From Acidobacteriota bacterium (lineage in GTDB: Bacteria; Acidobacteriota; Vicinamibacteria; Fen-336), in contig QHVJ01000077.1 in NCBI GenBank assembly GCA_003222275.1, forward strand, positions 1-61,881: DNA of 61,881 nucleotides, in the 5' to 3' direction. The notes beneath the pieces are model-generated. The model searched no databases and had not been told where the DNA came from. It worked only from the letters and a program-made list of their open reading frames with translations. Position 1 is the stretch's first letter. The number at the start of each line of letters is the position of its first letter. This document shows positions 1-61,881 of this stretch, piece after piece. The position numbers and the translations under genes were made by a program.

Positions 1-1
1 G

Positions 2-1171
2 AGCTGGTGGCCGGCCTACACGGCGTGGCAGGCGTTTGCGGTGAAGGTCCTGGCCGAGGGTGGCCGCAACGCCGACAGCCACTTCAACCGGCTCTACGGC
101 TACGTCGACCGGATGCCGGTCTTTGCCCTCGCCTACCTGCTGGACGCTACCGTCGCCCGGGGAGAACGTTCTCCGCGCGAGGGGGAGCTGCTGCGTCGGA
201 TCGAGAATGCCGTGCTGCCGGAGGCAGGGATGGCCCACGTCGAGGAGCTGTCCGATCCGTACCTGCTGTGGTTCTGGAACTCCAACGTGCGGTCGACGGC
301 GGTCGTGCTCGGCAGCCTCGTGCGCGCGGTCCCCGACGACGGCCTGGCGCCGGCGATGGCGCGCTGGCTGGTGCGGGCGCGGAAGAACGGGCGTTGGGGC
401 AACACGCAGGAGAACGGCGTCGCCCTCGAGGCGCTCGTGGACTACTACAAGAAGTACGAGTCCGAGGTCCCCGATTTCACGGCGGAAGTGAAGCTGGGCT
501 CGCGCGAGCTGGCCCGCGACGCCTTCACCGAGAGGTCCAGCGAAGCGCGCCCTCACGACGTTCCCATGAAGGACCTGCGGGCGCGCGGCCCGGAGGGGGA
601 GAAACTCGATCTCGTCTTCGAGCGCAAGGGAGCGGGGACGCTGCACTACGTCGCGCGGTTGAAGTACGCGGTCGACGCGCCGTCCCTGCCCGGCATGGAC
701 AAGGGGTTCCTCGTCGAGCGCCGCTACGGTCCGGCGAACGGCGGCGACACGGCGTCGCCGTCGACCCGCTTCAAGGCCGGCGACCTCGTGCGCGTGACCT
801 TGACCTTCCGGCTGCCGAAGGAGCGCCGGTTCGTGGCCGTGACCGATCCTCTTCCCGCCGGGTTCGAGCCGGTCGAGTCCTGGTTCGCCACCACTGCCGC
901 CGACCTTGCGCGCGAGCAAGAAGGCGAAGAGAGCCCGCGTGACAACTGGGAGCGCTGGTGGCAGAAGGGCGGCTTCGACCACGTGGAGCGGCACGACGAC
1001 CGCGTCCTCCTTTTCGCCACGCGGCTGGCCGAGGGTGAGCACATCTTCTCTTATGTCGTCCGGGCCACGACCGCCGGGACCTTCCGTACGGCCCCCGCGC
1101 GGGCCGAGGAGATGTACGAGCCCGAGGTCTTCGGCCGCACGGAATCGGCCGTGATCGAGGTGACGCCATGA
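2..1171 (+). CDS. Bacterial alpha-2-macroglobulin family protein, C-terminal part (5'-truncated by window)
   Basis: Frame open from position 2; WGNTQEN, DPLPAGFEP, ERHDDRV and APARAEEMYEPEVFGR motifs of the A2M C-terminus; directly upstream of pbpC as in the known yfhM-pbpC pair. Confidence 0.9.
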   Translation, partial: SWWPAYTAWQAFAVKVLAEGGRNADSHFNRLYGYVDRMPVFALAYLLDATVARGERSPREGELLRRIENAVLPEAGMAHVEELSDPYLLWFWNSNVRSTAVVLGSLVRAVPDDGLAPAMARWLVRARKNGRWGNTQENGVALEALVDYYKKYESEVPDFTAEVKLGSRELARDAFTERSSEARPHDVPMKDLRARGPEGEKLDLVFERKGAGTLHYVARLKYAVDAPSLPGMDKGFLVERRYGPANGGDTASPSTRFKAGDLVRVTLTFRLPKERRFVAVTDPLPAGFEPVESWFATTAADLAREQEGEESPRDNWERWWQKGGFDHVERHDDRVLLFATRLAEGEHIFSYVVRATTAGTFRTAPARAEEMYEPEVFGRTESAVIEVTP

Positions 1172-3507
1172 CACGAAGGACGCTCGCCTACGGCATCGGG
1201 CTCCTGTCGCTGCTCGCCGCCGCGTGGATACGCTGCGGACCGCTGCCCGACGGGCTGCTCTCGACGCCCGACCAGGTCTCGACGGAAGTGGTCGACCGCC
1301 GCGGCGTGCCGCTCTACGAATCGCTCTCCGCCAACGCCACGCGGAGCCGGTTCCTGCCCGCCGACCGCCTGCCCGAGACGCTCGTCGAGGCCACGCTCGC
1401 CGCCGAGGACCGGCGCTTCTTCGCCCACCCCGGCGTGGACCCGCTCGCGGTTCTTCGCGCGCTCTGGCACGACCTGAAGGCGGGACGGATGGCCGAAGGC
1501 GGCTCGACGCTGACGCAGCAGACGGCGAAGCTCCTCATCGACCGCCCGCGCACCCTGCGCGGGAAGCTGCGCGAGACCGTGCTTGCGCTGCGGCTCGAGC
1601 ACCGCCTGGGCAAACGCGAGATCCTGGCCCTCTACCTGAGCCTCGCGCCGTACGGCAACCAGCGCGTGGGAGCCGAAGCGGCGAGCCGGGGCTACTTCGG
1701 CTGCGGGGCCGCCAGCCTGACGCCTGCGCAAGCCGCCTTCCTGGCCGGCCTGCCCCAGCGGCCCACGGTTCTCGATCCGTACCGCAACTTCGACGCCGCC
1801 TTGCGCCGGCAGCGATGGGTGCTGGCGCGGATGGCGGAGGAGGGCTATCTCGACGCCGACGAGCTGGCCCGGGCTCTCGCCGAGCGCCTGAGGCTCGTCC
1901 GCGACCCGGCCGCGTTTACCGCGCACCACTTCGTCGAGCGCGTTCTCTCGTCGCTGCCCCGGCCGTGGCCACGGCGGGTCGAGACCACCCTCGACACCGC
2001 GCTGCAGGCCGAGGTGCGGGGCATCCTCGAGATGCACCGCGACCGGCTGCGCGACCACGGCGCGCACGCGGCGGCCGTCGCCGTCCTCGACAACCGCCGC
2101 GGCGAGTGGCTGGCCTGGGAAGGATCGGGGGACTACTTCGACGCCGACCATGGCGGCGCGATCGACGGCGTCGTCAGCCCGCGCCAGCCCGGTTCGGCCC
2201 TCAAGCCCTTCACCTACGCGCTCGCCTTCGAGCGCGGCTTCACCCCCGCCAGCGTCCTTCCCGATCTGCCGTCGCATTTCCCGACGGCACTCGATGGGGT
2301 CGTCTACAGCCCGCGGAACTACGACGGCGTCTTCCGCGGCCCGCTCCGGGCCCGGCCGGCCCTGGCCGGCTCCGAGAACATCCCCGCGGTGTGGACACTC
2401 TCGCAGGTCGGTGTCCCCGGCCTGCTGCGGCTGCTGCGCCAGGCCGGGCTCACCACACTCGACAAGAGCGCCGAGCATTACGGCTTCGCGCTCACGATGG
2501 GGGACGCCGAGGTGCGGCTCGACGAGCTGGTCGGCGGCTACGCGGCTCTCGCCCGCGGCGGCCTCGCCCGGGCGCCGACGATGATCCGCGCCCTCGTGCG
2601 GCCGGATGGGACGCGGGTCGAGATGCCGTCGTCCGAGCCGCAGCGGATCTTGTCCGACCGCGCGGCTTTCTGGGTCGCCGACGTGCTCTCCGATTCGCGC
2701 GCGCGCGCCTACGTTTTCGGCGTCGGCGGCAGCCTCGACTTCCCCTTCCAGGTGGCGGCGAAGACCGGCACGTCCCAGGCGTACCGCGACAACTGGACGC
2801 TGGGCTTCACGCGGGAAGTGACGGTCGGCGTGTGGGTGGGGAACTTCGACCGCGAAGAGCTGCGCAACTCGTCGGGCGTCACGGGCGCGGCGCCCATCTT
2901 CCACGACGTGCTGCTCGCCGCCCAGCGGCGCGTGATGGGCCGCTGGCCCGGCCCCGACGACCCGCCGCTGGCCGCGCCCCCGCCGGACCTGGTGCCGAGA
3001 CAGATTTGCGCGCTTTCGGGCCTCGCGGCCACGGAGCTCTGTCCCTCCGTGGAGACGGAGTGGCTGCCCCCGGACCGGCCGTTGTCATCGTGCCGGTGGC
3101 ATCGACATCGACAAGGCCGCGTGGTCGTGTCGTGGCCGCCGCGCTATCGGGCCTGGGCGCGCGAGCACGGGCGGCTGGACCTCACCACGATCGCCGAAGC
3201 GTCGCGGCCGAGCGAGGGTGCGTCTCCCCGGGCGGCGGAGGCCGCGGGCGAAGCGCCAGGCATCGTGAACCCGCCCAAAGGCGCAACCTACCTGCGCGAT
3301 CCGACGCTCCGCGATGCCTTCCAGACGCTGCCGCTCCGGGCCATCGCCCGCAGCCGCGCCCGCCTGGCTTGGGAAGTCGACGGCCGTGCCGTGGGCAGCG
3401 CTCTGCCGGAGGCGGCGGTGCCCTGGCCCCTGGTTCCGGGCCGCCACGTCGTCAGCGTCCGGGACGAGCACGGCCGCCGGGATGAGGCGGAGATAATGGT
3501 GAAGTAA
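1168..3507 (+). CDS. pbpC: Penicillin-binding protein 1C
   Basis: Transglycosylase motifs EDRRFF and GGSTLTQQ; transpeptidase SALK, SEN and KTGTS; C-terminal BiPBP-like tail; ATGA overlap with the A2M gene. Confidence 0.92.
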   Translation: MTRRTLAYGIGLLSLLAAAWIRCGPLPDGLLSTPDQVSTEVVDRRGVPLYESLSANATRSRFLPADRLPETLVEATLAAEDRRFFAHPGVDPLAVLRALWHDLKAGRMAEGGSTLTQQTAKLLIDRPRTLRGKLRETVLALRLEHRLGKREILALYLSLAPYGNQRVGAEAASRGYFGCGAASLTPAQAAFLAGLPQRPTVLDPYRNFDAALRRQRWVLARMAEEGYLDADELARALAERLRLVRDPAAFTAHHFVERVLSSLPRPWPRRVETTLDTALQAEVRGILEMHRDRLRDHGAHAAAVAVLDNRRGEWLAWEGSGDYFDADHGGAIDGVVSPRQPGSALKPFTYALAFERGFTPASVLPDLPSHFPTALDGVVYSPRNYDGVFRGPLRARPALAGSENIPAVWTLSQVGVPGLLRLLRQAGLTTLDKSAEHYGFALTMGDAEVRLDELVGGYAALARGGLARAPTMIRALVRPDGTRVEMPSSEPQRILSDRAAFWVADVLSDSRARAYVFGVGGSLDFPFQVAAKTGTSQAYRDNWTLGFTREVTVGVWVGNFDREELRNSSGVTGAAPIFHDVLLAAQRRVMGRWPGPDDPPLAAPPPDLVPRQICALSGLAATELCPSVETEWLPPDRPLSSCRWHRHRQGRVVVSWPPRYRAWAREHGRLDLTTIAEASRPSEGASPRAAEAAGEAPGIVNPPKGATYLRDPTLRDAFQTLPLRAIARSRARLAWEVDGRAVGSALPEAAVPWPLVPGRHVVSVRDEHGRRDEAEIMVK

Positions 3508-3601
3508 CCGCGGCCCACGCGCTCGCCGTCGCGCTGCTGATGACGGCCGTGGTCACGGTTATCGTCGCCCTGGCGACGGTTGCCCTCCGCTCGGAGTAAC
3601 A

Positions 3602-3744
3602 GCTGCGAGCGAAGCGGGATTCATTCCCCCCGGGCCGCGTAGCGGACCCGCTGGATGAGCGGCGGCGAATTCATTTCGGCGCCGCGGAAGAAGCGAGCGG
3701 GGGGTCAGGGGGGCGCGCCGCTAGCGCCCCCCTGCTCGATGATG
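3602..3744. repeat. Palindromic repeat family copy (composite)
   Basis: GCTGCGAGCGAAGCGGGATTCATTCCC...GAAGCGAGCGGGGGGTCAGGGGGGCGCGCCGCTAGCGCCCCCTGCTC, clearly homologous to the units at 30625-30930. Confidence 0.85.
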
Positions 3745-6502
3745 ACGCCGCCAGCGCTTTCGTCAGGATGGAGCCGGTGGCCTGCGCCGGAGGATCCAGC
3801 CCGAGTAGCGCGGCCAGGGTCGGGGCGACGTCGATCTGGCGGATCGGTCCCAGGCTGACGCCGCGGGCCACGCCGGGACCGGCCACGACGAACCCCGCCT
3901 GCATCTCGCTGCGCTCCGGGTTCAAGCCGTGCGCACCCCGGGGAGCGACCTCTTCGACGACCGGGCCCTCGAGGGAAGCGGACACGTCGTAGCCGGGCGC
4001 GAGCGACAGGTACAGGTCGCCCCCGTTTGGCCCGCCGAAAGACGGCTCCCGGCCCGCGGCGCGGGGGTCGAGCAGATCGAGCACCACCGGCCGGGTGCTC
4101 GCCGGGTCGCGCACGCTGCGGAGCGCGGCGGCGACGGCCGCGCGCACGCCGTCTTCCTCCTCCGGGGCCACCACCCCTCCCGGCCGCGAGTTGCGATTGA
4201 TGAGGACGAAGCCCGAGTTGCCCGGGAAATAGACGGCCTTCGTTCGCGAAAGATCGATCCCGCCCCGCGCGTCCAGGGCGGCGAGGCCGGCCTGGACGAG
4301 CGCCACGTTGGGTCGCAGGAGGCGCGACGCGCCCGCCATGCCGTGGTCGCCGGCCACGGCCAGGATCGTGCGCTCGTCCGCGCGCGCCGCCAGGTGGCCC
4401 ACGTAGGCGTCCACCACCTTCAGCACCTCGTCGAGAAAGCCGTGCAGCCTCCCGGCGAGCGCGGCATCGTGGCCGGGGAGGGTCGGATCGAGATACCCCC
4501 GCCAGAGATGGAGCGCCTCGTCGGGATACGGGAGGTAGGTGACGAGCAGGTCGCGTGCGGTGCGGTCGAGGGCGAAGTCGGCGAGCCGCGTGAACTGACG
4601 AGCCACGAGCGCCACCGTCTCGAGGTAGCGCCGCTCCGCCGTGCCGTCCCCGGCCTTCCACAGCGGCGGCCCCAGCTCGCCGCGCTCGTAGGCCCGGCCG
4701 CCGCCGTTGCCCACGAATCCTCCGGAGGCCTGGTAGGCCGCCGACTCGACGCGCGGCTTGCTCGCGCGGAGCAGGTGCACGCCGGAGCGATAAAGAAGGA
4801 TGTGAGTGCCGTCGGCGGACAGCTCGAACAGGCGGAAGCAGGCCGCGGCCTCGCCACCGCCGATGCGCAAGGTCAAGCCGCCGAAGGCCGAAGCGTCGGC
4901 GCCGCGGGCCGGCGTCGGCTTGAGAACGATGCCTCCCTTCGCATCGCGATCCAGACCGACGTAGAGCGTGTCGAAGCCGTGGGTGGGATCGCCGGGATCG
5001 TCGTACAGCAGGCCGTCGATGCGCGCGCCGGACAGGGCGATCTCGATCTCCTTCGGCGCTCCATCGTGCGCGGGAAGCGCACCGCGCCACTCGCCGACGT
5101 CACGCAAGGGTAGATCGGCCGCGGTGTAGGCACGGTCGGGGATCTGAACGCCCTGGTAGGCGTTCATGAGCGTCAGCCCGCGGCCGTAGTTGCCGCCGAA
5201 GCGGCGCTCCTCGAGGAACGGGCCGAAGGGAAACGTCTGCGTGGCGGACACGACGCTGGCGTCGAGGCCCTGGCGGGCGGCGGTCACCCACAGGGGCTCG
5301 GCGACGAGGTGGGCCGACGTGTAGCCGTCGTCGCTTTGCAGCACCGACGCCCCGGGCACGGCCACGTCGTTGCCCGCGATGCCGTTGCGGTCGCTCCACG
5401 CACCGGTGAAGAGCGCGGCGTGGCCGGCGGCGGTCTTCGCGGGCAAGGTGCTGAGGGACGACGTGGCCGTGGCCCCGCGCTGGCGCAGCCGGGCCAGGCT
5501 CGGCATGACCCCGCGCGTCACCGCGTCGTCGAGGAGGTCGGCGGCGGAGCCGTCGAGGCTGACGAGGATGGCTCGCGATTGGCGGCGGACGTAGGGGACG
5601 CGAAAGGACGCATCGACGGGGGGCCGGCCCGCTTCGTCCCACGCCGAGAGCCACAGCGAGCCGATGTCGGTGGCGGAGGCGGCGAGCCGCGCGCGCAGCG
5701 CCCGGCCCTGGCGCGCGTAGAGCTTCGAATAATAGAGGTCGTCGTAGCGGTCGTCGAAGGGCGTGTCCGCCAGGTCCTGGGGCCCCGCGGACTCGCGGTC
5801 GGCGGCGAGCGCGCTCTCGGCGCCCGAGAAGGAATCCTGCAGCACCTCGAAGGTGAAGGCCACCGGATCGACGACGCGGTGAGCCGGGGCCGGACGCACG
5901 TCCGCCTCCAGCTGGCACTCGTACCGCTCCACCATCTCGCCTTCCCAGCGGTTGTGGAAGCCCGTCTGGCCGGTGAGCTGGCCGTCGTAGTTCACGACCG
6001 CGTGGAGGGGGACGTGGGCGTCGCCCTCGTAATGGCTGACGGCCGCCGCCGCGGCGAGGATCCGTGTGGGTTCGCCGGCCCGGAACGCCGCCACGAGCTC
6101 CCGATACGCCTCGCCGACGCGCCAGGGCAAGCGTCCCTTCTCGACCGCCGCCGCGCCGTGACGCACCCGGTGCTCGGTCTCGCGGCGCGGGATGTCGGGG
6201 AAGGGGAACGCGCCGAAGGCGTCCATGTCGAGGAAGTGGTTCGGCCCTTCGCCGGGCTTTCCGGCGCCCCGCCAGAGATCCGGATCGATGGCGTGCTCGA
6301 CCACGTAGGACGCGTTGCCTTCGAAAAGGGGACGCAGCGCCACCGGCAGGAGCGGGATCGCCTTCGCCGTGACCATCCGGTGGGCGGTGAAACCCCACGC
6401 CCCCGCGGGCCGGGCCGGGGCGAGGACGAGCAGCAGCGCCGCCGCGGCCGCCGCCGGCGCGCGAGGCGCGCGGCGCGCGCCGAGAATGGAGCCGGAAGAC
6501 AC
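3671..6502 (-). CDS. Secreted fusion: S1/P1 nuclease / Zn-phospholipase C-like domain plus alkaline-phosphatase-superfamily (NPP/phosphodiesterase) domain
   Basis: Signal peptide ending AGA|WGFTAHR, HFLDMD, HYEGDAHVPLH, HNRWE; then LVSLDG, TAAGHAALFTG, PDEALH, GDHGM, GAHG, DVAPT. Confidence 0.8.
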   Translation of the reverse strand: MSSGSILGARRAPRAPAAAAAALLLVLAPARPAGAWGFTAHRMVTAKAIPLLPVALRPLFEGNASYVVEHAIDPDLWRGAGKPGEGPNHFLDMDAFGAFPFPDIPRRETEHRVRHGAAAVEKGRLPWRVGEAYRELVAAFRAGEPTRILAAAAAVSHYEGDAHVPLHAVVNYDGQLTGQTGFHNRWEGEMVERYECQLEADVRPAPAHRVVDPVAFTFEVLQDSFSGAESALAADRESAGPQDLADTPFDDRYDDLYYSKLYARQGRALRARLAASATDIGSLWLSAWDEAGRPPVDASFRVPYVRRQSRAILVSLDGSAADLLDDAVTRGVMPSLARLRQRGATATSSLSTLPAKTAAGHAALFTGAWSDRNGIAGNDVAVPGASVLQSDDGYTSAHLVAEPLWVTAARQGLDASVVSATQTFPFGPFLEERRFGGNYGRGLTLMNAYQGVQIPDRAYTAADLPLRDVGEWRGALPAHDGAPKEIEIALSGARIDGLLYDDPGDPTHGFDTLYVGLDRDAKGGIVLKPTPARGADASAFGGLTLRIGGGEAAACFRLFELSADGTHILLYRSGVHLLRASKPRVESAAYQASGGFVGNGGGRAYERGELGPPLWKAGDGTAERRYLETVALVARQFTRLADFALDRTARDLLVTYLPYPDEALHLWRGYLDPTLPGHDAALAGRLHGFLDEVLKVVDAYVGHLAARADERTILAVAGDHGMAGASRLLRPNVALVQAGLAALDARGGIDLSRTKAVYFPGNSGFVLINRNSRPGGVVAPEEEDGVRAAVAAALRSVRDPASTRPVVLDLLDPRAAGREPSFGGPNGGDLYLSLAPGYDVSASLEGPVVEEVAPRGAHGLNPERSEMQAGFVVAGPGVARGVSLGPIRQIDVAPTLAALLGLDPPAQATGSILTKALAASSSSRGALAARPPDPPLASSAAPK

Positions 6503-6505
6503 GCG

Positions 6506-7129
6506 CTAACGCAGGTGGACGCTGAGGGCGACGGGCTGGCCGTTGCGCAGGACCACGGCCCGGATGTCGCTCTCGGACTGCAGCCGCGGCCACAGGCCGA
6601 TGAGCGTCGCGAGGCTGTCGATCGGCACGTCGTTGATGCTCGTGATGACGTCGCCGGCCCGGAGGCCGGCGTCGCTCAGCAGGGTCCCCTCGGGGAGCCG
6701 CGTGAGCGTGAAGCCCGCCACCTGTCCTGCTTCCGTCACCGGGACGAGCGTCGTCTCGGCCAGGATGCGCGGCACCTCCTGCCCCAGCCGCCGCTCCATG
6801 TCGCGGCGCTCCATCGATCGCGCGGGCGTCGCGGGATCTTCGGGCGGGCCGGAGGCGATCGCGGGGGGCACGGAGGGAGGGGGCGCCGCCCTCATGCCGG
6901 CCAGGCGCACGTCCACGCGCTCGCCCCCGAAGTCGAGCGACACGAGTCCCGGAGAGACGGCGGTCACGCGGCCGCCGAAGGCGGACTCCCCGACGCCGGC
7001 GATCCGCTCGCGCCCCCCCGAGCGCAGGATGGCGACGCCGGCGCCGGGGCGGCGGCTCACGATGATGCCCACCGCCTCGAGGTCGGCGGGCGGCCCGGCG
7101 AGCACGGCGAGCAGGAGCAGCGGTCCCAT
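6506..7129 (-). CDS. GspC-like type II secretion protein with C-terminal PDZ domain
   Basis: N-terminal T2SSC-like beta region (AVGIIV...VAIL) and PDZ motif AGLRAGDVITSIN, VLRNGQP. Confidence 0.7.
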   Translation of the reverse strand: MGPLLLLAVLAGPPADLEAVGIIVSRRPGAGVAILRSGGRERIAGVGESAFGGRVTAVSPGLVSLDFGGERVDVRLAGMRAAPPPSVPPAIASGPPEDPATPARSMERRDMERRLGQEVPRILAETTLVPVTEAGQVAGFTLTRLPEGTLLSDAGLRAGDVITSINDVPIDSLATLIGLWPRLQSESDIRAVVLRNGQPVALSVHLR

Positions 7130-7138
7130 CGTCGACCC

Positions 7139-7167
7139 AAGCTATGCCCCCCGCCGCGTCGTGTCAA
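7139..7167 (-). promoter_or_regulatory. Sigma70-type promoter for the gspC-like gene
   Basis: TTGACA-17 nt-TAGCTT on minus strand, 9 nt before the ATG. Confidence 0.6.
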
Positions 7168-7170
7168 TTG

Positions 7171-7208
7171 CGAGCTGGGGTGCGCCGCGAGCACCCCCCA
7201 GCTCAACG
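7171..7208. repeat. Palindromic repeat family, solo second hairpin
   Basis: GAGCTGGGGTGC-GCCGCGA-GCACCCCCCAGCTCAA matches the 3' half of the 78-bp unit. Confidence 0.8.
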
Positions 7209-7241
7209 AGAGTGCTATAGTCGCGCCCGGTCCGGAGCTCC

Positions 7242-9236
7242 GTGCACTTCCCTCGCCCTCTAGCACTGCCGCCCGCGGCCGCCGGGGCGAGCCCCGCGGC
7301 GCGCGTCCGCCAGTTCCTCCTCCACACGTGGCGGGGCCGGAGCCTGCTCGCGTCGGTGGTGATCGTGGCCCTCGACATGGCCGGCGTGGCCATGCCCGGG
7401 CTCTTGATGGCGATCGCGGTCTGCGTGCTCGTGCTCTTCGGCCTCGTGGGCCTACCCCGGCTTTCCCGATGGGTGGTGCGCCGTCTGATGTGGCGGATCC
7501 GCACGAAGATGCTCGTGTCTTATCTCTTCATTGCCGTCGTTCCTCTCGTCCTGCTCACGATCTTCTTCCTGCTCGTCGGCTTCCTCGGGCTGTCGCTGAC
7601 CGCCTCGTACATGGTCTCCTCCCAGATGGAGCGCGCCGCCCAGGACCTGCGGAACCTGGCCCAGGCCACGATGACGGATCTTCGTCTCGATGACCCGCGG
7701 CTCCGGCAGACGCTCGAGGACCGTCTCTCTCCCGCCCGCAGCCTCTACCCCAACCTGGAATGGACGCTCGTCCGCGACAGCAAGCCTCTCGCCCGGCAGG
7801 GTGCGGCGCCCGCCGCCCGGCCCGGATGGCTGCCGGCACCCTCCTTCGCCGGCGTCGTCAAGGATGAAAAGCGCGAGGCCCTCCGCGGCCTGTGGGTCCA
7901 GGGCCCGTCGTTCCTCGTTCTCGACGTGCCTACCGACCAGGCGTTCTTCGCGCGCCTCGAGGCGAGCACCGGCATCGCCGTGATCGCTTCGGACAAGGAG
8001 GTGAAGGGACGAAGGGGCGCGGACGGCGAGGTCGAGATCTCCTCCGCGGACGAGCGCAAGCTGGAGGCGAAGCTCCACGGCTCGGGCGGGGTCCTGTTCT
8101 TCTCCGTCGTCGACCGCACGGACTGGGCCACCGGCAAGAAGGACGTGATGGGCCTCGCCATCCGCTACAAGCCCGCCGAGCTCATCCGTCGCCTCTCGCC
8201 CGGCTCCCTGGACATGAGCGACGTCTTCGTGAAGGGCATGGCCATCGTGGGCGGGCTCTTCCTCGTCGTGTACGGCGGGGCCCTGCTCGTGGGCGTGCTG
8301 CTGGCGCGCTCCATCACCCGCAACATCCACGCGCTCTCGGTGGGCACGGACCGGCTGCGCCAGGGTGACTTCAGCACCACCATCCCCATCCGGACCCGCG
8401 ACCAGCTGGGCGAGCTGGCCGATTCGTTCAACATGATGGCGCGCGGGATCGAGGACCTGCTGCGCGAGCAGGCCGAGAAGCAGAGGCTCGAGGAGGAGCT
8501 GCGCATCGCCCGCCAGATCCAGATGAGCCTGCTTCCCCAGGGCGCGGTCTCCCATCCTGGCCTGCGCATCTCCGCCCTGTGCCTGCCCGCCACCGAAGTG
8601 GGAGGCGACTACTACGACCTGCTGCCGCTCTCGGAGAGCCGGCTCGCGGTCCTGGTCGCCGACGTCTCGGGGAAGGGGACCTCGGCCGCCCTCTACATGG
8701 CGGAGCTGAAGGGGCTGGTGCTGTCGCTGTCGCGCATCTACGACTCGCCGGCCCGCCTGCTCGGCGAGGCCAACCGGATCCTCGCCGCCAACATGGACCC
8801 TCGCTCGTTCGTCACGATGACGTACGCGGTCGTCGATACCGCCGAGCGCACGATGCGGTACGCGCGGGCGGGCCACAACCCGATCCTCCATCTCGAGGCG
8901 GCCACCGGGCGCACCCGCATGCTCGCCCCCGCGGGGCTCGGCCTCGGCATCGACCCCGGCGACCGGTTCGAGCAGATCCTGGAGGAAGCGATGCTGCCCC
9001 TGCGCAGCGGGGACGTCTTCCTGTTCTTCACCGACGGGCTCACCGAGGCGATGAACGAGCGCTCCGAGCTGTTCGGGGAGATGCGCCTGCGCGAGCTGAT
9101 GGAGAGCGCCGGGGAAGCGGGCGACGGGAGGCCGGTGGCGGAGCTGAAGGAGCGCATCCTGGCCGAGATCCGCCGTTTCGTCGGCGGCGCCGCCCCCCAG
9201 GACGACATGACCCTGGTCATACTGAAGGTCGTATGA
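7242..9236 (+). CDS. Membrane HAMP + SpoIIE/RsbU (PP2C) serine phosphatase
   Basis: TM helices, HAMP (RDQLGELADSFN), VGGDYYD, DVSGKG, FTDGLTE, QDDMT. Confidence 0.9.
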   Translation: MHFPRPLALPPAAAGASPAARVRQFLLHTWRGRSLLASVVIVALDMAGVAMPGLLMAIAVCVLVLFGLVGLPRLSRWVVRRLMWRIRTKMLVSYLFIAVVPLVLLTIFFLLVGFLGLSLTASYMVSSQMERAAQDLRNLAQATMTDLRLDDPRLRQTLEDRLSPARSLYPNLEWTLVRDSKPLARQGAAPAARPGWLPAPSFAGVVKDEKREALRGLWVQGPSFLVLDVPTDQAFFARLEASTGIAVIASDKEVKGRRGADGEVEISSADERKLEAKLHGSGGVLFFSVVDRTDWATGKKDVMGLAIRYKPAELIRRLSPGSLDMSDVFVKGMAIVGGLFLVVYGGALLVGVLLARSITRNIHALSVGTDRLRQGDFSTTIPIRTRDQLGELADSFNMMARGIEDLLREQAEKQRLEEELRIARQIQMSLLPQGAVSHPGLRISALCLPATEVGGDYYDLLPLSESRLAVLVADVSGKGTSAALYMAELKGLVLSLSRIYDSPARLLGEANRILAANMDPRSFVTMTYAVVDTAERTMRYARAGHNPILHLEAATGRTRMLAPAGLGLGIDPGDRFEQILEEAMLPLRSGDVFLFFTDGLTEAMNERSELFGEMRLRELMESAGEAGDGRPVAELKERILAEIRRFVGGAAPQDDMTLVILKVV

Positions 9237-9940
9237 GCGCCGCGCGCGACGCCCAGCTCCACGCGCTCGAGGACCGGCTCGGCCACCGCTTCGTGGACCT
9301 CTCCCTGCTCGACCGCGCGCTCACCCACAGCAGCCTCGCCAACGAGGCGGCCGCGGCCGAGGGCCGGCACAACGAGCCGCTCGAGTTCCTGGGCGACTCG
9401 GTGATCGGCTTCGTGATGGCGGACCTGCTCCATCGCCGCGATCCCGAGGGACGCGAGGGAGGAAAGAGCAAGATGCGCGCCCAGCTCGTCTCGGCGCGCA
9501 GCCTCGCGCGACGGGCGGCGGAGCTGGGGCTGCCCGAGCTGCTGCGGCTCGGCCGCGGGGAGGAGAAGTCCGGGGGACGCAAGAAGACCGCGCTCTGGGC
9601 CGACGCCTACGAGGCGGTCATCGCCGCGCTGTACCTGGACGGCGGCCTGGAAGCCGCCCACCGCTTCGTGAGCGCGGAGTTCGCGACGGACCTCGAGCGC
9701 CCGGCCCTTCCCACCGAGGACCACAAGAGCCTCCTGCAGGAGATGCTGCAGGCGCGAGGGGATCCGGTGCCGGAGTACGAGCTGGTCGCCGAGGAGGGTC
9801 CGGATCACCGCCGCCGCTTCCGCGTGCGCTGCGTCGTGCGGGGAGAGGCGCTGGCGGAGGGCGAGGGCTTCTCGAAGAAGCAGGCGCAGCAGGAGGCGGC
9901 CCGCAACGCGCTCGCCCGGCTCGCGGGCGCCCTCGGCTGA
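9233..9940 (+). CDS. rnc: Ribonuclease III
   Basis: ALTHSS, NEPLEFLGD, ADAYEAVIAALYLDGG, dsRBD (KSLLQE...SKKQAQQEAA); ATG 9233 overlaps upstream stop. Confidence 0.95.
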   Translation: MSAARDAQLHALEDRLGHRFVDLSLLDRALTHSSLANEAAAAEGRHNEPLEFLGDSVIGFVMADLLHRRDPEGREGGKSKMRAQLVSARSLARRAAELGLPELLRLGRGEEKSGGRKKTALWADAYEAVIAALYLDGGLEAAHRFVSAEFATDLERPALPTEDHKSLLQEMLQARGDPVPEYELVAEEGPDHRRRFRVRCVVRGEALAEGEGFSKKQAQQEAARNALARLAGALG

Positions 9941-9941
9941 G

Positions 9942-10472
9942 TCAGGGTGGAGGAGTCTGGATGGTGGCGAAGCCGCCCTGCCGCCGGACGTCGTCGGCGG
10001 TTCCGCACGCGCGGTCAGGTCCGCACGAGGCGATCTCGTAATAGGACCCTTCCACCCGGTAACGATAGGGCTCGTGCCAGCGGTCGTAGTACGGGTCGTG
10101 GGGTGACTTCGGCCGCACCCAGTGCCGCACGAAGTCACGGAAGGCTTCCGGGTCGGGGTACCGGTTGGTCGAGGCGTACTCCGCGTCCAGCGCGGCGGCC
10201 ATCTCCCCCATCTCCATGCGAGTCCGTGCGGTCCCCCACCAGGCGTTGAGCTCGCCGACGATGTCGCGGAAGTGCCGCGCGTTGACGTCGATGAGATAGA
10301 CGAGGAGCAGGGCGGGAATCAGCTTCTTGAGGAAGCGCGCCCAGAAGTGGCTTCGCTGCCGCCGGTAGGTCAGCTCCAACAGGATGCGATAGAACGCGAC
10401 CGACCAGGGGTGCGGCCGCGGGGGAGGAGGATCTGGGGGCGTAGCCAAGGCTGCGAGCGGAGCGGGATTCAC
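9942..10472 (-). CDS. GspG/pseudopilin-like membrane protein (start uncertain, 10472 or 10448)
   Basis: TM helix then YP...DRWHEPYRY...SCGPDRACGTADD resembling the T2SSG C-terminal motif. Confidence 0.55.
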   Translation of the reverse strand: MNPAPLAALATPPDPPPPRPHPWSVAFYRILLELTYRRQRSHFWARFLKKLIPALLLVYLIDVNARHFRDIVGELNAWWGTARTRMEMGEMAAALDAEYASTNRYPDPEAFRDFVRHWVRPKSPHDPYYDRWHEPYRYRVEGSYYEIASCGPDRACGTADDVRRQGGFATIQTPPP

Positions 10473-10497
10473 TCCCGCGAAGCGACCACCCCCCAGC

Positions 10498-10500
<3 letters not shown>
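10443..10500. repeat. Internally deleted copy of the palindromic repeat
   Basis: AGCCAAGGCTGCGAGCGGAGCGGGATTCACTCCCGCGAAGCGA (nearly identical to 30614 onward) joined to CCACCCCCCAGCTCA. Confidence 0.88.
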
Positions 10501-11577
<1,077 letters not shown>

Positions 11578-11593
11578 TCCAAAAGTATAAGGT

Positions 11594-13024
11594 CTATCGC
11601 CGCGCGGCCGCGCCTTGAATCCTCTCCCACGCCCGGCGTACGTGGCGCTCCTCGGTGCGCAGGTTGCCCACCGCGAGCCGGAGCACGGTGCGGCCCTTGA
11701 GCTTCGTGTGGGACAGGTAGGCTTCGCCCGTCGCGTTGACCGCCTCCATCATCTCCGCGTTGCGGCGGTCCTGCTCCTCGGGGCTCGATCCGGCGAAGCG
11801 GGCGCGGAAGCAGACGACCGAGAGCGGCGACGGAGCGGCGATCTCGAAGCCGGGATCGGCTTCGACCAGGCCGCGAAACAGGCCGGCGAGCCGCACGTGC
11901 TCGCGGAGCCGGGCCGCGATGCCTTCCGCGCCGAAGGCCCGGATCACCATCCACAGCTTGAGCGCGCGGAATCGGCGGCCGAGGCTCACGCCGTAGTCCA
12001 TCAGGTTCGGGGCCGCGGCGTCCTCGGCCGTCTTGAGGTACTCCGGCAGCACGCTGAAGGCCCGCCGCACGACCTCCGGCCGCCGGGTGTAGAGGACGCT
12101 CAGGTCCACGGGCACGAACATCCATTTGTGGGGGTTCACGACGAGCGAATCGGCCCGCTCGCATCCCGCGAGCACCCAGCGCAGCTCGGGTACGACCGCC
12201 GCGCTGCCCGCGTAGGCCGTGTCGACGTGGAGCCACAGCCCCTCGCGCGCGCAGACGTCGGCGATCGCCGGCACCGGATCGATGCTGGTCGTGGACGTGG
12301 TCCCGACCGTCGCGGTGACGGCGAAGGGGGTGAAGCCCGCCGCCCGGTCCTCGGCGATGGCCCGGGCCAGCTCCGCCGTCTGCATCCGGTACTCGTCGTC
12401 GACGGGGATCGTGCGCAGCCCCTCCTGCCCGATGCCGAGGACGATGCCGGCCTTCTCCACCGACGAGTGCGCCTGATCCGAGGCGTACATGCGCAGCCGC
12501 GCCTGGCCCACCAGGCCGCGCCGGCGGACGTCGAGGCCGGGCACGGCCTCACGCGCCGCCGCCAGGGCCACGAGCGTCGAGGTGGACGCGGTGTCCTGGA
12601 TGACGCCGAACAGGCCCGCAGGCAACCCCAGCATCTGGCGGAGCCAGTCCAGGACCACCAGCTCCAGCTCGGTGGCCGCCGGCGCCGTCTTCCACAGCAT
12701 CGCGTTCGCGTTGAAGGCGGCGGCCAGCGCCTCGGCGAGGACGGCGGGACCGGGAGAGGAGTTCGCGAAGTACGCGAAGAACCCGGGATGGTTCCAGTGG
12801 GTGAGCCCGGGGACGATGACCCGCTCGACGTCGGCCAGGATCGCCTCCAGCGGCTCGGCGCGGGACGGGGGAGCCGGAGGCAGCGCGCGCCGGATCTCGC
12901 CGGGCCGCACCCGCGAGAGCACGGGGTAGCGCTCGGCGCCCTCGAGGTACCCCGAGATCCAGTCGACGAGCCGGTGCGCCTCGGACCGGAACGCGTCGGG
13001 GTCGAGGTCCCCGAAGGGCGTCAT
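11594..13024 (-). CDS. PLP-dependent aromatic-L-amino-acid decarboxylase family protein
   Basis: [45 protein letters not shown]; start MTPFG overlaps the upstream stop. Confidence 0.9.
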
Positions 13025-13638
13025 TCCACGTCGGTGACGATGAACATCAAGACGTGGCTGCCGATCCGGAACTCCATGTGGTTGTTGAGGACGTGCTGCT
13101 GGATGCGGTCGAGCTCGATGAAGGTGCCGTTGGTCGACCCCAGGTCGCGCAGGATCGCGTTCTCGCCCAGGATCTCCACCGCCGCGTGCTGGCGGGAGGC
13201 CTCGGCGTCGTCGAGGTTCAGGTCCGCTCCCGTGCGGCCGATGATCGTGCGGGTCTTGTTGATCTGATGGATCTGTCCCGTCGCCGCGCCCTGGATGACG
13301 GCCAGCGAGTAGCGCTTGTCCTTGGGCAGCTCCAGCACGCCCATCTTGTGAAGGTCCTTGCCGGTGATGGTCTGACCGGCCAGCTCCTCCGTGGACGAGG
13401 GAGTGGCGCGGCGGGCGGTGTCGGTGCCGGGCGCCGGCTCCGGAGGGGGCGCCGGGGGCGTAGGCGCGGCTTGCGGGGGGCGCGTCCCCGGGGGAAGAGT
13501 CATCGCGGCGAGGAGCGGGTTCTCGATCTCGATCGTCGCTCCGCACTTCGCGCACCGGGTCTTGGCCTTGGGCCGCTCGCCGAGCTTGGATTCGTCGAAC
13601 TTGTATCGGGCTTGGCAAGCGGGACAAACGATGATCAT
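13021..13638 (-). CDS. Zinc-ribbon (MJ0042-type) + FHA domain protein
   Basis: MIIVCPACQARY...RCAKC; FHA motifs IGR, SRQHA, DLGSTNGTF. Confidence 0.85.
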   Translation of the reverse strand: MIIVCPACQARYKFDESKLGERPKAKTRCAKCGATIEIENPLLAAMTLPPGTRPPQAAPTPPAPPPEPAPGTDTARRATPSSTEELAGQTITGKDLHKMGVLELPKDKRYSLAVIQGAATGQIHQINKTRTIIGRTGADLNLDDAEASRQHAAVEILGENAILRDLGSTNGTFIELDRIQQHVLNNHMEFRIGSHVLMFIVTDVE

Positions 13639-13726
13639 ACGGCCGCTCCTCTCGTCGCCGACGACGCCAGAGCATAATCCAAATGATGGCCGCGATGGGT
13701 TATCGTGGAGACTCAAAGGAGGCCGC

Positions 13727-14017
13727 GTGGACCGACAGCACGCTCTGAGGAGCAGAGAAGAACTCGAGGACGATGAGGTCGAGGACGCCGTGGACGACGA
13801 AGCCGGCCTCGCCGCCGACGACGAGGACGAGAAGGACGAGGACGAGGACGACGAAGAAGAGGACGACGAGGACGACGACGTGGAAGACGACGATGACGAC
13901 GACGACGATGATGACGACGACGAGGACGATGAGGACGAGGACGAGGACGAGGAGGACGACGACATCGACGACGAGGACGACGATGAGGAGGAGGAGGAGG
14001 AGGAAGAGGAGTCATGA
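13727..14017 (+). CDS. Small, extremely acidic (poly-Asp/Glu) protein, 96 aa
   Basis: AAAGGAGG RBS then GTG; GAC/GAG/GAT/GAA codons held in one frame; stop overlaps the lipA ATG. Confidence 0.7.
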
Positions 14018-14874
14018 CCGCCGTTCCCGTGCTCTCGCGCCCGGCATGGATCAAGGCGCGCGCCCCCGTGGGCGAGGAGTACGAGCGCCTGCGGGCCGTC
14101 ATGCGCGACCTCGGTCTCCACACGGTCTGCGAGGAGGCGCGCTGCCCCAACATCGGCGACTGCTGGAACCGGGGCACGGCGACCTTCATGATCCTCGGCG
14201 ACGTCTGCACGCGGGCCTGCGGCTTCTGCGCGGTGAAGACGGGCTTGCCCCGCCTGCCCCCCGACCTCCGGGAGGCCGCGCGGGTCGCGGAGGCGGCGGC
14301 CCGGATGGGCCTGCGCCACGCGGTGATCACGTCGGTCAACCGCGACGATCAACGTGACGGCGGCGCCGGCGTCTTCGCCGCGTGCATCCGGCAGATCCGC
14401 GAGCGCGTCCCTGGCTGCACGGTCGAGGTGCTCATCCCGGACTTCAAGGGTGACGCGGCCGCCCTGCAGGTCGTGATCGGCGCCGCACCCGACGTCCTCA
14501 ACCACAACACGGAGACGGTGCCGCGGCTGTACCGCCACGTGCGCCCCGGCGCGCGCTTCGAGCGCTCGCTGGAGCTGCTCCACCGCGCGAAGGCGGCCGG
14601 CCTCCTCACCAAGAGCGGCATCATGGTGGGCCTCGGCGAGGAGCCCGAAGAGGTACGCGAGACGGTGCGCCGTATTCGCGAGGCGGGCACCGACATCCTG
14701 ACCGTCGGGCAGTACCTGCGACCGAGCGCCCACCACCTGCCGATCGTGCGCTACTACGAGCCGGCGGAGTTCGCCGAGATCAAACGCTACGCCGTCGGCC
14801 TCGGCTACCGGCACGTCGAGTCCGGCCCGCTCGTCCGGTCCTCGTACCACGCCGAAGAACAGGTGAGCCGCTAG
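14014..14874 (+). CDS. lipA: Lipoyl synthase
   Basis: [38 protein letters not shown]. Confidence 0.97.
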
Positions 14875-16031
14875 GACTTGCTGGCGTAGGCCCGGCTGCT
14901 CTTGCGCTGCTTGTCGACGGCTTCCGCGACGAGCTTTGCCGCCGCGTCGACGTCCTCGGCGGTCGTTCCGCGGCCGAGCGAGAATCGCAACGAGGCCTGC
15001 ACGCGCTCCAGGGGCAGGCCCATCGCCCGCAAGACGTGGGAAGGCTCCACGGCGCCGGCCGCGCAGGCCGCGCCCGTGGAGACGGCGACCCCGGCCAGGT
15101 CCAGGGCCATGACGAGGCTCTCGGCCTCCACTCCGGAGAAGGAGACGTTGGCGGTGTTGGGGACGCGCGGCGCCTCACCGTTGCGCTGCGCGCCGGGGGT
15201 CGCGAGCAGTTGCGACTCGAGGCGGTCGCGCAGGCCGGACAGGCGGGCGGACTCGGCGCCCATGTCGTCCCGGGCCAGCTCCGCCGCGCGGCCGAGGCCG
15301 ACGATGCCGGCCACGTTCTCCGTCCCGGCCCTACGGTTGCGCTCCTGGGACCCGCCCCTGACGAAGGCCTTCAGCCGGGTCCCCCGCTTGATGTAGAGCG
15401 CGCCCACGCCTTTCGGTCCGTAGATCTTGTGTCCCGACAGGGCCAGGGTGTCGACGTCGAGGGCGCGGACGTCGACGGGGATCTTGCCCGCCGCCTGCAC
15501 CGCGTCGCAGTGCACGAGCGCGCCGCGCTCGCGAGCGATGCGCACCACCTCGGCCACCGGCTCCACCACTCCCGTCTCGTTGTTGGCGAGCATCACCGCG
15601 ACCACGGCGGTCCGGTCGTCGACCCTGGCCCGCAGATCGTCGAGGTCCACCCGCCCGTCGGCGCGGGTGCGGGCGGCCTCGACGGGCACGCCTTCCTCGG
15701 CGAGCGCCTTGGCCGTGTTCATCACCGCGTGGTGCTCGATCGTGGAGTACACGACCTTGCGCCGGGGCTCGCGCGCGGCGGCGGCCGCGCCCCGCAGCGC
15801 GGTGTTGTCGGCCTCGGTGCCGCTGCCCGTGAAGACGATCTCGCCCGGAGAGGCCCCGATCAGGGCCGCCACCTGCTCGCGCGCCGTATCGACCGCCGCC
15901 CGCGCCTGCTGGCCGAACCAGTGCAGGCTGGACGGGTTGCCGAAGCCGTCCCGGAGGATGGGCAGCATCGCGTCGAGCACGCGCGGATCGAGCGGCGTGG
16001 TGGCGTTGTGATCGAGGTAGATGCGGCCCAT
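14871..16031 (-). CDS. iscS: Cysteine desulfurase (IscS/NifS type)
   Basis: [50 protein letters not shown]. Confidence 0.9.
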
Positions 16032-16111
16032 GGACGGATTGTACCTCCGGGAAGGGCGGCTCACCCTCGAGTGTCGGGCCGGGCCGTCTCGTCGTAAGAT
16101 CCTCGCCAGAG

Positions 16112-16930
16112 ATGCGACCCATCGTCGCGCTGCTCACCGACTTCGGCAGCCAGGATCACTACGTGGGGGCGTTACGCGGCGCGGTACTCTCGGCCTGCCG
16201 CGAGGCGGCCGTCGTGGACCTCACCCACGACCTGCCGCCGCACGACGTGATGGCCGCCGCCTTCTCCCTCGCGGCCGCCCGCAGCGCGTTCCCGGCCGGC
16301 ACGACCTTCCTGGCCGTCGTCGACCCCGGGGTGGGCTCGGCCCGGCGCGCGCTGGCGCTGGAAGCGGGCGGCCAGCGCTTCGTGGGGCCGGACAACGGCA
16401 TCTTCACCTTCGTGCTCGCCGAGCAGCCCTCCGCCCGCGTTCACGAGATCACGAACGAGGGCCTGTTCCGGGCGCGGATCTCGGCCACTTTCCACGCCCG
16501 CGACATCTTCGGCCCCGTGGCGGGGCGCCTGGCCGCGGGGATGGACCTCGACGAGGTCGGGCCGCCGCTCTCGGATCCGGTGCGGCTGGCCCTGGATCGG
16601 CCGCGGCCGGTCGGACCGGGCGAGTGGGAGGCGGCGGTGCTCCACGTCGACCGCTTCGGCAACCTGATCACGAATTTCACGCAGGAGGACCTCGAGGGAG
16701 CGCTGGCCACCGTGGATGGCGACCCCACCGAGCTCGTCGTCGCGGTGGAGGGGATGGTCCTTCCGCTCGTGCGGACCTATTCGGACGTCTACGAAGGAGA
16801 GGCCTGCGCCGTGGCCGGCAGTAGCGGCCGCCTCGAGGTGGCGGTGAACCGCGGCAGCGCGGCGCGGCAGCTGGGCGCGGCCCGGGGCGCGCCGGTGCGG
16901 GTCCGAAGGGTCTCCGCGTCCGGGGGATAG
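16112..16930 (+). CDS. SAM hydroxide adenosyltransferase / chlorinase-fluorinase family (DUF62)
   Basis: LLTDFG, VVDPGVG, GPDNG, TFHARD, DRFGNLITN. Confidence 0.9.
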   Translation: MRPIVALLTDFGSQDHYVGALRGAVLSACREAAVVDLTHDLPPHDVMAAAFSLAAARSAFPAGTTFLAVVDPGVGSARRALALEAGGQRFVGPDNGIFTFVLAEQPSARVHEITNEGLFRARISATFHARDIFGPVAGRLAAGMDLDEVGPPLSDPVRLALDRPRPVGPGEWEAAVLHVDRFGNLITNFTQEDLEGALATVDGDPTELVVAVEGMVLPLVRTYSDVYEGEACAVAGSSGRLEVAVNRGSAARQLGAARGAPVRVRRVSASGG

Positions 16931-16989
16931 GCCGCCGGCCATGCTATCATCGCCAGCTCCTCTGCGGGGGCGGATGCGACAGGGGGTGC

Positions 16990-18261
16990 ATGCGGGACGT
17001 CGTCGTGGCCGGCGCCGTGCGGACACCGATCGGACGGTTCGGTGGCGCGCTCTCGACCCTCAGTCCCGCCCAGCTCGGGGCCGCCGCGGCCCGGGAAGCG
17101 CTGCGCCGCGCCGGCGTCGCCCCCGCCCAGGTGGACGACGTGCTCTTCGGCTGCGCTCGCCAGGCGGGGGCCGGGCCCAACGTCGCGAGGCAGGTGGCGT
17201 GGCGCGCAGGCGTCCCCCCGGAGATCCCGGCGGCCACCCTCAACATGGCCTGCGCCAGCAGCCTGAAGGCGATCGACCTCGCCTTTCGCGCCGTGCGCGA
17301 CGGAGATGCGCAGGTGGTGCTGGCCGGCGGGGTGGAGTCGATGAGCCGCGTGCCCTACCTGCTGACCGGGGCGCGATGGGGTTATCGCATGGGGGACCAG
17401 CCGCTCGTCGACGCGATGTACCAGGACGGCTTCCTCTGCCCGCTTTCCGAGATGATGATGGGGGAGACGGCCGAGCGGCTGGCCGAGCAGTATCACGTCG
17501 GCCGCGAGGAGCAGGACGCGTTCGCCCTGCGCAGCCAGCAGCGGGCGGCCCGCGCGCAAGTTCAAGGACGCTTCGACGCCGAGATCGTCCCGGTTCATGT
17601 ACCGCGCGTTCCGCAGCGAAGGCTTTCCTCTGACGCCGAGCGAGGATTCACTCCGCGCGAGGCGCTTGGATTGAAGATGGGGCCGGAGCGAGGACGCGCA
17701 TCTGATGAAGACGACGTGAGCCGAGACGAGCATCTGCGGCCGGAGACGACGGCGGCCACGCTCGCGAAGCTGCCCCCCGTGTTCAAGACGGAAGGGGGGA
17801 CCGTCACGGCGGGCAACTCGTCCGGGATCACGGACGGAGCCGCGGCGATGGTGGTGATGTCGGCCGAGCGGGCCGCCGAGCTGGGCGTGAAGCCCATGGC
17901 CACGGTGGTGGGTCTGGCTTCGGCGGGAGTCGACCCGCGCGTGATGGGCATCGGGGTGGTGCCCGCGGTGCGCCGCCTGCTCGAGAAATGCTCCCTGCGG
18001 CTCCAGGACTTCGACCTCGTGGAGCTGAACGAAGCGTTCGCCGCGCAGGTCATCGCCTGCGACCGCGAGCTGCGCCTCGATCCCGAGCGCCTCAACGTCA
18101 ACGGGGGAGCCATCGCGCTCGGCCATCCCATCGGCGCCACCGGCGCCCGCCTGGTCGTGAGCCTGCTGCACGAGATGGCGCGGCGCCGGGTGGGGCGCGG
18201 ACTGGCGACGCTCTGCGTGAGCGGCGGCATGGGCATGGCGGCGGCGTTCGAGGCGGTCTGA
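16990..18261 (+). CDS. Acetyl-CoA acyltransferase (thiolase) with an internal insertion of roughly 30-38 aa
   Basis: [42 protein letters not shown]. Confidence 0.93.
17594..17709. repeat. Palindromic element inserted in frame in the thiolase
   Basis: Ends TTCAT..GCGCGTTC / GGACGCGC..ATGAA, central GGATTCACTCC hairpin, TTTCCTCT shared with the 31518 element; atypical codons. Confidence 0.7.
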
Positions 18262-18272
18262 GGGAGGGGGAA

Positions 18273-19094
18273 ATGGCCGACGACGCGGAGAACACGCAGG
18301 ACCTCGACACCTACGCCCCGCGCCCCAGCACGGCGCGATTCCTGCAGGTCGCCGGGGGCAAGGGAGTCGCGCGCATCACGTTGAACCGGCCGCCCGCCAA
18401 CGTGCTGTCGATCGACCTCATGGACGAGCTCAACGCCGCGCTCGAGTCCCTGGACAACCAGCGCGACGTGAAGCTCGTGGTGCTGGCCGCGACGGGCAAG
18501 TACTTCTCCGCCGGCTTCGAGCTGGGCGACCACCTCGGGGACCGCGCCTACCTGATGATGGAAGCGTTCAAGAAGCTCTTCGACAACCTGGGCAAGCTCG
18601 ACCGCCTCGTCGTCGCCGTGGTCGCCGGGCCCGCGCTCGGCGCGGGCAGCATCCTGGCCGCCGGGTGCGACATGGTCCTGGCCGGCGCCAGCGCGAAGTT
18701 CGGACACCCCGAGATCAAGGGCGGCGTGTTCAACCCGATGGCCGCCGCGCTCCTGCCCCGGCTCGTCGGGCGAAAGCGCGCCTTCGAGTTGATCCTCGGA
18801 GGCGTCACGATCACGGCCGCGGAGGCCGAGCGTATCGGCCTCATCAGCCGCGCCGTCCCCGACGAGAAGCTCGAGGCCGAGGCGGCCGCCCTCGTCCAGC
18901 GTTACCAGGACGGCAGCGCCCCGATCCTGCAGCTCACGCGGCGCGCGATCGCCACCGGCCTGGACCAGCCGCTGGCCGATGCGATCCGCAATGCCGAGGA
19001 CATCTACCTCAACCAGCTCATGTCCACCGAGGACGCCGAGGAAGGCCTGAAGGCGATCATGGAGAAGCGCAAGCCGGTCTGGAAGGACCGCTGA
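18273..19094 (+). CDS. Enoyl-CoA hydratase/isomerase family protein
   Basis: [38 protein letters not shown]; RBS GGAGGGG. Confidence 0.9.
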
Positions 19095-19369
19095 TGGCGC
19101 GCTGGCGCTCGGACGGCTGGGTGCAGGTGGCGGAGACGGGCCAGCCCTACGAAGGAGAGCTGATCGCATTGCGCCTCCGGGCCGCGGGAATCGAGGCGAA
19201 GGTGGTGGACCAGACCTTCCGGCAGGAGCCGCTGCCGAGCGTGCGCTCGTTCGCGGTCGTGCGCGTGCTGGTCCCGGACGGCGAGGAGGAGCGCGCGCGC
19301 GAGGCCCTGGCCCGGCCGGCCGATCTTCCCGCGGAGGCCAGCGATGTCCCCGAGGCCGACGAGGAATAG
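19094..19369 (+). CDS. Small DUF2007-like (putative signal-transducing) protein
   Basis: [14 protein letters not shown]...VRVLVP...ERARE pattern; TGATG overlap. Confidence 0.65.
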
Positions 19370-19371
19370 CC

Positions 19372-20574
19372 ATGATCTCATTCGACCTGTCCGAGGAGCA
19401 CCGCGCGGTCGAGCAGACCGTCCGCGACTGGGCGGGCCGCGAGGTGGCCCCGAAGATCCACGACCTCGACCGTGAGCACCGCTTCGAGCGGGGCTTCCTC
19501 AAGGGCATGGCCGACCTGCACCTGCTCGGCATCTGCATCCCCGAGGAGTGGGGCGGGGCGGGGATGGACTACCTGAGCCTCGGGGTGGTGTGCGAGGAGC
19601 TCGAGTACGTGGACACCCATCTGCGCGTGATCATGTCCGTGCACGTCGGCCTCAACTGCATGACCGTGTGGTGCTGGGGCAGCGACGACCAGAAGAAGAA
19701 GTACCTGGCCCCCCAGGCGCGGGGGGAGAAGATCGCCACCTACGGGCTCACCGAGCCCAACGCGGGGAGCGATGCGGTCGGCATCCAGTCGACCGCCGTG
19801 CGCAAGGGCGACCGCTACGTTCTCAACGGCGAGAAGGTGTGGATCAGCCTCGCCGACGTCGCCGACCACTTCATCGTCTTCGCGTGGACCGACCAGGAGA
19901 AGAAGAAGAACCGGGACCACAAGGGGCTCAGCGCCTTCATCGTGGAGCGGGCGTTCAAGGGCTTCAGCTCGTACACGATCAAGGAGAAGTGGGGCATCCT
20001 GGCCGGCAACACGGGCGGGTTCTCCATGGACAACATGGAGGTGCCGGCGGAGAACCGGCTCGGGCAGGAAGGCGAGGGGTTCGGGATCGCCATGTTCGCG
20101 CTCGAGAACGGCCGCTACACGGTGGCCTCGGGCGCCACCGGACTCATCCGCGCGTGCCTGGACGCGTCCGTCAAGTACGCCCGGGAGCGCAAGACGTTCG
20201 GCAAGGCCATCGGCGAGCACCAGCTCGTGAAGGAGATGATCGCCGAGATGGTCTCGGACTACGACGCGGCCCGCCTGCTCTGGCTGCGGGCAGGCTGGCT
20301 CAAGAACGAGGGCCGCCGCAACACGCGCGAGACGTCGCTCGCGAAGTGGTTCGCCACCGTGAAGAGCGAGCGGGCCGCCTCCGACTGCGTGCAGATCCAC
20401 GGCGGGAACGGGTACTCCGACGAGTACCCGGCCGGCCGCTTCTACCGCAACTCCAAGGCCGCCGTCATCTACGAAGGGACCCGCGAGATCCACAAGGTCA
20501 TGCAGGCGGACTACGCCCTGGGCTTCCGGCAGGACAAGCCACGCCGGGTCGAGCTGCCCCCCTACAAGCGGTGA
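19372..20574 (+). CDS. Acyl-CoA dehydrogenase (glutaryl-/butyryl-CoA DH-like)
   Basis: [35 protein letters not shown]. Confidence 0.92.
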
Positions 20575-20582
20575 ACGGATTC

Positions 20583-20664
20583 AACGCGGAGAACGCGGCG
20601 AACGAACGAAGAGGATCGATTCTTTCCTCCGCGCCCTCTCCGTTACCTCCGCGTCCTCCGCGTT
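20583..20664. repeat. Intergenic REP-like imperfect inverted repeat
   Basis: AACGCGGAGAACGCGG ... CCGCGTCCTCCGCGTT arms. Confidence 0.7.
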
Positions 20665-20679
20665 AAGAGGAAATAGCCC

Positions 20680-21645
20680 ATGCATCGAGACGACCTGTTC
20701 CTGGAGTTCGTGAGGGTGGTGGAGAGGGCGGCCATGGCCGCCGCCCGCACCATGGGCCAGGGAGACCGCAAGTACTCCGACCAGGTGGCGGTCGAGTCGA
20801 TGCGCAAGGAGATGGAGAGCGTCGACATCGACGGCACGATCGTGATCGGTGAGGGCGAGCGGGACGAGGCGCCCATGCTCTACATCGGCGAGAAGGTCGG
20901 CCGCGGCGGCTTCCCGGTCGACATCGCCGTCGACCCGCTGGAGGGCACGAACCTGTGCGCCACCGGCACGCCCAACGCCATCGCCGTCATCGCCGCCGCC
21001 GAGAAGGGCGGCCTCTTGAACGCGCCCGACATCTACATGGAGAAGCTCGTCGTGGGGCCGTCGTCCAAGGGCAAGGTCGACATCAACGCCCCGGTGGAGG
21101 ACAACCTCAAGGCGCTCGCCAAGGCGCTCGACCGCGAGGTCCACGACCTGGTGATCATCGTGCTCGACCGGCCCCGCCACGAGCGGCTCATCGCCGACAT
21201 CCGCAAGGCGGGGGCGCGCATCCGGCTCATCAGCGACGGCGACCTCTCCGCCGGGATCTCGGCCGCGGTCGTGGGCACCGGAGTACATGCGGTCATGGGG
21301 ACGGGCGGCGCGCCGGAGGGTGTCCTCACCGCGGCGGCCATGAGGTGCCTGAACGGCGAGATCCAGGGCAAGCTGGTCATGACCAAGCCCGCCGACCGCG
21401 AGCGCCTGAAGAAGATGGGGATCACCGACCTGGAGAAGGTCTACCGCACCGAGGACCTGGCCCCCGGCCCCAGCGTCATCTTCGCGGCCGCCGGCGTGAC
21501 CGACGGCGCCCTGCTCAAGGGCGTCCGGTTCTTCGGAGACGGCTTGCGTACCCATACCCTGGTGATGACGACGGTGCCCCACCAGGTCCGCTTCATCGAC
21601 ACGATCCACGCCAAGGACGACCCCGACGTCAAGATCCGCTTCTGA
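20680..21645 (+). CDS. glpX: Class II fructose-1,6-bisphosphatase
   Basis: [39 protein letters not shown]. Confidence 0.96.
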
Positions 21646-21829
21646 CGTTCAGGCCCTGTGAGGGCCCCCACAGACGGCGAGCGTTCAAATCGAGCACCAT
21701 GGAACGCTTACTGGATCCTCGCGTCCAAGTTTTCCTGATGGCTTTCCCCGGTTGTCTCCTCCGACCCCCCTGGCAGCCGGCGGAGTGTAGTCCCCTCCAT
21801 GACTTACTCGCCGGAGCCTCATTTTCTGC

Positions 21830-21858
21830 TTGACATAGAGGGGGACGTCTGCTAGCTT
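21830..21858 (+). promoter_or_regulatory. Sigma70-type promoter of the pilMNOPQ operon
   Basis: TTGACA-17 nt-TAGCTT. Confidence 0.65.
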
Positions 21859-21984
21859 CAGCCAGCACTTTAACTATTTTTTGTAAGTCAGTATCGCCTC
21901 GTAAGTTTCGTTTCGGGGGGGCCAGTTGGCGCATCGGGGACGAGTGATCGAGGATAACCGCCGTCTGTAAAGAGAGAGGCTGGC

Positions 21985-23052
21985 TTGGCGCTCTTCGGAA
22001 AGAAAAAGGGCCTTGTGGGCGTGGATATAGGTTCATCGGCTATCAAGGTGGTTGAGCTGAGGCCCGGCGGCAAGGGCGGCAACGAGTACCAGCTCGCCAA
22101 CCTGGGCCTCGAGCCGCTTCCGCCCGAGGCCATCGTCGACGGAGCCATCATGGACTCGGGCGCGGTCATCGACGCCATCCAACGGCTCTTCACGGCGCAG
22201 AAGATCAAGACGAGCGAGGTCGCCACCAGCGTCTCCGGCAATGCAGTGATCGTCAAGAAGATCAGCCTCCCCCAGATGACCACCGAGGAGCTGGCCGAGT
22301 CGATCCACTGGGAAGCCGAGCAGTACATCCCTTTCGACATCCAGGACGTCTCGCTGGACTACGAGGTCGTGGAAGGCGGCGGCTCGGGCGGAAACATGGA
22401 CGTGCTGCTGGTGGCGGTGAAGAAGGACAAGATCGGCGACTACACCTCGGCCATCAGCCAGGCGGGCAAGAACCCCTCGATCGTGGACGTGGACGTCTTC
22501 GCCCTCCAGAACTGCTACGAGGTGAACTACGGCATCGACGCCGGGCGCGTCGTCGCGCTGCTGAACGTGGGCGCCTCCATCATGAACATCAACATCACCA
22601 AGGGCGCCACGTCCATCTTCAACCGCGACATCGCGGTCGGCGGCAACCAGTACACCGACGCCATCCAGAAGGACCTGAACCTCTCGTTCGACCAGGCCGA
22701 GGCGCTGAAGAAGGGCGCGCGGGTGGAGGGAGCCAACCCCGACAACCTGCAGCCGATCCTGCAGGCCGTTTCCGAGAACATCGCCCTCGAGATCCAGAAG
22801 ACCTTCGACTTCTTCAAGGCCACGAGCTCCGAGGACCGCATCGACCGCATCTTCCTCTCCGGGGGCACGGCCAAGGTGAAGGGGCTGCAGGAGCTGCTGG
22901 CCGACCGCTTCGACGCGGGGGTGGAGTTGCTCAACCCGTTCAACAGCGTCACCTACAACCCACGTGACTTCGACCCGGACTTCATCAGCGACATTGGCCC
23001 CCAGGCCGCCATCGCCGTGGGGCTGGCGGCCCGAAAGGTGGGGGATCGATGA
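21985..23052 (+). CDS. pilM: Type IV pilus assembly protein PilM
   Basis: GVDIGSSAIKVVEL, EAEQYIPF, LSGG actin-like motifs; first gene of pilMNOPQ. Confidence 0.95.
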   Translation: MALFGKKKGLVGVDIGSSAIKVVELRPGGKGGNEYQLANLGLEPLPPEAIVDGAIMDSGAVIDAIQRLFTAQKIKTSEVATSVSGNAVIVKKISLPQMTTEELAESIHWEAEQYIPFDIQDVSLDYEVVEGGGSGGNMDVLLVAVKKDKIGDYTSAISQAGKNPSIVDVDVFALQNCYEVNYGIDAGRVVALLNVGASIMNINITKGATSIFNRDIAVGGNQYTDAIQKDLNLSFDQAEALKKGARVEGANPDNLQPILQAVSENIALEIQKTFDFFKATSSEDRIDRIFLSGGTAKVKGLQELLADRFDAGVELLNPFNSVTYNPRDFDPDFISDIGPQAAIAVGLAARKVGDR

Positions 23053-23675
23053 TCCGCGTCAACCTCCTCGCCCCCGAGCGGCCGACCAAGACGAAGAAGG
23101 CCCGGTCGGTGTCGGTCGCCCCCGGCGCGGTGCAGGTCTACCTCTTCCTGGCCCTCTTCGCGGGGGGCGCGCTCGTGGTCTGCGCCGCCCTCTGGTGGTA
23201 CGAGTCCACCAAGATCAAGAAGCTCGACGCCGACATCGCGACCGCGGAGCAGCGCCAGCGCGAGCTGCAGGCGATCAAGGTCCAGGTCGACGCCCTGGAA
23301 GCGAAGCGCCGGACCTTCCAGCAGAAGGTGGACCTCATCGAGCGCCTCAAGGCCGCGCAGTCGGAGCCCGTCCATCTGCTGGACGAGATCTCGAAGAACC
23401 TTCCCGACTTCGTGTGGCTGACGTCGCTGGACCAGGCGGGGCCGATCGTCAAGCTCTCGGGGCAGAGCAGCGGGTACACCTCCGTCGCCGACTTCATCAG
23501 CGCGCTGCAGCGGAGCGGCTATTTCCCGCTCGTGGACCTCGTCTCCAGCGCGGAGAACAACAACATCGTGACCTTCACCCTGCAGGCTAACTTCAAGAGC
23601 CCGGAAGTGGCGGCCAGGGAAGCCGCCGCCGCCGCCCGGCCTCCCATCCCGGGGTCGACCCCGGCCAGGCCGTAG
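23049..23675 (+). CDS. pilN: Type IV pilus assembly protein PilN
   Basis: MIRVNLL motif, TM helix, coiled coil, PDFVWLTS. Confidence 0.92.
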   Translation: MIRVNLLAPERPTKTKKARSVSVAPGAVQVYLFLALFAGGALVVCAALWWYESTKIKKLDADIATAEQRQRELQAIKVQVDALEAKRRTFQQKVDLIERLKAAQSEPVHLLDEISKNLPDFVWLTSLDQAGPIVKLSGQSSGYTSVADFISALQRSGYFPLVDLVSSAENNNIVTFTLQANFKSPEVAAREAAAAARPPIPGSTPARP

Positions 23676-23690
23676 GCGGGGAAAGGAAAG

Positions 23691-24305
23691 ATGGCGGACA
23701 ACGCACTCACGAAGCTCTCGCTCGGCGGACAGCTCGGCGTCTCCGTGGCCGCCGCCGTCGTCATCGGGGTGGCCTTCTACTACGGGTACTTCTCGGCCGC
23801 CCGGGAGGAGGAGAACACGAAGAGCGCGAAGCTCGAAGGGCTTCGGCAGGAGATCCGGCAGCTGGAGGTGACCGCCAACAAGCTCCAGGAGTTCCAGCGC
23901 GAGGTCGCGCAGCTGGAGGCCAAGCTCGAGACGCTCAAGCGGATCCTGCCTCCCGAGAAGGAAACCCCCGACCTGATGAGGAAGGTGCAGGCGCTGGCCT
24001 CGCAGTCCAACCTCACGATCAAGAACTTCACGCCCAGCGCGGTCATCAACCGCGATTTCTACCAGGAATGGCCGATCAACATGGCCGTCGACGGCAGCTA
24101 CCACAACCTGGGGATGTTCTTCGACCGCGTCAGCCGCCTCTCGCGGCTGGTGAACATCGGGAACCTCAAGATCGCCAACAAGGGCGAGCAGACCGTGAGC
24201 AACACGATCTCGGCCCAGTGCGTCGCGACGACCTTCGTATACGTGGAACCTTCCCCGCCGCCAGTGCGGCCCGGTGCGGCGCCGGCCCCGACCGGAGCCC
24301 GCTGA
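23691..24305 (+). CDS. pilO: Type IV pilus assembly protein PilO
   Basis: TM, coiled coil, LPPEKETPDL, GSYHNLGMFFDRVSRLSRLVN. Confidence 0.92.
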   Translation: MADNALTKLSLGGQLGVSVAAAVVIGVAFYYGYFSAAREEENTKSAKLEGLRQEIRQLEVTANKLQEFQREVAQLEAKLETLKRILPPEKETPDLMRKVQALASQSNLTIKNFTPSAVINRDFYQEWPINMAVDGSYHNLGMFFDRVSRLSRLVNIGNLKIANKGEQTVSNTISAQCVATTFVYVEPSPPPVRPGAAPAPTGAR

Positions 24306-24814
24306 TGAGCCGCCCGGCGACGCTCGCGCTCTTGATCCTGGCCCTGGGTGTGGCCGGGGCCGCACCCGCCCTCGCCCAGGCACCGGCGGCGCCTCCCTCT
24401 CCGGCGTCCCCCGCCGCCGACAGCCTGAAGTCGATCGGGACGGACGTGCCGGGCTCCTCCGAGGGCTACACCTACAACCCGATGGGCCGCCGGGATCCCT
24501 TCGTGAGCCTGTTGAAGCCGGTGTCGCCTGACCAGGGCCCCAAGACGAGGCGGCCGGGCATGGAAGGCTTCCTGATCCAGGAGGTGGCGCTCAAGGGCAT
24601 CGTGAAGACCCCCAAGGGCTACATCGCGATGCTCCTGGGAACCGACGGCAAGTCGTACTTCGTGGGCGTCGGCCAGCGCCTCTTCGATGGCGTGGTGACC
24701 GCCATCGACGCGACCACGGTGACCTTCCGGCAGGAGGTGACGGACCCCCTGTCGACCGTGAAGAGCCGCGACGTGAAGAAGACCCTGTATCCGTCCGAGG
24801 AGGCGAGGCAATGA
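24305..24814 (+). CDS. pilP: PilP-like protein
   Basis: YNPMGRRDPF motif, LKGIV; lies between pilO and pilQ. Confidence 0.8.
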   Translation: MSRPATLALLILALGVAGAAPALAQAPAAPPSPASPAADSLKSIGTDVPGSSEGYTYNPMGRRDPFVSLLKPVSPDQGPKTRRPGMEGFLIQEVALKGIVKTPKGYIAMLLGTDGKSYFVGVGQRLFDGVVTAIDATTVTFRQEVTDPLSTVKSRDVKKTLYPSEEARQ

Positions 24815-27189
24815 GAGCCAAGCTGGCGTGGGCGCTCCTGCTGGCCGTGCTGTTTACGGCCGGGACGGGCGCGCCCGCATGGGCCCAGGACCGGGGCCCC
24901 GCAGCGATCACCGAGATCAGGCAGGAGAGCAACGATCGCTCGACCCGCCTCACGGTCGATTGCACGGGCCCCCTGGCCTACACCTACTACAGCCCCGACC
25001 CGCTGACGCTGGTGGTGGACATCCCGGAGATGGACGCCTCCCGGGTGCCGACCCGCGTCAACGTGGGTACGAAAGAGGTTGAGTCGGTGCGGGTCACCAG
25101 CATGGCGCGCGCCGACGGACGCAGCCTGGCGAGGCTCGAAGTTCGCCTTGCGAGCCTGGTTCCCTACCAGATCTTCTCCAAGGACAAGAGCCTGAACCTC
25201 GTGTTCGAGCGGGCGGCGGAAGCCGCCGCCCGGCCGGTGGAGACGCCGGCCGCGAAGGCCGAAGAGCCGGCGGCCAAGGTGGCGGCCGCCGCGCCTGAGC
25301 CCGTTCCCGCGGCCCCCGCCCCCGCGGCGCCGGCGCCGCCGACCCACCCCACGGGCCCCCGCGCCCAGCGCATCCTGGGCGTCACTCGCGGAACCGACGT
25401 GGGACAGCTGTCCTTCACGATCAGGGCCGACGGGACCCTGCGGTACCAGGACTTCTTCCTGGGCAATCCGGACCGGCTGGTCGTCGATTTCGTCGACGTC
25501 GTGAGCCGCGCCGCCCTCCGCAACATGGAGGTGAACGAGGGACCGGTGCGCAAGGTGCGCCTCGCGCAGTTCAGCGCCGCGTCGCCGAAGGTGGCCCGCC
25601 TGGTGCTGGACCTCTCGGCCCGCGCGCCCTATCGGATCGTCGAGGGCAGCGACGGGTTGAAGATCGTCTTCGGCGAAGGCGAGGCCCCGCATCCGGCGGC
25701 GCTGGCCGCCCTGCGCAACGACAATGACGCCGCGGTCGACGCCGCCCAGGGTCCGGCGGCCGAGGCCGCCCCCGCGCCCCAGATCCTGCCCGCCCCCGCG
25801 CCGCTGCTTCCGGCCCCGCTTCCGGATCCGCAGGAGCCGGCCGCGCCGGTCACGCCCGAGAGCTTCCAGGCGCGCACGCCCACGCCGGGAGAGAAGATCT
25901 ACACCGGCCACCCGATCAGCCTCGACTTCAAGGACGGGGACCTGCAGGACATCTTCCGGCTCTTCGCGGACATCAGCGGCCTGAACATCGTGGTGAACCC
26001 GGGTGTCAGCGGCAAGGTGACGCTGAAGCTCAACGAGGTGCCGTGGGACCAGGCCCTCGACCTGATCCTGAAGGCCAACGGGCTGGGTTACACCCTCGAA
26101 GGCAATGTGATCCGGATCGCGCGGCTGGCCGACCTCCAGAAGGAGGAGCAGGACCGGCGCAAGCTCGAGGAAGAGAAGGCCCTCGCGGGCAACCTCGAGG
26201 TCTGGAACAAGACCCTGTCCTACGCCAAGGCCACCGAGCTGCAGGACACCGTGAAGAAGGTGGCGCTCTCCGCCCGGGGGACGATCACGCTCGATCCGCG
26301 CACGAACACGATGATCATCACCGACCTGCCCGCGAACCTCGCCAAGGCCCGGGACCTCATCGCGGACCTGGACCGGGCCACGCCCCAGGTCGAGATCGAG
26401 GCCCGGATCGTGGTCACCAGCCGCAACTTCACCCGTGACCTGGGCATCCAGTGGGGATTCAACCACGTCCAGACCCCGCAGTTCGCCAACACCACGAACC
26501 TGACCTTCCCGAACTCCATCATCATCAACGGCGGAGCGGTCCCGAGCTCGGGCGGGATAAGCCCCGACGCCGGCGCTCAGTCCTCGGCGGCGGGCATCGG
26601 CGCCGCCGGCCGGGGCTACGCGGTCAACCTGCCCGCGGCCGGCTTCAATTCCGGCATCGGGATCTCGCTCGGCAACATCCTCGGCAACTTCAACCTCGAT
26701 GTGGCCTTGACGGCTCTCGAGCAGCAGGGCCGCGGCCGGGTGCTCTCGACCCCGAAGGTGACCACCCAGAACAACCACGCCGCGGAGATCAAGCAGGGCG
26801 TCCAGATCCCGATCCAGACCGTCGCCAACAACACGGTGACGGTCACCTTCAAGGACGCCGTGCTCACGCTCAAGGTCACGCCCCAGATCACCGAGGCGAA
26901 CACCGTCATCCTGGATCTGAACGTCGAGAACAACACGCCCGACCTGGCCAACCGGGTCAACGGCATCCCGCCGATCAACACCCAGTCCGCGACGACGCAG
27001 GTGCTGGTGAGGGACGGGGCCACCGCGGTGATCGGCGGCATCTTCCAGAGCAACGAGCAGAGCTCCCAGTCCTCGACCCCGTTCCTGGGGCGCTTGCCGC
27101 TCCTGGGCTACCTGTTCCGCAACCGGTTCGTGAGCAACACCAACAACGAGCTGCTCCTCTTCATCACGCCCCGGATCATAAAGAGCTGA
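24811..27189 (+). CDS. pilQ: Type IV pilus secretin with AMIN domains
   Basis: Two AMIN-like domains (PLTLVVDI, PDRLVVDF), ISLDFKD, VPWDQAL, QVEIEARIV, ELLLFITPRI. Confidence 0.95.
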   Translation: MRAKLAWALLLAVLFTAGTGAPAWAQDRGPAAITEIRQESNDRSTRLTVDCTGPLAYTYYSPDPLTLVVDIPEMDASRVPTRVNVGTKEVESVRVTSMARADGRSLARLEVRLASLVPYQIFSKDKSLNLVFERAAEAAARPVETPAAKAEEPAAKVAAAAPEPVPAAPAPAAPAPPTHPTGPRAQRILGVTRGTDVGQLSFTIRADGTLRYQDFFLGNPDRLVVDFVDVVSRAALRNMEVNEGPVRKVRLAQFSAASPKVARLVLDLSARAPYRIVEGSDGLKIVFGEGEAPHPAALAALRNDNDAAVDAAQGPAAEAAPAPQILPAPAPLLPAPLPDPQEPAAPVTPESFQARTPTPGEKIYTGHPISLDFKDGDLQDIFRLFADISGLNIVVNPGVSGKVTLKLNEVPWDQALDLILKANGLGYTLEGNVIRIARLADLQKEEQDRRKLEEEKALAGNLEVWNKTLSYAKATELQDTVKKVALSARGTITLDPRTNTMIITDLPANLAKARDLIADLDRATPQVEIEARIVVTSRNFTRDLGIQWGFNHVQTPQFANTTNLTFPNSIIINGGAVPSSGGISPDAGAQSSAAGIGAAGRGYAVNLPAAGFNSGIGISLGNILGNFNLDVALTALEQQGRGRVLSTPKVTTQNNHAAEIKQGVQIPIQTVANNTVTVTFKDAVLTLKVTPQITEANTVILDLNVENNTPDLANRVNGIPPINTQSATTQVLVRDGATAVIGGIFQSNEQSSQSSTPFLGRLPLLGYLFRNRFVSNTNNELLLFITPRIIKS

Positions 27190-27253
27190 CGGAGGAATGC
27201 TGACGATGCACGCAGTCGAAGCCAGGTTCCCGATGCGATCGGGGAGGAGACTC

Positions 27254-27832
27254 ATGAACGCAAAGGTCCTCGTCATGGCGCTCGGCGCTCTCGCCATGGT
27301 CGGATGCACGCCCGACTGGGCCAAGAACGGCGACGCCCCCGTGGTGCTCCTGATGACCGCGATCAACAACGGCTCGCCGCTCAGCTCCGACCTCAGCATC
27401 TCCACCGGCGCCGTCTGCCCGGACATCGTTCCGCTTCGTCTGGAGAACCACTTCAAGAACCCGAACGTGACGATCACGGGCTTCCGGCACGACTTCACGG
27501 TCGAGAGGTACGAGGTGCGCTACTTCCGGTCCGACGGCCGCAACACGGAAGGGGTCGACGTGCCCTACCGGATCAGCGGCAACGTCGCGCAGGAGGTCAT
27601 CGAGGAGAGCACGGCCACGCTGCAGCTCGAGGTCGTCCGGCGGCAGGCCAAGCTCGAGCCGCCCCTCGCCAACCTCGCCGGGGCGAACCCGCCCGTCCTC
27701 ACCATGTTCGCCGAAGTGACGCTTCACGCGCGCACCACCACCGGCCAGACGACGAACCCGGTCTCGGCGCGGCTCCATATCGATTTCGCCCAGTTCGACG
27801 ACGACGTGACCACCTGTCCCGTCGCCCAGTGA
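27254..27832 (+). CDS. Hypothetical lipoprotein
   Basis: RBS GGAGGAG; signal peptide with lipobox MVGC. Confidence 0.7.
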   Translation: MNAKVLVMALGALAMVGCTPDWAKNGDAPVVLLMTAINNGSPLSSDLSISTGAVCPDIVPLRLENHFKNPNVTITGFRHDFTVERYEVRYFRSDGRNTEGVDVPYRISGNVAQEVIEESTATLQLEVVRRQAKLEPPLANLAGANPPVLTMFAEVTLHARTTTGQTTNPVSARLHIDFAQFDDDVTTCPVAQ

Positions 27833-27879
27833 GCGGAGCCTCTCATGCGATCTGCGAGTGCAATGAGCGAGGAAGGCCT

Positions 27880-28704
27880 ATGACGCGGAACGATAGCAGG
27901 GCCCGGGGCCGCCGCCGGCTCCGGACGTGGGCAGGCATCGGCCTGGTCGTGGCCTACGCCGGCTGCGGTTTCGACGGGGTCGAGGTTCCGGAGCTCATCG
28001 GACCGTCGGAGCAAGGCACGTCGATCGCGCTCACCGCGAGCCCCGACGTAATGGTGGCGGACGGGTTCAGCACCTCCCTCGTCACCGCGACCGTCCGCGA
28101 CCAGAACGGGCAGCCCGCGGCGGGCCGCGACATCTTCTTCGCGATATCGGACGCGAGCGGAAACTTCGCCGACATCGGCACGCTGCGCTCGCTGTCCACG
28201 GGCGTCGACGTGGGGACGGGGCTCCTGGTGCGGACCAACGCCCAGGGCATCGCCGCCGTCGTCTACGAGGCGCCCGCCCGCACCGACGCCACCGCAAACC
28301 AGAAGGTGCGCGTGAGTGCCCGCCCGGTCGGGACTGATGCCACGTCCGCTCTTTACCGCAGCGTCGCCATCGAGCTGCGCTCGGCCGAGTCGCGGTTGTT
28401 CCCGCAGGGTGGGAAAACGACTCCAAGCTGCAGCTTCGTCGTCCAGACCACGGGCAAGTCGACCTGCACGACGGTCAGCAGCTGCACGATCCCGATCAAC
28501 ACGTCGGTCCTCTTCCAGTCCACGGCGTTCTCCGCGGGCGGAACGATCATCCGCTACTTCTGGAGCTTCGGGAACGGCAAGACTGCGGACCATCCGGACG
28601 TGTCGACGTCCTACAGCATCGCGGGCACATATACCGTCACCCACCTCGTCACCGACAACACCGGAGGACAGGCGGCCTGCCAGGCGACGATCACCGCCCA
28701 GTAG
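27880..28704 (+). CDS. Lipoprotein with Ig-like (invasin-type) and PKD domains
   Basis: YAGC lipobox; ADGFSTSLVTATVRDQNGQP; YFWSFGNG...GTYTVT PKD motif. Confidence 0.75.
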   Translation: MTRNDSRARGRRRLRTWAGIGLVVAYAGCGFDGVEVPELIGPSEQGTSIALTASPDVMVADGFSTSLVTATVRDQNGQPAAGRDIFFAISDASGNFADIGTLRSLSTGVDVGTGLLVRTNAQGIAAVVYEAPARTDATANQKVRVSARPVGTDATSALYRSVAIELRSAESRLFPQGGKTTPSCSFVVQTTGKSTCTTVSSCTIPINTSVLFQSTAFSAGGTIIRYFWSFGNGKTADHPDVSTSYSIAGTYTVTHLVTDNTGGQAACQATITAQ

Positions 28705-28742
28705 CGGCGGCGTAGAGGTGCCATAGCTTGTGGGATAGAGTG

Positions 28743-28772
28743 ATGGGGCGGGCAGCAATGCCCGCCCCATTT
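28743..28772 (+). terminator. Stem-loop (possible terminator or processing hairpin)
   Basis: ATGGGGCGGGCA-GCAA-TGCCCGCCCCAT, 12-bp perfect stem, short T tail. Confidence 0.55.
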
Positions 28773-28790
28773 CCATGAAGAAGAGCGTTC

Positions 28791-30236
28791 TTGGCCTCTA
28801 ACCCGCGCATCGAGGACCTTCGCAGGAGGCTCGACAGGGAGCCGGGCTCGCGTCTGTTCGCGCAGCTCGCCGAAGAGCTGCGCAAGGACGGCGACCTGGA
28901 GGAGGCGATCCGCGTCTCGCGCGAGGGCCTGCAGAAGCACCCGGCCTATCCGTCCGCGCGCATGACGCTGGGCCGCGCCCTGCTCGACACCGGCGACATC
29001 GCCGCCGCCCGGACCGAGTTCGAGATCGTCCTCAAGGGTGCCCCCGACAACATCCTGGCCAGTCGATTCCTCGGGGAATGCCTGGAGGGGGTCGGCGACC
29101 TCGCCGGCGCGCGTGACCGCTTCAAGGCGACGCTCGCCCTGGCCCCGGGCGACAAGGTGGTCACCGCCCACCTGCAGGAGGTGGAGGCGAAGCTCAAGAA
29201 GGCGGCGCCCGCGGGGGCCGCACCCGCGGCCACGGGAATCCCGCGGGGCCGTGAGGAACCGGCGGAAGCGCCGATCCCGCTCTCCCGGGTGGACGAGCCA
29301 ATGGAGCTGGAGCGCTCGGCCGAGGCCCGCACCATCGCTTCCCGGCCCCAGCCCGGGCCTTCTCCCGAGTCGACGGTGTTGATGTCCGCGACGCCGGCGC
29401 GGCCACCGGCACCGCCCGCGCCGCCCGCCCCGCCGGCCCGTCCGGCGGCGAACGATGAGGGAGACGCACCGCCCATTCCGCTCGTCGCGGCCGAAGAGGA
29501 CTTCGAGCTGGAGCGGCCGTACGGAGCACCGGACCCGAGCGCGCCGCCGGCGCCGTCCGCGCCCGCGGCGCACACCGCCGCGGCCACCGCCGGCGGGTTC
29601 GAGTCATCCGGTCCCGCCGCCGAGTTCGAGTTCGACCTCGCGCCGGAAGGCGGGGTGGCGGGCGCGGCGCCGGAACCCTGGGAACCGTCCCCGGCGGCCA
29701 CGGTCCGCCTGCCCGAGCCCGTGCCGGAGCCCGAGGCCGAGCCGCCGATCCCACGCCCGCCGCCGGCCATCGCGGCGCCCGTGCCGCCGCCGCCGATGCC
29801 CGTTCCCCCGCCCCCGCCCCGGGAGCGCGAAGCGATCCCGCAGACCGAGGTCCCCGAGCGAGCCGCCGCGCCGCCGCTCCCGCCACCGGTCTTCGCTCCG
29901 ACCCCGCCCCCGCCGCCTCGGATGGACGTCGCTCCGGCTCCGGAGGCCGACGAGCTGACGTCTTCGACGCTGGCCGAGCTGTATTTCAACCAGGGCTTCA
30001 CCGACAAGGCCATCGAGGTCTATCGCCAGCTCCTTCAGCGCGAGCCCGGCAACCAGCGTGGCCGCACGCGGCTCGCCGAGCTCGAGGCGCTGGAGCGGCG
30101 GCTCGCGGAAGAAGAAACGCGCGCCGCCGGGGCCGCGGGCGGCGGCCCGGCGGATGCGGCGGCGGGACGACGTCAGGCCATCGAGCGGACGATCGCGCGC
30201 CTCGAAGGCCTCCTGGCCGCCCTCCGGAAGGAGTAG
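28791..30236 (+). CDS. TPR protein with Pro/Ala-rich linker
   Basis: N-terminal TPRs (FAQLAEELRK..), C-terminal TLAELYFNQG..AIEVYRQLL TPR. Confidence 0.8.
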   Translation: MASNPRIEDLRRRLDREPGSRLFAQLAEELRKDGDLEEAIRVSREGLQKHPAYPSARMTLGRALLDTGDIAAARTEFEIVLKGAPDNILASRFLGECLEGVGDLAGARDRFKATLALAPGDKVVTAHLQEVEAKLKKAAPAGAAPAATGIPRGREEPAEAPIPLSRVDEPMELERSAEARTIASRPQPGPSPESTVLMSATPARPPAPPAPPAPPARPAANDEGDAPPIPLVAAEEDFELERPYGAPDPSAPPAPSAPAAHTAAATAGGFESSGPAAEFEFDLAPEGGVAGAAPEPWEPSPAATVRLPEPVPEPEAEPPIPRPPPAIAAPVPPPPMPVPPPPPREREAIPQTEVPERAAAPPLPPPVFAPTPPPPPRMDVAPAPEADELTSSTLAELYFNQGFTDKAIEVYRQLLQREPGNQRGRTRLAELEALERRLAEEETRAAGAAGGGPADAAAGRRQAIERTIARLEGLLAALRKE

Positions 30237-30238
30237 AC

Positions 30239-30601
30239 GTGAGCGCCTTCTCCGACACGCTCAAGCAGGTGGCCGCCCGCGTACCCGAGACGCAGCTCCT
30301 CATCGTGATGGGTACGGACGGCATTCCGATCGAGAAGCTCGTGGTCCGCCCGGCCGCGAACCTGGAAGCGGTGGCCGCCGAGTTCACGTCTCTGCTCAAG
30401 TCGGGAGTGGCCGTGGCCGCGGACACCGGGCTCGGCCAGCTGAAAGAGCTGTCCGTCGTCACCGAGAAGATGATCGCCCTTCTCGTTGCGATCACGCCGG
30501 AGTACTTCCTGTTCGCCGGGCTCGCGCCGGGGGCGCTCATGGGGAGGGCGCGCTTCGCGCTGCGCGTGGCCGGCATCGCGCTCGAGCGCGAGTTTGTCTA
30601 G
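30239..30601 (+). CDS. Roadblock/LC7 domain protein (MglB/MglC-like)
   Basis: VMGTDGIPIE, GRARFALR; 120 aa. Confidence 0.8.
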   Translation: MSAFSDTLKQVAARVPETQLLIVMGTDGIPIEKLVVRPAANLEAVAAEFTSLLKSGVAVAADTGLGQLKELSVVTEKMIALLVAITPEYFLFAGLAPGALMGRARFALRVAGIALEREFV

Positions 30602-30613
30602 GAGAGGAAACAG

Positions 30614-30930
30614 AGCCAAGGCTGCGAGCGGAGCGGGATTGACTCCCGCGAAGCGAGCGGGGGGTTTGGGGGGTGCGCCGCTAGCACCCCCCAGCTCAAT
30701 GACGAGCGGAGCGGGATTGACTCCCGCGAAGCGAGCGGGGGGTTTGGGGGGTGCGCCGCTAGCACCCCCAGCTCAATGACGAGCGGAGCGGGATTGACTC
30801 CCGCGAAGCGAGCGGGGGGTTTGGGGGGTGCGCCGCTAGGATCCCCCAGCTCAATGACGAGCGGAGCGGAATTCACTTCCGCGCAGCGAGCGGGGGTTCA
30901 AGGGGGCGCGCCGCTAGCGCCCCCTTGCTC
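30614..30930. repeat. Tandem array of four ~78-bp double-hairpin units
   Basis: Units start at 30625, 30703, 30780 and 30858 after an AGCCAAGGCTG lead-in; units 1-3 near identical, unit 4 divergent with compensatory changes. Confidence 0.95.
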
Positions 30931-30938
30931 ACCAACGA

Positions 30939-30968
30939 TTGACAACCCGTTGCGGCGGGGCAAATAAT
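30939..30968 (+). promoter_or_regulatory. Sigma70-type promoter of accB
   Basis: TTGACA-18 nt-AATAAT. Confidence 0.5.
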
Positions 30969-31017
30969 ACTTCTTTCTGCGAGCTCAGGACGCATCCCCA
31001 GAGTAGAGGAGAGACAT

Positions 31018-31518
31018 TTGGACCTCAGGGAGCTCAAGGAGATCCTCCAGATCCTCGAAGAGAAGGAGATCACCGAGTTCGAGCTGGAGGAGGAGGGCAT
31101 GAAGCTGCGGATCCGCAAGGCCGCCGCCTCTCCCAACCATTCGTCCGGCTCCGCGGCGCCGCTTTCCCTCGTTCCCACCGTGATCCCCTCGTCCCCGAAC
31201 GTCACCGGTCCCGTCCCGCTGGCGCCGGCCCCCGCGGTGGAGGCCTCTTCGCCCGTCCCCACCGCGGAGGAGCAGGGCCTGGTGACGGTGAAGAGCCCGA
31301 TCGTGGGCACGTTCTATCGCGCGCCCGACCCCGGCTCGCCTCCCTTCGTGAACGTGAGCGACCACGTGCGCGTGGGCCAGGTCCTCTGCATCATCGAAGC
31401 GATGAAGCTGATGAACGAGATCGAGGCGGAGGTGGCGGGGGAGATCGTCAAGGTCCACCACGAGAGCGGGCAGCCCGTCCAGTACGGCGAGCCTCTGTTC
31501 GTCATACGGCCCGACTAA
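31018..31518 (+). CDS. accB: Biotin carboxyl carrier protein
   Basis: SPIVGTFY, EAMKLMNEI biotinylation motif. Confidence 0.96.
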   Translation: MDLRELKEILQILEEKEITEFELEEEGMKLRIRKAAASPNHSSGSAAPLSLVPTVIPSSPNVTGPVPLAPAPAVEASSPVPTAEEQGLVTVKSPIVGTFYRAPDPGSPPFVNVSDHVRVGQVLCIIEAMKLMNEIEAEVAGEIVKVHHESGQPVQYGEPLFVIRPD

Positions 31519-31665
31519 TCAACGCGATGCCCCAGCGCGGGTGCTCCGCCAGTGTTCGGCCGCCGAAGCCGGAGCGTTTCCTCTACGGCGCGCGCCGGAT
31601 TGATTCTGGCGCGCGCGCATTGATGACGCCCCGCGCGCAGACGAAGGCGGCCGCATCCAGTTGAT
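31518..31665. mobile_element. MITE-like 148-bp palindromic element
   Basis: Terminal IRs ATCAACGCGATGC / GCATCCAGTTGAT (11/13); central hairpin GCGCGCGCCGG-ATTGATT-CTGGCGCGCGC. Confidence 0.6.
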
Positions 31666-33028
31666 GTTCCGCAAAGTCTTGATCGCGAACCGGGGGGAGA
31701 TCGCCCTCCGCGTGATGTGGGCGTGCAAGGAGCTGGGGATCAAGACCGTCGCCGTCTACTCCGAGGCGGACGCGGGCAGCCTCCACGTGCGCTTCGCGGA
31801 CCAGGCGGTGTGCATCGGCCCTCCGCGCAACGTCGATTCCTACCTGAACATCCCCGCCATCATCAGCGCCGCGGAGATCACGGGCGCCGACGCGATCCAT
31901 CCTGGGTACGGGTTCCTCTCCGAGTCGAGCTACCTGGCCGAGATCTGCGAGGCGTGCAACATCAAGTTCATCGGCCCCGGGCCGCAGGCCATCCGGCTGA
32001 TGGGGGACAAGAGCCGTGCGAAGAAGACCATGGCCCGCGCCGGGGTGCCGATCATCCCCGGCTCGCCGGGGGTGGTGGAGGACGAGGAGAAGGCGGTCAA
32101 GACCGCCCGCGAGGTCGGCTACCCCGTCATCCTCAAGGCGTCGGCGGGGGGTGGCGGCCGGGGGATGCGCGTCGTCCGCAACGCGGCCGAGCTGGCGCCT
32201 GCGTTCCGGGCGGCCCAGGCGGAGGCGGCGGCCGCCTTCGGCGTGCCCGACGTCTACATCGAGAAGTACGTGGACGCCCCCCGGCACATCGAGATCCAGA
32301 TCATGGCCGACTCCAAGGGCAACATCGTCCATCTCGGGGAGCGGGAGTGCTCGATCCAGCGCCGCCACCAGAAGCTGGTCGAGGAGGCGCCGTCCACCGT
32401 GGTCGGGGAGAGGCTGCGCCGGCGCATGGGGCAGGCGGCGGTGGAGGCCGCCCGGGCCGTCCAGTACGTGAACGCGGGCACGATCGAGTTCCTCCTCGAC
32501 GCCTCCGGCAACTACTACTTCATGGAGATGAACACGCGGATCCAGGTCGAGCACGGCGTGACGGAGCTCGTCACCGGGCGTGACCTCGTGAAGGAGCAGA
32601 TCCAGATCGCGGCCGGGGAGCCGCTCTCTTTCGCGCAGAAGGACTTCCTGTTCGACGGCCACGCCATCGAGTGCCGGATCAACGCCGAAGATCCCGTCAC
32701 CTTCGCGCCGTCCCCCGGCATCATCCGAAACCTCAACCTGCCCGGGGGCCCCGGCGTGCGCGTCGACACCTTCATCCACAACGGCTGCGAGATCCCGCCC
32801 TACTACGACAGCCTCATCGCCAAGCTCATGGTCCACGGCCGGGACCGCGCGGAGGCGATCGCCCGCATGCGGCGCTGCCTCGACGTGATGGTGGTGGAAG
32901 GGATCAAGACCAACTGCGCCCTGCATCGCCGGATCCTGGACGATCCCGACTTCCAGGCCGGCCGCATCGACACGCGCTTCATGGAGCGGTTCCAGCCCGC
33001 GAAGAAGGTCGCGGCCGCCGGTCCCTGA
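31664..33028 (+). CDS. accC: Biotin carboxylase
   Basis: [55 protein letters not shown]. Confidence 0.97.
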
Positions 33029-33029
33029 G

Positions 33030-33671
33030 GTGGCGCGCCCGCTGCCGCCGCGCCCGTTCCTCTATCCGATCGTCGACGTCGCGGCGCTGGGGGAGCGCGC
33101 CGTGGGAAGCGTGGTCGCCGCCCTCGCCGCCGGCGGCGCGAAGGTCGTCCAGTTCCGGGGCAAGGGCCTTCCCGACCGGCGCTTCCTGGAGCTGGCCGCC
33201 GAGGCGCTGTCCGCCGCCCGTGCCGGCGGAGCCGCGCTCGTCGTCAACGACCGCCCCGACGTGGCCCTCATCCTCGGCGCGGACGGCGTGCACCTGGGCC
33301 AGGACGATCTCGATCCCCGCGCGGTCCGCACGCTTCTGCCCGCCGGAACCCTCCTCGGCATCTCGACGCACGACCTGGAGCAGCTCGGGCGCGCGGCCGG
33401 CGAGCCCGTCGACTACGTCGCCATCGGACCCGTGTTCCCGACCCGCAGCAAGGCGGCGCCCGACCCCGTGGTGGGGTTGGCGACGGTGAGGAAGGCGCGC
33501 GCCGTGGCCGAGGGGTGTCTCGTCGCGATCGGCGGGATCACCGAGGAGAACGCCCGCTCGGTAGTGGACGCGGGGGCGGACGGGGTGGCGGTGATCTCGG
33601 CCGTGCTCGGACACGAAGATCTCTCCGCCGCCGTGCGGCGGCTCGACGTGGCCATCGGAGCCGGCCGCTGA
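33030..33671 (+). CDS. thiE: Thiamine-phosphate synthase
   Basis: QFRGK, VNDRPD, GVHLGQDD, GISTH, GPVFPTRSK, AIGGI. Confidence 0.95.
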   Translation: MARPLPPRPFLYPIVDVAALGERAVGSVVAALAAGGAKVVQFRGKGLPDRRFLELAAEALSAARAGGAALVVNDRPDVALILGADGVHLGQDDLDPRAVRTLLPAGTLLGISTHDLEQLGRAAGEPVDYVAIGPVFPTRSKAAPDPVVGLATVRKARAVAEGCLVAIGGITEENARSVVDAGADGVAVISAVLGHEDLSAAVRRLDVAIGAGR

Positions 33672-35320
33672 CGGAGCCCGCGCGGCGCCGCGGCCGCATC
33701 CTCGTCCTCGTCTTGGGTATCCTGGCCCTCTTCGCGGCGCAATACAGGCTGGTACGCGACACCAACTTCCAGGGCGCCGACGAATGGCTGCACCTGTCGC
33801 TGCTCTCCCGCGGCATCGTCGACTTCCCCTACGCCAACCGGCCGCTGATGCTGCTCTGGAGCCTGCCCGCGATGGCGCTCCACCCCCACTCCCTCCGCGC
33901 ATTCTGGGTGGCGCACGGGACGTACCTGGCCCTGACCGCCGTGCTGACGTTCTTCATCACGCGGCGGTTCCTGCCCGGGCAGCAGGGTGTCGCCTTCCTG
34001 GCCGGGGTCTTCACGGCCACGTGGGTACCGCTGGACTTCACCCGCCTCAGCACGCTCGTCTTCACGGCGTACTCGGGGCTGGCCTTCGGCACGATGCTCG
34101 CTGTCTTCCTCTTCGTCGAGTCGTGGTTCCGGCGCTCGATCCCATGGCTCCTCGCCGCCGCGGTCACGGCCTTCGTGACGATGCGGGGATTCGAGGGCGC
34201 GATCCCGCTGCTGGCGCTGGCGCCGGTGGCGCTGGCGGGCGGGGCTCGGGGCAGCGACCCGCGCCGCCGGTGGTGGCTCATCGTCTGGGCGGCCGTGATG
34301 GTCCTCGGCATCGCCCTTGCCGTTTGGCCCATCGTGGCGCGCCGGCCGGAGGCGGCCTATCAGACCTCGATCCTGTCCCTCGACCTGTCCCCGCTCCCGT
34401 TCGTCAGGCGTCTGCTTCTCCAGCTCGGCTACGGGCTGCTGCCGCTGTTCACGACCCCGCCCGGGAGCCTCTCGCACCGGGCGATCCTGCCCGCAGCCGG
34501 GTTTGCGCTGGCATTTGCCGCGGGGCAGGGCGCCGCTTCGCCCGCCGCGGACCGGCCGCGTCGGCGCAGGGCGCTGGCGCTCGCCGGGCTGGCCGGCCTG
34601 CTCGCGTCGGCGCTGGCCTACGCGCTCTTTGCCCTGAGCCCGCAGATCAACGGTCCCTTGCGCACCCACTTCTTCGCGGCTCCGGGCCTGGGCCTCTTGC
34701 TCGCCTCCGTCGTCGGCCTCATCGCTGGCCTGCCCCTGGGTCGGGCGGGGCCGGTGCTCGGCGGCCTCGCGGGCGTGTGGATCGTGGCCCTCGGGACGAC
34801 GCACGTGGCCGCCATGCAGGGCTACTGGGACCGCTTCAACCCGTTGTGGGGACAGGCGCATACGCTGTCCGAGCTGACGCGGCAGGCGCCGGGGCTGCGG
34901 CCGCACACGCTCGTGGTGCTCGTGGACGAGACCGGCGACTGGCAAACGACGTTCTCGTTCCGCCATGCCGCACAATACACGTACGGCGACGACGTGCTCG
35001 GCTACGCGGCGGGAACCCCGGACCTGTTCTATCCCACCCGCGTCGGCCCCGACGGCATCCACATCGAGCCGTGGCCGGTGATCCGCGGCCCGTGGCGGTC
35101 GCCGCCTACGCGGCACCGCTTCGACGAGTTGGTCGTCGTGCGCCATGACCGCTCGGGCATCGTCTCCATCCTGGACGAGTGGCCCGCCGCCGCGCTACCC
35201 CCGCTACCCGCGGGCACCGTCTACGCGCCGCGCGCCCGCATCGTCACCGCGACCGAAGCGCCGCCGCTCCGCTCGCGCGCGGTGCTGGCCGAAGCCGCGG
35301 CGGGCGCCCCTTCCCGCTGA
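33668..35320 (+). CDS. Polytopic membrane protein, possible GT-C-fold glycosyltransferase (start uncertain; CTG 33668 proposed)
   Basis: Many TM helices, DE motif after first helix, soluble C-terminal domain. Confidence 0.55.
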   Translation: MTEPARRRGRILVLVLGILALFAAQYRLVRDTNFQGADEWLHLSLLSRGIVDFPYANRPLMLLWSLPAMALHPHSLRAFWVAHGTYLALTAVLTFFITRRFLPGQQGVAFLAGVFTATWVPLDFTRLSTLVFTAYSGLAFGTMLAVFLFVESWFRRSIPWLLAAAVTAFVTMRGFEGAIPLLALAPVALAGGARGSDPRRRWWLIVWAAVMVLGIALAVWPIVARRPEAAYQTSILSLDLSPLPFVRRLLLQLGYGLLPLFTTPPGSLSHRAILPAAGFALAFAAGQGAASPAADRPRRRRALALAGLAGLLASALAYALFALSPQINGPLRTHFFAAPGLGLLLASVVGLIAGLPLGRAGPVLGGLAGVWIVALGTTHVAAMQGYWDRFNPLWGQAHTLSELTRQAPGLRPHTLVVLVDETGDWQTTFSFRHAAQYTYGDDVLGYAAGTPDLFYPTRVGPDGIHIEPWPVIRGPWRSPPTRHRFDELVVVRHDRSGIVSILDEWPAAALPPLPAGTVYAPRARIVTATEAPPLRSRAVLAEAAAGAPSR

Positions 35321-35336
35321 GTTATCATCCTCGGGC

Positions 35337-36254
35337 ATGGGCAGCGCCCGGGTGCTCGACGGGGCCGCGACCGCGCGGGCGATCAAGGAGGAGCTGAAGG
35401 CGGACGTGGCCTCGCTCGCCTCTCGCCGCGTGAGGCCCGGCCTGGGCGTCCTGCTCGTCGGCGACGATCCTGCCTCGGCCGTCTACGTCCGCAGCAAGAC
35501 ACGGGCCTGCGAGGAGCTGGGGCTGCACCACGAGACGGCGGCGCTGCCGGCGTCGGCGTCGACGCTGGAAGTGATGGCGCGGGTCGACGACTACAACCGC
35601 CGCCCGGAGATCGACGGCATCCTCGTCCAGCTCCCGCTGCCGCCGCAGGTGGACACCGAGCGGGTGCTGCGCCTGGTGAGCCCCGCGAAGGACGTCGACG
35701 GGTTCCATCCCGAGAACGTCGGGCTCCTCGTTCAGAAGCGGCCGCGCTTCGTGGCCTGCACGCCGGCGGGGATCATGGAGCTGCTGCGTCGAGAGGGCAT
35801 CTCCGTCGCCGGCCAGCGCGCGGTCGTCGTGGGGCGGAGCGACATCGTGGGCAAGCCCATGGCCCTGCTCCTCCTCCACGCGGACGCGACGGTGACCGTC
35901 TGCCACTCCAAGACCCGCGATCTCGCCTCCGTCACCCGCGAGGCGGACCTGCTGGTGGCCGCCATCGGGCGCGCGGGCCTCGTGCGCGCCGAGCACGTCA
36001 AGCCCGGGGCGGTGGTGGTGGACGTGGGGATGAACCGCATCGAGGACGCCGCGCAGGCGCGGGAGCTGGCGGGCGAGGAGCGGGCCGAGCAGGTCGCGCG
36101 CAAGGGCTACGTCCTCGTGGGGGACGTGCACGCCCCGTCGGTGCGGGAGGTGGCCGGCGCGCTGACGCCGGTGCCGGGCGGTGTCGGACCCCTGACGATC
36201 GCCCTCCTCATGAAGAACACCGTGAAGGCCGCGGAAAGGCTACGCGCATCCTGA
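35337..36254 (+). CDS. folD: Methylenetetrahydrofolate dehydrogenase/cyclohydrolase
   Basis: GDDPASAVYV, ILVQLPLP, KDVDGFHP, CTPAG, GRSDIVGKP, TPVPGGVGPLT. Confidence 0.97.
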   Translation: MGSARVLDGAATARAIKEELKADVASLASRRVRPGLGVLLVGDDPASAVYVRSKTRACEELGLHHETAALPASASTLEVMARVDDYNRRPEIDGILVQLPLPPQVDTERVLRLVSPAKDVDGFHPENVGLLVQKRPRFVACTPAGIMELLRREGISVAGQRAVVVGRSDIVGKPMALLLLHADATVTVCHSKTRDLASVTREADLLVAAIGRAGLVRAEHVKPGAVVVDVGMNRIEDAAQARELAGEERAEQVARKGYVLVGDVHAPSVREVAGALTPVPGGVGPLTIALLMKNTVKAAERLRAS

Positions 36255-37510
36255 GGGTCGGCCTCACCGGCGGAATCGCCTGCGGGAAGTCGTACGTCCT
36301 GCGCCGGCTCGCCGCGGCCGGACTGGCAACGCTGGACCTCGACGAGGTCGCCCACGAGGTGATGGCACCCGGCGGCGCGGCCCACGCGGACGTCGTCACG
36401 GAGTTCGGATCCGGCATCCTGGCCGCCGACGGCGAGGTGGACCGCAAGCGGTTGGGCGACCTCGTGTTCGCCGACCCCAGCGCCCGAGCGCGGCTGAACG
36501 CGCTCGTCCATCCGCGGGTGCGGGAGGAAGAGGCACGGCGGGCGGCGGCCGCGGACCGCGGACCGGGCACGGTGGTGGTCACCGACGCCGCGCTGCTCGT
36601 GGAGGCGGGCGTCCATCTCCGCTTCCACCGCCTCGTGGTCGTCCATTGTCCGCCGGAGCTGCAGAGGCGGCGGCTCCGCGAGCGCGACGGCGTCGACGAG
36701 GCGGCGGCGGAGGCGCGTCTGGCCGCCCAGATGCCGATCGAGGAGAAACGGCGCTTTGCTCACTTCGAGGTCGACACGTCGGCCAGCTTCGCCGACACCG
36801 ACCGGCAGGCCGCCGCGCTCGCGGGGACGCTCCGCGATCTCGCGCGCACGGCTCCCGCACCCGTCCCGGTGCCCCTCGACCGGGCCGCCGCGTGCCTCCT
36901 CTTCGGGCCGGCCGAAGGACCCCGAGGGCTCGATCCCGTGAGGGTGGTGGCGGAGATCGCGGCGGCCGGCGGCCCGGAGATGGAGCGCCTGGCCCGGCTC
37001 CTCGTGCCGCTCGCGCGCGGACCGTGGTACCGCGCCGCCGGCCGCGGCTCGGGCCCGGGACCCGCGACGCTGGCCGGGCCGGCCGCGCTCTGGTCGCTCG
37101 CGCGCGCGGGAGTGGACGACGACCATGTCGTCGCGGCCGCCGCCACCTTCGCCCGCCTGACCCATCCGGATCCCGGCGCGCGCGCCGACGCGTGCCTGCA
37201 GGCCCTGCTGCTCCAGTCCGCGGCGGCCGCCGGCATCGTCGATCCCGCGCTACGCAATCGGCTGGGTGCCTACACCCAGCTGGCCGCACGATGGGCCGGC
37301 GCGCCGCCGGGCGATCGCGCACGGGCGGCGCTGCGAGCGGCCCTGCGCCATCCCCAGGACGCGGCGCGGGCGCGAGAGGACGCCGCGGACGCCGAAACGG
37401 GAAGCCTGGCCGCCGCGCTCGTCGCCATCGCCGCCGGCAGCCCCGCGACGGCGATCCCGCCGGACGTACTCGCGTCCCTGCGCGAGCTCAACGCCCGCGC
37501 CGCGCGTTAG
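36248..37510 (+). CDS. coaE: Dephospho-CoA kinase fused to a C-terminal helical (ADP-ribosylglycohydrolase-like) domain; non-canonical start
   Basis: ILRVGLTGGIACGKS in frame upstream of the listed ORF; VDRKRLG, LNALVHP, AQMP; about 200 extra C-terminal residues. Confidence 0.85.
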   Translation: MLRVGLTGGIACGKSYVLRRLAAAGLATLDLDEVAHEVMAPGGAAHADVVTEFGSGILAADGEVDRKRLGDLVFADPSARARLNALVHPRVREEEARRAAAADRGPGTVVVTDAALLVEAGVHLRFHRLVVVHCPPELQRRRLRERDGVDEAAAEARLAAQMPIEEKRRFAHFEVDTSASFADTDRQAAALAGTLRDLARTAPAPVPVPLDRAAACLLFGPAEGPRGLDPVRVVAEIAAAGGPEMERLARLLVPLARGPWYRAAGRGSGPGPATLAGPAALWSLARAGVDDDHVVAAAATFARLTHPDPGARADACLQALLLQSAAAAGIVDPALRNRLGAYTQLAARWAGAPPGDRARAALRAALRHPQDAARAREDAADAETGSLAAALVAIAAGSPATAIPPDVLASLRELNARAAR

Positions 37511-38697
37511 GACTTCGCGCCCGCGGTGGGGCCGAGCCGCTCCTCGACGAACGTGTTCCACTCGTGGCAGTGGGGACAGCGCCAGAGCATGTCGTCGGCG
37601 CGATAACGGCATGCGGTGCACACGTGGGGGTCGCGGTAGAAGGCCGACTCTTCGGCGGTCGCGATGTAGCGGTCGACGACCTCGCCTTCCAGGCCCATCG
37701 CACGCAACGTTCGCCACATCTCGAGGTGGGGAAGCAGCACCTGCGGGTTGGCCTCGACGGCCCGGAGCAGGAGGCCGAACGCCTCCTCGTGGCGGCCCTC
37801 GCGTCCCAGGTGGCGGGCCAGGGCCAGCCGCGCGCGCCAGTCGCGCGGGTCCTGCCGGATCGTCTGCTCGCACAGGCCCACGAACCGCGAAGGCTCGCCG
37901 CTGTCGGCATAGGCAAGCGCCAGGCGGTCGAAGGCGAGGTAGGCTCGTTCGGGAGAGGTCTGCACCGCGTCCTCGAGGACGGCCGCGGCCTGGCGAGGGT
38001 CGCGGCCGGCCTGGCAGTCGGCGAGCCCGAGATGGGCGGGGAACACGCGGCGGTCGAGCGAGAGCGCCGTCCGGAACGCCTTCTCCGCCGCGTCGATCCG
38101 TCCCGCCTGCAGCGCTTCACGGCCCATCTCCGCCTGCAGATGGCCGAGGACGAGGCTGTCCTCGGTCTTGCGCAGGCGCGACAGCCGGGTCTGCACGGTG
38201 TAGGCCTCCTGCCACTGGCGCTGGTCCTCGTGGAGCTTCTGCATCCCCACGAGCGCGTGGATGCTCTTCGGATCCACCTCCAGCACCTCCTCGAACGTGC
38301 GGGTGGCGCGGTCGATGAAGCCCGCCTTGCTGAAGTCGGTCCCCAGCGATGCGAGCGCGTACGCGCGCTCGGCGCGCGTGAGGTCGGACCGCGCCAGCAG
38401 CCCCTGATGGACCTGGATCGCCCTTTCCACCTGGCCCGCCTCGCGCAGGAGGTTGCCGAGGATCTGCAGGACCTCCAGCGCTTCGGGATCCTCGCGCGCG
38501 ACCTTGGTCAGCTCGCTGATGGCCAGCTCGCGCTGGCCGGCGGCCACGTAGTGCAGGCCCTGCGTGTAGTGCGGAGAGACGCGGTAGGGCGGCCGGTCCC
38601 GGGAGTCTCCGCGCCGCCGCGCGGCGGCCCAGGCCCGGCCGGCCAGCAGGCCGGCGATGGCGGCGAGCAGGACGGCCAGAAGCGCGGTGTCGGTCAC
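37507..38697 (-). CDS. lapB: LPS assembly protein B (TPR + rubredoxin)
   Basis: N-terminal TM, LGNLLREAGQVERAIQVHQ, DFSKAGFIDRA, CTAC..WRCPHCHEW. Confidence 0.88.
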   Translation of the reverse strand: MTDTALLAVLLAAIAGLLAGRAWAAARRRGDSRDRPPYRVSPHYTQGLHYVAAGQRELAISELTKVAREDPEALEVLQILGNLLREAGQVERAIQVHQGLLARSDLTRAERAYALASLGTDFSKAGFIDRATRTFEEVLEVDPKSIHALVGMQKLHEDQRQWQEAYTVQTRLSRLRKTEDSLVLGHLQAEMGREALQAGRIDAAEKAFRTALSLDRRVFPAHLGLADCQAGRDPRQAAAVLEDAVQTSPERAYLAFDRLALAYADSGEPSRFVGLCEQTIRQDPRDWRARLALARHLGREGRHEEAFGLLLRAVEANPQVLLPHLEMWRTLRAMGLEGEVVDRYIATAEESAFYRDPHVCTACRYRADDMLWRCPHCHEWNTFVEERLGPTAGAKS

Positions 38698-39218
38698 CGC
38701 GGAGCGACCAGCGAGTCCCAGTCCCCGCGGGCGCGAAGGATCGCCTCCAGGAACTCCCGGAGGCAGCCTTCGCCCCCACCGGCGTCCGTGACCATGAAGG
38801 CCTCGGCGCGCACCTCGAGGGGGGCGTCGGCGGGAGCCGCGGACAAGCCCACCTCGCGCAACACCGGCAGGTCGTTGACGTCGTCCCCGATGAAGGCGAC
38901 CTCGTGCGCGGCCAGGCCCTGCTCCGCCATCACCTCCCGAAGGCCGGCGGCCTTGTCGTCGAGGCCCTGCCGGACGGGCGCCATGCCGAGCTCCTTCGCT
39001 CGCTGCGCCACGACCTCGGAGGTGCGGCCGGAGAGGATCCCGACCGGCAGCCCCGCCCGCCGGGCGAGCATCACCCCGAGGCCGTCGCGCACGTGGAACG
39101 CCTTGGCCTCGCCGCCCCCCGGCAGCAGGAGCACGGTGCCGTCGGTCATGACGCCGTCCACGTCGGTGAGGACCAGGCGCAAGCGCCGGCATCGGGCCGC
39201 CAGCGCCTCGTCTTTCAC
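38694..39218 (-). CDS. kdsC: KDO 8-phosphate phosphatase
   Basis: DVDGVMTDG, FHVRDG, IGDDVND, GGEGCLRE. Confidence 0.93.
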   Translation of the reverse strand: MKDEALAARCRRLRLVLTDVDGVMTDGTVLLLPGGGEAKAFHVRDGLGVMLARRAGLPVGILSGRTSEVVAQRAKELGMAPVRQGLDDKAAGLREVMAEQGLAAHEVAFIGDDVNDLPVLREVGLSAAPADAPLEVRAEAFMVTDAGGGEGCLREFLEAILRARGDWDSLVAPR

Positions 39219-39219
39219 C

Positions 39220-40179
39220 CTAGATCATCTCCGTCTTCCACAGGTCGTGGAGGTGCACGACGCCGTCGACCCTGCCCTCCGCGTCGGCGACGACGAGGGC
39301 GGTGATCCTGCGCGTCTCCATGAGGTCGAGCGCGGCGGTGGCCATCTCGCGCCGGCCGATGAGGATCGGACCGGCGGTCATGCACTCCGCGGCGGTGCGG
39401 TCGAGGAGGCCGTAGCCGTGGCGCTCCATCTGCCGCCGCAGGTCGCCATCGGAGAGGATCCCCCGCAGCTTCCCGGCGGCGTCGACGACCGTGGTCATGC
39501 CGAGCCGCTTGCGCGTCATCTCGAAGAGGACGTCCTTCATCTTCGTGTCCAGCCGCACCCGCGGCACCTTGTCGCCGGTGTGCATCACGTCCTCGACGCG
39601 GAGGAGCTTCTTGCCGAGCTGCCCGCCGGGGTGCAGCACCGCGAAGTCCTCCACCGTGAAGCCGCGCCGCTCGATGAGGGCCATCGCCAGGGCGTCGCCC
39701 ATGGCGAGGGCGGCGGTCGTGGAAGCGGTGGGGGCGAGGCCGAGCGGGCAGGCTTCCTCCCGGATCGACACGTCGAGGTGGACGTCCGAGACGGCGGCCA
39801 GCGGCGAGCGCGGGTTGCCGGTGAGGGAGACGAGCGGCGCGCCGAGCCGCTTCACCGCGGGGACCAGGGAGAGGATCTCCGCGGTATCGCCGCTGTAGGA
39901 GACGGCGAGCACCGCATCGCCCTTGACGATGCGCCCGAGGTCGCCGTGGATGGCCTCCACAGGGTGGAGGTAGAGCGACGGCGTGCCGGTGGAGGCGAAG
40001 GTGGCCGAAAGCTTCTGGGCGATGATCCCGCTCTTGCCCAGGCCGGTGACCACCACCCGCCCGGTGCAGGCGAGGAGCGCCTCTACCGCCCGGTCGAAGC
40101 TGCCGTCGATGCGGGAGACGAGGTCGAGGATCGCCCGCGCCTCGATCTCGAGCACCTTGCGGGCGGTGTCGCGCGACAT
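39220..40179 (-). CDS. kdsD: Arabinose-5-phosphate isomerase (KpsF/GutQ, SIS+CBS)
   Basis: GLGKSG, HGDLG, EACPLGLAPTAST, HPGGQLG, CBS pair. Confidence 0.93.
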   Translation of the reverse strand: MSRDTARKVLEIEARAILDLVSRIDGSFDRAVEALLACTGRVVVTGLGKSGIIAQKLSATFASTGTPSLYLHPVEAIHGDLGRIVKGDAVLAVSYSGDTAEILSLVPAVKRLGAPLVSLTGNPRSPLAAVSDVHLDVSIREEACPLGLAPTASTTAALAMGDALAMALIERRGFTVEDFAVLHPGGQLGKKLLRVEDVMHTGDKVPRVRLDTKMKDVLFEMTRKRLGMTTVVDAAGKLRGILSDGDLRRQMERHGYGLLDRTAAECMTAGPILIGRREMATAALDLMETRRITALVVADAEGRVDGVVHLHDLWKTEMI

Positions 40180-40195
40180 CGCCTCCCATCCTACT

Positions 40196-42807
<2,612 letters not shown>

Positions 42808-42830
42808 CTATGGGCCCTCGTGTACGTCGC

Positions 42831-42860
42831 ATGGTAGCGGGCCCTGCCCCTCCAAGTCAA
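42831..42860 (-). promoter_or_regulatory. Sigma70-type promoter for pyrG with ~150-nt leader
   Basis: TTGACT-18 nt-TACCAT. Confidence 0.55.
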
Positions 42861-42915
42861 CCGCTTCCGCGGCCCTCGTCCCGCGGCTCGCGTCGTGTGC
42901 GAGCGGCTAGATCCG

Positions 42916-43683
42916 CTACGGCCGGCGAGCCAACAGCGCGCGGACACGCTCCAGGTCCTCGGCCGTGTCCACGGCCACGCCCCCCGGCCCGTCGACGGCG
43001 ATCACGCGGATGCGCATGCCGTGATGGAGCGCCCGGAGCTGCTCGAGCCCCTCGGCCTGCTCCAGCGGCGAGGGAGGCAGCGCGGCGAAGCGCAGGAGCG
43101 CCGCGCGCCGGTAGGCGTAGAGGCCGACGTGCTTGCGGGCGAGGCCTTTCGCCACCGCCGCTCGCGCCGCCTCCGCGAGGTCGCCGCCCGGTGTCCGCGC
43201 GTGGGGGATCGGGCTGCGGGAGAAGTACAACGCGTCGCCCCGGGCGTCGGTCACGACCTTCACGACCGAGGGTGACAGCATCTCCTCGAACGCGGTGAGG
43301 GGCAGCGACAGCGTCGCCATGGGAAGCTCGGGCTGCTCGACGAGGGGCGCCGCCGCCGCGTCGATCCCCGCCGGATCGAGCATGGGCTCGTCGCCCTGCA
43401 CGTTCACCACGATGTCGGCGTCGGTCGCCCTCACCGCCTCCGCCAGCCGGTCGGTGCCGGTGGCGTGGGCGGACGAGGTGAGCACGACCTCGCCCCCGAA
43501 GCGCCGGACGGCGGCCGCGATCCGCTCGTCGTCGGTCGCCACCAGCACGCGGTCGGGAAGGGAAGCGGCCCGGGCCCGCTCGTAGACGCGCTCGATCATC
43601 GTCTTGCCGTGGATGTCGGCCAGCGGCTTGCCGGGGAGGCGGGTCGACCCGAAGCGGGCGGGGATGATCGCGACGATGGCCAA
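42916..43683 (-). CDS. kdsB: CMP-KDO synthetase
   Basis: IIPARFGSTRLPGKPL, TGTDR, NVQGDEP, YFSRSPIP, LEQLRAL; TTG start chosen because the upstream ATG overlaps the -10 box. Confidence 0.95.
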   Translation of the reverse strand: MAIVAIIPARFGSTRLPGKPLADIHGKTMIERVYERARAASLPDRVLVATDDERIAAAVRRFGGEVVLTSSAHATGTDRLAEAVRATDADIVVNVQGDEPMLDPAGIDAAAAPLVEQPELPMATLSLPLTAFEEMLSPSVVKVVTDARGDALYFSRSPIPHARTPGGDLAEAARAAVAKGLARKHVGLYAYRRAALLRFAALPPSPLEQAEGLEQLRALHHGMRIRVIAVDGPGGVAVDTAEDLERVRALLARRP

Positions 43684-43708
43684 TCGCTCGGGCCCTCGAA
43701 GAGGGGCC

Positions 43709-43774
43709 ATCGTAGCGGCCGCCTCCGACGGCGTCAACCACGGTTTGACCCCTCCGGGCGCCGTGGCGTACCCT
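43709..43774. promoter_or_regulatory. Divergent sigma70-type promoters
   Basis: Minus: TTGACG-17-TACGAT (43737-43709); plus: TTGACC-18-TACCCT (43745-43774). Confidence 0.5.
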
Positions 43775-43811
43775 CTGCATGCTCGTGGCCGCTCCGACAC
43801 CCAAGGCGGCG

Positions 43812-45638
43812 ATGGCTGAATCCGCGACCACCTCCTCCGATTCGGCCGCCCCCACACGCAGAGCCGAGATGTGGCGCCTGGGCGGTCTCGCCCTGGCATT
43901 TTTCGCCATCCTCGGCTACGACGCCGCCGGCCGGCGTTTCTACCGGGGTTACGCGCTCCCTCAGGGCTACGGGATGGACCACCTCCTGCCGGAGGAGCTG
44001 GCCCAGATCGCCCTGTTCGTCGCTTTCGGCAGCCTGGCCATGATCGGTCTCGTGGTGGCGCTGGCGCGCAGCGCTCCCGCGGCGGCGGCGGTCGGCCTCT
44101 TCCGGCGAGCGGCCCGGCGAGTGAATGCGCTGGCGGCGGCCACGGCCGTCTGGCTCTTCATGGCGAGCTGGGTCGTGAGTCGATTCGTTCTCGGCCACGC
44201 CGCCATCAGTGACGACGAGCACGTCTACCGCTTCATCGCCCAGACGCTTCGCACCGGCTCGCTGACCGCGCCATCGCCCGGAGCCGACCTGCCCTTCTTC
44301 CAGGAGCAGTTCGTGGTCCTCACCGAGAGCGTGCGCTACGGGAAGTATCCGCTCGGCCATCCGCTCCTGCTGGCCCTCGGACAGGCCGTGGGGGCCGAGA
44401 CCCTCGTCGTGCCCCTGCTGACGGCGCTCCTCGCCGTGGCCCTCCTCCACCTCGGCCGGACGCTGTTCGGGGCGGAGGTGGCGGCGCTGGCTTTGCTCTT
44501 GATGGCCGTGTCTCCCCAGGTCGTGCTCACGGGCGGGACGCTGCTCTCCCAGCCGGGGTCCGCGGCATGCCTGGCCTTCGGCCTCGCCGCCCTCTTCGCC
44601 GGCGGCCCTCACCGCCGGTGGTGGCTCGCGCTCTCGGGAGCTTTCTTCGGTTACGGCGTGCTGATCCGCCCCCTGCCGGGCGCGCTGTTCGTCCCCGTGG
44701 CTTTGCTCTACCTGGCCACGCAACGGGCGCCCGAGGGAACTCGGCGAGGCCGCGTGATGGGCGGTGTCGCGTTCCTCGCGCCCCTCGTGCTCTTCGCGGC
44801 CGTCTTCCTCGGAGTGAACCGGCTGCAGGCGGGGGCCGCCCTCACCACGGGTTATCAGGCCTTCCACGGCACGGGGGAGGGAGCGCCCGGCCTGCTCCGC
44901 GCCGTGGGCGGAGATCTGGCGAGCACGGCGCTCTCGGTCGTCGGCTCGATCCTCCGCCTGAACGTGTGGCTGCTCGGCTGGCCCTTCTCGCTCGCCTTCT
45001 GCCTCGTCCCCTTTCGGGACCCGCGGGTCCGTGTCTTGTGGGGTATGGTCGCCGCCGAGGGAGCGTATCGTCTGGCATCCCCCAAGGTGGGAATCGGCGG
45101 CGTCGGGCCGCTCTATCTGTTCGAGGTGGTCCCCATCCTGCTCCTCCTGTCGGGCGCCGGCCTCGCGTGGGTGGCGCGAGGCGGCCTCAGGGTGTCGGGG
45201 CCGGCGCTGGGCCCGAGCAGCCTCGCGGCCGTCGTCCTCGCCGGCGTCGTGACGAGCGCGGCCATGTTCGTCCCCTCGCGCCTTGCGGACCTGCGGCGGA
45301 TGGCGGGCGCCCAGCTCCTCCTACCCCGGATGCTCGCCGAGCGCGGGGTCACGAACGCGCTCGTCTTCCACGACGGCATCGTGCCTCCGTGGACGGGGCT
45401 GAGCTGGGCGTACTATCCCCCTTGCAACCCGCCCGCGCTTCGCGAAGGCGAGGGCGACGACGGTATCCTCTACCTGCGGCTATGGAACCAGCCGGCGGCG
45501 GGCTACGAGCTGTGGCACCGCCGCTTTCCCGGGCGCTCGGCGTGGTGGTTCGGCTATCGCGACGGGCGGCCCGCGCTCGTCGACTTCGAGAGCTACGTGC
45601 GGAGCCCCCCCGCGCGGCCCGGGCCGGTCCGGCCGTGA
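43812..45638 (+). CDS. ArnT/PMT-like (GT-C) membrane glycosyltransferase
   Basis: SDDEHVY acidic motif, KYPLGHP, multiple TM helices, LIRP. Confidence 0.65.
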   Translation: MAESATTSSDSAAPTRRAEMWRLGGLALAFFAILGYDAAGRRFYRGYALPQGYGMDHLLPEELAQIALFVAFGSLAMIGLVVALARSAPAAAAVGLFRRAARRVNALAAATAVWLFMASWVVSRFVLGHAAISDDEHVYRFIAQTLRTGSLTAPSPGADLPFFQEQFVVLTESVRYGKYPLGHPLLLALGQAVGAETLVVPLLTALLAVALLHLGRTLFGAEVAALALLLMAVSPQVVLTGGTLLSQPGSAACLAFGLAALFAGGPHRRWWLALSGAFFGYGVLIRPLPGALFVPVALLYLATQRAPEGTRRGRVMGGVAFLAPLVLFAAVFLGVNRLQAGAALTTGYQAFHGTGEGAPGLLRAVGGDLASTALSVVGSILRLNVWLLGWPFSLAFCLVPFRDPRVRVLWGMVAAEGAYRLASPKVGIGGVGPLYLFEVVPILLLLSGAGLAWVARGGLRVSGPALGPSSLAAVVLAGVVTSAAMFVPSRLADLRRMAGAQLLLPRMLAERGVTNALVFHDGIVPPWTGLSWAYYPPCNPPALREGEGDDGILYLRLWNQPAAGYELWHRRFPGRSAWWFGYRDGRPALVDFESYVRSPPARPGPVRP

Positions 45639-46972
45639 CCGGCGACAAGCCCCTCGAGCGGGGCGTCCTTCTCCAGGACGTCTCCGTGCTGATGCTGTCG
45701 CTCCTCCTCGCCCACTTGCTCCGGGAGCCGCTGGCGAGCCTGACCCCCGTCCTGAAGCCGGCCGTACCCCCGTCGCAGTACGTCCACCTGCTGCTCGTCT
45801 TCCTGCCCACGTGGGCGCTGGTCGCGGAGCGGATGGACCTGCACCGCGTCCGCACGCTCACGGGTCCTCTCGTCGAGCTGCTGCGTGCGCTGCTGTGGAC
45901 GCAGGCCTGGGGCACGCTCGTCCTGGCCCTCATCCTGGTCGCCGCCCAGGTCAACCTGAACCGCTCGCTCATCGCGTTGTTTCTCGCCGTCTCCACGCTG
46001 CTGCTCACCGTGGCCAAGCTCCTCCAGCGTAGCTGGGCCTTCCGGACCGAAGGCGAGGCCCTGGCCCTGGTGCTGGGGGCGGGACCGCAGGAAGCGGAAT
46101 CGATCGGTCGTTGGCGCGGTCGCCGCGTGGAGCGGCTCGACAGCACCGATCCCGAGGTCCTGCGGCGACGCCTTCAGGCGGGCGGCGTGGACGAGGTGTT
46201 GCTGCCTCCGCGGGAAAGAGACGCGCTGCGGGGACTCGTGGAGGCGTGCGCCGAGGTCGGCGCGACGGCGCTGGTGGCGGTCGAGCGGCTCGACGTGGAG
46301 CTGCCCCCGCCCCGAGCGGAGGCCGTGGGCCCGACGCTGTACCTGACCTATCGCACGCACGAGCCGGATCTGCCGTCGCGGTTCATCAAGGCGGTCCTGG
46401 ACCGCACCGTGGGCCTCGCGATGCTCCTCATGACGTTCCCGGTGATGCTCGCCATCGCCCTGGCCGTGAAGCTCGGCTCGCGCGGCCCGGTCCTGTTCGT
46501 TCAGGAGCGGGGCGGCCTGCACGGCCGGCCCTTCCGGATGCTGAAGTTCCGCACGATGCGGCACGGGGCGGAGGCGGAGCGGAGCGCGCTGCTCGCCGCC
46601 AACGAGATGGACGGGCCGGTGTTCAAGATCGCCGACGATCCGCGGGTGACCCGCCTCGGCCGCTTCCTGCGCCGCACGAGCATCGACGAGCTGCCCCAGC
46701 TCGTGAACGTGGTCCGGGGTGAGATGAGCCTGGTCGGGCCTCGCCCGCTGCCCGTGGTGGAGACCCGGCAGCTCACCGGCGTCCACCGGCGCCGGCTCAG
46801 CATGCGACCCGGGATCACCTGCCTGTGGCAGATCAGCGGGCGGAACGAGCTGGGGTTCCGGGAGTGGATGGCCCTGGACCTCCAGTACGTCGACCACTGG
46901 AGCCTGGGCCTCGACCTCGCGATCCTCCTAAGGACCCTGCCCGCTCTCGTCTCCCGCCGCGGGGCGCGCTGA
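45635..46972 (+). CDS. Undecaprenyl-phosphate priming sugar transferase (WcaJ/WbaP-like)
   Basis: KFRTM, DDPRVT..GRFLRRTSIDELPQLVNV..GEMSLVGPRP, PGITCLWQ. Confidence 0.92.
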   Translation: MTGDKPLERGVLLQDVSVLMLSLLLAHLLREPLASLTPVLKPAVPPSQYVHLLLVFLPTWALVAERMDLHRVRTLTGPLVELLRALLWTQAWGTLVLALILVAAQVNLNRSLIALFLAVSTLLLTVAKLLQRSWAFRTEGEALALVLGAGPQEAESIGRWRGRRVERLDSTDPEVLRRRLQAGGVDEVLLPPRERDALRGLVEACAEVGATALVAVERLDVELPPPRAEAVGPTLYLTYRTHEPDLPSRFIKAVLDRTVGLAMLLMTFPVMLAIALAVKLGSRGPVLFVQERGGLHGRPFRMLKFRTMRHGAEAERSALLAANEMDGPVFKIADDPRVTRLGRFLRRTSIDELPQLVNVVRGEMSLVGPRPLPVVETRQLTGVHRRRLSMRPGITCLWQISGRNELGFREWMALDLQYVDHWSLGLDLAILLRTLPALVSRRGAR

Positions 46973-48100
46973 CCGCGTGGCGAAGTCGATGGCGTCGCGG
47001 AATCCTCGAACCATGCGCTCGTTGTCCCAACCGGCCACGACCTCCCGCGCCCGCGCCCCCAGGGCGTCGCGCAACGCGCGGTCGCCCAGGACGCGCCGGA
47101 GGGCCGCGGCCAGCGCGGCACTGTCCCGCTCGGGCACCACGAATCCGGTGACGCCGTCCCGCACGAGGCCGCCCGCCGCGGCGCCGACGGCATCGGTGGC
47201 GATCACGGGCAGACCCTGGTTGAAGGCCTCGTTCACGACCAGCCCCCAGGGCTCCTTGAAGACCGGGGTCGTGACCGAGGGCAGCACGAAGACCCAGGCG
47301 AGCGCGTAGTAGGCCACCGCCTGCTCGGTCGGGACGTAGCCGGCGAAGCGGACACGGGACTCCACGCAGCGCCGGCGGGCCTGCTCGCGCAACGCCGGCC
47401 CCGCCGCGCCGTCACCGCAGAAGACGAGCACCGCCTTCTCGTCGTCGACCGAGGCGAAAGCATCGAGGAGATAGGAGAGTCCCTTGGCCTCCTCCAGCCG
47501 GCCCAGGTAGAGGACGACCTTCTGCTCGGCATCGAGGCCGAGCGTCCGCCTCAGCTCGGCCTGCTCCGCGGCGGTGACGGCGCGGCGGTAGGCGTCGTTG
47601 TCCATGGCATGCGGGGCGACGAAGATCCTGTCCTCCGCCACTCCCTCCGCCACCAGGTAACGCTTGACGTGCTCGCCGTAGACGACGACCGCATCGGCGT
47701 GCCGGTAGATGTGGCGGACGACGGGAAAGAACAGCCGGTGGAAGGGCGTCTGGAGGCGCATCCACACGCCGGTCCACAGGACGAAGGGCGTGCCCTTGAG
47801 CCGGGCCACGACGTAGGCGGCCGGCAGCGCGAAGCGACCCGTGATGCACTTGATGATGACGCGGTGCTGCCCTCGCCACAGGCGGAGGGGCAGGGCGGGG
47901 GTCATGCGCAGGCGGCCGATGCTGAACCCGGGCAGGTACTCGAGATGGAAGGCGCCCTGGCTCACGCCGTGCGGTTGCGGCCAGTACCACTCGTCACCCT
48001 TCGAGAAGAAGAGGTAGTCCATCTCCTGATGGCGGGCCAGCGTCTCGAAGGTCTTGACCCGGTAATGGGGACAGAAGTTCGTGACGAAGGCGACCTTCAA
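46928..48100 (-). CDS. GT4 family glycosyltransferase
   Basis: YLGRLEEAKG, EPWGLVVNEA, PVIAT. Confidence 0.9.
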   Translation of the reverse strand: MKVAFVTNFCPHYRVKTFETLARHQEMDYLFFSKGDEWYWPQPHGVSQGAFHLEYLPGFSIGRLRMTPALPLRLWRGQHRVIIKCITGRFALPAAYVVARLKGTPFVLWTGVWMRLQTPFHRLFFPVVRHIYRHADAVVVYGEHVKRYLVAEGVAEDRIFVAPHAMDNDAYRRAVTAAEQAELRRTLGLDAEQKVVLYLGRLEEAKGLSYLLDAFASVDDEKAVLVFCGDGAAGPALREQARRRCVESRVRFAGYVPTEQAVAYYALAWVFVLPSVTTPVFKEPWGLVVNEAFNQGLPVIATDAVGAAAGGLVRDGVTGFVVPERDSAALAAALRRVLGDRALRDALGARAREVVAGWDNERMVRGFRDAIDFATRSARPAAGDESGQGP

Positions 48101-48819
48101 CCCACAGCCCCCGGAGGCCTCTCGGCCAGCAGTGCATAGCCGATCGTGGAGAGGGGCGGGGCCCAGAGCCGGTCCGTGACCAGCGCGACGGCCTGCACGA
48201 TCAGGCAAAGCGCCACGACCGGCGGCCCCACGAGGGGACGGGTGTGCAACCGTCCGTCAGGGTCGCGGCGGGCCCCGAGAGTGGAGTACAGCAGGCTCGA
48301 GGTCCGGTAGCCGAGCTCCAGCCAGGGCCCGCCCCGGGCGTGCACCTCGAGGACCCGGAACCCCGCCTTGTCCAGGAGATGTCGGGCCCCGTAATGGGTG
48401 AATCGGTAGAAATCCGAGGGCTCCTCGTGGAGCTGCTCGCTCATCGGAACCGTCAGGAGAAGCAGCCCCCCCGGCTTCGTCACGCGCCAGATCTCCTGCA
48501 GCGCCGTCAGGGGCTCAGGGGTGTGTTCCAGGACTTCGGTGCACAGCACGCTGTCGAAGCGGCAACCATGAAACGGCAGGGCGAGGGCCGTTCCCACCAC
48601 GTCCACCCGCTCGAGGCCGTGCATGGTGGCGGCCGTGTCCAGCCCCACGTAGCTCTCGGCCGCCGACAAGAGGTCGGCGTAGGGCTTGCTGCCGCAGCCG
48701 ACGTCGAGGAGCCGTCCCCGCAGCCGCGAGCCCACGATGGCCACGACGCGGCGCAGCTCGCGGTGCGCGAGGCCCCGCGGATGGGCGAGCGAGTTCCGCA
48801 GCCTCGTCTTCCACTTCAT
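48097..48819 (-). CDS. Class I SAM-dependent methyltransferase
   Basis: LLDVGCGSKPY, EVLEH, DFYRFT. Confidence 0.88.
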   Translation of the reverse strand: MKWKTRLRNSLAHPRGLAHRELRRVVAIVGSRLRGRLLDVGCGSKPYADLLSAAESYVGLDTAATMHGLERVDVVGTALALPFHGCRFDSVLCTEVLEHTPEPLTALQEIWRVTKPGGLLLLTVPMSEQLHEEPSDFYRFTHYGARHLLDKAGFRVLEVHARGGPWLELGYRTSSLLYSTLGARRDPDGRLHTRPLVGPPVVALCLIVQAVALVTDRLWAPPLSTIGYALLAERPPGAVG

Positions 48820-49517
48820 GTCTTGACGGTGTCGACGATGATCTCGGCGCTGAGGAACTCACGTTTGAGGCCACCCAGCGCACCGCGATCGGTCCACGCT
48901 TCGGCGGAGCGGGGAATGCAAAAGACTCCCCGGCTCGGGCCGGGGACGAGGCCGTGCCGGCGAAGCAGGCGGACCACGCTACGGTGCGTGAAGTAATGCA
49001 GGGTGCCGCCGTCGTAGCCGACCTCGTCGAGGGAGGTCCGTGGGAACACCCCGCCGATGCCGAGGGCCCACAGCCGCCACAGGGCACGCATGTTGGGCAC
49101 GCCCATCAGGAAACGCCCTCCGGGCCGCAAGACCCGCGCGCACTCCGCCAGCGCGCCATCGAGGTCGACGACGTACTGCAGGCTGGAAAGAGCGGTCACG
49201 GTGTCGAAGAAGGCGTCCGCGTAGGGAAAGGGTTCCACGTTGAGGTTGACGACCGCGGCGTCGACTCCTCGCTGCTGCGCCATGGTCACCGCCCTCTCCG
49301 AGATGTCGATGCCGTAGACCTCGGCGAAACGGTCGCGGGCCTGCGCGGCCAGCACCCCGGCGCCACAGCCCACGTCGAGAAGCCGCTGGCCCGGACGGAG
49401 CATCCTCAAGGCCGCGTCCACTCGCCGGTTGCGGCCGGGCTGATAGTCCTCGTCGGCCGCGTCGCCCTTCCGCCGCCACACCTCGGCGAAGTGACGCACG
49501 TCCTTCCGCTCGCTCAA
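48816..49517 (-). CDS. Class I SAM-dependent methyltransferase
   Basis: LLDVGCGAG, GIDIS, RVLRPGG. Confidence 0.85.
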   Translation of the reverse strand: MSERKDVRHFAEVWRRKGDAADEDYQPGRNRRVDAALRMLRPGQRLLDVGCGAGVLAAQARDRFAEVYGIDISERAVTMAQQRGVDAAVVNLNVEPFPYADAFFDTVTALSSLQYVVDLDGALAECARVLRPGGRFLMGVPNMRALWRLWALGIGGVFPRTSLDEVGYDGGTLHYFTHRSVVRLLRRHGLVPGPSRGVFCIPRSAEAWTDRGALGGLKREFLSAEIIVDTVKT

Positions 49518-50734
49518 TCGGCCTCCCCGAGCGGGCGCGCCGCGCGGCCGCCCAGGCCCTCGAGTATTCCGCTCAACGTGCGGTAGTGCACGTCGAAGTC
49601 GAAGGTCTGCTCGGCGTGGGCGCGGCAGCGGCGCGACAGCGCGGCGTAGGCGGCGGGGGGCAGCGCGAGAACGCGCTCGATGAGGCCGGCCAGTGCCTCG
49701 GCGTCGCGGAGCGGGAAGAGGAAGCCGTTCACCGCCTCCTGGACATGTTCGGCAATGCCGTCGATGCGCGAGGCGATGACCGGCTTGCCGAGGGCACCGG
49801 CCTGGCACAGCACGTGAGGCAGGTTATCGTACCACTCGGAGGGGACGACGACGGCGGCGGCCTTCGCCATCAGGTCGTCCAGAACCCCGCCCCACAGGGG
49901 GCCCAGGAGCTCCACCCGCCCGGCCAGCTCGGGCGCGGCGAGGGCGGACCGCACCTCGGTCTCCATCTCGCCCTGGCCCACGATGCGCAGTCGGCCGGGC
50001 GAGCGCAGGAGGCGCAGGGCCCGCAGCAGCGTGCGCACGCCCTTCTGGGGAACGAGCCGGCCCACGAAGAGCACGGAACCGTCATGGTCGGCGGCCGGCC
50101 GGTACCGGTGGACGAAGAGCGGGTTGACGTTGCGCCGGACCTTGCCCGCGGGGATGCCGCCCTGCACGAGCTTCCGGCCCAGGAACTCGTCGGGCACCAT
50201 GAAGACGTCGATGCAGTCGACGAACGACGCGAGGGCGCGATGGAGGCCCAGGATCGAGGCATACCAGGCGCTCTGCGCCACGCTGTCGCGATAGCAACGG
50301 CGGGCCACGCAGTGGAGATAGTTGCCGCCCACACACCGCTCGCAGATCTCGCCCCGCGAGTAGAGCTGACCCGCCGGGCACACCAGCCGATAGTTGTAGA
50401 CGGCCTGGATGACCGGCACGCCGAGGCGGTGGAGGGTCGTGTAGGCGGAGGGGGAAATGAGGGGGAAGACGTTCTGGACGACGGCCGCGTCGGGACGCTC
50501 GCGCTCGACGAGAAGCGTGAGCTCGCGCCGGGTGCGGGGAGAGAAGTACGCGGACGACACGAGCGAGGCCTTGGCGAGCGCGCCCATCTCCTGGATCTCG
50601 GCGTTGTCGCGGGTGTAGGTCACGACGCGGTGACCGCGCGCCTCGAGCCCCTGGCGCTCGTTGTCGAAGACGATGCTCTCGCCGCCGGCCTCCTGGTAGT
50701 AGTTGTGGCACAGGAGCAGCTTGGCCTTGGGCAT
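49514..50734 (-). CDS. GT4 family glycosyltransferase
   Basis: HNYYQEAGGE, FVGRLVPQKG, PSEWYDN, PVIASRIDG. Confidence 0.9.
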   Translation of the reverse strand: MPKAKLLLCHNYYQEAGGESIVFDNERQGLEARGHRVVTYTRDNAEIQEMGALAKASLVSSAYFSPRTRRELTLLVERERPDAAVVQNVFPLISPSAYTTLHRLGVPVIQAVYNYRLVCPAGQLYSRGEICERCVGGNYLHCVARRCYRDSVAQSAWYASILGLHRALASFVDCIDVFMVPDEFLGRKLVQGGIPAGKVRRNVNPLFVHRYRPAADHDGSVLFVGRLVPQKGVRTLLRALRLLRSPGRLRIVGQGEMETEVRSALAAPELAGRVELLGPLWGGVLDDLMAKAAAVVVPSEWYDNLPHVLCQAGALGKPVIASRIDGIAEHVQEAVNGFLFPLRDAEALAGLIERVLALPPAAYAALSRRCRAHAEQTFDFDVHYRTLSGILEGLGGRAARPLGEAD

Positions 50735-50749
50735 GGTCGCCGCGGGAGT

Positions 50750-51475
50750 CTACGCCTTCTCCGGGGGCACCCGAAAGAACGCGGAGGTCCGCCAGAAAAC
50801 GGGCCATGCTGAATGAGGACCGGGTCCCGCGAAATGACGGACGGTCCAGTCCGGCCCCGTGAGCACCGCGCACGCCGCCGCCGCGTCCTCGCGTTCAGAG
50901 TTGTCGAGGATCAGCGCCCCGTCGTCCTTCAGCTTGGGCAAGGCGGTGACCAGGCAGCCGAGGCGAGCCCTTCCGTCGACGAGGATCACGTCGAAGGACC
51001 CGTCGGGGTAATCCAGCACGCTCTGGACGTAGCTCCGGAAGCTCATGCCCGCGAACTCGGCCGCGCTGGAGCGGTAGAGCGCGCCGTCGTCGCCCGGTTC
51101 CGGGGGAAGGTGCCGCACCTGGGCGTTGCCCAGCCCCTGCGCGCGCAGGCGCGCGACCACCGCCTCGCACCAGCCGGCGTCGTACTCGACCGAGACGACC
51201 CGGGCGACCCGCCGCGCAAAAAAGAGCGTGGACCCGCCGGATCCCCATTCGAAGACCGACATCGAAGGGCGCAGGTACGAGGTCAGCCAGCGCATCGCCG
51301 GAAACGTGATCCACGGCCATCCGGCGGTGAGGAGGTCGCGGCCGAGAAAGGTCGTGGCGATCCAGTCACGGCCGTCGGCGAGGGTCTCGTTCGGTGCGGC
51401 GCTGCCGCCGACATAGCGAAGCCAGAGTTGCATCACCCGGGCCGCCCGTCGCCACCGCGAACCCGTCCCGGTCAT
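50750..51475 (-). CDS. SAM-dependent methyltransferase-like protein
   Basis: PWITFPA, FEWGSGGST, SVEYD, ILVDGRAR, LDNS. Confidence 0.8.
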   Translation of the reverse strand: MTGTGSRWRRAARVMQLWLRYVGGSAAPNETLADGRDWIATTFLGRDLLTAGWPWITFPAMRWLTSYLRPSMSVFEWGSGGSTLFFARRVARVVSVEYDAGWCEAVVARLRAQGLGNAQVRHLPPEPGDDGALYRSSAAEFAGMSFRSYVQSVLDYPDGSFDVILVDGRARLGCLVTALPKLKDDGALILDNSEREDAAAACAVLTGPDWTVRHFAGPGPHSAWPVFWRTSAFFRVPPEKA

Positions 51476-52731
51476 CGCCGCGACCGGAGGAACGTCGCCA
51501 GGACCACCGTCTCGCAAGCGTGGCCGAGCACGATCCCCATCAGCGCCCCATGAAGCCCGCTCTTCTCGACGAGCACCGTGCCCCCGGCCAACAGGAAAAC
51601 GGCGACCGCCAGCTTCGACCACAGGATGACCTGGGGGCGGCCCAGCGCCCGCAATGCCAGCCCCAGGGCCTGGGCGGCCGCCGCCGCCACGCCGGCGAGT
51701 GCCACCAGGAGGACGTTCCCGCCGAGCGCCGAGTAGGAACCGGAACCGTACAGCAGCCCCAGGAGTCTCCCCCCGAACCCGACGAGGACGGCCCCGTACG
51801 CCACGGCCGTCCCGACGAAGACCAGGACAAGGCTCACGCTGGCGCGACGCGAGTGGGCCTGGCCCCGGGCCGCGGCCTGACGCGACACCCACGGCAGGGC
51901 GAGCAGGCTCAAGGCGGTGAGAAGCTGTTGGAGGGGCAGGCCGAGGTTCAGCAAGGCCTTCAGGGCCCCGCTCGACGCGAGCCCCAGGATCGCGGCCACC
52001 AGCGGCAGATAGAGCGCGTTGCCGGCGTTGTGGGCCAGGCTGGCGGCGACGATCCAGCGTCCGTAGGACCAATGCGACGCCAGCACTTCCCGATCGAGAA
52101 ACGCCTGAGTCGAGAGCGTCATCCCGAGCGGCCGCCACAGCACCGCGGAAGCCGCCAGGCTGGCCAGCGCCAGGGACGGAAAAGCAGCCATCAGGGGAGA
52201 GACGACGGTGGGCCGATACGCGACCAGCCCCAGGCAGACGGCCAGCGTCGACACGTAGACGACACTGCCACGGGCCGCGAGATCGGGTCGCGTCCGAAGA
52301 TAGCAGGCTTGGCGCAGGAGCCACTGGAGGAGCAAGAAGGGCAGCGCCGCCGCGAGCCCGGCGAGCGCACCGGCCAGGGTGGCGTTGCGGCTCCGCAGCA
52401 CGAAGGCGGCGACGGTCACCGCCAGGCTGAGGGGAATCGTGAGCAGGACGTGGGCATGGACGAGGCTCCCCAGATACCACCCGAGCGCTTCCGCGGGACG
52501 GACCGCGCCCAGCACGTTCATCGGCTCGAGGATGAGGGCGACGTGGAGGCCGGACAGGAGGAGGAAGAGGCTGAAGGTGACGGCGAACACCCCGTACTCG
52601 GCGGGCGAGACCCACCGCGCGAGCAGCACGCTGAGGCCGAAGTGGCCACCGGAGACCAGGCCCTGGTCGAGGATGCTGAAGGTCACGGGCAGGCTCCAGA
52701 CCCGCCATCGGCCGATCAGGGGGGGATTCAC
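51472..52731 (-). CDS. Wzx-like polysaccharide flippase
   Basis: DQGLVSG, LARW..EYG, many TM helices. Confidence 0.8.
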   Translation of the reverse strand: MNPPLIGRWRVWSLPVTFSILDQGLVSGGHFGLSVLLARWVSPAEYGVFAVTFSLFLLLSGLHVALILEPMNVLGAVRPAEALGWYLGSLVHAHVLLTIPLSLAVTVAAFVLRSRNATLAGALAGLAAALPFLLLQWLLRQACYLRTRPDLAARGSVVYVSTLAVCLGLVAYRPTVVSPLMAAFPSLALASLAASAVLWRPLGMTLSTQAFLDREVLASHWSYGRWIVAASLAHNAGNALYLPLVAAILGLASSGALKALLNLGLPLQQLLTALSLLALPWVSRQAAARGQAHSRRASVSLVLVFVGTAVAYGAVLVGFGGRLLGLLYGSGSYSALGGNVLLVALAGVAAAAAQALGLALRALGRPQVILWSKLAVAVFLLAGGTVLVEKSGLHGALMGIVLGHACETVVLATFLRSRR

Positions 52732-53612
52732 CTCGTTGCCGCCAGCAAGGCGAGGTGCGCGGGATCCTTGGCCGCCACGAGGTTGAGGGTCACGCCGGCG
52801 GGGAACTCGGCGGTCTGCGGCAAGAGCCCGCGGGAGCGATCGAAGCGCCAGACCTCATAGCCGTGATCGCTCAGGAGGCGGAACAGGTCGACGGGGGAGT
52901 AGCCGAAGCGCGCGTAATTGTGCAGGGCACACTCGAAGATGAGCACCGGAGCCTCCGCCGCCGGTCGAGCGAGGAGGCTCCCACTGCCCCGCACGACCAG
53001 CAGCTCCGCCCCTTCGACGTCGATCTTGATGAGGTCCGCTCGGCGCCCGGCCAGGTAGCCGTCGAGGGTGACCGCCGGAACACGCTGTACATGGCGGGCC
53101 CGGTCGGCCGACGCCGCTCGCCATGCGAGAGCGGAGAGCGCGGCCTCGGGGTCGAGATCGAAGTCGACATCTCCCTCCGCGGACGACACGGCCCACGGCC
53201 GCGCCACGATCTGGTCCAGGCCGTTGAGCCGGACGTTCTCCACGAGCACCTCGAATACCACCGGGTTGGGCTCGAACGCGTGGACCTCTCCTGTCGTTCC
53301 GACGCGTCGGGCGGCGAGAAGGGCATACTCACCGATGTGCGCACCGACGTCGACGAAGACCATGCCGGGCTTCAAGTAGGCGCGGACGAGCGCCGCCGTG
53401 TCCGGCTCCGAGAAGCCCTGGTAGTAAATGAGCGCCGACGGCCCTCCCCGGTCGAGCTTCAGTCGAAGCCCGTCGTGCCAGGGCAGGATCCAGGGGCGTC
53501 GACCGGTCCGCCATCGGATGCGCCACCACAGCCGGCGTCCCAAGGCCCCCAACGGATGGGCCCGGAAATCCGGACGGTCGCGCAGACGCTTCATGAGACC
53601 GATCATGATCAC
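52728..53612 (-). CDS. FkbM family methyltransferase
   Basis: VDVGAHIG, AFEPNP, IKIDVEGAE. Confidence 0.9.
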   Translation of the reverse strand: MIMIGLMKRLRDRPDFRAHPLGALGRRLWWRIRWRTGRRPWILPWHDGLRLKLDRGGPSALIYYQGFSEPDTAALVRAYLKPGMVFVDVGAHIGEYALLAARRVGTTGEVHAFEPNPVVFEVLVENVRLNGLDQIVARPWAVSSAEGDVDFDLDPEAALSALAWRAASADRARHVQRVPAVTLDGYLAGRRADLIKIDVEGAELLVVRGSGSLLARPAAEAPVLIFECALHNYARFGYSPVDLFRLLSDHGYEVWRFDRSRGLLPQTAEFPAGVTLNLVAAKDPAHLALLAATR

Positions 53613-53676
53613 TTGCGGCCCCGCTCGTGAGAAGGCAGTCTAGCAAACGCGGGATGGCGCCGATCGACCCGTCCCT

Positions 53677-54483
53677 ATGGAGGCGATAGGTACGAGCGGA
53701 CGGGGCCGCGAGCGGTTCGGCGTCCTGGGCGTCTGGATCGACGCCGTCGATCAGCTCCGCGCCCAGGAGGCGATCGAGGGCTGGATCACGGACCGCCAGC
53801 GTCGCTACGTCTGCGTCAGCAACGTCCACTCGGTGATGGAGGCGCGCCGCGACGAGTCCCTCCGCGCGGTCTTCAACGCGGCCGGGCTCGCCGTGCCCGA
53901 CGGCATGCCGCTCGTCTGGGTCGGCCGGCTCCGGGGACGCCACGCGGTGCGCAGGGTGTACGGCCCGGACCTCACCCTGCAGCTCTGCGAGCGCGCCGCG
54001 GGCCGCGGGTTCACGTGCTTCTTCTACGGCGGGGGCCCCGGCGTGGCCGAGAGGCTCGCGGAATCGTTGTCGCGCCGTTTCCCGGGCTTGCGGGTCGTGG
54101 GCGCGGAAGCGCCTCCCTTCCGGCCCCTGACGACGGAGGAAGACGAGGAGGCCATGCGCCGCATCAACGCGGCCTCTCCCGACGTCGTTTTCGTCGGCCT
54201 GGGCTGCCCGAAGCAGGAGCGGTGGATGGCGGAGCACCGCGAGCGCCTCCATGCCCCCGTCCTCCTCGGCGTGGGCGCGGCCTTCGACTTCCACACGGGC
54301 CGGGTACCCCAGGCCCCCCGATGGATGATGGGCGCGGGCCTCGAGTGGCTCTTCCGGCTGTCGCGAGAGCCCCGCCGCCTCTGGCGCCGCTACCTGGTGT
54401 ACAACCCGCTCTTCGTCTTCCACCTCACGCTGGAGCTTCTCGGCCTGCGGCGCTATCCAGTGCCGGCCGACGACTCCGCATGA
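53677..54483 (+). CDS. WecB/TagA/CpsF family glycosyltransferase
   Basis: PDGMP, RVYGPDL, GLGCPKQE, GVGAAFDF, GLEWLFRL..EPRRLWRRY. Confidence 0.93.
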   Translation: MEAIGTSGRGRERFGVLGVWIDAVDQLRAQEAIEGWITDRQRRYVCVSNVHSVMEARRDESLRAVFNAAGLAVPDGMPLVWVGRLRGRHAVRRVYGPDLTLQLCERAAGRGFTCFFYGGGPGVAERLAESLSRRFPGLRVVGAEAPPFRPLTTEEDEEAMRRINAASPDVVFVGLGCPKQERWMAEHRERLHAPVLLGVGAAFDFHTGRVPQAPRWMMGAGLEWLFRLSREPRRLWRRYLVYNPLFVFHLTLELLGLRRYPVPADDSA

Positions 54484-56689
54484 GCAGCGCGAGGACGCAG
54501 AGGGAAAGCGCCATCACGCCGAGGCCGGCCCGCAAACCCGGAGGCTGGTACGCAAGGCGCAGGCGGTGGCTCCCAGCGGGCACGGCCACGGCGCGGTAGT
54601 GTCCCTCGGCGACCGTCACCGCCGCCGGCGCGTCGTCCACCCAGGCTCTCCATCCGGGGGCGTACCCGTCGCGCAGGACGACCTGGGCGGGCGCCTCGGC
54701 GTCCACGGCGAGCTCGACCGCATCGGACGATTCCCGGAGGAGCGTCACGCGGCCGGCCACAGCCGCGCCGCCCGCGTCGACGAGGGCGAGGCGTCCGGGC
54801 CCGGGTGAGGTCACGTCGTAGATGTGGACCGCAACCGGCGCGATGCGAGAGGGAGCGACGACCGCGCGCTCCCGCAGCGCGGGATCCGTCAGCGGATCCA
54901 GGCTCACGACGTGCCCCACGCCGGCCGCCCGCAGCCGGCCGGCGAGCATTCCGATGCGGTCGCAACCGGCGTCACGGCCGGGGGTCGCCGCCAGCGGCAC
55001 CAGGGACGTCAGGTCTTCGCCGAGGGCGGTCGGCACGCGGGCCAGGAGGTTGAAGTCGGGCGTCATCGTCTCCCGGTAGGTCTCGAACGTCCACGCCTCG
55101 TGGTTCTCCGGATGGAGGGCCCGGCCGGCCCAGTACGCTCGGCTGCTCACGGGCTCGCACACGAAAAGGCGGCTCCCGTCCCGCAGCACCGGGAGCTGCG
55201 CGGTCATCTCCGCGGACAGGTGATAGAAGCTGCCGGTGACCATGGGGTTCAGGCCCGCGCCCGTTCGCAAGAGGTCCGCGGCCAGCAGCGCGGCGAGGCC
55301 CATCACCGCCAGGCCGGGCCGGAGACGGCCGCGCAGAACCACCACGGCGATGGCGGCCGCGGCCAGCGCCAACGCACCCCCCGCCGCCGCGTCGTGGAGC
55401 ATGTGGGCGAGCTGCCGCTCGCGCAGCGGCCAGGGCTCATCGGACGGGAAGAAGCCGGCGACGAAATAGCGGACGAAGCCGGGAGCGAGCGCCGGGAGCA
55501 GCAGGCCGCCCGTCAGCGGGCCTCCCAGGGCGAGCCCGGCCGCGGCCAGCCAGCGCCACGCCGGCCGCCGGCCGGACGCCAGCGCATCGACGCCGAGCGC
55601 GGCCAGCAGCGACACGGCCAGATGCACGGTGAAGAACGCCTTGGTCGGAAAGCGGAACCTCCGAACGAGGGGGAGCGCCTCCACGATCGGCCCGATGACG
55701 CCCCAGCGGCCGAGGCAGACCACGACCCCGAATGCGGCGAGGACGATGAGCCGAAGGCGGAGAGTGCGGCCGCACCGCGCGCCCACGGCCGCGACGGCCA
55801 GCGTGGCCGCTCCCAGGTAGAGGCTGAGGAAGTAGGGGAACCCCCGAGGGAAGAAGTTCTCTCCCCACCACCGGTTCGCGACGTCCGACAGATCGCCGTA
55901 GAAGTCCCCGATCACCACCTGCAGCAGGGTCAGGGGGTGCACGGACTGGGCGAGGACCACGGCCGGCGTGAAGCCGCGGCCGCGCTCGCTGACCGCGACC
56001 ACCCCGCTCATGACGCCGGTCGTCGGAGCGGACAGGCCAAGGCCGAGCAGCAGCGCGGCGGTGACACGGAGGATCGCCGCCCGCCGGCCGCTCGGCGGCC
56101 AGGAGAGGACGACGGCGGCCAGGATCGATTGCAGGACGAGCTCCGTGCCCACCGTCGACCACGCCATCGCGGTCGCGATCGCCGCCAGCGCGACGTCCCG
56201 GCCCCCCCCGCCGGCGGCCCGCCGCGCGCCCAGGATGACGAGAGGCGCCCACGCCATGGCCTCGGCGTAGACGTAGAGGTTCAGGCTCGAGAGGCAAAAG
56301 CCTCCCAGCGCGTAGACGAAGCTGCCGGCGGCGGCGGCCACGGGCTCGAGACCGAGGTGGCGGCCGAGGGCCAGGAACGCGAGCGCCGCCAGCGGGACGT
56401 GGAGCGCGAGCACCAGCGAGAGGCCCCACTCGTCGGGGTGGAGGAGCTGGAGCAGCTCGATCGGGTACGAGATGGGCGGGAAGGGCGAGGGGATCCCCTC
56501 GTGAAGGTACGGGTTCCAGTAGCGCAGCTCCGCCGCGCGCAGGCCGTCGAGCGCGAAGCGCCGCAACGGGAAGAAATGGAGCGAGAGGTCGCGGAAGAAG
56601 AACGCGTGGCCGCTCAGCAGGCCGCGCGCGAACGGCAGCGCGGCGACCACGGCAACGACGGCGGCCACGGCGGCGAGCCGCTTGGTCAT
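54425..56689 (-). CDS. YfhO-family polytopic membrane protein (putative GT-C glycosyltransferase)
   Basis: FFRDL..F.P, WNPY..G.P, YLG, RFP; C-terminal PGWRAWVD...AVAVPAGSH..L.Y.P. Confidence 0.8.
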   Translation of the reverse strand: MTKRLAAVAAVVAVVAALPFARGLLSGHAFFFRDLSLHFFPLRRFALDGLRAAELRYWNPYLHEGIPSPFPPISYPIELLQLLHPDEWGLSLVLALHVPLAALAFLALGRHLGLEPVAAAAGSFVYALGGFCLSSLNLYVYAEAMAWAPLVILGARRAAGGGGRDVALAAIATAMAWSTVGTELVLQSILAAVVLSWPPSGRRAAILRVTAALLLGLGLSAPTTGVMSGVVAVSERGRGFTPAVVLAQSVHPLTLLQVVIGDFYGDLSDVANRWWGENFFPRGFPYFLSLYLGAATLAVAAVGARCGRTLRLRLIVLAAFGVVVCLGRWGVIGPIVEALPLVRRFRFPTKAFFTVHLAVSLLAALGVDALASGRRPAWRWLAAAGLALGGPLTGGLLLPALAPGFVRYFVAGFFPSDEPWPLRERQLAHMLHDAAAGGALALAAAAIAVVVLRGRLRPGLAVMGLAALLAADLLRTGAGLNPMVTGSFYHLSAEMTAQLPVLRDGSRLFVCEPVSSRAYWAGRALHPENHEAWTFETYRETMTPDFNLLARVPTALGEDLTSLVPLAATPGRDAGCDRIGMLAGRLRAAGVGHVVSLDPLTDPALRERAVVAPSRIAPVAVHIYDVTSPGPGRLALVDAGGAAVAGRVTLLRESSDAVELAVDAEAPAQVVLRDGYAPGWRAWVDDAPAAVTVAEGHYRAVAVPAGSHRLRLAYQPPGLRAGLGVMALSLCVLALLMRSRRPALDSAAGREAPA

Positions 56690-57229
56690 TCAGGCCAGGG
56701 CGCGCACGGCCCGGGCGGGCACGCCGGCCACGAGTGTCGCGGGGGGCACGTCCTCCGTCACCACGCTGCCCGCGGCCACGAACGAGCCGCGACCCACCCG
56801 CACTCCGGGCAGGAGCGTGACCCCCGCTCCCACGAACGAGCCCGCCTCCACGACCACGGCGGCGGTCCTCGACGGAAAGTGCCGCTGCAGCGGATGGTCG
56901 CGGTATCCGACGTTGGTGTGGGTCAGCACGAGGACACGCTCGGCCAGCGTCACCTGGTCCTCGAGCGAGACCGTTTCCGCGAGGTCGATGAGGCACTCGT
57001 CGCCGAGGAAGCACTCTCTTCCCACCGACAGGCCGCCGAGCCCGCGCCGGTAGAGGTTGAAGAAGCGCACGTCGTGGAGGATCGCGCCGCGGCCGATGTG
57101 CGCCCCCAGCAGGCGTAGCCACAGCGACCGCAGGGGAGGGACGAGCGCGAGGCGATAGGGAACCATGGCCAGCGTCATGAAGCCGAAGCGGGCGGCCCGC
57201 GCGAAGCCGATCTCGCCGAGGGCCTTCAC
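56690..57229 (-). CDS. Hexapeptide-repeat (left-handed beta-helix) acyltransferase
   Basis: GAHIG, LTHT, VGAGVTLLPGVRVG..VAAGSVVTEDVP..VAGVPAR. Confidence 0.88.
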   Translation of the reverse strand: MKALGEIGFARAARFGFMTLAMVPYRLALVPPLRSLWLRLLGAHIGRGAILHDVRFFNLYRRGLGGLSVGRECFLGDECLIDLAETVSLEDQVTLAERVLVLTHTNVGYRDHPLQRHFPSRTAAVVVEAGSFVGAGVTLLPGVRVGRGSFVAAGSVVTEDVPPATLVAGVPARAVRALA

Positions 57230-57913
57230 GCACGACCGTCCCGCAGCTCCCGCCGGAAGGCGCGGAGCTTGCCGAAGTAACGGGCCGAGTCGCGCAGCCC
57301 GCGGACGGTGGAGGTCTTGTCGAAGCGCCGCACGTAGGCGCCCGGCACCTCCGCGACGCGGAGGCCGCGACGCTCGGCGCGGACCATGAACTCCGTGTCC
57401 CAGAACCAGCCGGTGTCGCGGATCTCGTCGAGGACCGGCATCAGCGCCTCGCGGCGAAAGAACTTGTAGCCCGTCTCGGTGTCGTGCAGCGACGTGCCCA
57501 GCATCTTCCGGACGAGGTACGAGTAGCCGCGGCTCATGAAGTAGCGGTCGAGGGAGCGGAGCTGGAAGGCGTAGATCCGCCGCACCGTGGCCACTTCGGC
57601 GCCTTTCTCGATCGCGCGCACCAGGGAGGGGATGTAGCGGGCGTGGACCTCGAGGTCGACGTCGAGGTAGCCGACGATGTCGCCCCGCGCGGCCCGGAAG
57701 CCGTCGCTGACCGTGGCCCCCCGGCCGCGGTTGACGTCGTGGAGGATGACCTGGATGGGGGCCGCGGGATGGGCGGCCACGATGTCGCGGATGATGTCGC
57801 GGGTGCGATCGCGGCTGACGTCGTCGACGAACACGATCTCGTACGGGCGGCCGAGCTCTTCGAGGACCTTTGTAGCAGGCGAGCACCACGCTGAGGCGGG
57901 GGACGCTGGCCAT
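57226..57913 (-). pseudogene. GT2 (DPM1/ArnC-like) glycosyltransferase, frameshifted near 57871
   Basis: MASVPRLSVVLACY in one frame; KVLEELGRPYEIVFVDDVSRD, NRGRG, DVDL, DTETGYK in another. Confidence 0.75.
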
Positions 57914-57917
57914 CGCT

Positions 57918-59051
57918 TCAGGGCAGCGCCTGCTTCAGCGCGGCCACGACGCGCTCGACGTCCCCCTCGCTGAGCCGGGGATGCAGGGGCAGGCGGACGA
58001 GCGTGCGGGCCACGCGGTCCGTCACGGGAAGCTCGCCGGTGGGCCCCAGGCTCCGGCCGTAGGGCGACGAGTGCAGGGGCACGTAGTGGAAGGACGCCAT
58101 CACCCCTCGCGCGCGGAGGCCGGCCAGGCACCGGTCGCGCGTCTCCTCGTCGGGAAGCAGCATATAAAAGAGGTGGTCGTTGCCCTGGCGCTCCGGATCG
58201 ATCGGCGGCAGCCGCGCCTGGTGGGCGTGCGCCCACGCCGCCAGCTCCTCGCGATAGCGCGACACGAGCCGCGCCCGCCGGACCTGGATCTCCTCGAGCT
58301 TGTCGAGCTGGGCGTCGAGCATCGCCGCCAGCACATCGGAGAGCACGTAGCTGCTCCCCTCCGCCACCCAGGTGTACTTGTCGACCTCGCCGCGGAGGAA
58401 CGCGCTGCGGTTGGTGCCCTTCTCCCGGATCACCTCGGCCCGCTCCGCGACACCGGCGTCCGCGAACGTGACCGCGCCGCCCTCCCCGCAGGTGACGTTC
58501 TTCGTCTCGTGGAAGCTGAAGCAGCCCGCGTCGCCGAGGGTGCCCAGCGGGCGGCCGCCAAGCCTCGCGCCGAGGCCGTGAGCCGCATCCTCCACCACCT
58601 TCAGGCGACGGCTACGGGCCAGATCCAGGAGCCTCGCCATGTCCGCGGCGATGCCCGCGTAGTGGACGGGCAGGACGCCCAGGGTGCGGGGAGAGATCCG
58701 GCGCTCGACGTCGGCCGGATCGAGGCCCAGGGTGCGGTCCTCGATGTCGGCGAAGACCGGCCGCGCTCCCACTCGCAGGACGGCGTTGGCGGTGGAGACG
58801 AACGTGAACGAAGGGCAGATCACCTCATCGCCGGGGCCGAAGCCGAGCGCGAGCAGCGCCAGCTCCATGGCGTGGGTGCAGGAGGTGGTGAGGAGCACCC
58901 TCCGGTCGTCGAGCAGCCGCTTCAGGCGCTCTTCGACCTTCAGGCAGAAAGGGCCGTTCCCGGCGACCCGGCCCCTCAGGGCCTGCGCGATGCGATCGGC
59001 TTCCCGGGCATCGAACCAGGCCTCCGACAGCTGGATCGGGGGGGCGGGCAT
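57918..59051 (-). CDS. wecE: dTDP-4-amino-4,6-dideoxygalactose transaminase (WecE/RffA-like)
   Basis: SCTHAME, PSFTFVSTANA, VHYAG, EDAAH, FSFHETKN, GEVDKYTW. Confidence 0.88.
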   Translation of the reverse strand: MPAPPIQLSEAWFDAREADRIAQALRGRVAGNGPFCLKVEERLKRLLDDRRVLLTTSCTHAMELALLALGFGPGDEVICPSFTFVSTANAVLRVGARPVFADIEDRTLGLDPADVERRISPRTLGVLPVHYAGIAADMARLLDLARSRRLKVVEDAAHGLGARLGGRPLGTLGDAGCFSFHETKNVTCGEGGAVTFADAGVAERAEVIREKGTNRSAFLRGEVDKYTWVAEGSSYVLSDVLAAMLDAQLDKLEEIQVRRARLVSRYREELAAWAHAHQARLPPIDPERQGNDHLFYMLLPDEETRDRCLAGLRARGVMASFHYVPLHSSPYGRSLGPTGELPVTDRVARTLVRLPLHPRLSEGDVERVVAALKQALP

Positions 59052-59086
59052 CGGCGGCGTATCCTAGCACGCGGTGCGCCGCACAC

Positions 59087-59115
59087 TTGACAGCATTCCA
59101 GTACCGCGCTAGGAT
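59087..59115 (+). promoter_or_regulatory. Sigma70-type promoter of pilB
   Basis: TTGACA-17 nt-TAGGAT. Confidence 0.65.
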
Positions 59116-59161
59116 CGCGCGACTAAGTGCAAGAGACTACAAGGTTTTCTCGGATCGAGGC

Positions 59162-61018
59162 ATGCCCGTAAAGCTCGGTGAACTCCTGCTGAAGGAGAAC
59201 ATGGTCACTCCTCAGCAGCTCCAGGAAGCGCTTGCCCACCAGAAAATGAACGGGGGCAAGCTAGGCAAGGCCTTCGTGTCCCTCGGCTACGTCCGCGACG
59301 AGGAGATCACGAGCCTGCTCTCGCGGCAGTACGGCGTTCCGTCGATCAACCTCGACCACTTCGAGGTCGACCCCGCCATCATCAAGATCATCCCCGCCGA
59401 AACGGCACGAAAGTACCAGATTCTGCCCCTCTCGCGCTCCGGGGCGACGCTGACGATCGCCATGGCCGACCCCACGAACGTGTTCGCCATGGACGACATC
59501 AAGTTCATGACGGGCTACAACGTGGAGCCGGTGGTCGCCTCCGAGACGTCGCTCGAGGAAGCGATCGACAAGTACTACGGGTCCACGCGCTCACTGCAGC
59601 TCAAGCAGGAGGGCGGCGGCCAGTCGGGCGGGCAGAGCATGGGCTCGGCCGGCCTCAAGCTGGGAGACTCTCCGAGCCTCAAGGAGATGATGGGGGGAGA
59701 GTCGCTCTCCTTCGACGACATGGCCTCTGTCGGCCTCTCCGAAGTGGACATCGATTCCATCGCCGACGAGGAGGCCGACGTCGAGACGGTGAAGACCGAG
59801 GACGAGGAGATCGACCTCGGCGCGCTCGCCAAGTCGTCGGAGGCGGCCCCCGTCATCAAGCTCTCCAACGTGCTCCTCATCGACGCCTTGAAGCGGGGCG
59901 CCTCCGACATCCACATCGAGCCCTACGAGAAGGAGTTCCGCGTCCGGTTCCGCATCGACGGGATCCTCTACAACGTCATGGCGCTGCCGATGAAGCTGCG
60001 CGACCCCCTCATCTCGCGGCTGAAGATCATGGCCAAGCTCGACATCTCGGAGAAGCGCCTGCCGCAGGACGGCCGGATCAAGATCCGGCTCAAGGTCGAG
60101 GACCGGAGCCGCGACATGGACTTCCGCGTCTCCTCCTGCCCGACGCTGTGGGGAGAGAAGGTCGTGCTGCGGCTGCTGGACAAGACGAAGCTGATGCTCG
60201 ACATGACCAAGCTGGGGTTCGAGCCGGAGTCGCTGGAGCGCTTCAAGCGCGCCATCTCCAAGCCCTACGGCATCGTCCTCGTCACCGGCCCCACCGGCTC
60301 CGGCAAGACCAACACCCTCTACTCCGCGATCGCCCAGCTCAACAAGCCGGACACGAACATCATGACCGCCGAGGACCCGGTGGAGTTCAACCTCGTGGGC
60401 ATCAACCAGGTCCAGATCAAGGACCAGATCGGCCTCAACTTCGCGTCCGCCCTGCGCGCGTTCCTGCGCCAGGACCCCAACATCATCCTCGTGGGCGAGA
60501 TCCGCGACTACGAGACGGCGGAGATCGCGGTCAAGGCCGCCCTCACCGGCCACCTCGTCCTTTCCACCCTGCACACGAACGATGCGCCCTCCACGGTCTC
60601 GCGCCTCGTGAACATGGGCATCGAGCCGTTCCTCGTCGGCACGGCCGTGAACCTCATCCAGGCCCAGCGGCTCATCCGGCGCATCTGCGCCAACTGCAAG
60701 GTGGAGAACACCGACATCCCGCACAAGACCCTCATCGAGATCGGCTTCACGCCCGAGCAGGTGGGCACGTTCAAGCTCTACAAGGGCCGGGGCTGCGGGG
60801 TCTGCAACGGCACCGGCTACAAGGGCCGGGTCGGCCTCTACGAGGTGATGGAGATCTCGGAGGGCATCCGCGACCTGATCATGGTCGGGGCGACCGCGGT
60901 GGAGCTGAAGAAGAAGGCGCTCGAGGAGGGCATGCTCACCTTGCGCATGAGCGGCCTGGAGAAGATCAAGGCCGGGGTCACCACGATCGAGGAAGTCCTG
61001 CGCGAGACGGTCCTGTAG
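59162..61018 (+). CDS. pilB: Type IV-A pilus assembly ATPase
   Basis: N-terminal KLGELL/KLG MshEN-like motif, ASDIHIEP, GPTGSGKT, LRQDPNIILVGEIRD, tetracysteine motif. Confidence 0.96.
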   Translation: MPVKLGELLLKENMVTPQQLQEALAHQKMNGGKLGKAFVSLGYVRDEEITSLLSRQYGVPSINLDHFEVDPAIIKIIPAETARKYQILPLSRSGATLTIAMADPTNVFAMDDIKFMTGYNVEPVVASETSLEEAIDKYYGSTRSLQLKQEGGGQSGGQSMGSAGLKLGDSPSLKEMMGGESLSFDDMASVGLSEVDIDSIADEEADVETVKTEDEEIDLGALAKSSEAAPVIKLSNVLLIDALKRGASDIHIEPYEKEFRVRFRIDGILYNVMALPMKLRDPLISRLKIMAKLDISEKRLPQDGRIKIRLKVEDRSRDMDFRVSSCPTLWGEKVVLRLLDKTKLMLDMTKLGFEPESLERFKRAISKPYGIVLVTGPTGSGKTNTLYSAIAQLNKPDTNIMTAEDPVEFNLVGINQVQIKDQIGLNFASALRAFLRQDPNIILVGEIRDYETAEIAVKAALTGHLVLSTLHTNDAPSTVSRLVNMGIEPFLVGTAVNLIQAQRLIRRICANCKVENTDIPHKTLIEIGFTPEQVGTFKLYKGRGCGVCNGTGYKGRVGLYEVMEISEGIRDLIMVGATAVELKKKALEEGMLTLRMSGLEKIKAGVTTIEEVLRETVL

Positions 61019-61031
61019 GAGGAGGTCGCCC

Positions 61032-61881
61032 TTGGCAGTCAGCCTGCACCAGCTTCTGAAGACGATGACGGAGATGGGAGGCACGGACCTCCACGTCACC
61101 ACCAACTCCGCCCCCCAGATCCGCGTGGACGGAAAGCTGCGGCCGCTGGACCTGCCGCCGCTGACCGCGGTCGAGACCAAGCAGCTCGCCTACAGCGTCC
61201 TCACCGACGCGCAGAAGCACCGCTTCGAGGAGAACCTGGAGCTGGACTTCAGCTTCGGCATCAAGGGGCTGGCCCGCTTCCGATCGAACGTCTTCATGCA
61301 GAGGGGCGCGGTGGCCGCCGTCTACCGGACGATCCCCTACGAGATCCGCGACTTCAAGATGCTGGGCCTGCCTCCGGTCGTGGCCGGCATCTGCGACAAG
61401 CCCCGGGGCCTCGTGCTCGTGACCGGGCCCACCGGCTCCGGCAAGTCCACGACCCTGGCCGCGATGCTCGACAAGATCAACAGCGAGCGCCACGAGCACA
61501 TGATCACGATCGAGGACCCCATCGAGTACCTCCACCAGCACAAGAAGTGCGTGGTGAACCAGCGCGAGCTGCACGCCGACACCCACTCCTTCACCAACGC
61601 GCTGCGCGCCGCGCTGCGCGAGGACCCCGACGTGGTCCTCATCGGCGAGATGCGCGACCTGGAGACGATCGAGTCCGCGCTGCGCATCGCGGAGACGGGC
61701 CACCTCACCTTCGCCACCCTGCACACCAACTCGGCGGCCCAGACCATCAACCGCATCATCGACGTGTTCCCCGCCCACCAGCAGTCGCAGGTGCGGGCCC
61801 AGCTGTCGCTGGTCCTGGAAGGGATCATGTGCCAATCCCTGCTGCCCAAGGCGAGCGGCAGCGGGCGCTGCCTCGCCATGG
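61032..61881 (+). CDS. pilT: Type IV pilus retraction ATPase (3'-truncated by window)
   Basis: TTG after AGGAGG; GTDLH, GPTGSGKSTTLAAM, TIEDPIE, ALREDPD, AETGHL, TLHTNSA. Confidence 0.95.
   Translation, partial: MAVSLHQLLKTMTEMGGTDLHVTTNSAPQIRVDGKLRPLDLPPLTAVETKQLAYSVLTDAQKHRFEENLELDFSFGIKGLARFRSNVFMQRGAVAAVYRTIPYEIRDFKMLGLPPVVAGICDKPRGLVLVTGPTGSGKSTTLAAMLDKINSERHEHMITIEDPIEYLHQHKKCVVNQRELHADTHSFTNALRAALREDPDVVLIGEMRDLETIESALRIAETGHLTFATLHTNSAAQTINRIIDVFPAHQQSQVRAQLSLVLEGIMCQSLLPKASGSGRCLAM

Follow-up and report, generated by a model that had tools for sequence, protein, structure and literature searches.

In many bacteria the space between genes is filled with small hairpin repeats, whose spread is to our knowledge understood only for systems with a RAYT enzyme, RAYT-less families such as the CGTC REPs remaining unexplained. 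Rickettsia palindromic elements (RPE), about 100 to 150 bases long, have no known mobiliser and insert in frame into genes, adding a peptide segment, and the BOX repeats of pneumococci and the MIRU of mycobacteria are modular small repeats that lie between operon genes, with one module repeated head to tail; we know of no constant-loop, free-stem hairpin with G.A-type internal loops from BOX or MIRU. CGTC-tagged REPs are palindromic, mostly follow coding regions and are in part intragenic, and no dedicated transposase was found for them (Di Nocera et al. 2013, PMC3733652). In Acidobacteria and Planctomycetes, hairpins carrying a CnGA foot flank class 3 TnpA_Y1 genes, and Solibacter usitatus holds about 600 atypical secondary structures, according to Quentin et al. 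(2018, PMC6006769).

The repeats analysed here, found in a 61,881-nt stretch of DNA (the window) and throughout its 6.76-Mb host genome, form two apparently undescribed hairpin families, a REP/BIME/RPE-like system with a new architecture; the literature search found no paper describing them. Like the REPs and BIMEs of Proteobacteria, they are high-copy, hairpin-forming and extragenic (164 of 224 family 1 matches by gene calls that are a crude GC3 heuristic, in a genome with a coding fraction of 0.77), often lie just downstream of genes, build modular mosaics and clusters, vary between close relatives and are occasionally intragenic. However, REP/BIME units measure 20 to 40 bases, whereas these repeats span 78 to 145 bases with two unlike hairpins, and family 1 lacks the GTAG tag, GTAG appearing only where a variable base is T (alignment of 53 sequences, unit of 78 to 98 bases). 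REPs stand in inverted doublets with a RAYT; here the arrays run head to tail, and most carriers have no cognate Y1 gene. By behaviour the system resembles RPE, as the copy in a thiolase gene is in frame, leaves the gene open and adds a peptide segment, but the host is unrelated and candidate intragenic copies, those with a continuous coding-like frame, amount to just 16 of 216 family 1 matches and to the thiolase copy alone among 67 testable family 2 matches. By description it is also like BOX and MIRU in being modular, in its head-to-tail module and in its intergenic position in operons. Against CGTC-tagged REPs (PMC3733652), the repeats here lack CGTC, are much longer and modular, and have conserved loops. 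The class 3 TnpA_Y1 hairpins share the phylum and a copy number in the hundreds (PMC6006769); unlike them, the present repeats have no linked Y1 gene, and their stem-adjacent base reads CG-N-A. Integron attC sites were considered and rejected, as the leader and tail, read from sequence, hold no GTTRRRY core, the arrays have no ORFs and the 191 family 1 loci are dispersed.

In the window, ATTSAYT occurs 10 times against 3.5 expected, a number reached in none of 100 shuffles. Nine of these matches lie on the + strand (3619, 3669, 10467, 17646, 30638, 30716, 30793, 30871 and 31599), in exact agreement with the sequence-only reading of this DNA, which had described hairpins with that apex on different stems; all the hairpins it listed were found in place, the 3' side of the stem being incomplete in the one at 3615. 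The second hairpin that it described, with the loop GCCGCTA or GCCGCGA, was located at 3706-3734, at 7177-7206 and in the four units of an array, and its stem switches from TGC/GCA to CGC/GCG as had been noted. Genome-wide, TTCAC was the commonest 5-base hairpin loop (148 hairpins, 29 different 6-bp stems), TTCAT capped 58 hairpins on 16 stems, and 211 of the 555 ATTSAYT sites capped a hairpin, 205 of them in two sequence clusters. The occurrence of ATTSAYT hairpins is far above chance. The six loci of the sequence-only reading stand, but they belong to two related families sharing the ATT(C/G)A(C/T)T apex and not to a single one.

The family 1 unit comprises 78 bases with two hairpins plus an 11-base leader (consensus AGCMAMRGCTG), and its modules follow in the order leader, hairpin A, two G6 runs, hairpin B and tail AGCTCAATGA. 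Hairpin A, GAGCG-N-AG / stem / ATTCAYT / stem / CG-N-AGCGAG, folds as a helix with irregularities, its purine-rich mismatches being expected to pair as G.A, and hairpin B has basal G6/C6 pairs and a variable top. A long form of this family occupies 3601-3742 on the + strand, beginning 2 bases past a TAA at 3597-3599 (covariance-model matches at 3666-3748, E 2e-13, and 3592-3664, E 1e-4): a short leader, AGCTG, is followed by a first apex hairpin (ATTCATT, 3619-3625) whose 3' stem is replaced, an inserted second hairpin of the apex type, whose stems (3659-3668 and 3676-3685) enclose an apex at 3669-3675, a pair of G-runs, hairpin B (3706-3734; its loop GCCGCTA occupies 3717-3723) and the tail to 3742. 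The hairpins at 3615 and 3666, both present as had been read, are parts of this one 142-base form and not separate elements. The host genome holds 23 more long-form matches of at least 85 bases, and a genome of the same genus, G004, at least 25 copies. A + strand fragment at 7170-7209 (model match E 0.0013) consists of only hairpin B, with the loop GCCGCGA, and the tail, and in the + strand copy at 10443-10502 (E 4e-7) hairpin B is internally deleted, while the leader (10443-10453), hairpin A (apex 10467-10473), C-run and tail are retained; TCA at 10498-10500 in that tail is the stop codon of a converging, opposite-strand mnmA-like gene. The array at 30614-30935 (+ strand) starts with a leader (30614-30624) and continues with four head-to-tail units at 30625-30702, 30703-30779, 30780-30857 (damaged) and 30858-30935, scored as a tandem repeat at 30625-30931 with period 78 and 3.9 copies, and it is bounded by a stop codon (30599-30601) and the promoter-like TTGACA of accB.

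Family 2 is a single long irregular four-helix hairpin of about 120 bases, which has the apex and GAGCG motifs in common with family 1. Its copy at 17606-17706 (+ strand; nhmmer E 1.5e-12; apex ATTCACT at 17646-17652) lies within the reading frame of a thiolase gene of the acetyl-CoA acetyltransferase type (16990-18261, + strand; Pfam Thiolase_N and Thiolase_C), an intragenic form that the sequence-only reading had recognised. There, 12 bases are replaced by about 102, so that 38 residues stand for GKKGEDIV (net +30 residues), with an uninterrupted frame and neither Pfam domain lost; orthologues in 14 relatives align to residues 1-205 and about 239-423 only, and all 14 lack the insertion. A further + strand copy, at 31544-31661 (nhmmer E 1.4e-17), lies in the spacer between accB (31018-31518, + strand; Pfam Biotin_lipoyl) and accC (31661-33028, + strand; Pfam Biotin_carb_N, CPSase_L_D2 and Biotin_carb_C), with an outer stem CGGCCGCC/GGCGGCCG and ATTGATT at 31599-31605 in a long apex hairpin. 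The same spacer of G004 also carries a family 2 copy, in reversed orientation; among nine other relatives the spacer is too short for a copy in eight and of intermediate length in one (L102).

Compensatory changes affected 8 of 25 pairs (38 cells) in family 1, which none of 500 shuffles equalled, and RNAalifold recovered the same helices. In the stems of the 124 full family 1 copies, Watson-Crick cells numbered 695 and 1280, compared with 45 and 59 cells of any other kind (G-T, A-C and the rest). The two variable segments in the stem of hairpin B occurred in every one of their six combinations, and on the + strand G-T mismatches outnumbered A-C mismatches 39 to 17. For family 2, 14 of 18 pairs were compensatory and 93% of cells were paired versus 70% after shuffling, with none of 500 shuffles as good. 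Between the taxonomic families f1 and f3 the stems differ, with loops and GAGCG flanks unchanged. These data bear out, in both families, the claim of covarying stems under constant loops.

Such structure is also what functional RNA modules would have, that is, 3'-end stabilisers, terminators or protein-binding hairpins in which the structure of each copy is under selection and spread is secondary. The strong covariation, the loops and internal-loop motifs conserved across the order, the copies flush behind stop codons and the more frequent retention of + strand wobble pairs agree with this explanation, and selection at the RNA level fits the G-T excess and the order-wide conservation of loops and helices equally well. 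One soil RNA library contained two contigs with copies 92 to 93% alike, although such contigs cannot show transcription of the window locus. However, family 1 has no orientation preference relative to genes (43 loci co-oriented and 53 anti-oriented in tandem contexts; at 45 loci a stop adjoins the 5' end, at 60 the 3' end), the accB-accC copy is oppositely oriented in sister species, each window copy is dispensable in relatives, one sits within a coding frame, and no U-tract follows hairpin B. The Rfam comparison, suggested by the sequence-only reading, returned no gathering-score match in the whole window; below threshold, the best match was over the array, with an E of 0.25. We regard functional RNA modules as an improbable explanation of the repeats. 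An orientation-dependent cis-regulatory RNA was rejected, since orientation is not fixed and position is not conserved at orthologous sites.

Further copies proved abundant in the host genome: family 1 gave 179 blastn matches and 224 nhmmer matches, the latter forming 191 loci on 120 contigs, and family 2 gave 70 nhmmer matches over 57 contigs. A gene stop lay from -25 to +60 bases of the element end at 85 of the 191 family 1 loci. All 26 multi-copy loci of this family were head to tail, none having mixed orientation, and the eight inverted neighbour pairs were separated by 390 to 3136 bases, the genes between five scanned pairs being housekeeping genes or without Pfam match.

Of 78 genomes of the order, 60 carried family 1, as did none of 149 genomes sampled outside the taxonomic family, and copy number within one genus ranged from 0 to 45. 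Both families would be native to a single order of Acidobacteriota from soil, which is probably Vicinamibacteria. Except for the accB-accC copy, every window copy was missing from orthologous sites in relatives. All 7 relatives aligned lacked the whole 30614-30935 array in the orthologous spacer, and at the G004 sites the 3601-3742 copy was absent, about 27 to 30 bases corresponding to the 7170-7209 fragment were lacking, and 18 bases stood where the 10443-10502 copy accounts for 80 here; together with the thiolase gene, these comparisons supplied the empty sites that the sequence-only reading had proposed to look for. The copies are insertions that differ between sister species, in both families lie mostly between genes and often directly abut stop codons, accept either orientation, form head-to-tail arrays, lose hairpin B by internal deletion and are able to land in frame within a gene. 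Because the species with empty and filled sites are just 80 to 90% alike, junctions are fuzzy except in the thiolase gene.

No copy contained a gene, no split copies enclosed one and no autonomous form was found, in keeping with the dispersed non-autonomous element system that had been proposed; its further inference was a protein encoded elsewhere that recognises structure and loop. The classical REP/REPIN model makes that protein a RAYT or other IS200-like HUH-Y1 enzyme, encoded by a single gene elsewhere in the genome, which would cut and paste the hairpins as single-stranded DNA. HUH enzymes do recognise conserved-loop hairpins on free stems, target-site duplications are missing here, G.A mismatches would be formed by just one of the strands, G-T exceeds A-C, and Acidobacteria have class 3 TnpA_Y1 genes with abundant flanking hairpins (PMC6006769). 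However, PF01797 (Y1) had no match in the host genome (a draft, 94% complete) or in three other carriers, and across the order just 11 of 60 carriers had it, compared with 5 of 18 non-carriers, among genomes that are draft MAGs throughout, a type that loses mobile genes; in f3 it was found in 0 of 18 genomes, every one a carrier. None of six Y1 loci examined had an element alongside, a six-frame search for the HUH...Y motif was empty, TnpB (PF07282) had 0 matches, no transposase recurred among 330 neighbouring ORFs, and the conserved leader was not in the empty orthologous sites, where a fixed 4-5-base target of the IS200/IS605 type, with insertion just 3' of it, would remain. Family 1 has no GTAG, CGTC or CnGA foot, its arrays are head to tail and never inverted doublets, and its strands are interleaved on the largest G020 contig. 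Spread by a RAYT or IS200-like enzyme, as the sequence-only reading had suggested, was not upheld, and we consider it very unlikely.

A double-strand transposase could instead carry the repeats as MITE-like cargo, the vehicle of family 1 being palindromic cassettes with tandem CTCTGCGGCCTCTGCG arms as terminal inverted repeats. Of the 191 family 1 loci, 19 have CTCTGCGGCCTCTGCG arms no more than 40 bases away (about 0.9 expected), a family 1 copy occupies the centre of 6 of 50 two-armed cassettes, and at 12 further loci an arm stands 10 to 40 bases (mostly 16 to 22) on the 5' side and never on the 3' side; those 19 loci could be co-mobilised by the machinery of that element. The other 172 loci, however, have no arms, and neither family showed conserved terminal inverted repeats: the inverted ends of family 1 extend over just 5 bp (AGCTG/CAGCT), and the outer-stem sequence of family 2 is not conserved because the outer stems co-vary, differing between copies. 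Words of 3, 4, 5, 6 and 8 bases at all tried offsets revealed no target-site duplication (best excess, 6 of 90 copies), and at the thiolase junction 12 bases were lost and none duplicated. The three PF05635-like ORFs of the host genome are without such arms, and its single IS110 gene has no adjoining element. We give MITE-like carriage little credence. Target-site duplications, conserved terminal repeats and an autonomous copy were not found, nor was a mobiliser, and transposition is inferred from presence and absence.

With a probability of roughly 0.65, the best explanation is that the six loci represent two related families of small selfish repeats that carry no genes, depend on structure and are spread by a trans-acting factor. 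This factor would recognise the folded single strand, as the constant loops on free stems suggest, and would insert it without target duplication, favouring other hairpin-forming sites; in most carriers it would be something other than a Y1/RAYT transposase. Once inserted, copies would probably be tolerated passengers in 3' untranslated regions. A more specific version, which we hold tentatively and consider rather unlikely, makes hairpin A the recognition module of a vertically inherited non-Y1 enzyme that inserts into hairpin tips. The constant ATTCAYT apex and the symmetric GAGCG-N-AG internal loops of this hairpin are found in both families and throughout the order; the tips may be those of terminators just past stop codons and the centres of CTCTGCGG-armed palindromes, and hairpin A may itself be a target, which would give the long form of family 1, again with no target duplication. 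If true, it would be a new structure-directed way to move REP-like DNA.

Two abundant families of unusually informative anatomy, with constant loops, free co-varying stems and purine-rich internal loops, persist across an order of uncultured soil bacteria, most genomes of which have no Y1 enzyme. The covariation singles out the precise bases to be read by a protein that mobilises or binds the repeats, for which a hairpin A oligonucleotide could serve as bait. Assemblies of soil Acidobacteria are broken by these repeats (14 family 1 loci are situated at contig ends), which also mislead gene callers, provide stop codons and can give enzymes extra peptide loops.

The motif ATTSAYT occurred 10 times in the window compared with 3.5 occurrences expected, a count attained by none of 100 shuffles. 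All nine matches on the + strand were sites at which the sequence-only reading had placed a hairpin apex, and the stems that it described, together with a second hairpin carrying a GCCGCTA or GCCGCGA loop, agreed with the sequence. At 30625-30931 (+), Tandem Repeats Finder revealed an array with a period of 78, 3.9 copies and 92% matches. Using this 78-base, two-hairpin unit (family 1), blastn yielded 179 matches on 104 contigs of this genome (a 6.76-Mb draft in 628 contigs, 94% complete, about 71% G+C), and a profile derived from 94 full copies yielded 224 matches on 120 contigs. After merging, there were 191 loci: 165 held one copy, 21 held two, 3 held three, and 2 held four. None was of mixed orientation, and 14 lay no more than 300 bases from a contig end. 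Genome-wide, TTCAC was the commonest 5-base hairpin loop (148 hairpins with 29 different 6-bp stems), TTCAT capped 58 hairpins on 16 stems, and 211 of the 555 ATTSAYT sites capped a hairpin, with 180 in one sequence cluster, 25 in another, and 6 as singletons. The hairpins are real, and the statistics behind them are solid.

The dispersed hairpins with a common apex thus stood, and the single element family to which they had been assigned gave way to two families, both with further copies in the genome (family 1 at the 191 loci; family 2 with 70 matches on 57 contigs). In family 1, a leader is followed by hairpin A, two G-runs, hairpin B, and a tail, AGCTCAATGA; the leader (consensus AGCMAMRGCTG) was found only ahead of solo copies or of the first array unit. 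A long form of 142-150 bases, at 3601-3742 (+), carries a second apex hairpin in place of the 3′ side of the first one, and matches of at least 85 bases were found at 23 further places in this genome and at 25 or more in G004, a genome of the same genus. The window also holds a family 1 copy without hairpin B (10443-10502, +) and a fragment with hairpin B only (7170-7209, +). In a subfamily of reversed B-then-A order, a G-run hairpin whose loop differs precedes hairpin A, and its arrays are made of 42-base units comprising hairpin A and no more of hairpin B than its final 14 bases (C312:3380-3620, C611:25820-26020, C79:6820-6960, C447:31000-31180, and C31:30020-30200, all contigs of this genome).

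Family 2 is a single long hairpin of about 120 bases, with an outer stem, GAGCG motifs, a small helix, a long apex hairpin and a TTGATGA-like motif. Its two copies in the window lie at 31544-31661 (+; E 1.4e-17) and 17606-17706 (+; E 1.5e-12), and the family 1 covariance model was not significant on either locus (E 0.09 and 0.5). A weak model match at 28716-28784 was rejected as a family 1 member, being an ordinary terminator-like hairpin; this G+C-rich hairpin (28743-28777) is followed by ATTT and lies 3′ of a gene ending at 28704. The window sequence gave no match to a known Rfam family at gathering or relaxed thresholds, and the claim of an undescribed system held to that extent.

Covariation was significant in both families. 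The family 1 alignment comprised 53 sequences, drawn from this genome and three named MAGs; for it, RNAalifold predicted both hairpins, with compensatory changes in 8 of 23 pairs. In our own structure of 25 pairs, 91.3% of cells were paired and both-sided changes occurred in 8 pairs and 38 cells; the covariation was attained by 0 of 500 shuffles, and slid controls gave 0-3 both-sided pairs. CGAGCG changed to CGCGCG on both sides of hairpin A together, which in our reading of the sequences would turn tandem G.A mismatches into Watson-Crick pairs. Among 124 full copies, stem A comprised 695 Watson-Crick, 15 G-T, 2 A-C, and 28 other cells, and stem B comprised 1280, 24, 15, and 20, respectively; all six combinations of stem B's two variable segments were present. 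The apex in full copies was ATTCACT (83), ATTCATT (28), or ATTGACT (6). Comparison of the taxonomic families f1 (that of this genome) and f3 of the order revealed that the GAGCG-N-AG and CG-N-AGCGA flanks, the TTCAC loop, the G-runs and the C-run were kept, while stem A occurred with many different sequences and hairpin B had a top of 7 to about 35 bases. For family 2 (23 sequences), compensatory changes were seen in 14 of 18 pairs, again attained by 0 of 500 shuffles, with 93.2% of cells paired versus 69.9% in shuffles and both-sided changes in 82 cells versus 26.

Alignment of syntenic sites in relatives revealed empty counterparts of window copies. The array was not present in the stop-to-promoter spacer of any of the seven relatives aligned, and the syntenic G004 sites were without the 3601, 7170, and 10443 copies. 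Since the conserved leader is missing from empty sites, it belongs to the family 1 element. Among the relatives compared, the accB-accC spacer held a family 2 copy solely in this genome and G004, in which it has the opposite orientation and a different central stem; the spacer measured 17-70 bases in 8 of 9 other relatives and 106 bases in the remaining one (L102). The 17606-17706 copy lies within a thiolase gene; in 14 relatives, the orthologues align to its residues 1-205 and about 239-423, separated by only a few codons. Here, GKKGEDIV is replaced by 38 residues, and 12 bases by about 102, with no duplication; likewise, no target-site duplication was found at any element boundary tried.

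With respect to genes, 164 of 224 family 1 matches were intergenic, overlapping our own GC3-based ORF calls by at most 10 bases, against a coding fraction of 0.77; genome-wide, a continuous coding-like frame held 16 of 216 family 1 and 1 of 67 family 2 matches. Flanking genes of family 1 loci were convergent (49), divergent (29), co-oriented tandem (43), or anti-oriented tandem (53). A gene stop lay -25 to +60 bases from an element end at 85 of 191 loci (5′ end, 45; 3′ end, 60), and 36 of the 60 3′-end stops fell at -11 to -1, which we read as flush because the profile takes in a few flank bases. The tail of the 10443 copy provides the stop codon of an mnmA-like gene on the opposite strand. 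In the window, a TTGACA ... AATAAT promoter-like pair precedes accB (30941-30975) and is kept in most relatives aligned; the family 1 array is inserted directly upstream, leaving the pair intact. A putative hydrophobic 19-codon ORF, MTAVVTVIVALATVALRSE (3540-3599), sits right after a PBP1-type gene (1168-3507), and its final TAA abuts the long-form element. Elsewhere, a run of GAC/GAG-type triplets (13816-14011; period 3-21) probably encodes an acidic low-complexity protein segment.

A third repeat of this genome consists of palindromic cassettes with arms of tandem CTCTGCGGCCTCTGCG, also termed CTCTGCGG arms and CGCAGAGG-armed cassettes; it gave 326 matches at 155 loci (for example, C625:42024-42205, C538:20889-21069, and C471:21995-22176 of this genome), none in the window. 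Fifty cassettes were two-armed, with centres of 16-300 bases, and in 6 of them the centre was a family 1 copy. Of the 191 family 1 loci, 19 had an arm no more than 40 bases away, compared with about 0.9 expected; besides the 6 cassette centres, 12 loci had a single arm 10-40 bases off (mostly 16-22), always on the 5′ and never on the 3′ side. Four features together suggest that elements may insert at hairpin tips: the link to armed cassettes, the flush stops, the nesting seen in the long form, and the two hits on the accB-accC spacer.

The sequence-only reading had proposed that a RAYT/IS200-like HUH enzyme spreads the hairpins. PF01797 (Y1_Tnp) had no match in this genome or in three other carriers of family 1, and 16 of the order's 78 genomes had a match, 11 of them among the 60 carriers and 5 among the 18 noncarriers. 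No family 1 element stood beside the Y1 gene at six Y1 loci examined (best E 0.09), and in this genome a six-frame search for an HUH...Y pattern returned nothing and TnpB had no match. The RAYT mechanism is not supported. Other candidates were also rejected as mobilisers: the genome's one IS110 gene is without an adjacent element, and all three PF05635-like ORFs are without CTCTGCGG arms. The IS110-family transposase gene (L181, C593:12870-15198) has direct and inverted CTCTGCGGCCTCTGCG units on one side, and small PF05635-like ORFs (C600:16426-18387 and C120:11075-14227) share a hairpin, CCCCTCTCCCTGAAAGGAGAGGGG then GGGTGAGGGTC, in front. No gene enclosed by a split copy was found. Recurrent neighbours of copies were ordinary paralogous families (kinases, TonB-type barrels, TPR proteins, and ABC proteins), housekeeping genes such as chorismate synthase and riboflavin genes lay between inverted pairs, and a 165-residue ORF flanked by two copies on contig C401 was lipoprotein-like, with no Pfam match. 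In the 40-contig carrier genome G020 (90 matches), the strands appeared interleaved along the largest contig when judged by eye.

Within the order, the family 1 model detected copies in 60 of the 78 genomes (this genome, 41 of 58 others in f1, and all 18 of f3, with none in the single f2 genome), with best E-values of 1e-24 in the same genus, 1e-17 to 1e-20 in the same family, and 1e-9 to 1e-11 in f3; copy counts ranged from 0 to 45 within a single genus. In a phylum-wide sample of 151 genomes, matches were found only in this genome and one other of f1. Among the matches listed for the hairpin B pattern, 58 of 60 loci were in an 'Acidobacteria bacterium' MAG, and the others included a 'Vicinamibacteria bacterium' MAG and, as a third record, one 2.9-kb contig of a 'Polarisedimenticolia' MAG (L086). 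The L086 copy, in a MAG titled Candidatus Polarisedimenticolia, scored 104.6 bits, level with same-genus copies, and is otherwise isolated, no other genome outside the order having matched; this short contig may be mis-binned. Viral contigs (hairpin A pattern) and plasmids (blastn) gave no match. In three soil DNA runs, flanks were at a depth of 11-20 and repeat bins at 300-11,860, the latter being totals for many copies in many organisms. The joints that spanned the array had sides of at most 30 bases and probably originate in other copies; they are therefore uninformative on array-length variants. An RNA run gave two short contigs, both from copies other than those of the window and thus not transcription evidence for this locus.

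A literature search found no description of family 1 or family 2. Di Nocera et al. 2013 (PMC3733652) describe CGTC REPs that lack a dedicated transposase, as well as Y1 genes flanked by TIRs in Acidobacteria; Quentin et al. 2018 (PMC6006769) report class 3 Y1 genes with abundant hairpins in Acidobacteria; and the genomes listed in the RepRanger paper include three others from Acidobacteriota. On the best reading, these repeats form a superfamily of selfish elements that are non-autonomous and structure-dependent, of the REP/BIME/RPE type and with a new architecture.

Follow-up and report, generated by a model that had tools for sequence, protein, structure and literature searches.

An in-frame copy of a dispersed palindromic repeat in a thiolase gene of a soil acidobacterium, apparently carried as a presence/absence polymorphism

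Rickettsia palindromic elements (RPE) are repeats of about 100-150 bp that lie in frame within unrelated housekeeping genes and that are judged to be compatible with the fold of the proteins that carry them (PMC10969869). The REPs, with families tagged by GTAG or CGTC, are extragenic palindromes placed between co-directional or convergent genes and often touching stop codons; they sometimes lie wholly within ORFs in several species, and their G-T pairs suggest transcription (PMC3733652). Bacterial MITEs, including ERIC, BOX and the Coxiella element QMITE1, can also fuse in frame with ORFs (PMC10969869; PMC5896051). Judged from titles and abstracts, no report of such repeats in Acidobacteria was found in the literature searched.

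The locus considered here is a thiolase gene for which a preliminary description had invoked the Rickettsia precedent. The likeness holds for the in-frame behaviour, but that behaviour is not confined to Rickettsia (PMC3733652, PMC10969869). In-frame repeat insertion is thus known from Rickettsia and from other bacteria, and the thiolase case is a new example of it. The explanation favoured here, with a probability of roughly 0.85, is that a dispersed hairpin repeat was inserted in the thiolase gene, where it is a tolerated passenger and a presence/absence polymorphism moved by recombination. One copy of a dispersed repeat about 103 nt long, which is non-coding, forms hairpins and resembles a REP or a MITE, would have entered the gene and exchanged 9 nt for 99 nt; as the reading frame used has no stop, the gene would have stayed open. 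The mRNA would retain the element, and the insert would survive selection as a passenger that is tolerated and not required. Homologous recombination would then move it among related alleles, with erosion in at least one of them.

The thiolase gene and its additional loop

The DNA analysed comes from an Acidobacteriota bacterium (GCA_003222275.1 QHVJ01000077.1:1-61881), and this whole stretch of 61,881 nt is called the window below. The genome, labelled G000, is a fragmented metagenome bin of 6.76 Mb in 628 contigs, 94% complete. The host is a free-living soil acidobacterium with 70% GC. The insert lies in an ORF of 423 aa on the + strand (16990..18261), taken from the ORF list and Pfam as a thiolase similar to acetyl-CoA C-acetyltransferases. 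Both Pfam domains of the thiolase class score above their cut-offs in this ORF (Thiolase_N, E 3e-87, 292.6 bits vs 26.4; Thiolase_C, E 4e-44, 149.8 bits vs 27), and the nearest solved structures are acetyl-CoA acetyltransferases (E 8e-122). The gene heads a beta-oxidation-like cluster whose co-directional downstream part (18273..20574, +), given for context from our own gene calls and Pfam, encodes an enoyl-CoA hydratase (18273-19094, +), a DUF2007 protein (19094-19369, +) and an acyl-CoA dehydrogenase (19372-20574, +). A thiolase paralogue with 53-63% identity is also present in the genome (C597).

The catalytic motifs had been described as intact, which agrees with the alignment of 25 sequences, where C88, N347, H379 and C409 are invariant columns; these residues are taken to be the catalytic Cys/Asn/His/Cys known from the Zoogloea thiolase. 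Comparison with the orthologue of the same-genus genome G001 over 393 codons gave dS 0.63, dN 0.070 and omega 0.11.

The preliminary description had also pointed to a long peptide between conserved thiolase blocks, with atypical codons, inverted ends and a hairpin shared by a repeat family, and all four features were recovered. The peptide sits between EIVPV and VSRDEH in the 423-aa ORF, and solved thiolases align on both sides of it, leaving about residues 205-234 unmatched. According to DNA and protein alignments with orthologues and with alleles devoid of the insert (plain alleles), the repeat copy as translated occupies 17605..17703 (+), that is, codons 206-238 or 33 residues; in the repeat-family alignment the span of the thiolase copy is 17602-17703. 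These 99 nt of repeat stand in place of three tip codons (xKK in xKKG) and lengthen the gene by a net 90 nt or 30 codons, in line with the gap of about 30-38 aa that had been expected from an alignment of orthologues. The residue following ...ERGRAS is G in the database proteins P0003, P0004 and P0010 and matches the last G of the ancestral xKKG, thus indicating that the event swapped three codons (xKK) for 33; in G000 the same residue (239) is D (GAT, 17704-17706), changed from G.

The left inverted end (17594..17609, +) comprises TTCAT at 17594-17598 and GCGCGT at 17604-17609, the latter being the 5' half of the outer stem, and the right inverted end (17694..17709, +) comprises ACGCGC at 17694-17699 and ATGAA at 17705-17709. 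TTCAT pairs with ATGAA and GCGCGT with ACGCGC, both in MFE folds, and the GCGCGT/ACGCGC columns of the outer stem covary across the repeat family. Between them an inner hairpin (17634..17668, +), with the family loop GGATTCACTCC at 17644-17654, was recognized from the fold, from compensatory changes in the inner stem over 53 copies and from motif counts. It is followed by a variable spacer (17669..17682, +; residues G L K M G), defined by the family alignment and the variant map, which is two bases longer than in most copies and is the site of most residue differences among insert-bearing alleles. Over the 34 codons at 17605-17706 (insert plus codon 239) GC3 is 0.59, vs 0.91 in the remaining gene, and the insert contains 7 R and 1 K vs 5 D/E. 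A single-sequence RNA fold of the insert was no stabler than shuffles (z -0.41), so the support for structure comes from covariation across the family and not from that fold.

Two other interpretations of the segment were considered and rejected. An intein, an intron or a translational bypass seems unlikely for a segment of 33 residues that starts with R and ends with S, in an open frame devoid of stops, kept by a contig from an RNA library. An internal start at ATG 17705-17707, downstream of GGAG...AGGA in the element, is out of frame and by reading meets a stop after four codons.

Orthologues of the gene have a short loop. A search of 41 genomes of relatives with the thiolase protein (tblastn) yielded 29 orthologue loci; in 33 relatives' genomes the orthologue was matched in two pieces, about residues 1-205 and 239-422, lying 3-5 codons apart. 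Twenty-five loci were aligned, leaving out two ended by a contig edge, one that is N-terminally partial, and L059. No homologous loop was seen among the relatives aligned, the loop being short in 25/25 aligned orthologues with the consensus VPGKKGE (24 full-length and one frameshifted, L044, which has its frameshift just past the loop and was dropped from the 24-orthologue alignment used for folding). In G001 the loop reads EIVPLRVPGKKGEDIVNRDEH. When a 55-residue loop query was used, a single one of the 59 genomes of the taxonomic family, G000 itself, gave a match at E <= 1e-8. Because orthologues lack the segment and its DNA is homologous to extragenic copies, the extra loop is, by these alignments, an in-frame copy of a dispersed palindromic repeat and not an ancestral loop.

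The repeat family and its other translated copies

A blastn search of the insert against its own genome returned about 20 long matches besides numerous partial ones; the strongest has 80% identity over 95 nt (C393, E 3e-17). Iterated nhmmer searches identified a unit of about 103 nt that is present in 56 copies in the genome, the thiolase copy at E 2.5e-12 with a profile that partly includes that copy. About 45 copies form subfamily B, and 10, including the thiolase copy, form subfamily A, whose copies, oriented in sense, separate co-directional genes and have their 3' end, GGAGCGAGGACGCC, a few bases upstream of the following ATG. A second copy of the family in the window (31554..31656, +; nhmmer E 3e-8) lies between genes: the called gene ahead of it ends at a distance of 35 nt, and the one behind it begins after another 4 nt. 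The hairpin loop GGATTCACTCC has 151 exact occurrences in the genome vs about 2 expected from base composition; within the window, with up to one mismatch, it occurs 6 times vs 1.08 in shuffles, and none of 100 shuffles reached 6.

RNAalifold applied to 53 aligned copies gave 20 pairs in three nested helices, and compensatory changes, in which both sides have changed and the pair is kept, were found in 17/20 consensus pairs. A covariance model built from the 53-copy alignment detected the family in 26/59 genomes of the taxonomic family, with uneven counts: 59 in G000, at least 68 in G001, 61 in G024, 24 in G065, and 0/17 genomes of genus g5. A hairpin pattern with 19 specified bases was found mostly among MAGs of Vicinamibacteria and other Acidobacteriota, and records of Thermoanaerobaculia, Kofleriaceae and Phycisphaerae also gave several matches; the near thiolase homologues are labelled Vicinamibacteria by their sources.

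The context of the copies was counted on our own, crude, GC3-based gene calls. For 20/45 subfamily-B copies the 3' end falls at -1 to +6 nt relative to an antisense gene's stop codon. Ten copies fall within called ORFs, most of them near the ORF end (probably by over-extended starts) or in spurious-looking ORFs; the apparently mid-gene copies C483 and C83 were discarded, since their ORFs look spurious or have over-extended starts. Two copies are left as intragenic, the thiolase copy (mid-gene) and C171, which constitutes the last 35 or so residues of an alpha-L-fucosidase ORF, after the Fucosidase_C domain. The thiolase copy is thus the only one among 56 that is mid-gene in a credible ORF. The modal copy length, 103 nt, is not a multiple of three, and stop-free frames average 3.3/6 per copy, so intragenic survival takes some luck, not much.

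No Rfam family matched any of eight repeat-bearing loci at E <= 1. The Y1 transposase domain PF01797 had no match in G000, a 94% complete genome in which absence is not proof, and was detected in 6/14 control genomes. Flank repeats indicative of target duplication were at their longest no longer than those of random controls, except at C396, which corresponds to tandem-array copies with flank repeats, and at C511, where 71 nt from the 3' end of an E2 acyltransferase gene are duplicated to either side of the copy. Searches for a parent insertion sequence or a donor copy found none; the closest extragenic copies in G000, G001, G004, G024 and G065 are just 80-82% identical to the thiolase copy, which indicates that no recent donor was sampled.

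Hairpins of this type also occur inside other genes. Of the 151 exact GGATTCACTCC sites, 30 lie inside a called ORF with more than 150 nt to either end, and ten ORFs with such mid-ORF sites were checked against Pfam. In six of the ten the domain match runs through the repeat and exceeds the profile span by 18-61 residues: a UvrD-like helicase, RlmN (radical SAM domain), UvrC, a peptidase M2, a PALP (TrpB-like) protein and an agmatine deiminase. In MazG the repeat lies outside the best-scoring printed stretch of the domain match, and the remaining three ORFs are ambiguous or gene junctions. The inserts of RlmN and agmatine deiminase, about 23 residues each, are absent from G001, and that of RlmN is absent also from G024 and G004. 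By these domain matches, at least six other conserved genes of the genome carry in-frame repeats with the same hairpin.

Alleles of the thiolase and competing explanations

A collection of 5.8 billion proteins was searched with residues 196-250, and the same insert was found in eight proteins; six of these (P0003-P0008) are distinct, and the other two (P0001, P0002) correspond to the window's own protein or to one nearly identical with it. The full-length protein retrieved many plain alleles of 393 aa. Outside the loop, plain alleles have 97.1% (P0011) and 95-96% (P0012-P0023) identity to G000; the values for insert-bearing alleles are 92.3% (P0004), 90.0% (P0005) and 86-88% (P0006-P0008). Scans of metagenome contigs for the DNA of insert-bearing relatives confirmed none and returned 80 ordinary thiolases without the insert.

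Further variants affect the same loop. P0010 (397 aa) keeps ERGRAS alone, 26/33 residues being deleted, and this remnant is a deletion scar, showing that the insert has been eroded in at least one allele. The hairpin tip is eight residues short in P0024, P0025 and P0028 (385 aa). In P0107 (413 aa, 79% identical) the loop is occupied by a repeat-like insert of another kind. These variants show the loop to be permissive, or plastic. By eye, the motifs GGGSGGRD and EPNSLRR of P0107 resemble translated two-hairpin repeats in other G000 genes.

A tree was calculated from 39 rows with the loop columns removed, P0001 and P0002 being left out as near-copies; the rows were 7 with the insert, 30 homologues among the 120 listed (P0010-P0035, P0040, P0042, P0045, P0107), G001 and G004. 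The AU test rejects a tree in which the insert rows and P0010 are held together (log-likelihood difference 87.5, p 2.7e-5). A sparser tree, with species representatives only, had not rejected one clade (p-AU 0.41) and is superseded by the denser tree. Given plain alleles up to 97% identical, the scar allele and the rejection of a single clade, the insert appears to be a recombining presence/absence polymorphism, not a fixed innovation. This bears on the earlier suggestion of a route of de novo peptide creation in a different lineage: the in-frame insertion and its recurrence in the genome hold, but what was created looks like a polymorphism rather than a fixed feature.

The conservation of the insert matches that of the enzyme core. 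Its identity is 33/33, 32/33, 29/33 and 28/33 as that of the remaining protein drops from 98% to 86%, and a neutral simulation at the synonymous-site distance (p 0.425) left about 10/33 residues identical, with 0 of 20,000 runs reaching 28. Its ends, RVPQRRLSS and PERGRAS, are invariant in 7/7 variants, and the adjoining native residues vary. This conservation fits constraint, on the peptide or on a nucleic-acid structure, as well as it fits recent recombinational spread. The recombination signal provides the simpler reading: in view of the tree conflict the insert segment may be younger than its backgrounds, and its conservation is then explained without selection.

Constraint would mean that the insert has been co-opted, selected either as a peptide forming a longer, still cationic loop involved in CoA capture or oligomer contacts, or as an mRNA or DNA structure. 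This explanation is unlikely, but it accounts for the 28 residues retained at 86-88% overall identity and for the invariant ends, and it can also appeal to the low GC3 that the insert still has, to the covarying helices of the repeat family and to the excess of arginine in the peptide. It has to face, in turn, plain alleles that share up to 97% identity with G000 in the protein outside the loop, by which the insert is not needed, and an allele that has lost 26 of the 33 residues. The conflict between insert and tree allows a younger insert, and inferred substitutions showed no significant avoidance of paired positions (of about 10 substitutions, 2 fell at paired sites, which make up 40% of all sites). 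A more elaborate proposal is that the 103-nt element is a functional structured module with helices under selection, that the thiolase copy is kept for that function or as a useful longer cationic loop, and that it was spread by homing-like gene conversion swapping three tip codons for a 33-codon cassette; such a 'protein loop cassette', carried by recombination within an enzyme of central metabolism, is a shade more doubtful than co-option as such. The tolerated passenger remains the preferred reading.

The patchy distribution might also result from repeated site-specific insertion into the same codons across lineages, in place of recombination or old polymorphism. The native residues after the insert follow the plain relatives of each allele (RASG-EEEMRR beside TKKG-EEEMRR), and P0107 holds a different repeat in the same loop; both observations favour such a process. 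Against it, all insert-bearing alleles have in common the left junction (P or A followed by RVPQRR), the 33-residue length and the form of the spacer, and the two additional bases of the G000 spacer were found in one other of 53 aligned genomic copies. Moreover, genomic copies overall are 72-82% identical to the thiolase copy, so that independently acquired copies should differ more than these do. Repeated insertion is thus regarded as improbable, and the common junction, length and spacer favour a single origin, presumably followed by homologous recombination or by a long-lived presence/absence polymorphism.

It could also be argued that the insertion crippled the thiolase, leaving a recent pseudogene or an enzyme of low activity for which the paralogue of the same genome compensates. 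AlphaFold2, with a 25-row alignment, gave a pTM of 0.85 and placed residues 210-237 at pLDDT < 50 between strands 202-205 and 240-243; the modelling proposed in the preliminary description thus returned an excursion between strands, and the insert is modelled as leaving an exposed beta-hairpin at its tip. In ACAT1 the cationic loop (V232-D253, tip K243) lies just ahead of a D-E motif and is directed towards the 3'-phosphate of CoA in the opposing dimer, and its cationic tip is proposed to aid CoA capture (PMC6790690); the loop protrudes and is exposed to solvent (PMC6790690, PMC3406046), and in a thiolase-like protein it is much shorter (PMC3406046). By its position ahead of the conserved D-E motif, the hairpin that carries the insert is this cationic loop, and activity could fall because KK is replaced by the insert.

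The loss of the KK tip, the existence of the paralogue and the low confidence of the insert region in the model are thus compatible with a damaged enzyme, but an open frame is kept by eight sequences (including two that are the window's own or nearly so) with as much as 14% difference in the rest of the protein, the columns taken to be catalytic do not vary, omega is 0.11, and relatives tolerate the loss of the hairpin tip (the 385-aa forms). In addition, the region is covered by a contig from an RNA library (X19 record 3; 17485-17715, 0 differences), which contains the left junction and the whole element. That run belongs to a study from which this DNA may itself derive, and DNA can be present in RNA libraries; the contig is a hint of moderate strength that the element stays in the transcript. 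A crippled thiolase is accordingly given slightly less credit than repeated insertion. The insert is probably translated and the enzyme probably active, and the predicted protein is a thiolase of normal fold from which a flexible stretch of about 33 residues, rich in arginine, extends.

An assembly artefact, the repeat having been wrongly threaded into the gene, is practically negligible, for although the metagenome bin is fragmented into 628 contigs, the insert occurs in seven further database proteins and contigs of other studies span both junctions with 0-2 differences. These are Logan contigs, one from another public soil run (X3 record 12; 17519-17909, 0 differences) and a second (X8 record 17; 17416-17956, 2 differences); X9 has a record of equal size that may be the same data. 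None of the contig joints skips exactly the insert; contigs drop rare variants, so they are silent on insert-free alleles in the samples. The joints listed have short sides (up to 33 letters) and resemble thiolases of other organisms.

Comparison with known repeat systems

The thiolase is a well-documented case, outside obligate intracellular bacteria, of an intergenic hairpin repeat that is now part of a conserved enzyme. Several stages occur side by side in natural populations, namely the plain loop, the full insert, the scar, the loss of the tip and a second, unrelated insert. This makes the case more informative than most, since its natural alleles together document how an insert is gained, spreads and decays at a single permissive loop. 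In GC-rich soil Acidobacteria similar to Vicinamibacteria, repeat-derived segments in good ORFs are frequent enough to disturb annotation, alignment and phylogeny. The insert reveals no new mechanism.

As a small non-autonomous repeat fused in frame, with an outer stem resembling terminal inverted repeats (TIR), the element recalls the MITEs. It differs from them in that target-site duplications do not exceed those of random controls, save at the C396 array and at C511, and in that no parent insertion sequence was identified for the 103-nt element.

The similarity with REP, BIME and REPIN elements lies in the many copies, mostly extragenic and downstream of ORFs, in the lack of target duplication and in a copy number that is patchy among relatives. 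The unit, however, is about 103 nt long with three nested helices, vs a palindrome of 20-40 nt or a simple inverted doublet in the REPs. GTAG occurs at the stem-flanking position in 7/53 copies, the others having GCAG, GAAG or GGAG, and, in contrast with REPIN-RAYT systems, no Y1 HUH transposase (PF01797) was found in the 94%-complete genome.

The resemblance to the RPE is one of behaviour, not of membership: in both cases a palindromic repeat lies in frame at surface positions of functional genes, and here too several conserved enzymes of one genome have translated copies. The 103-nt family is mostly intergenic, with 1/56 copies mid-gene, whereas in three RPE families the proportion is nearly half. 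The host lineage is here a free-living soil acidobacterium with 70% GC, and the acidobacterial element is distinguished by the strong covariation of its helices and by its preference for positions flush with stop codons.

In-frame repeats in other genes

Six other proteins encoded in the genome from which the window derives have in-frame repeats with the GGATTCACTCC hairpin inside a Pfam domain: a UvrD-like helicase, RlmN, UvrC, peptidase M2, a PALP/TrpB-like enzyme and agmatine deiminase. An in-frame repeat with the same hairpin is also present in a MazG protein. The genes concerned lie on contigs C75, C251, C475, C471, C614, C204, and C293 (loci L320-L327). The genome G001, of the same genus, has neither the RlmN insert nor the agmatine deiminase insert, each of which is ~23 aa long.

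A repeat copy on contig C171 of the window's genome (7731-7845; locus L317) is read through by the ORF of an alpha-L-fucosidase. About 35 residues of the C-terminal tail of this protein, past the Fucosidase_C domain, come from the repeat copy, and the stop codon is found immediately past the element.

Thiolase relatives at the cationic loop

Among the close relatives of the window thiolase, the database proteins P0024, P0025, and P0028 (385 aa) have a cationic hairpin from which 8 residues are missing. P0107 (413 aa), a 79%-identical thiolase, bears a different repeat-like insert, of 20 residues, in the same cationic loop. The thiolase orthologue of a relative with a 3-contig genome (G013, contig C3; locus L044) was matched in two frames that join just past the cationic loop; this frame change is either a frameshift or a sequencing error.

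A repeat copy between duplicated E2 gene ends

On contig C511 of the window's genome, the repeat copy at 742-840 (within 663-912; locus L318) is flanked on either side by a 71-nt direct duplication, a type seen at no other repeat copy. The duplicated segment is the 3'-terminal part of an E2 gene (2-oxoacid dehydrogenase), including the stop codon region. The element comes directly after the intact end of this gene, and beyond the element the final ~24 codons are present a second time.

Acidic ORF and tandem arrays

The window also contains an Asp/Glu-rich ORF of 96 codons (13727-14017, + strand), with the last ~70 residues being nearly pure Asp/Glu and a GC content at codon position 2 of 0.12; the next called gene lies directly downstream.

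Head-to-tail subfamily-A element units (3-4, with a period of 102 nt) occur at 632-937 of contig C396 in the same genome. At 30600-30860 of the window, a two-hairpin repeat forms three tandem units with a 78-nt period, each consisting of a GGATTGACTCC hairpin and a G-run hairpin; this array begins immediately 3' of a TAG stop codon, and single hairpin copies are also present in the window at 3617 and 10465.
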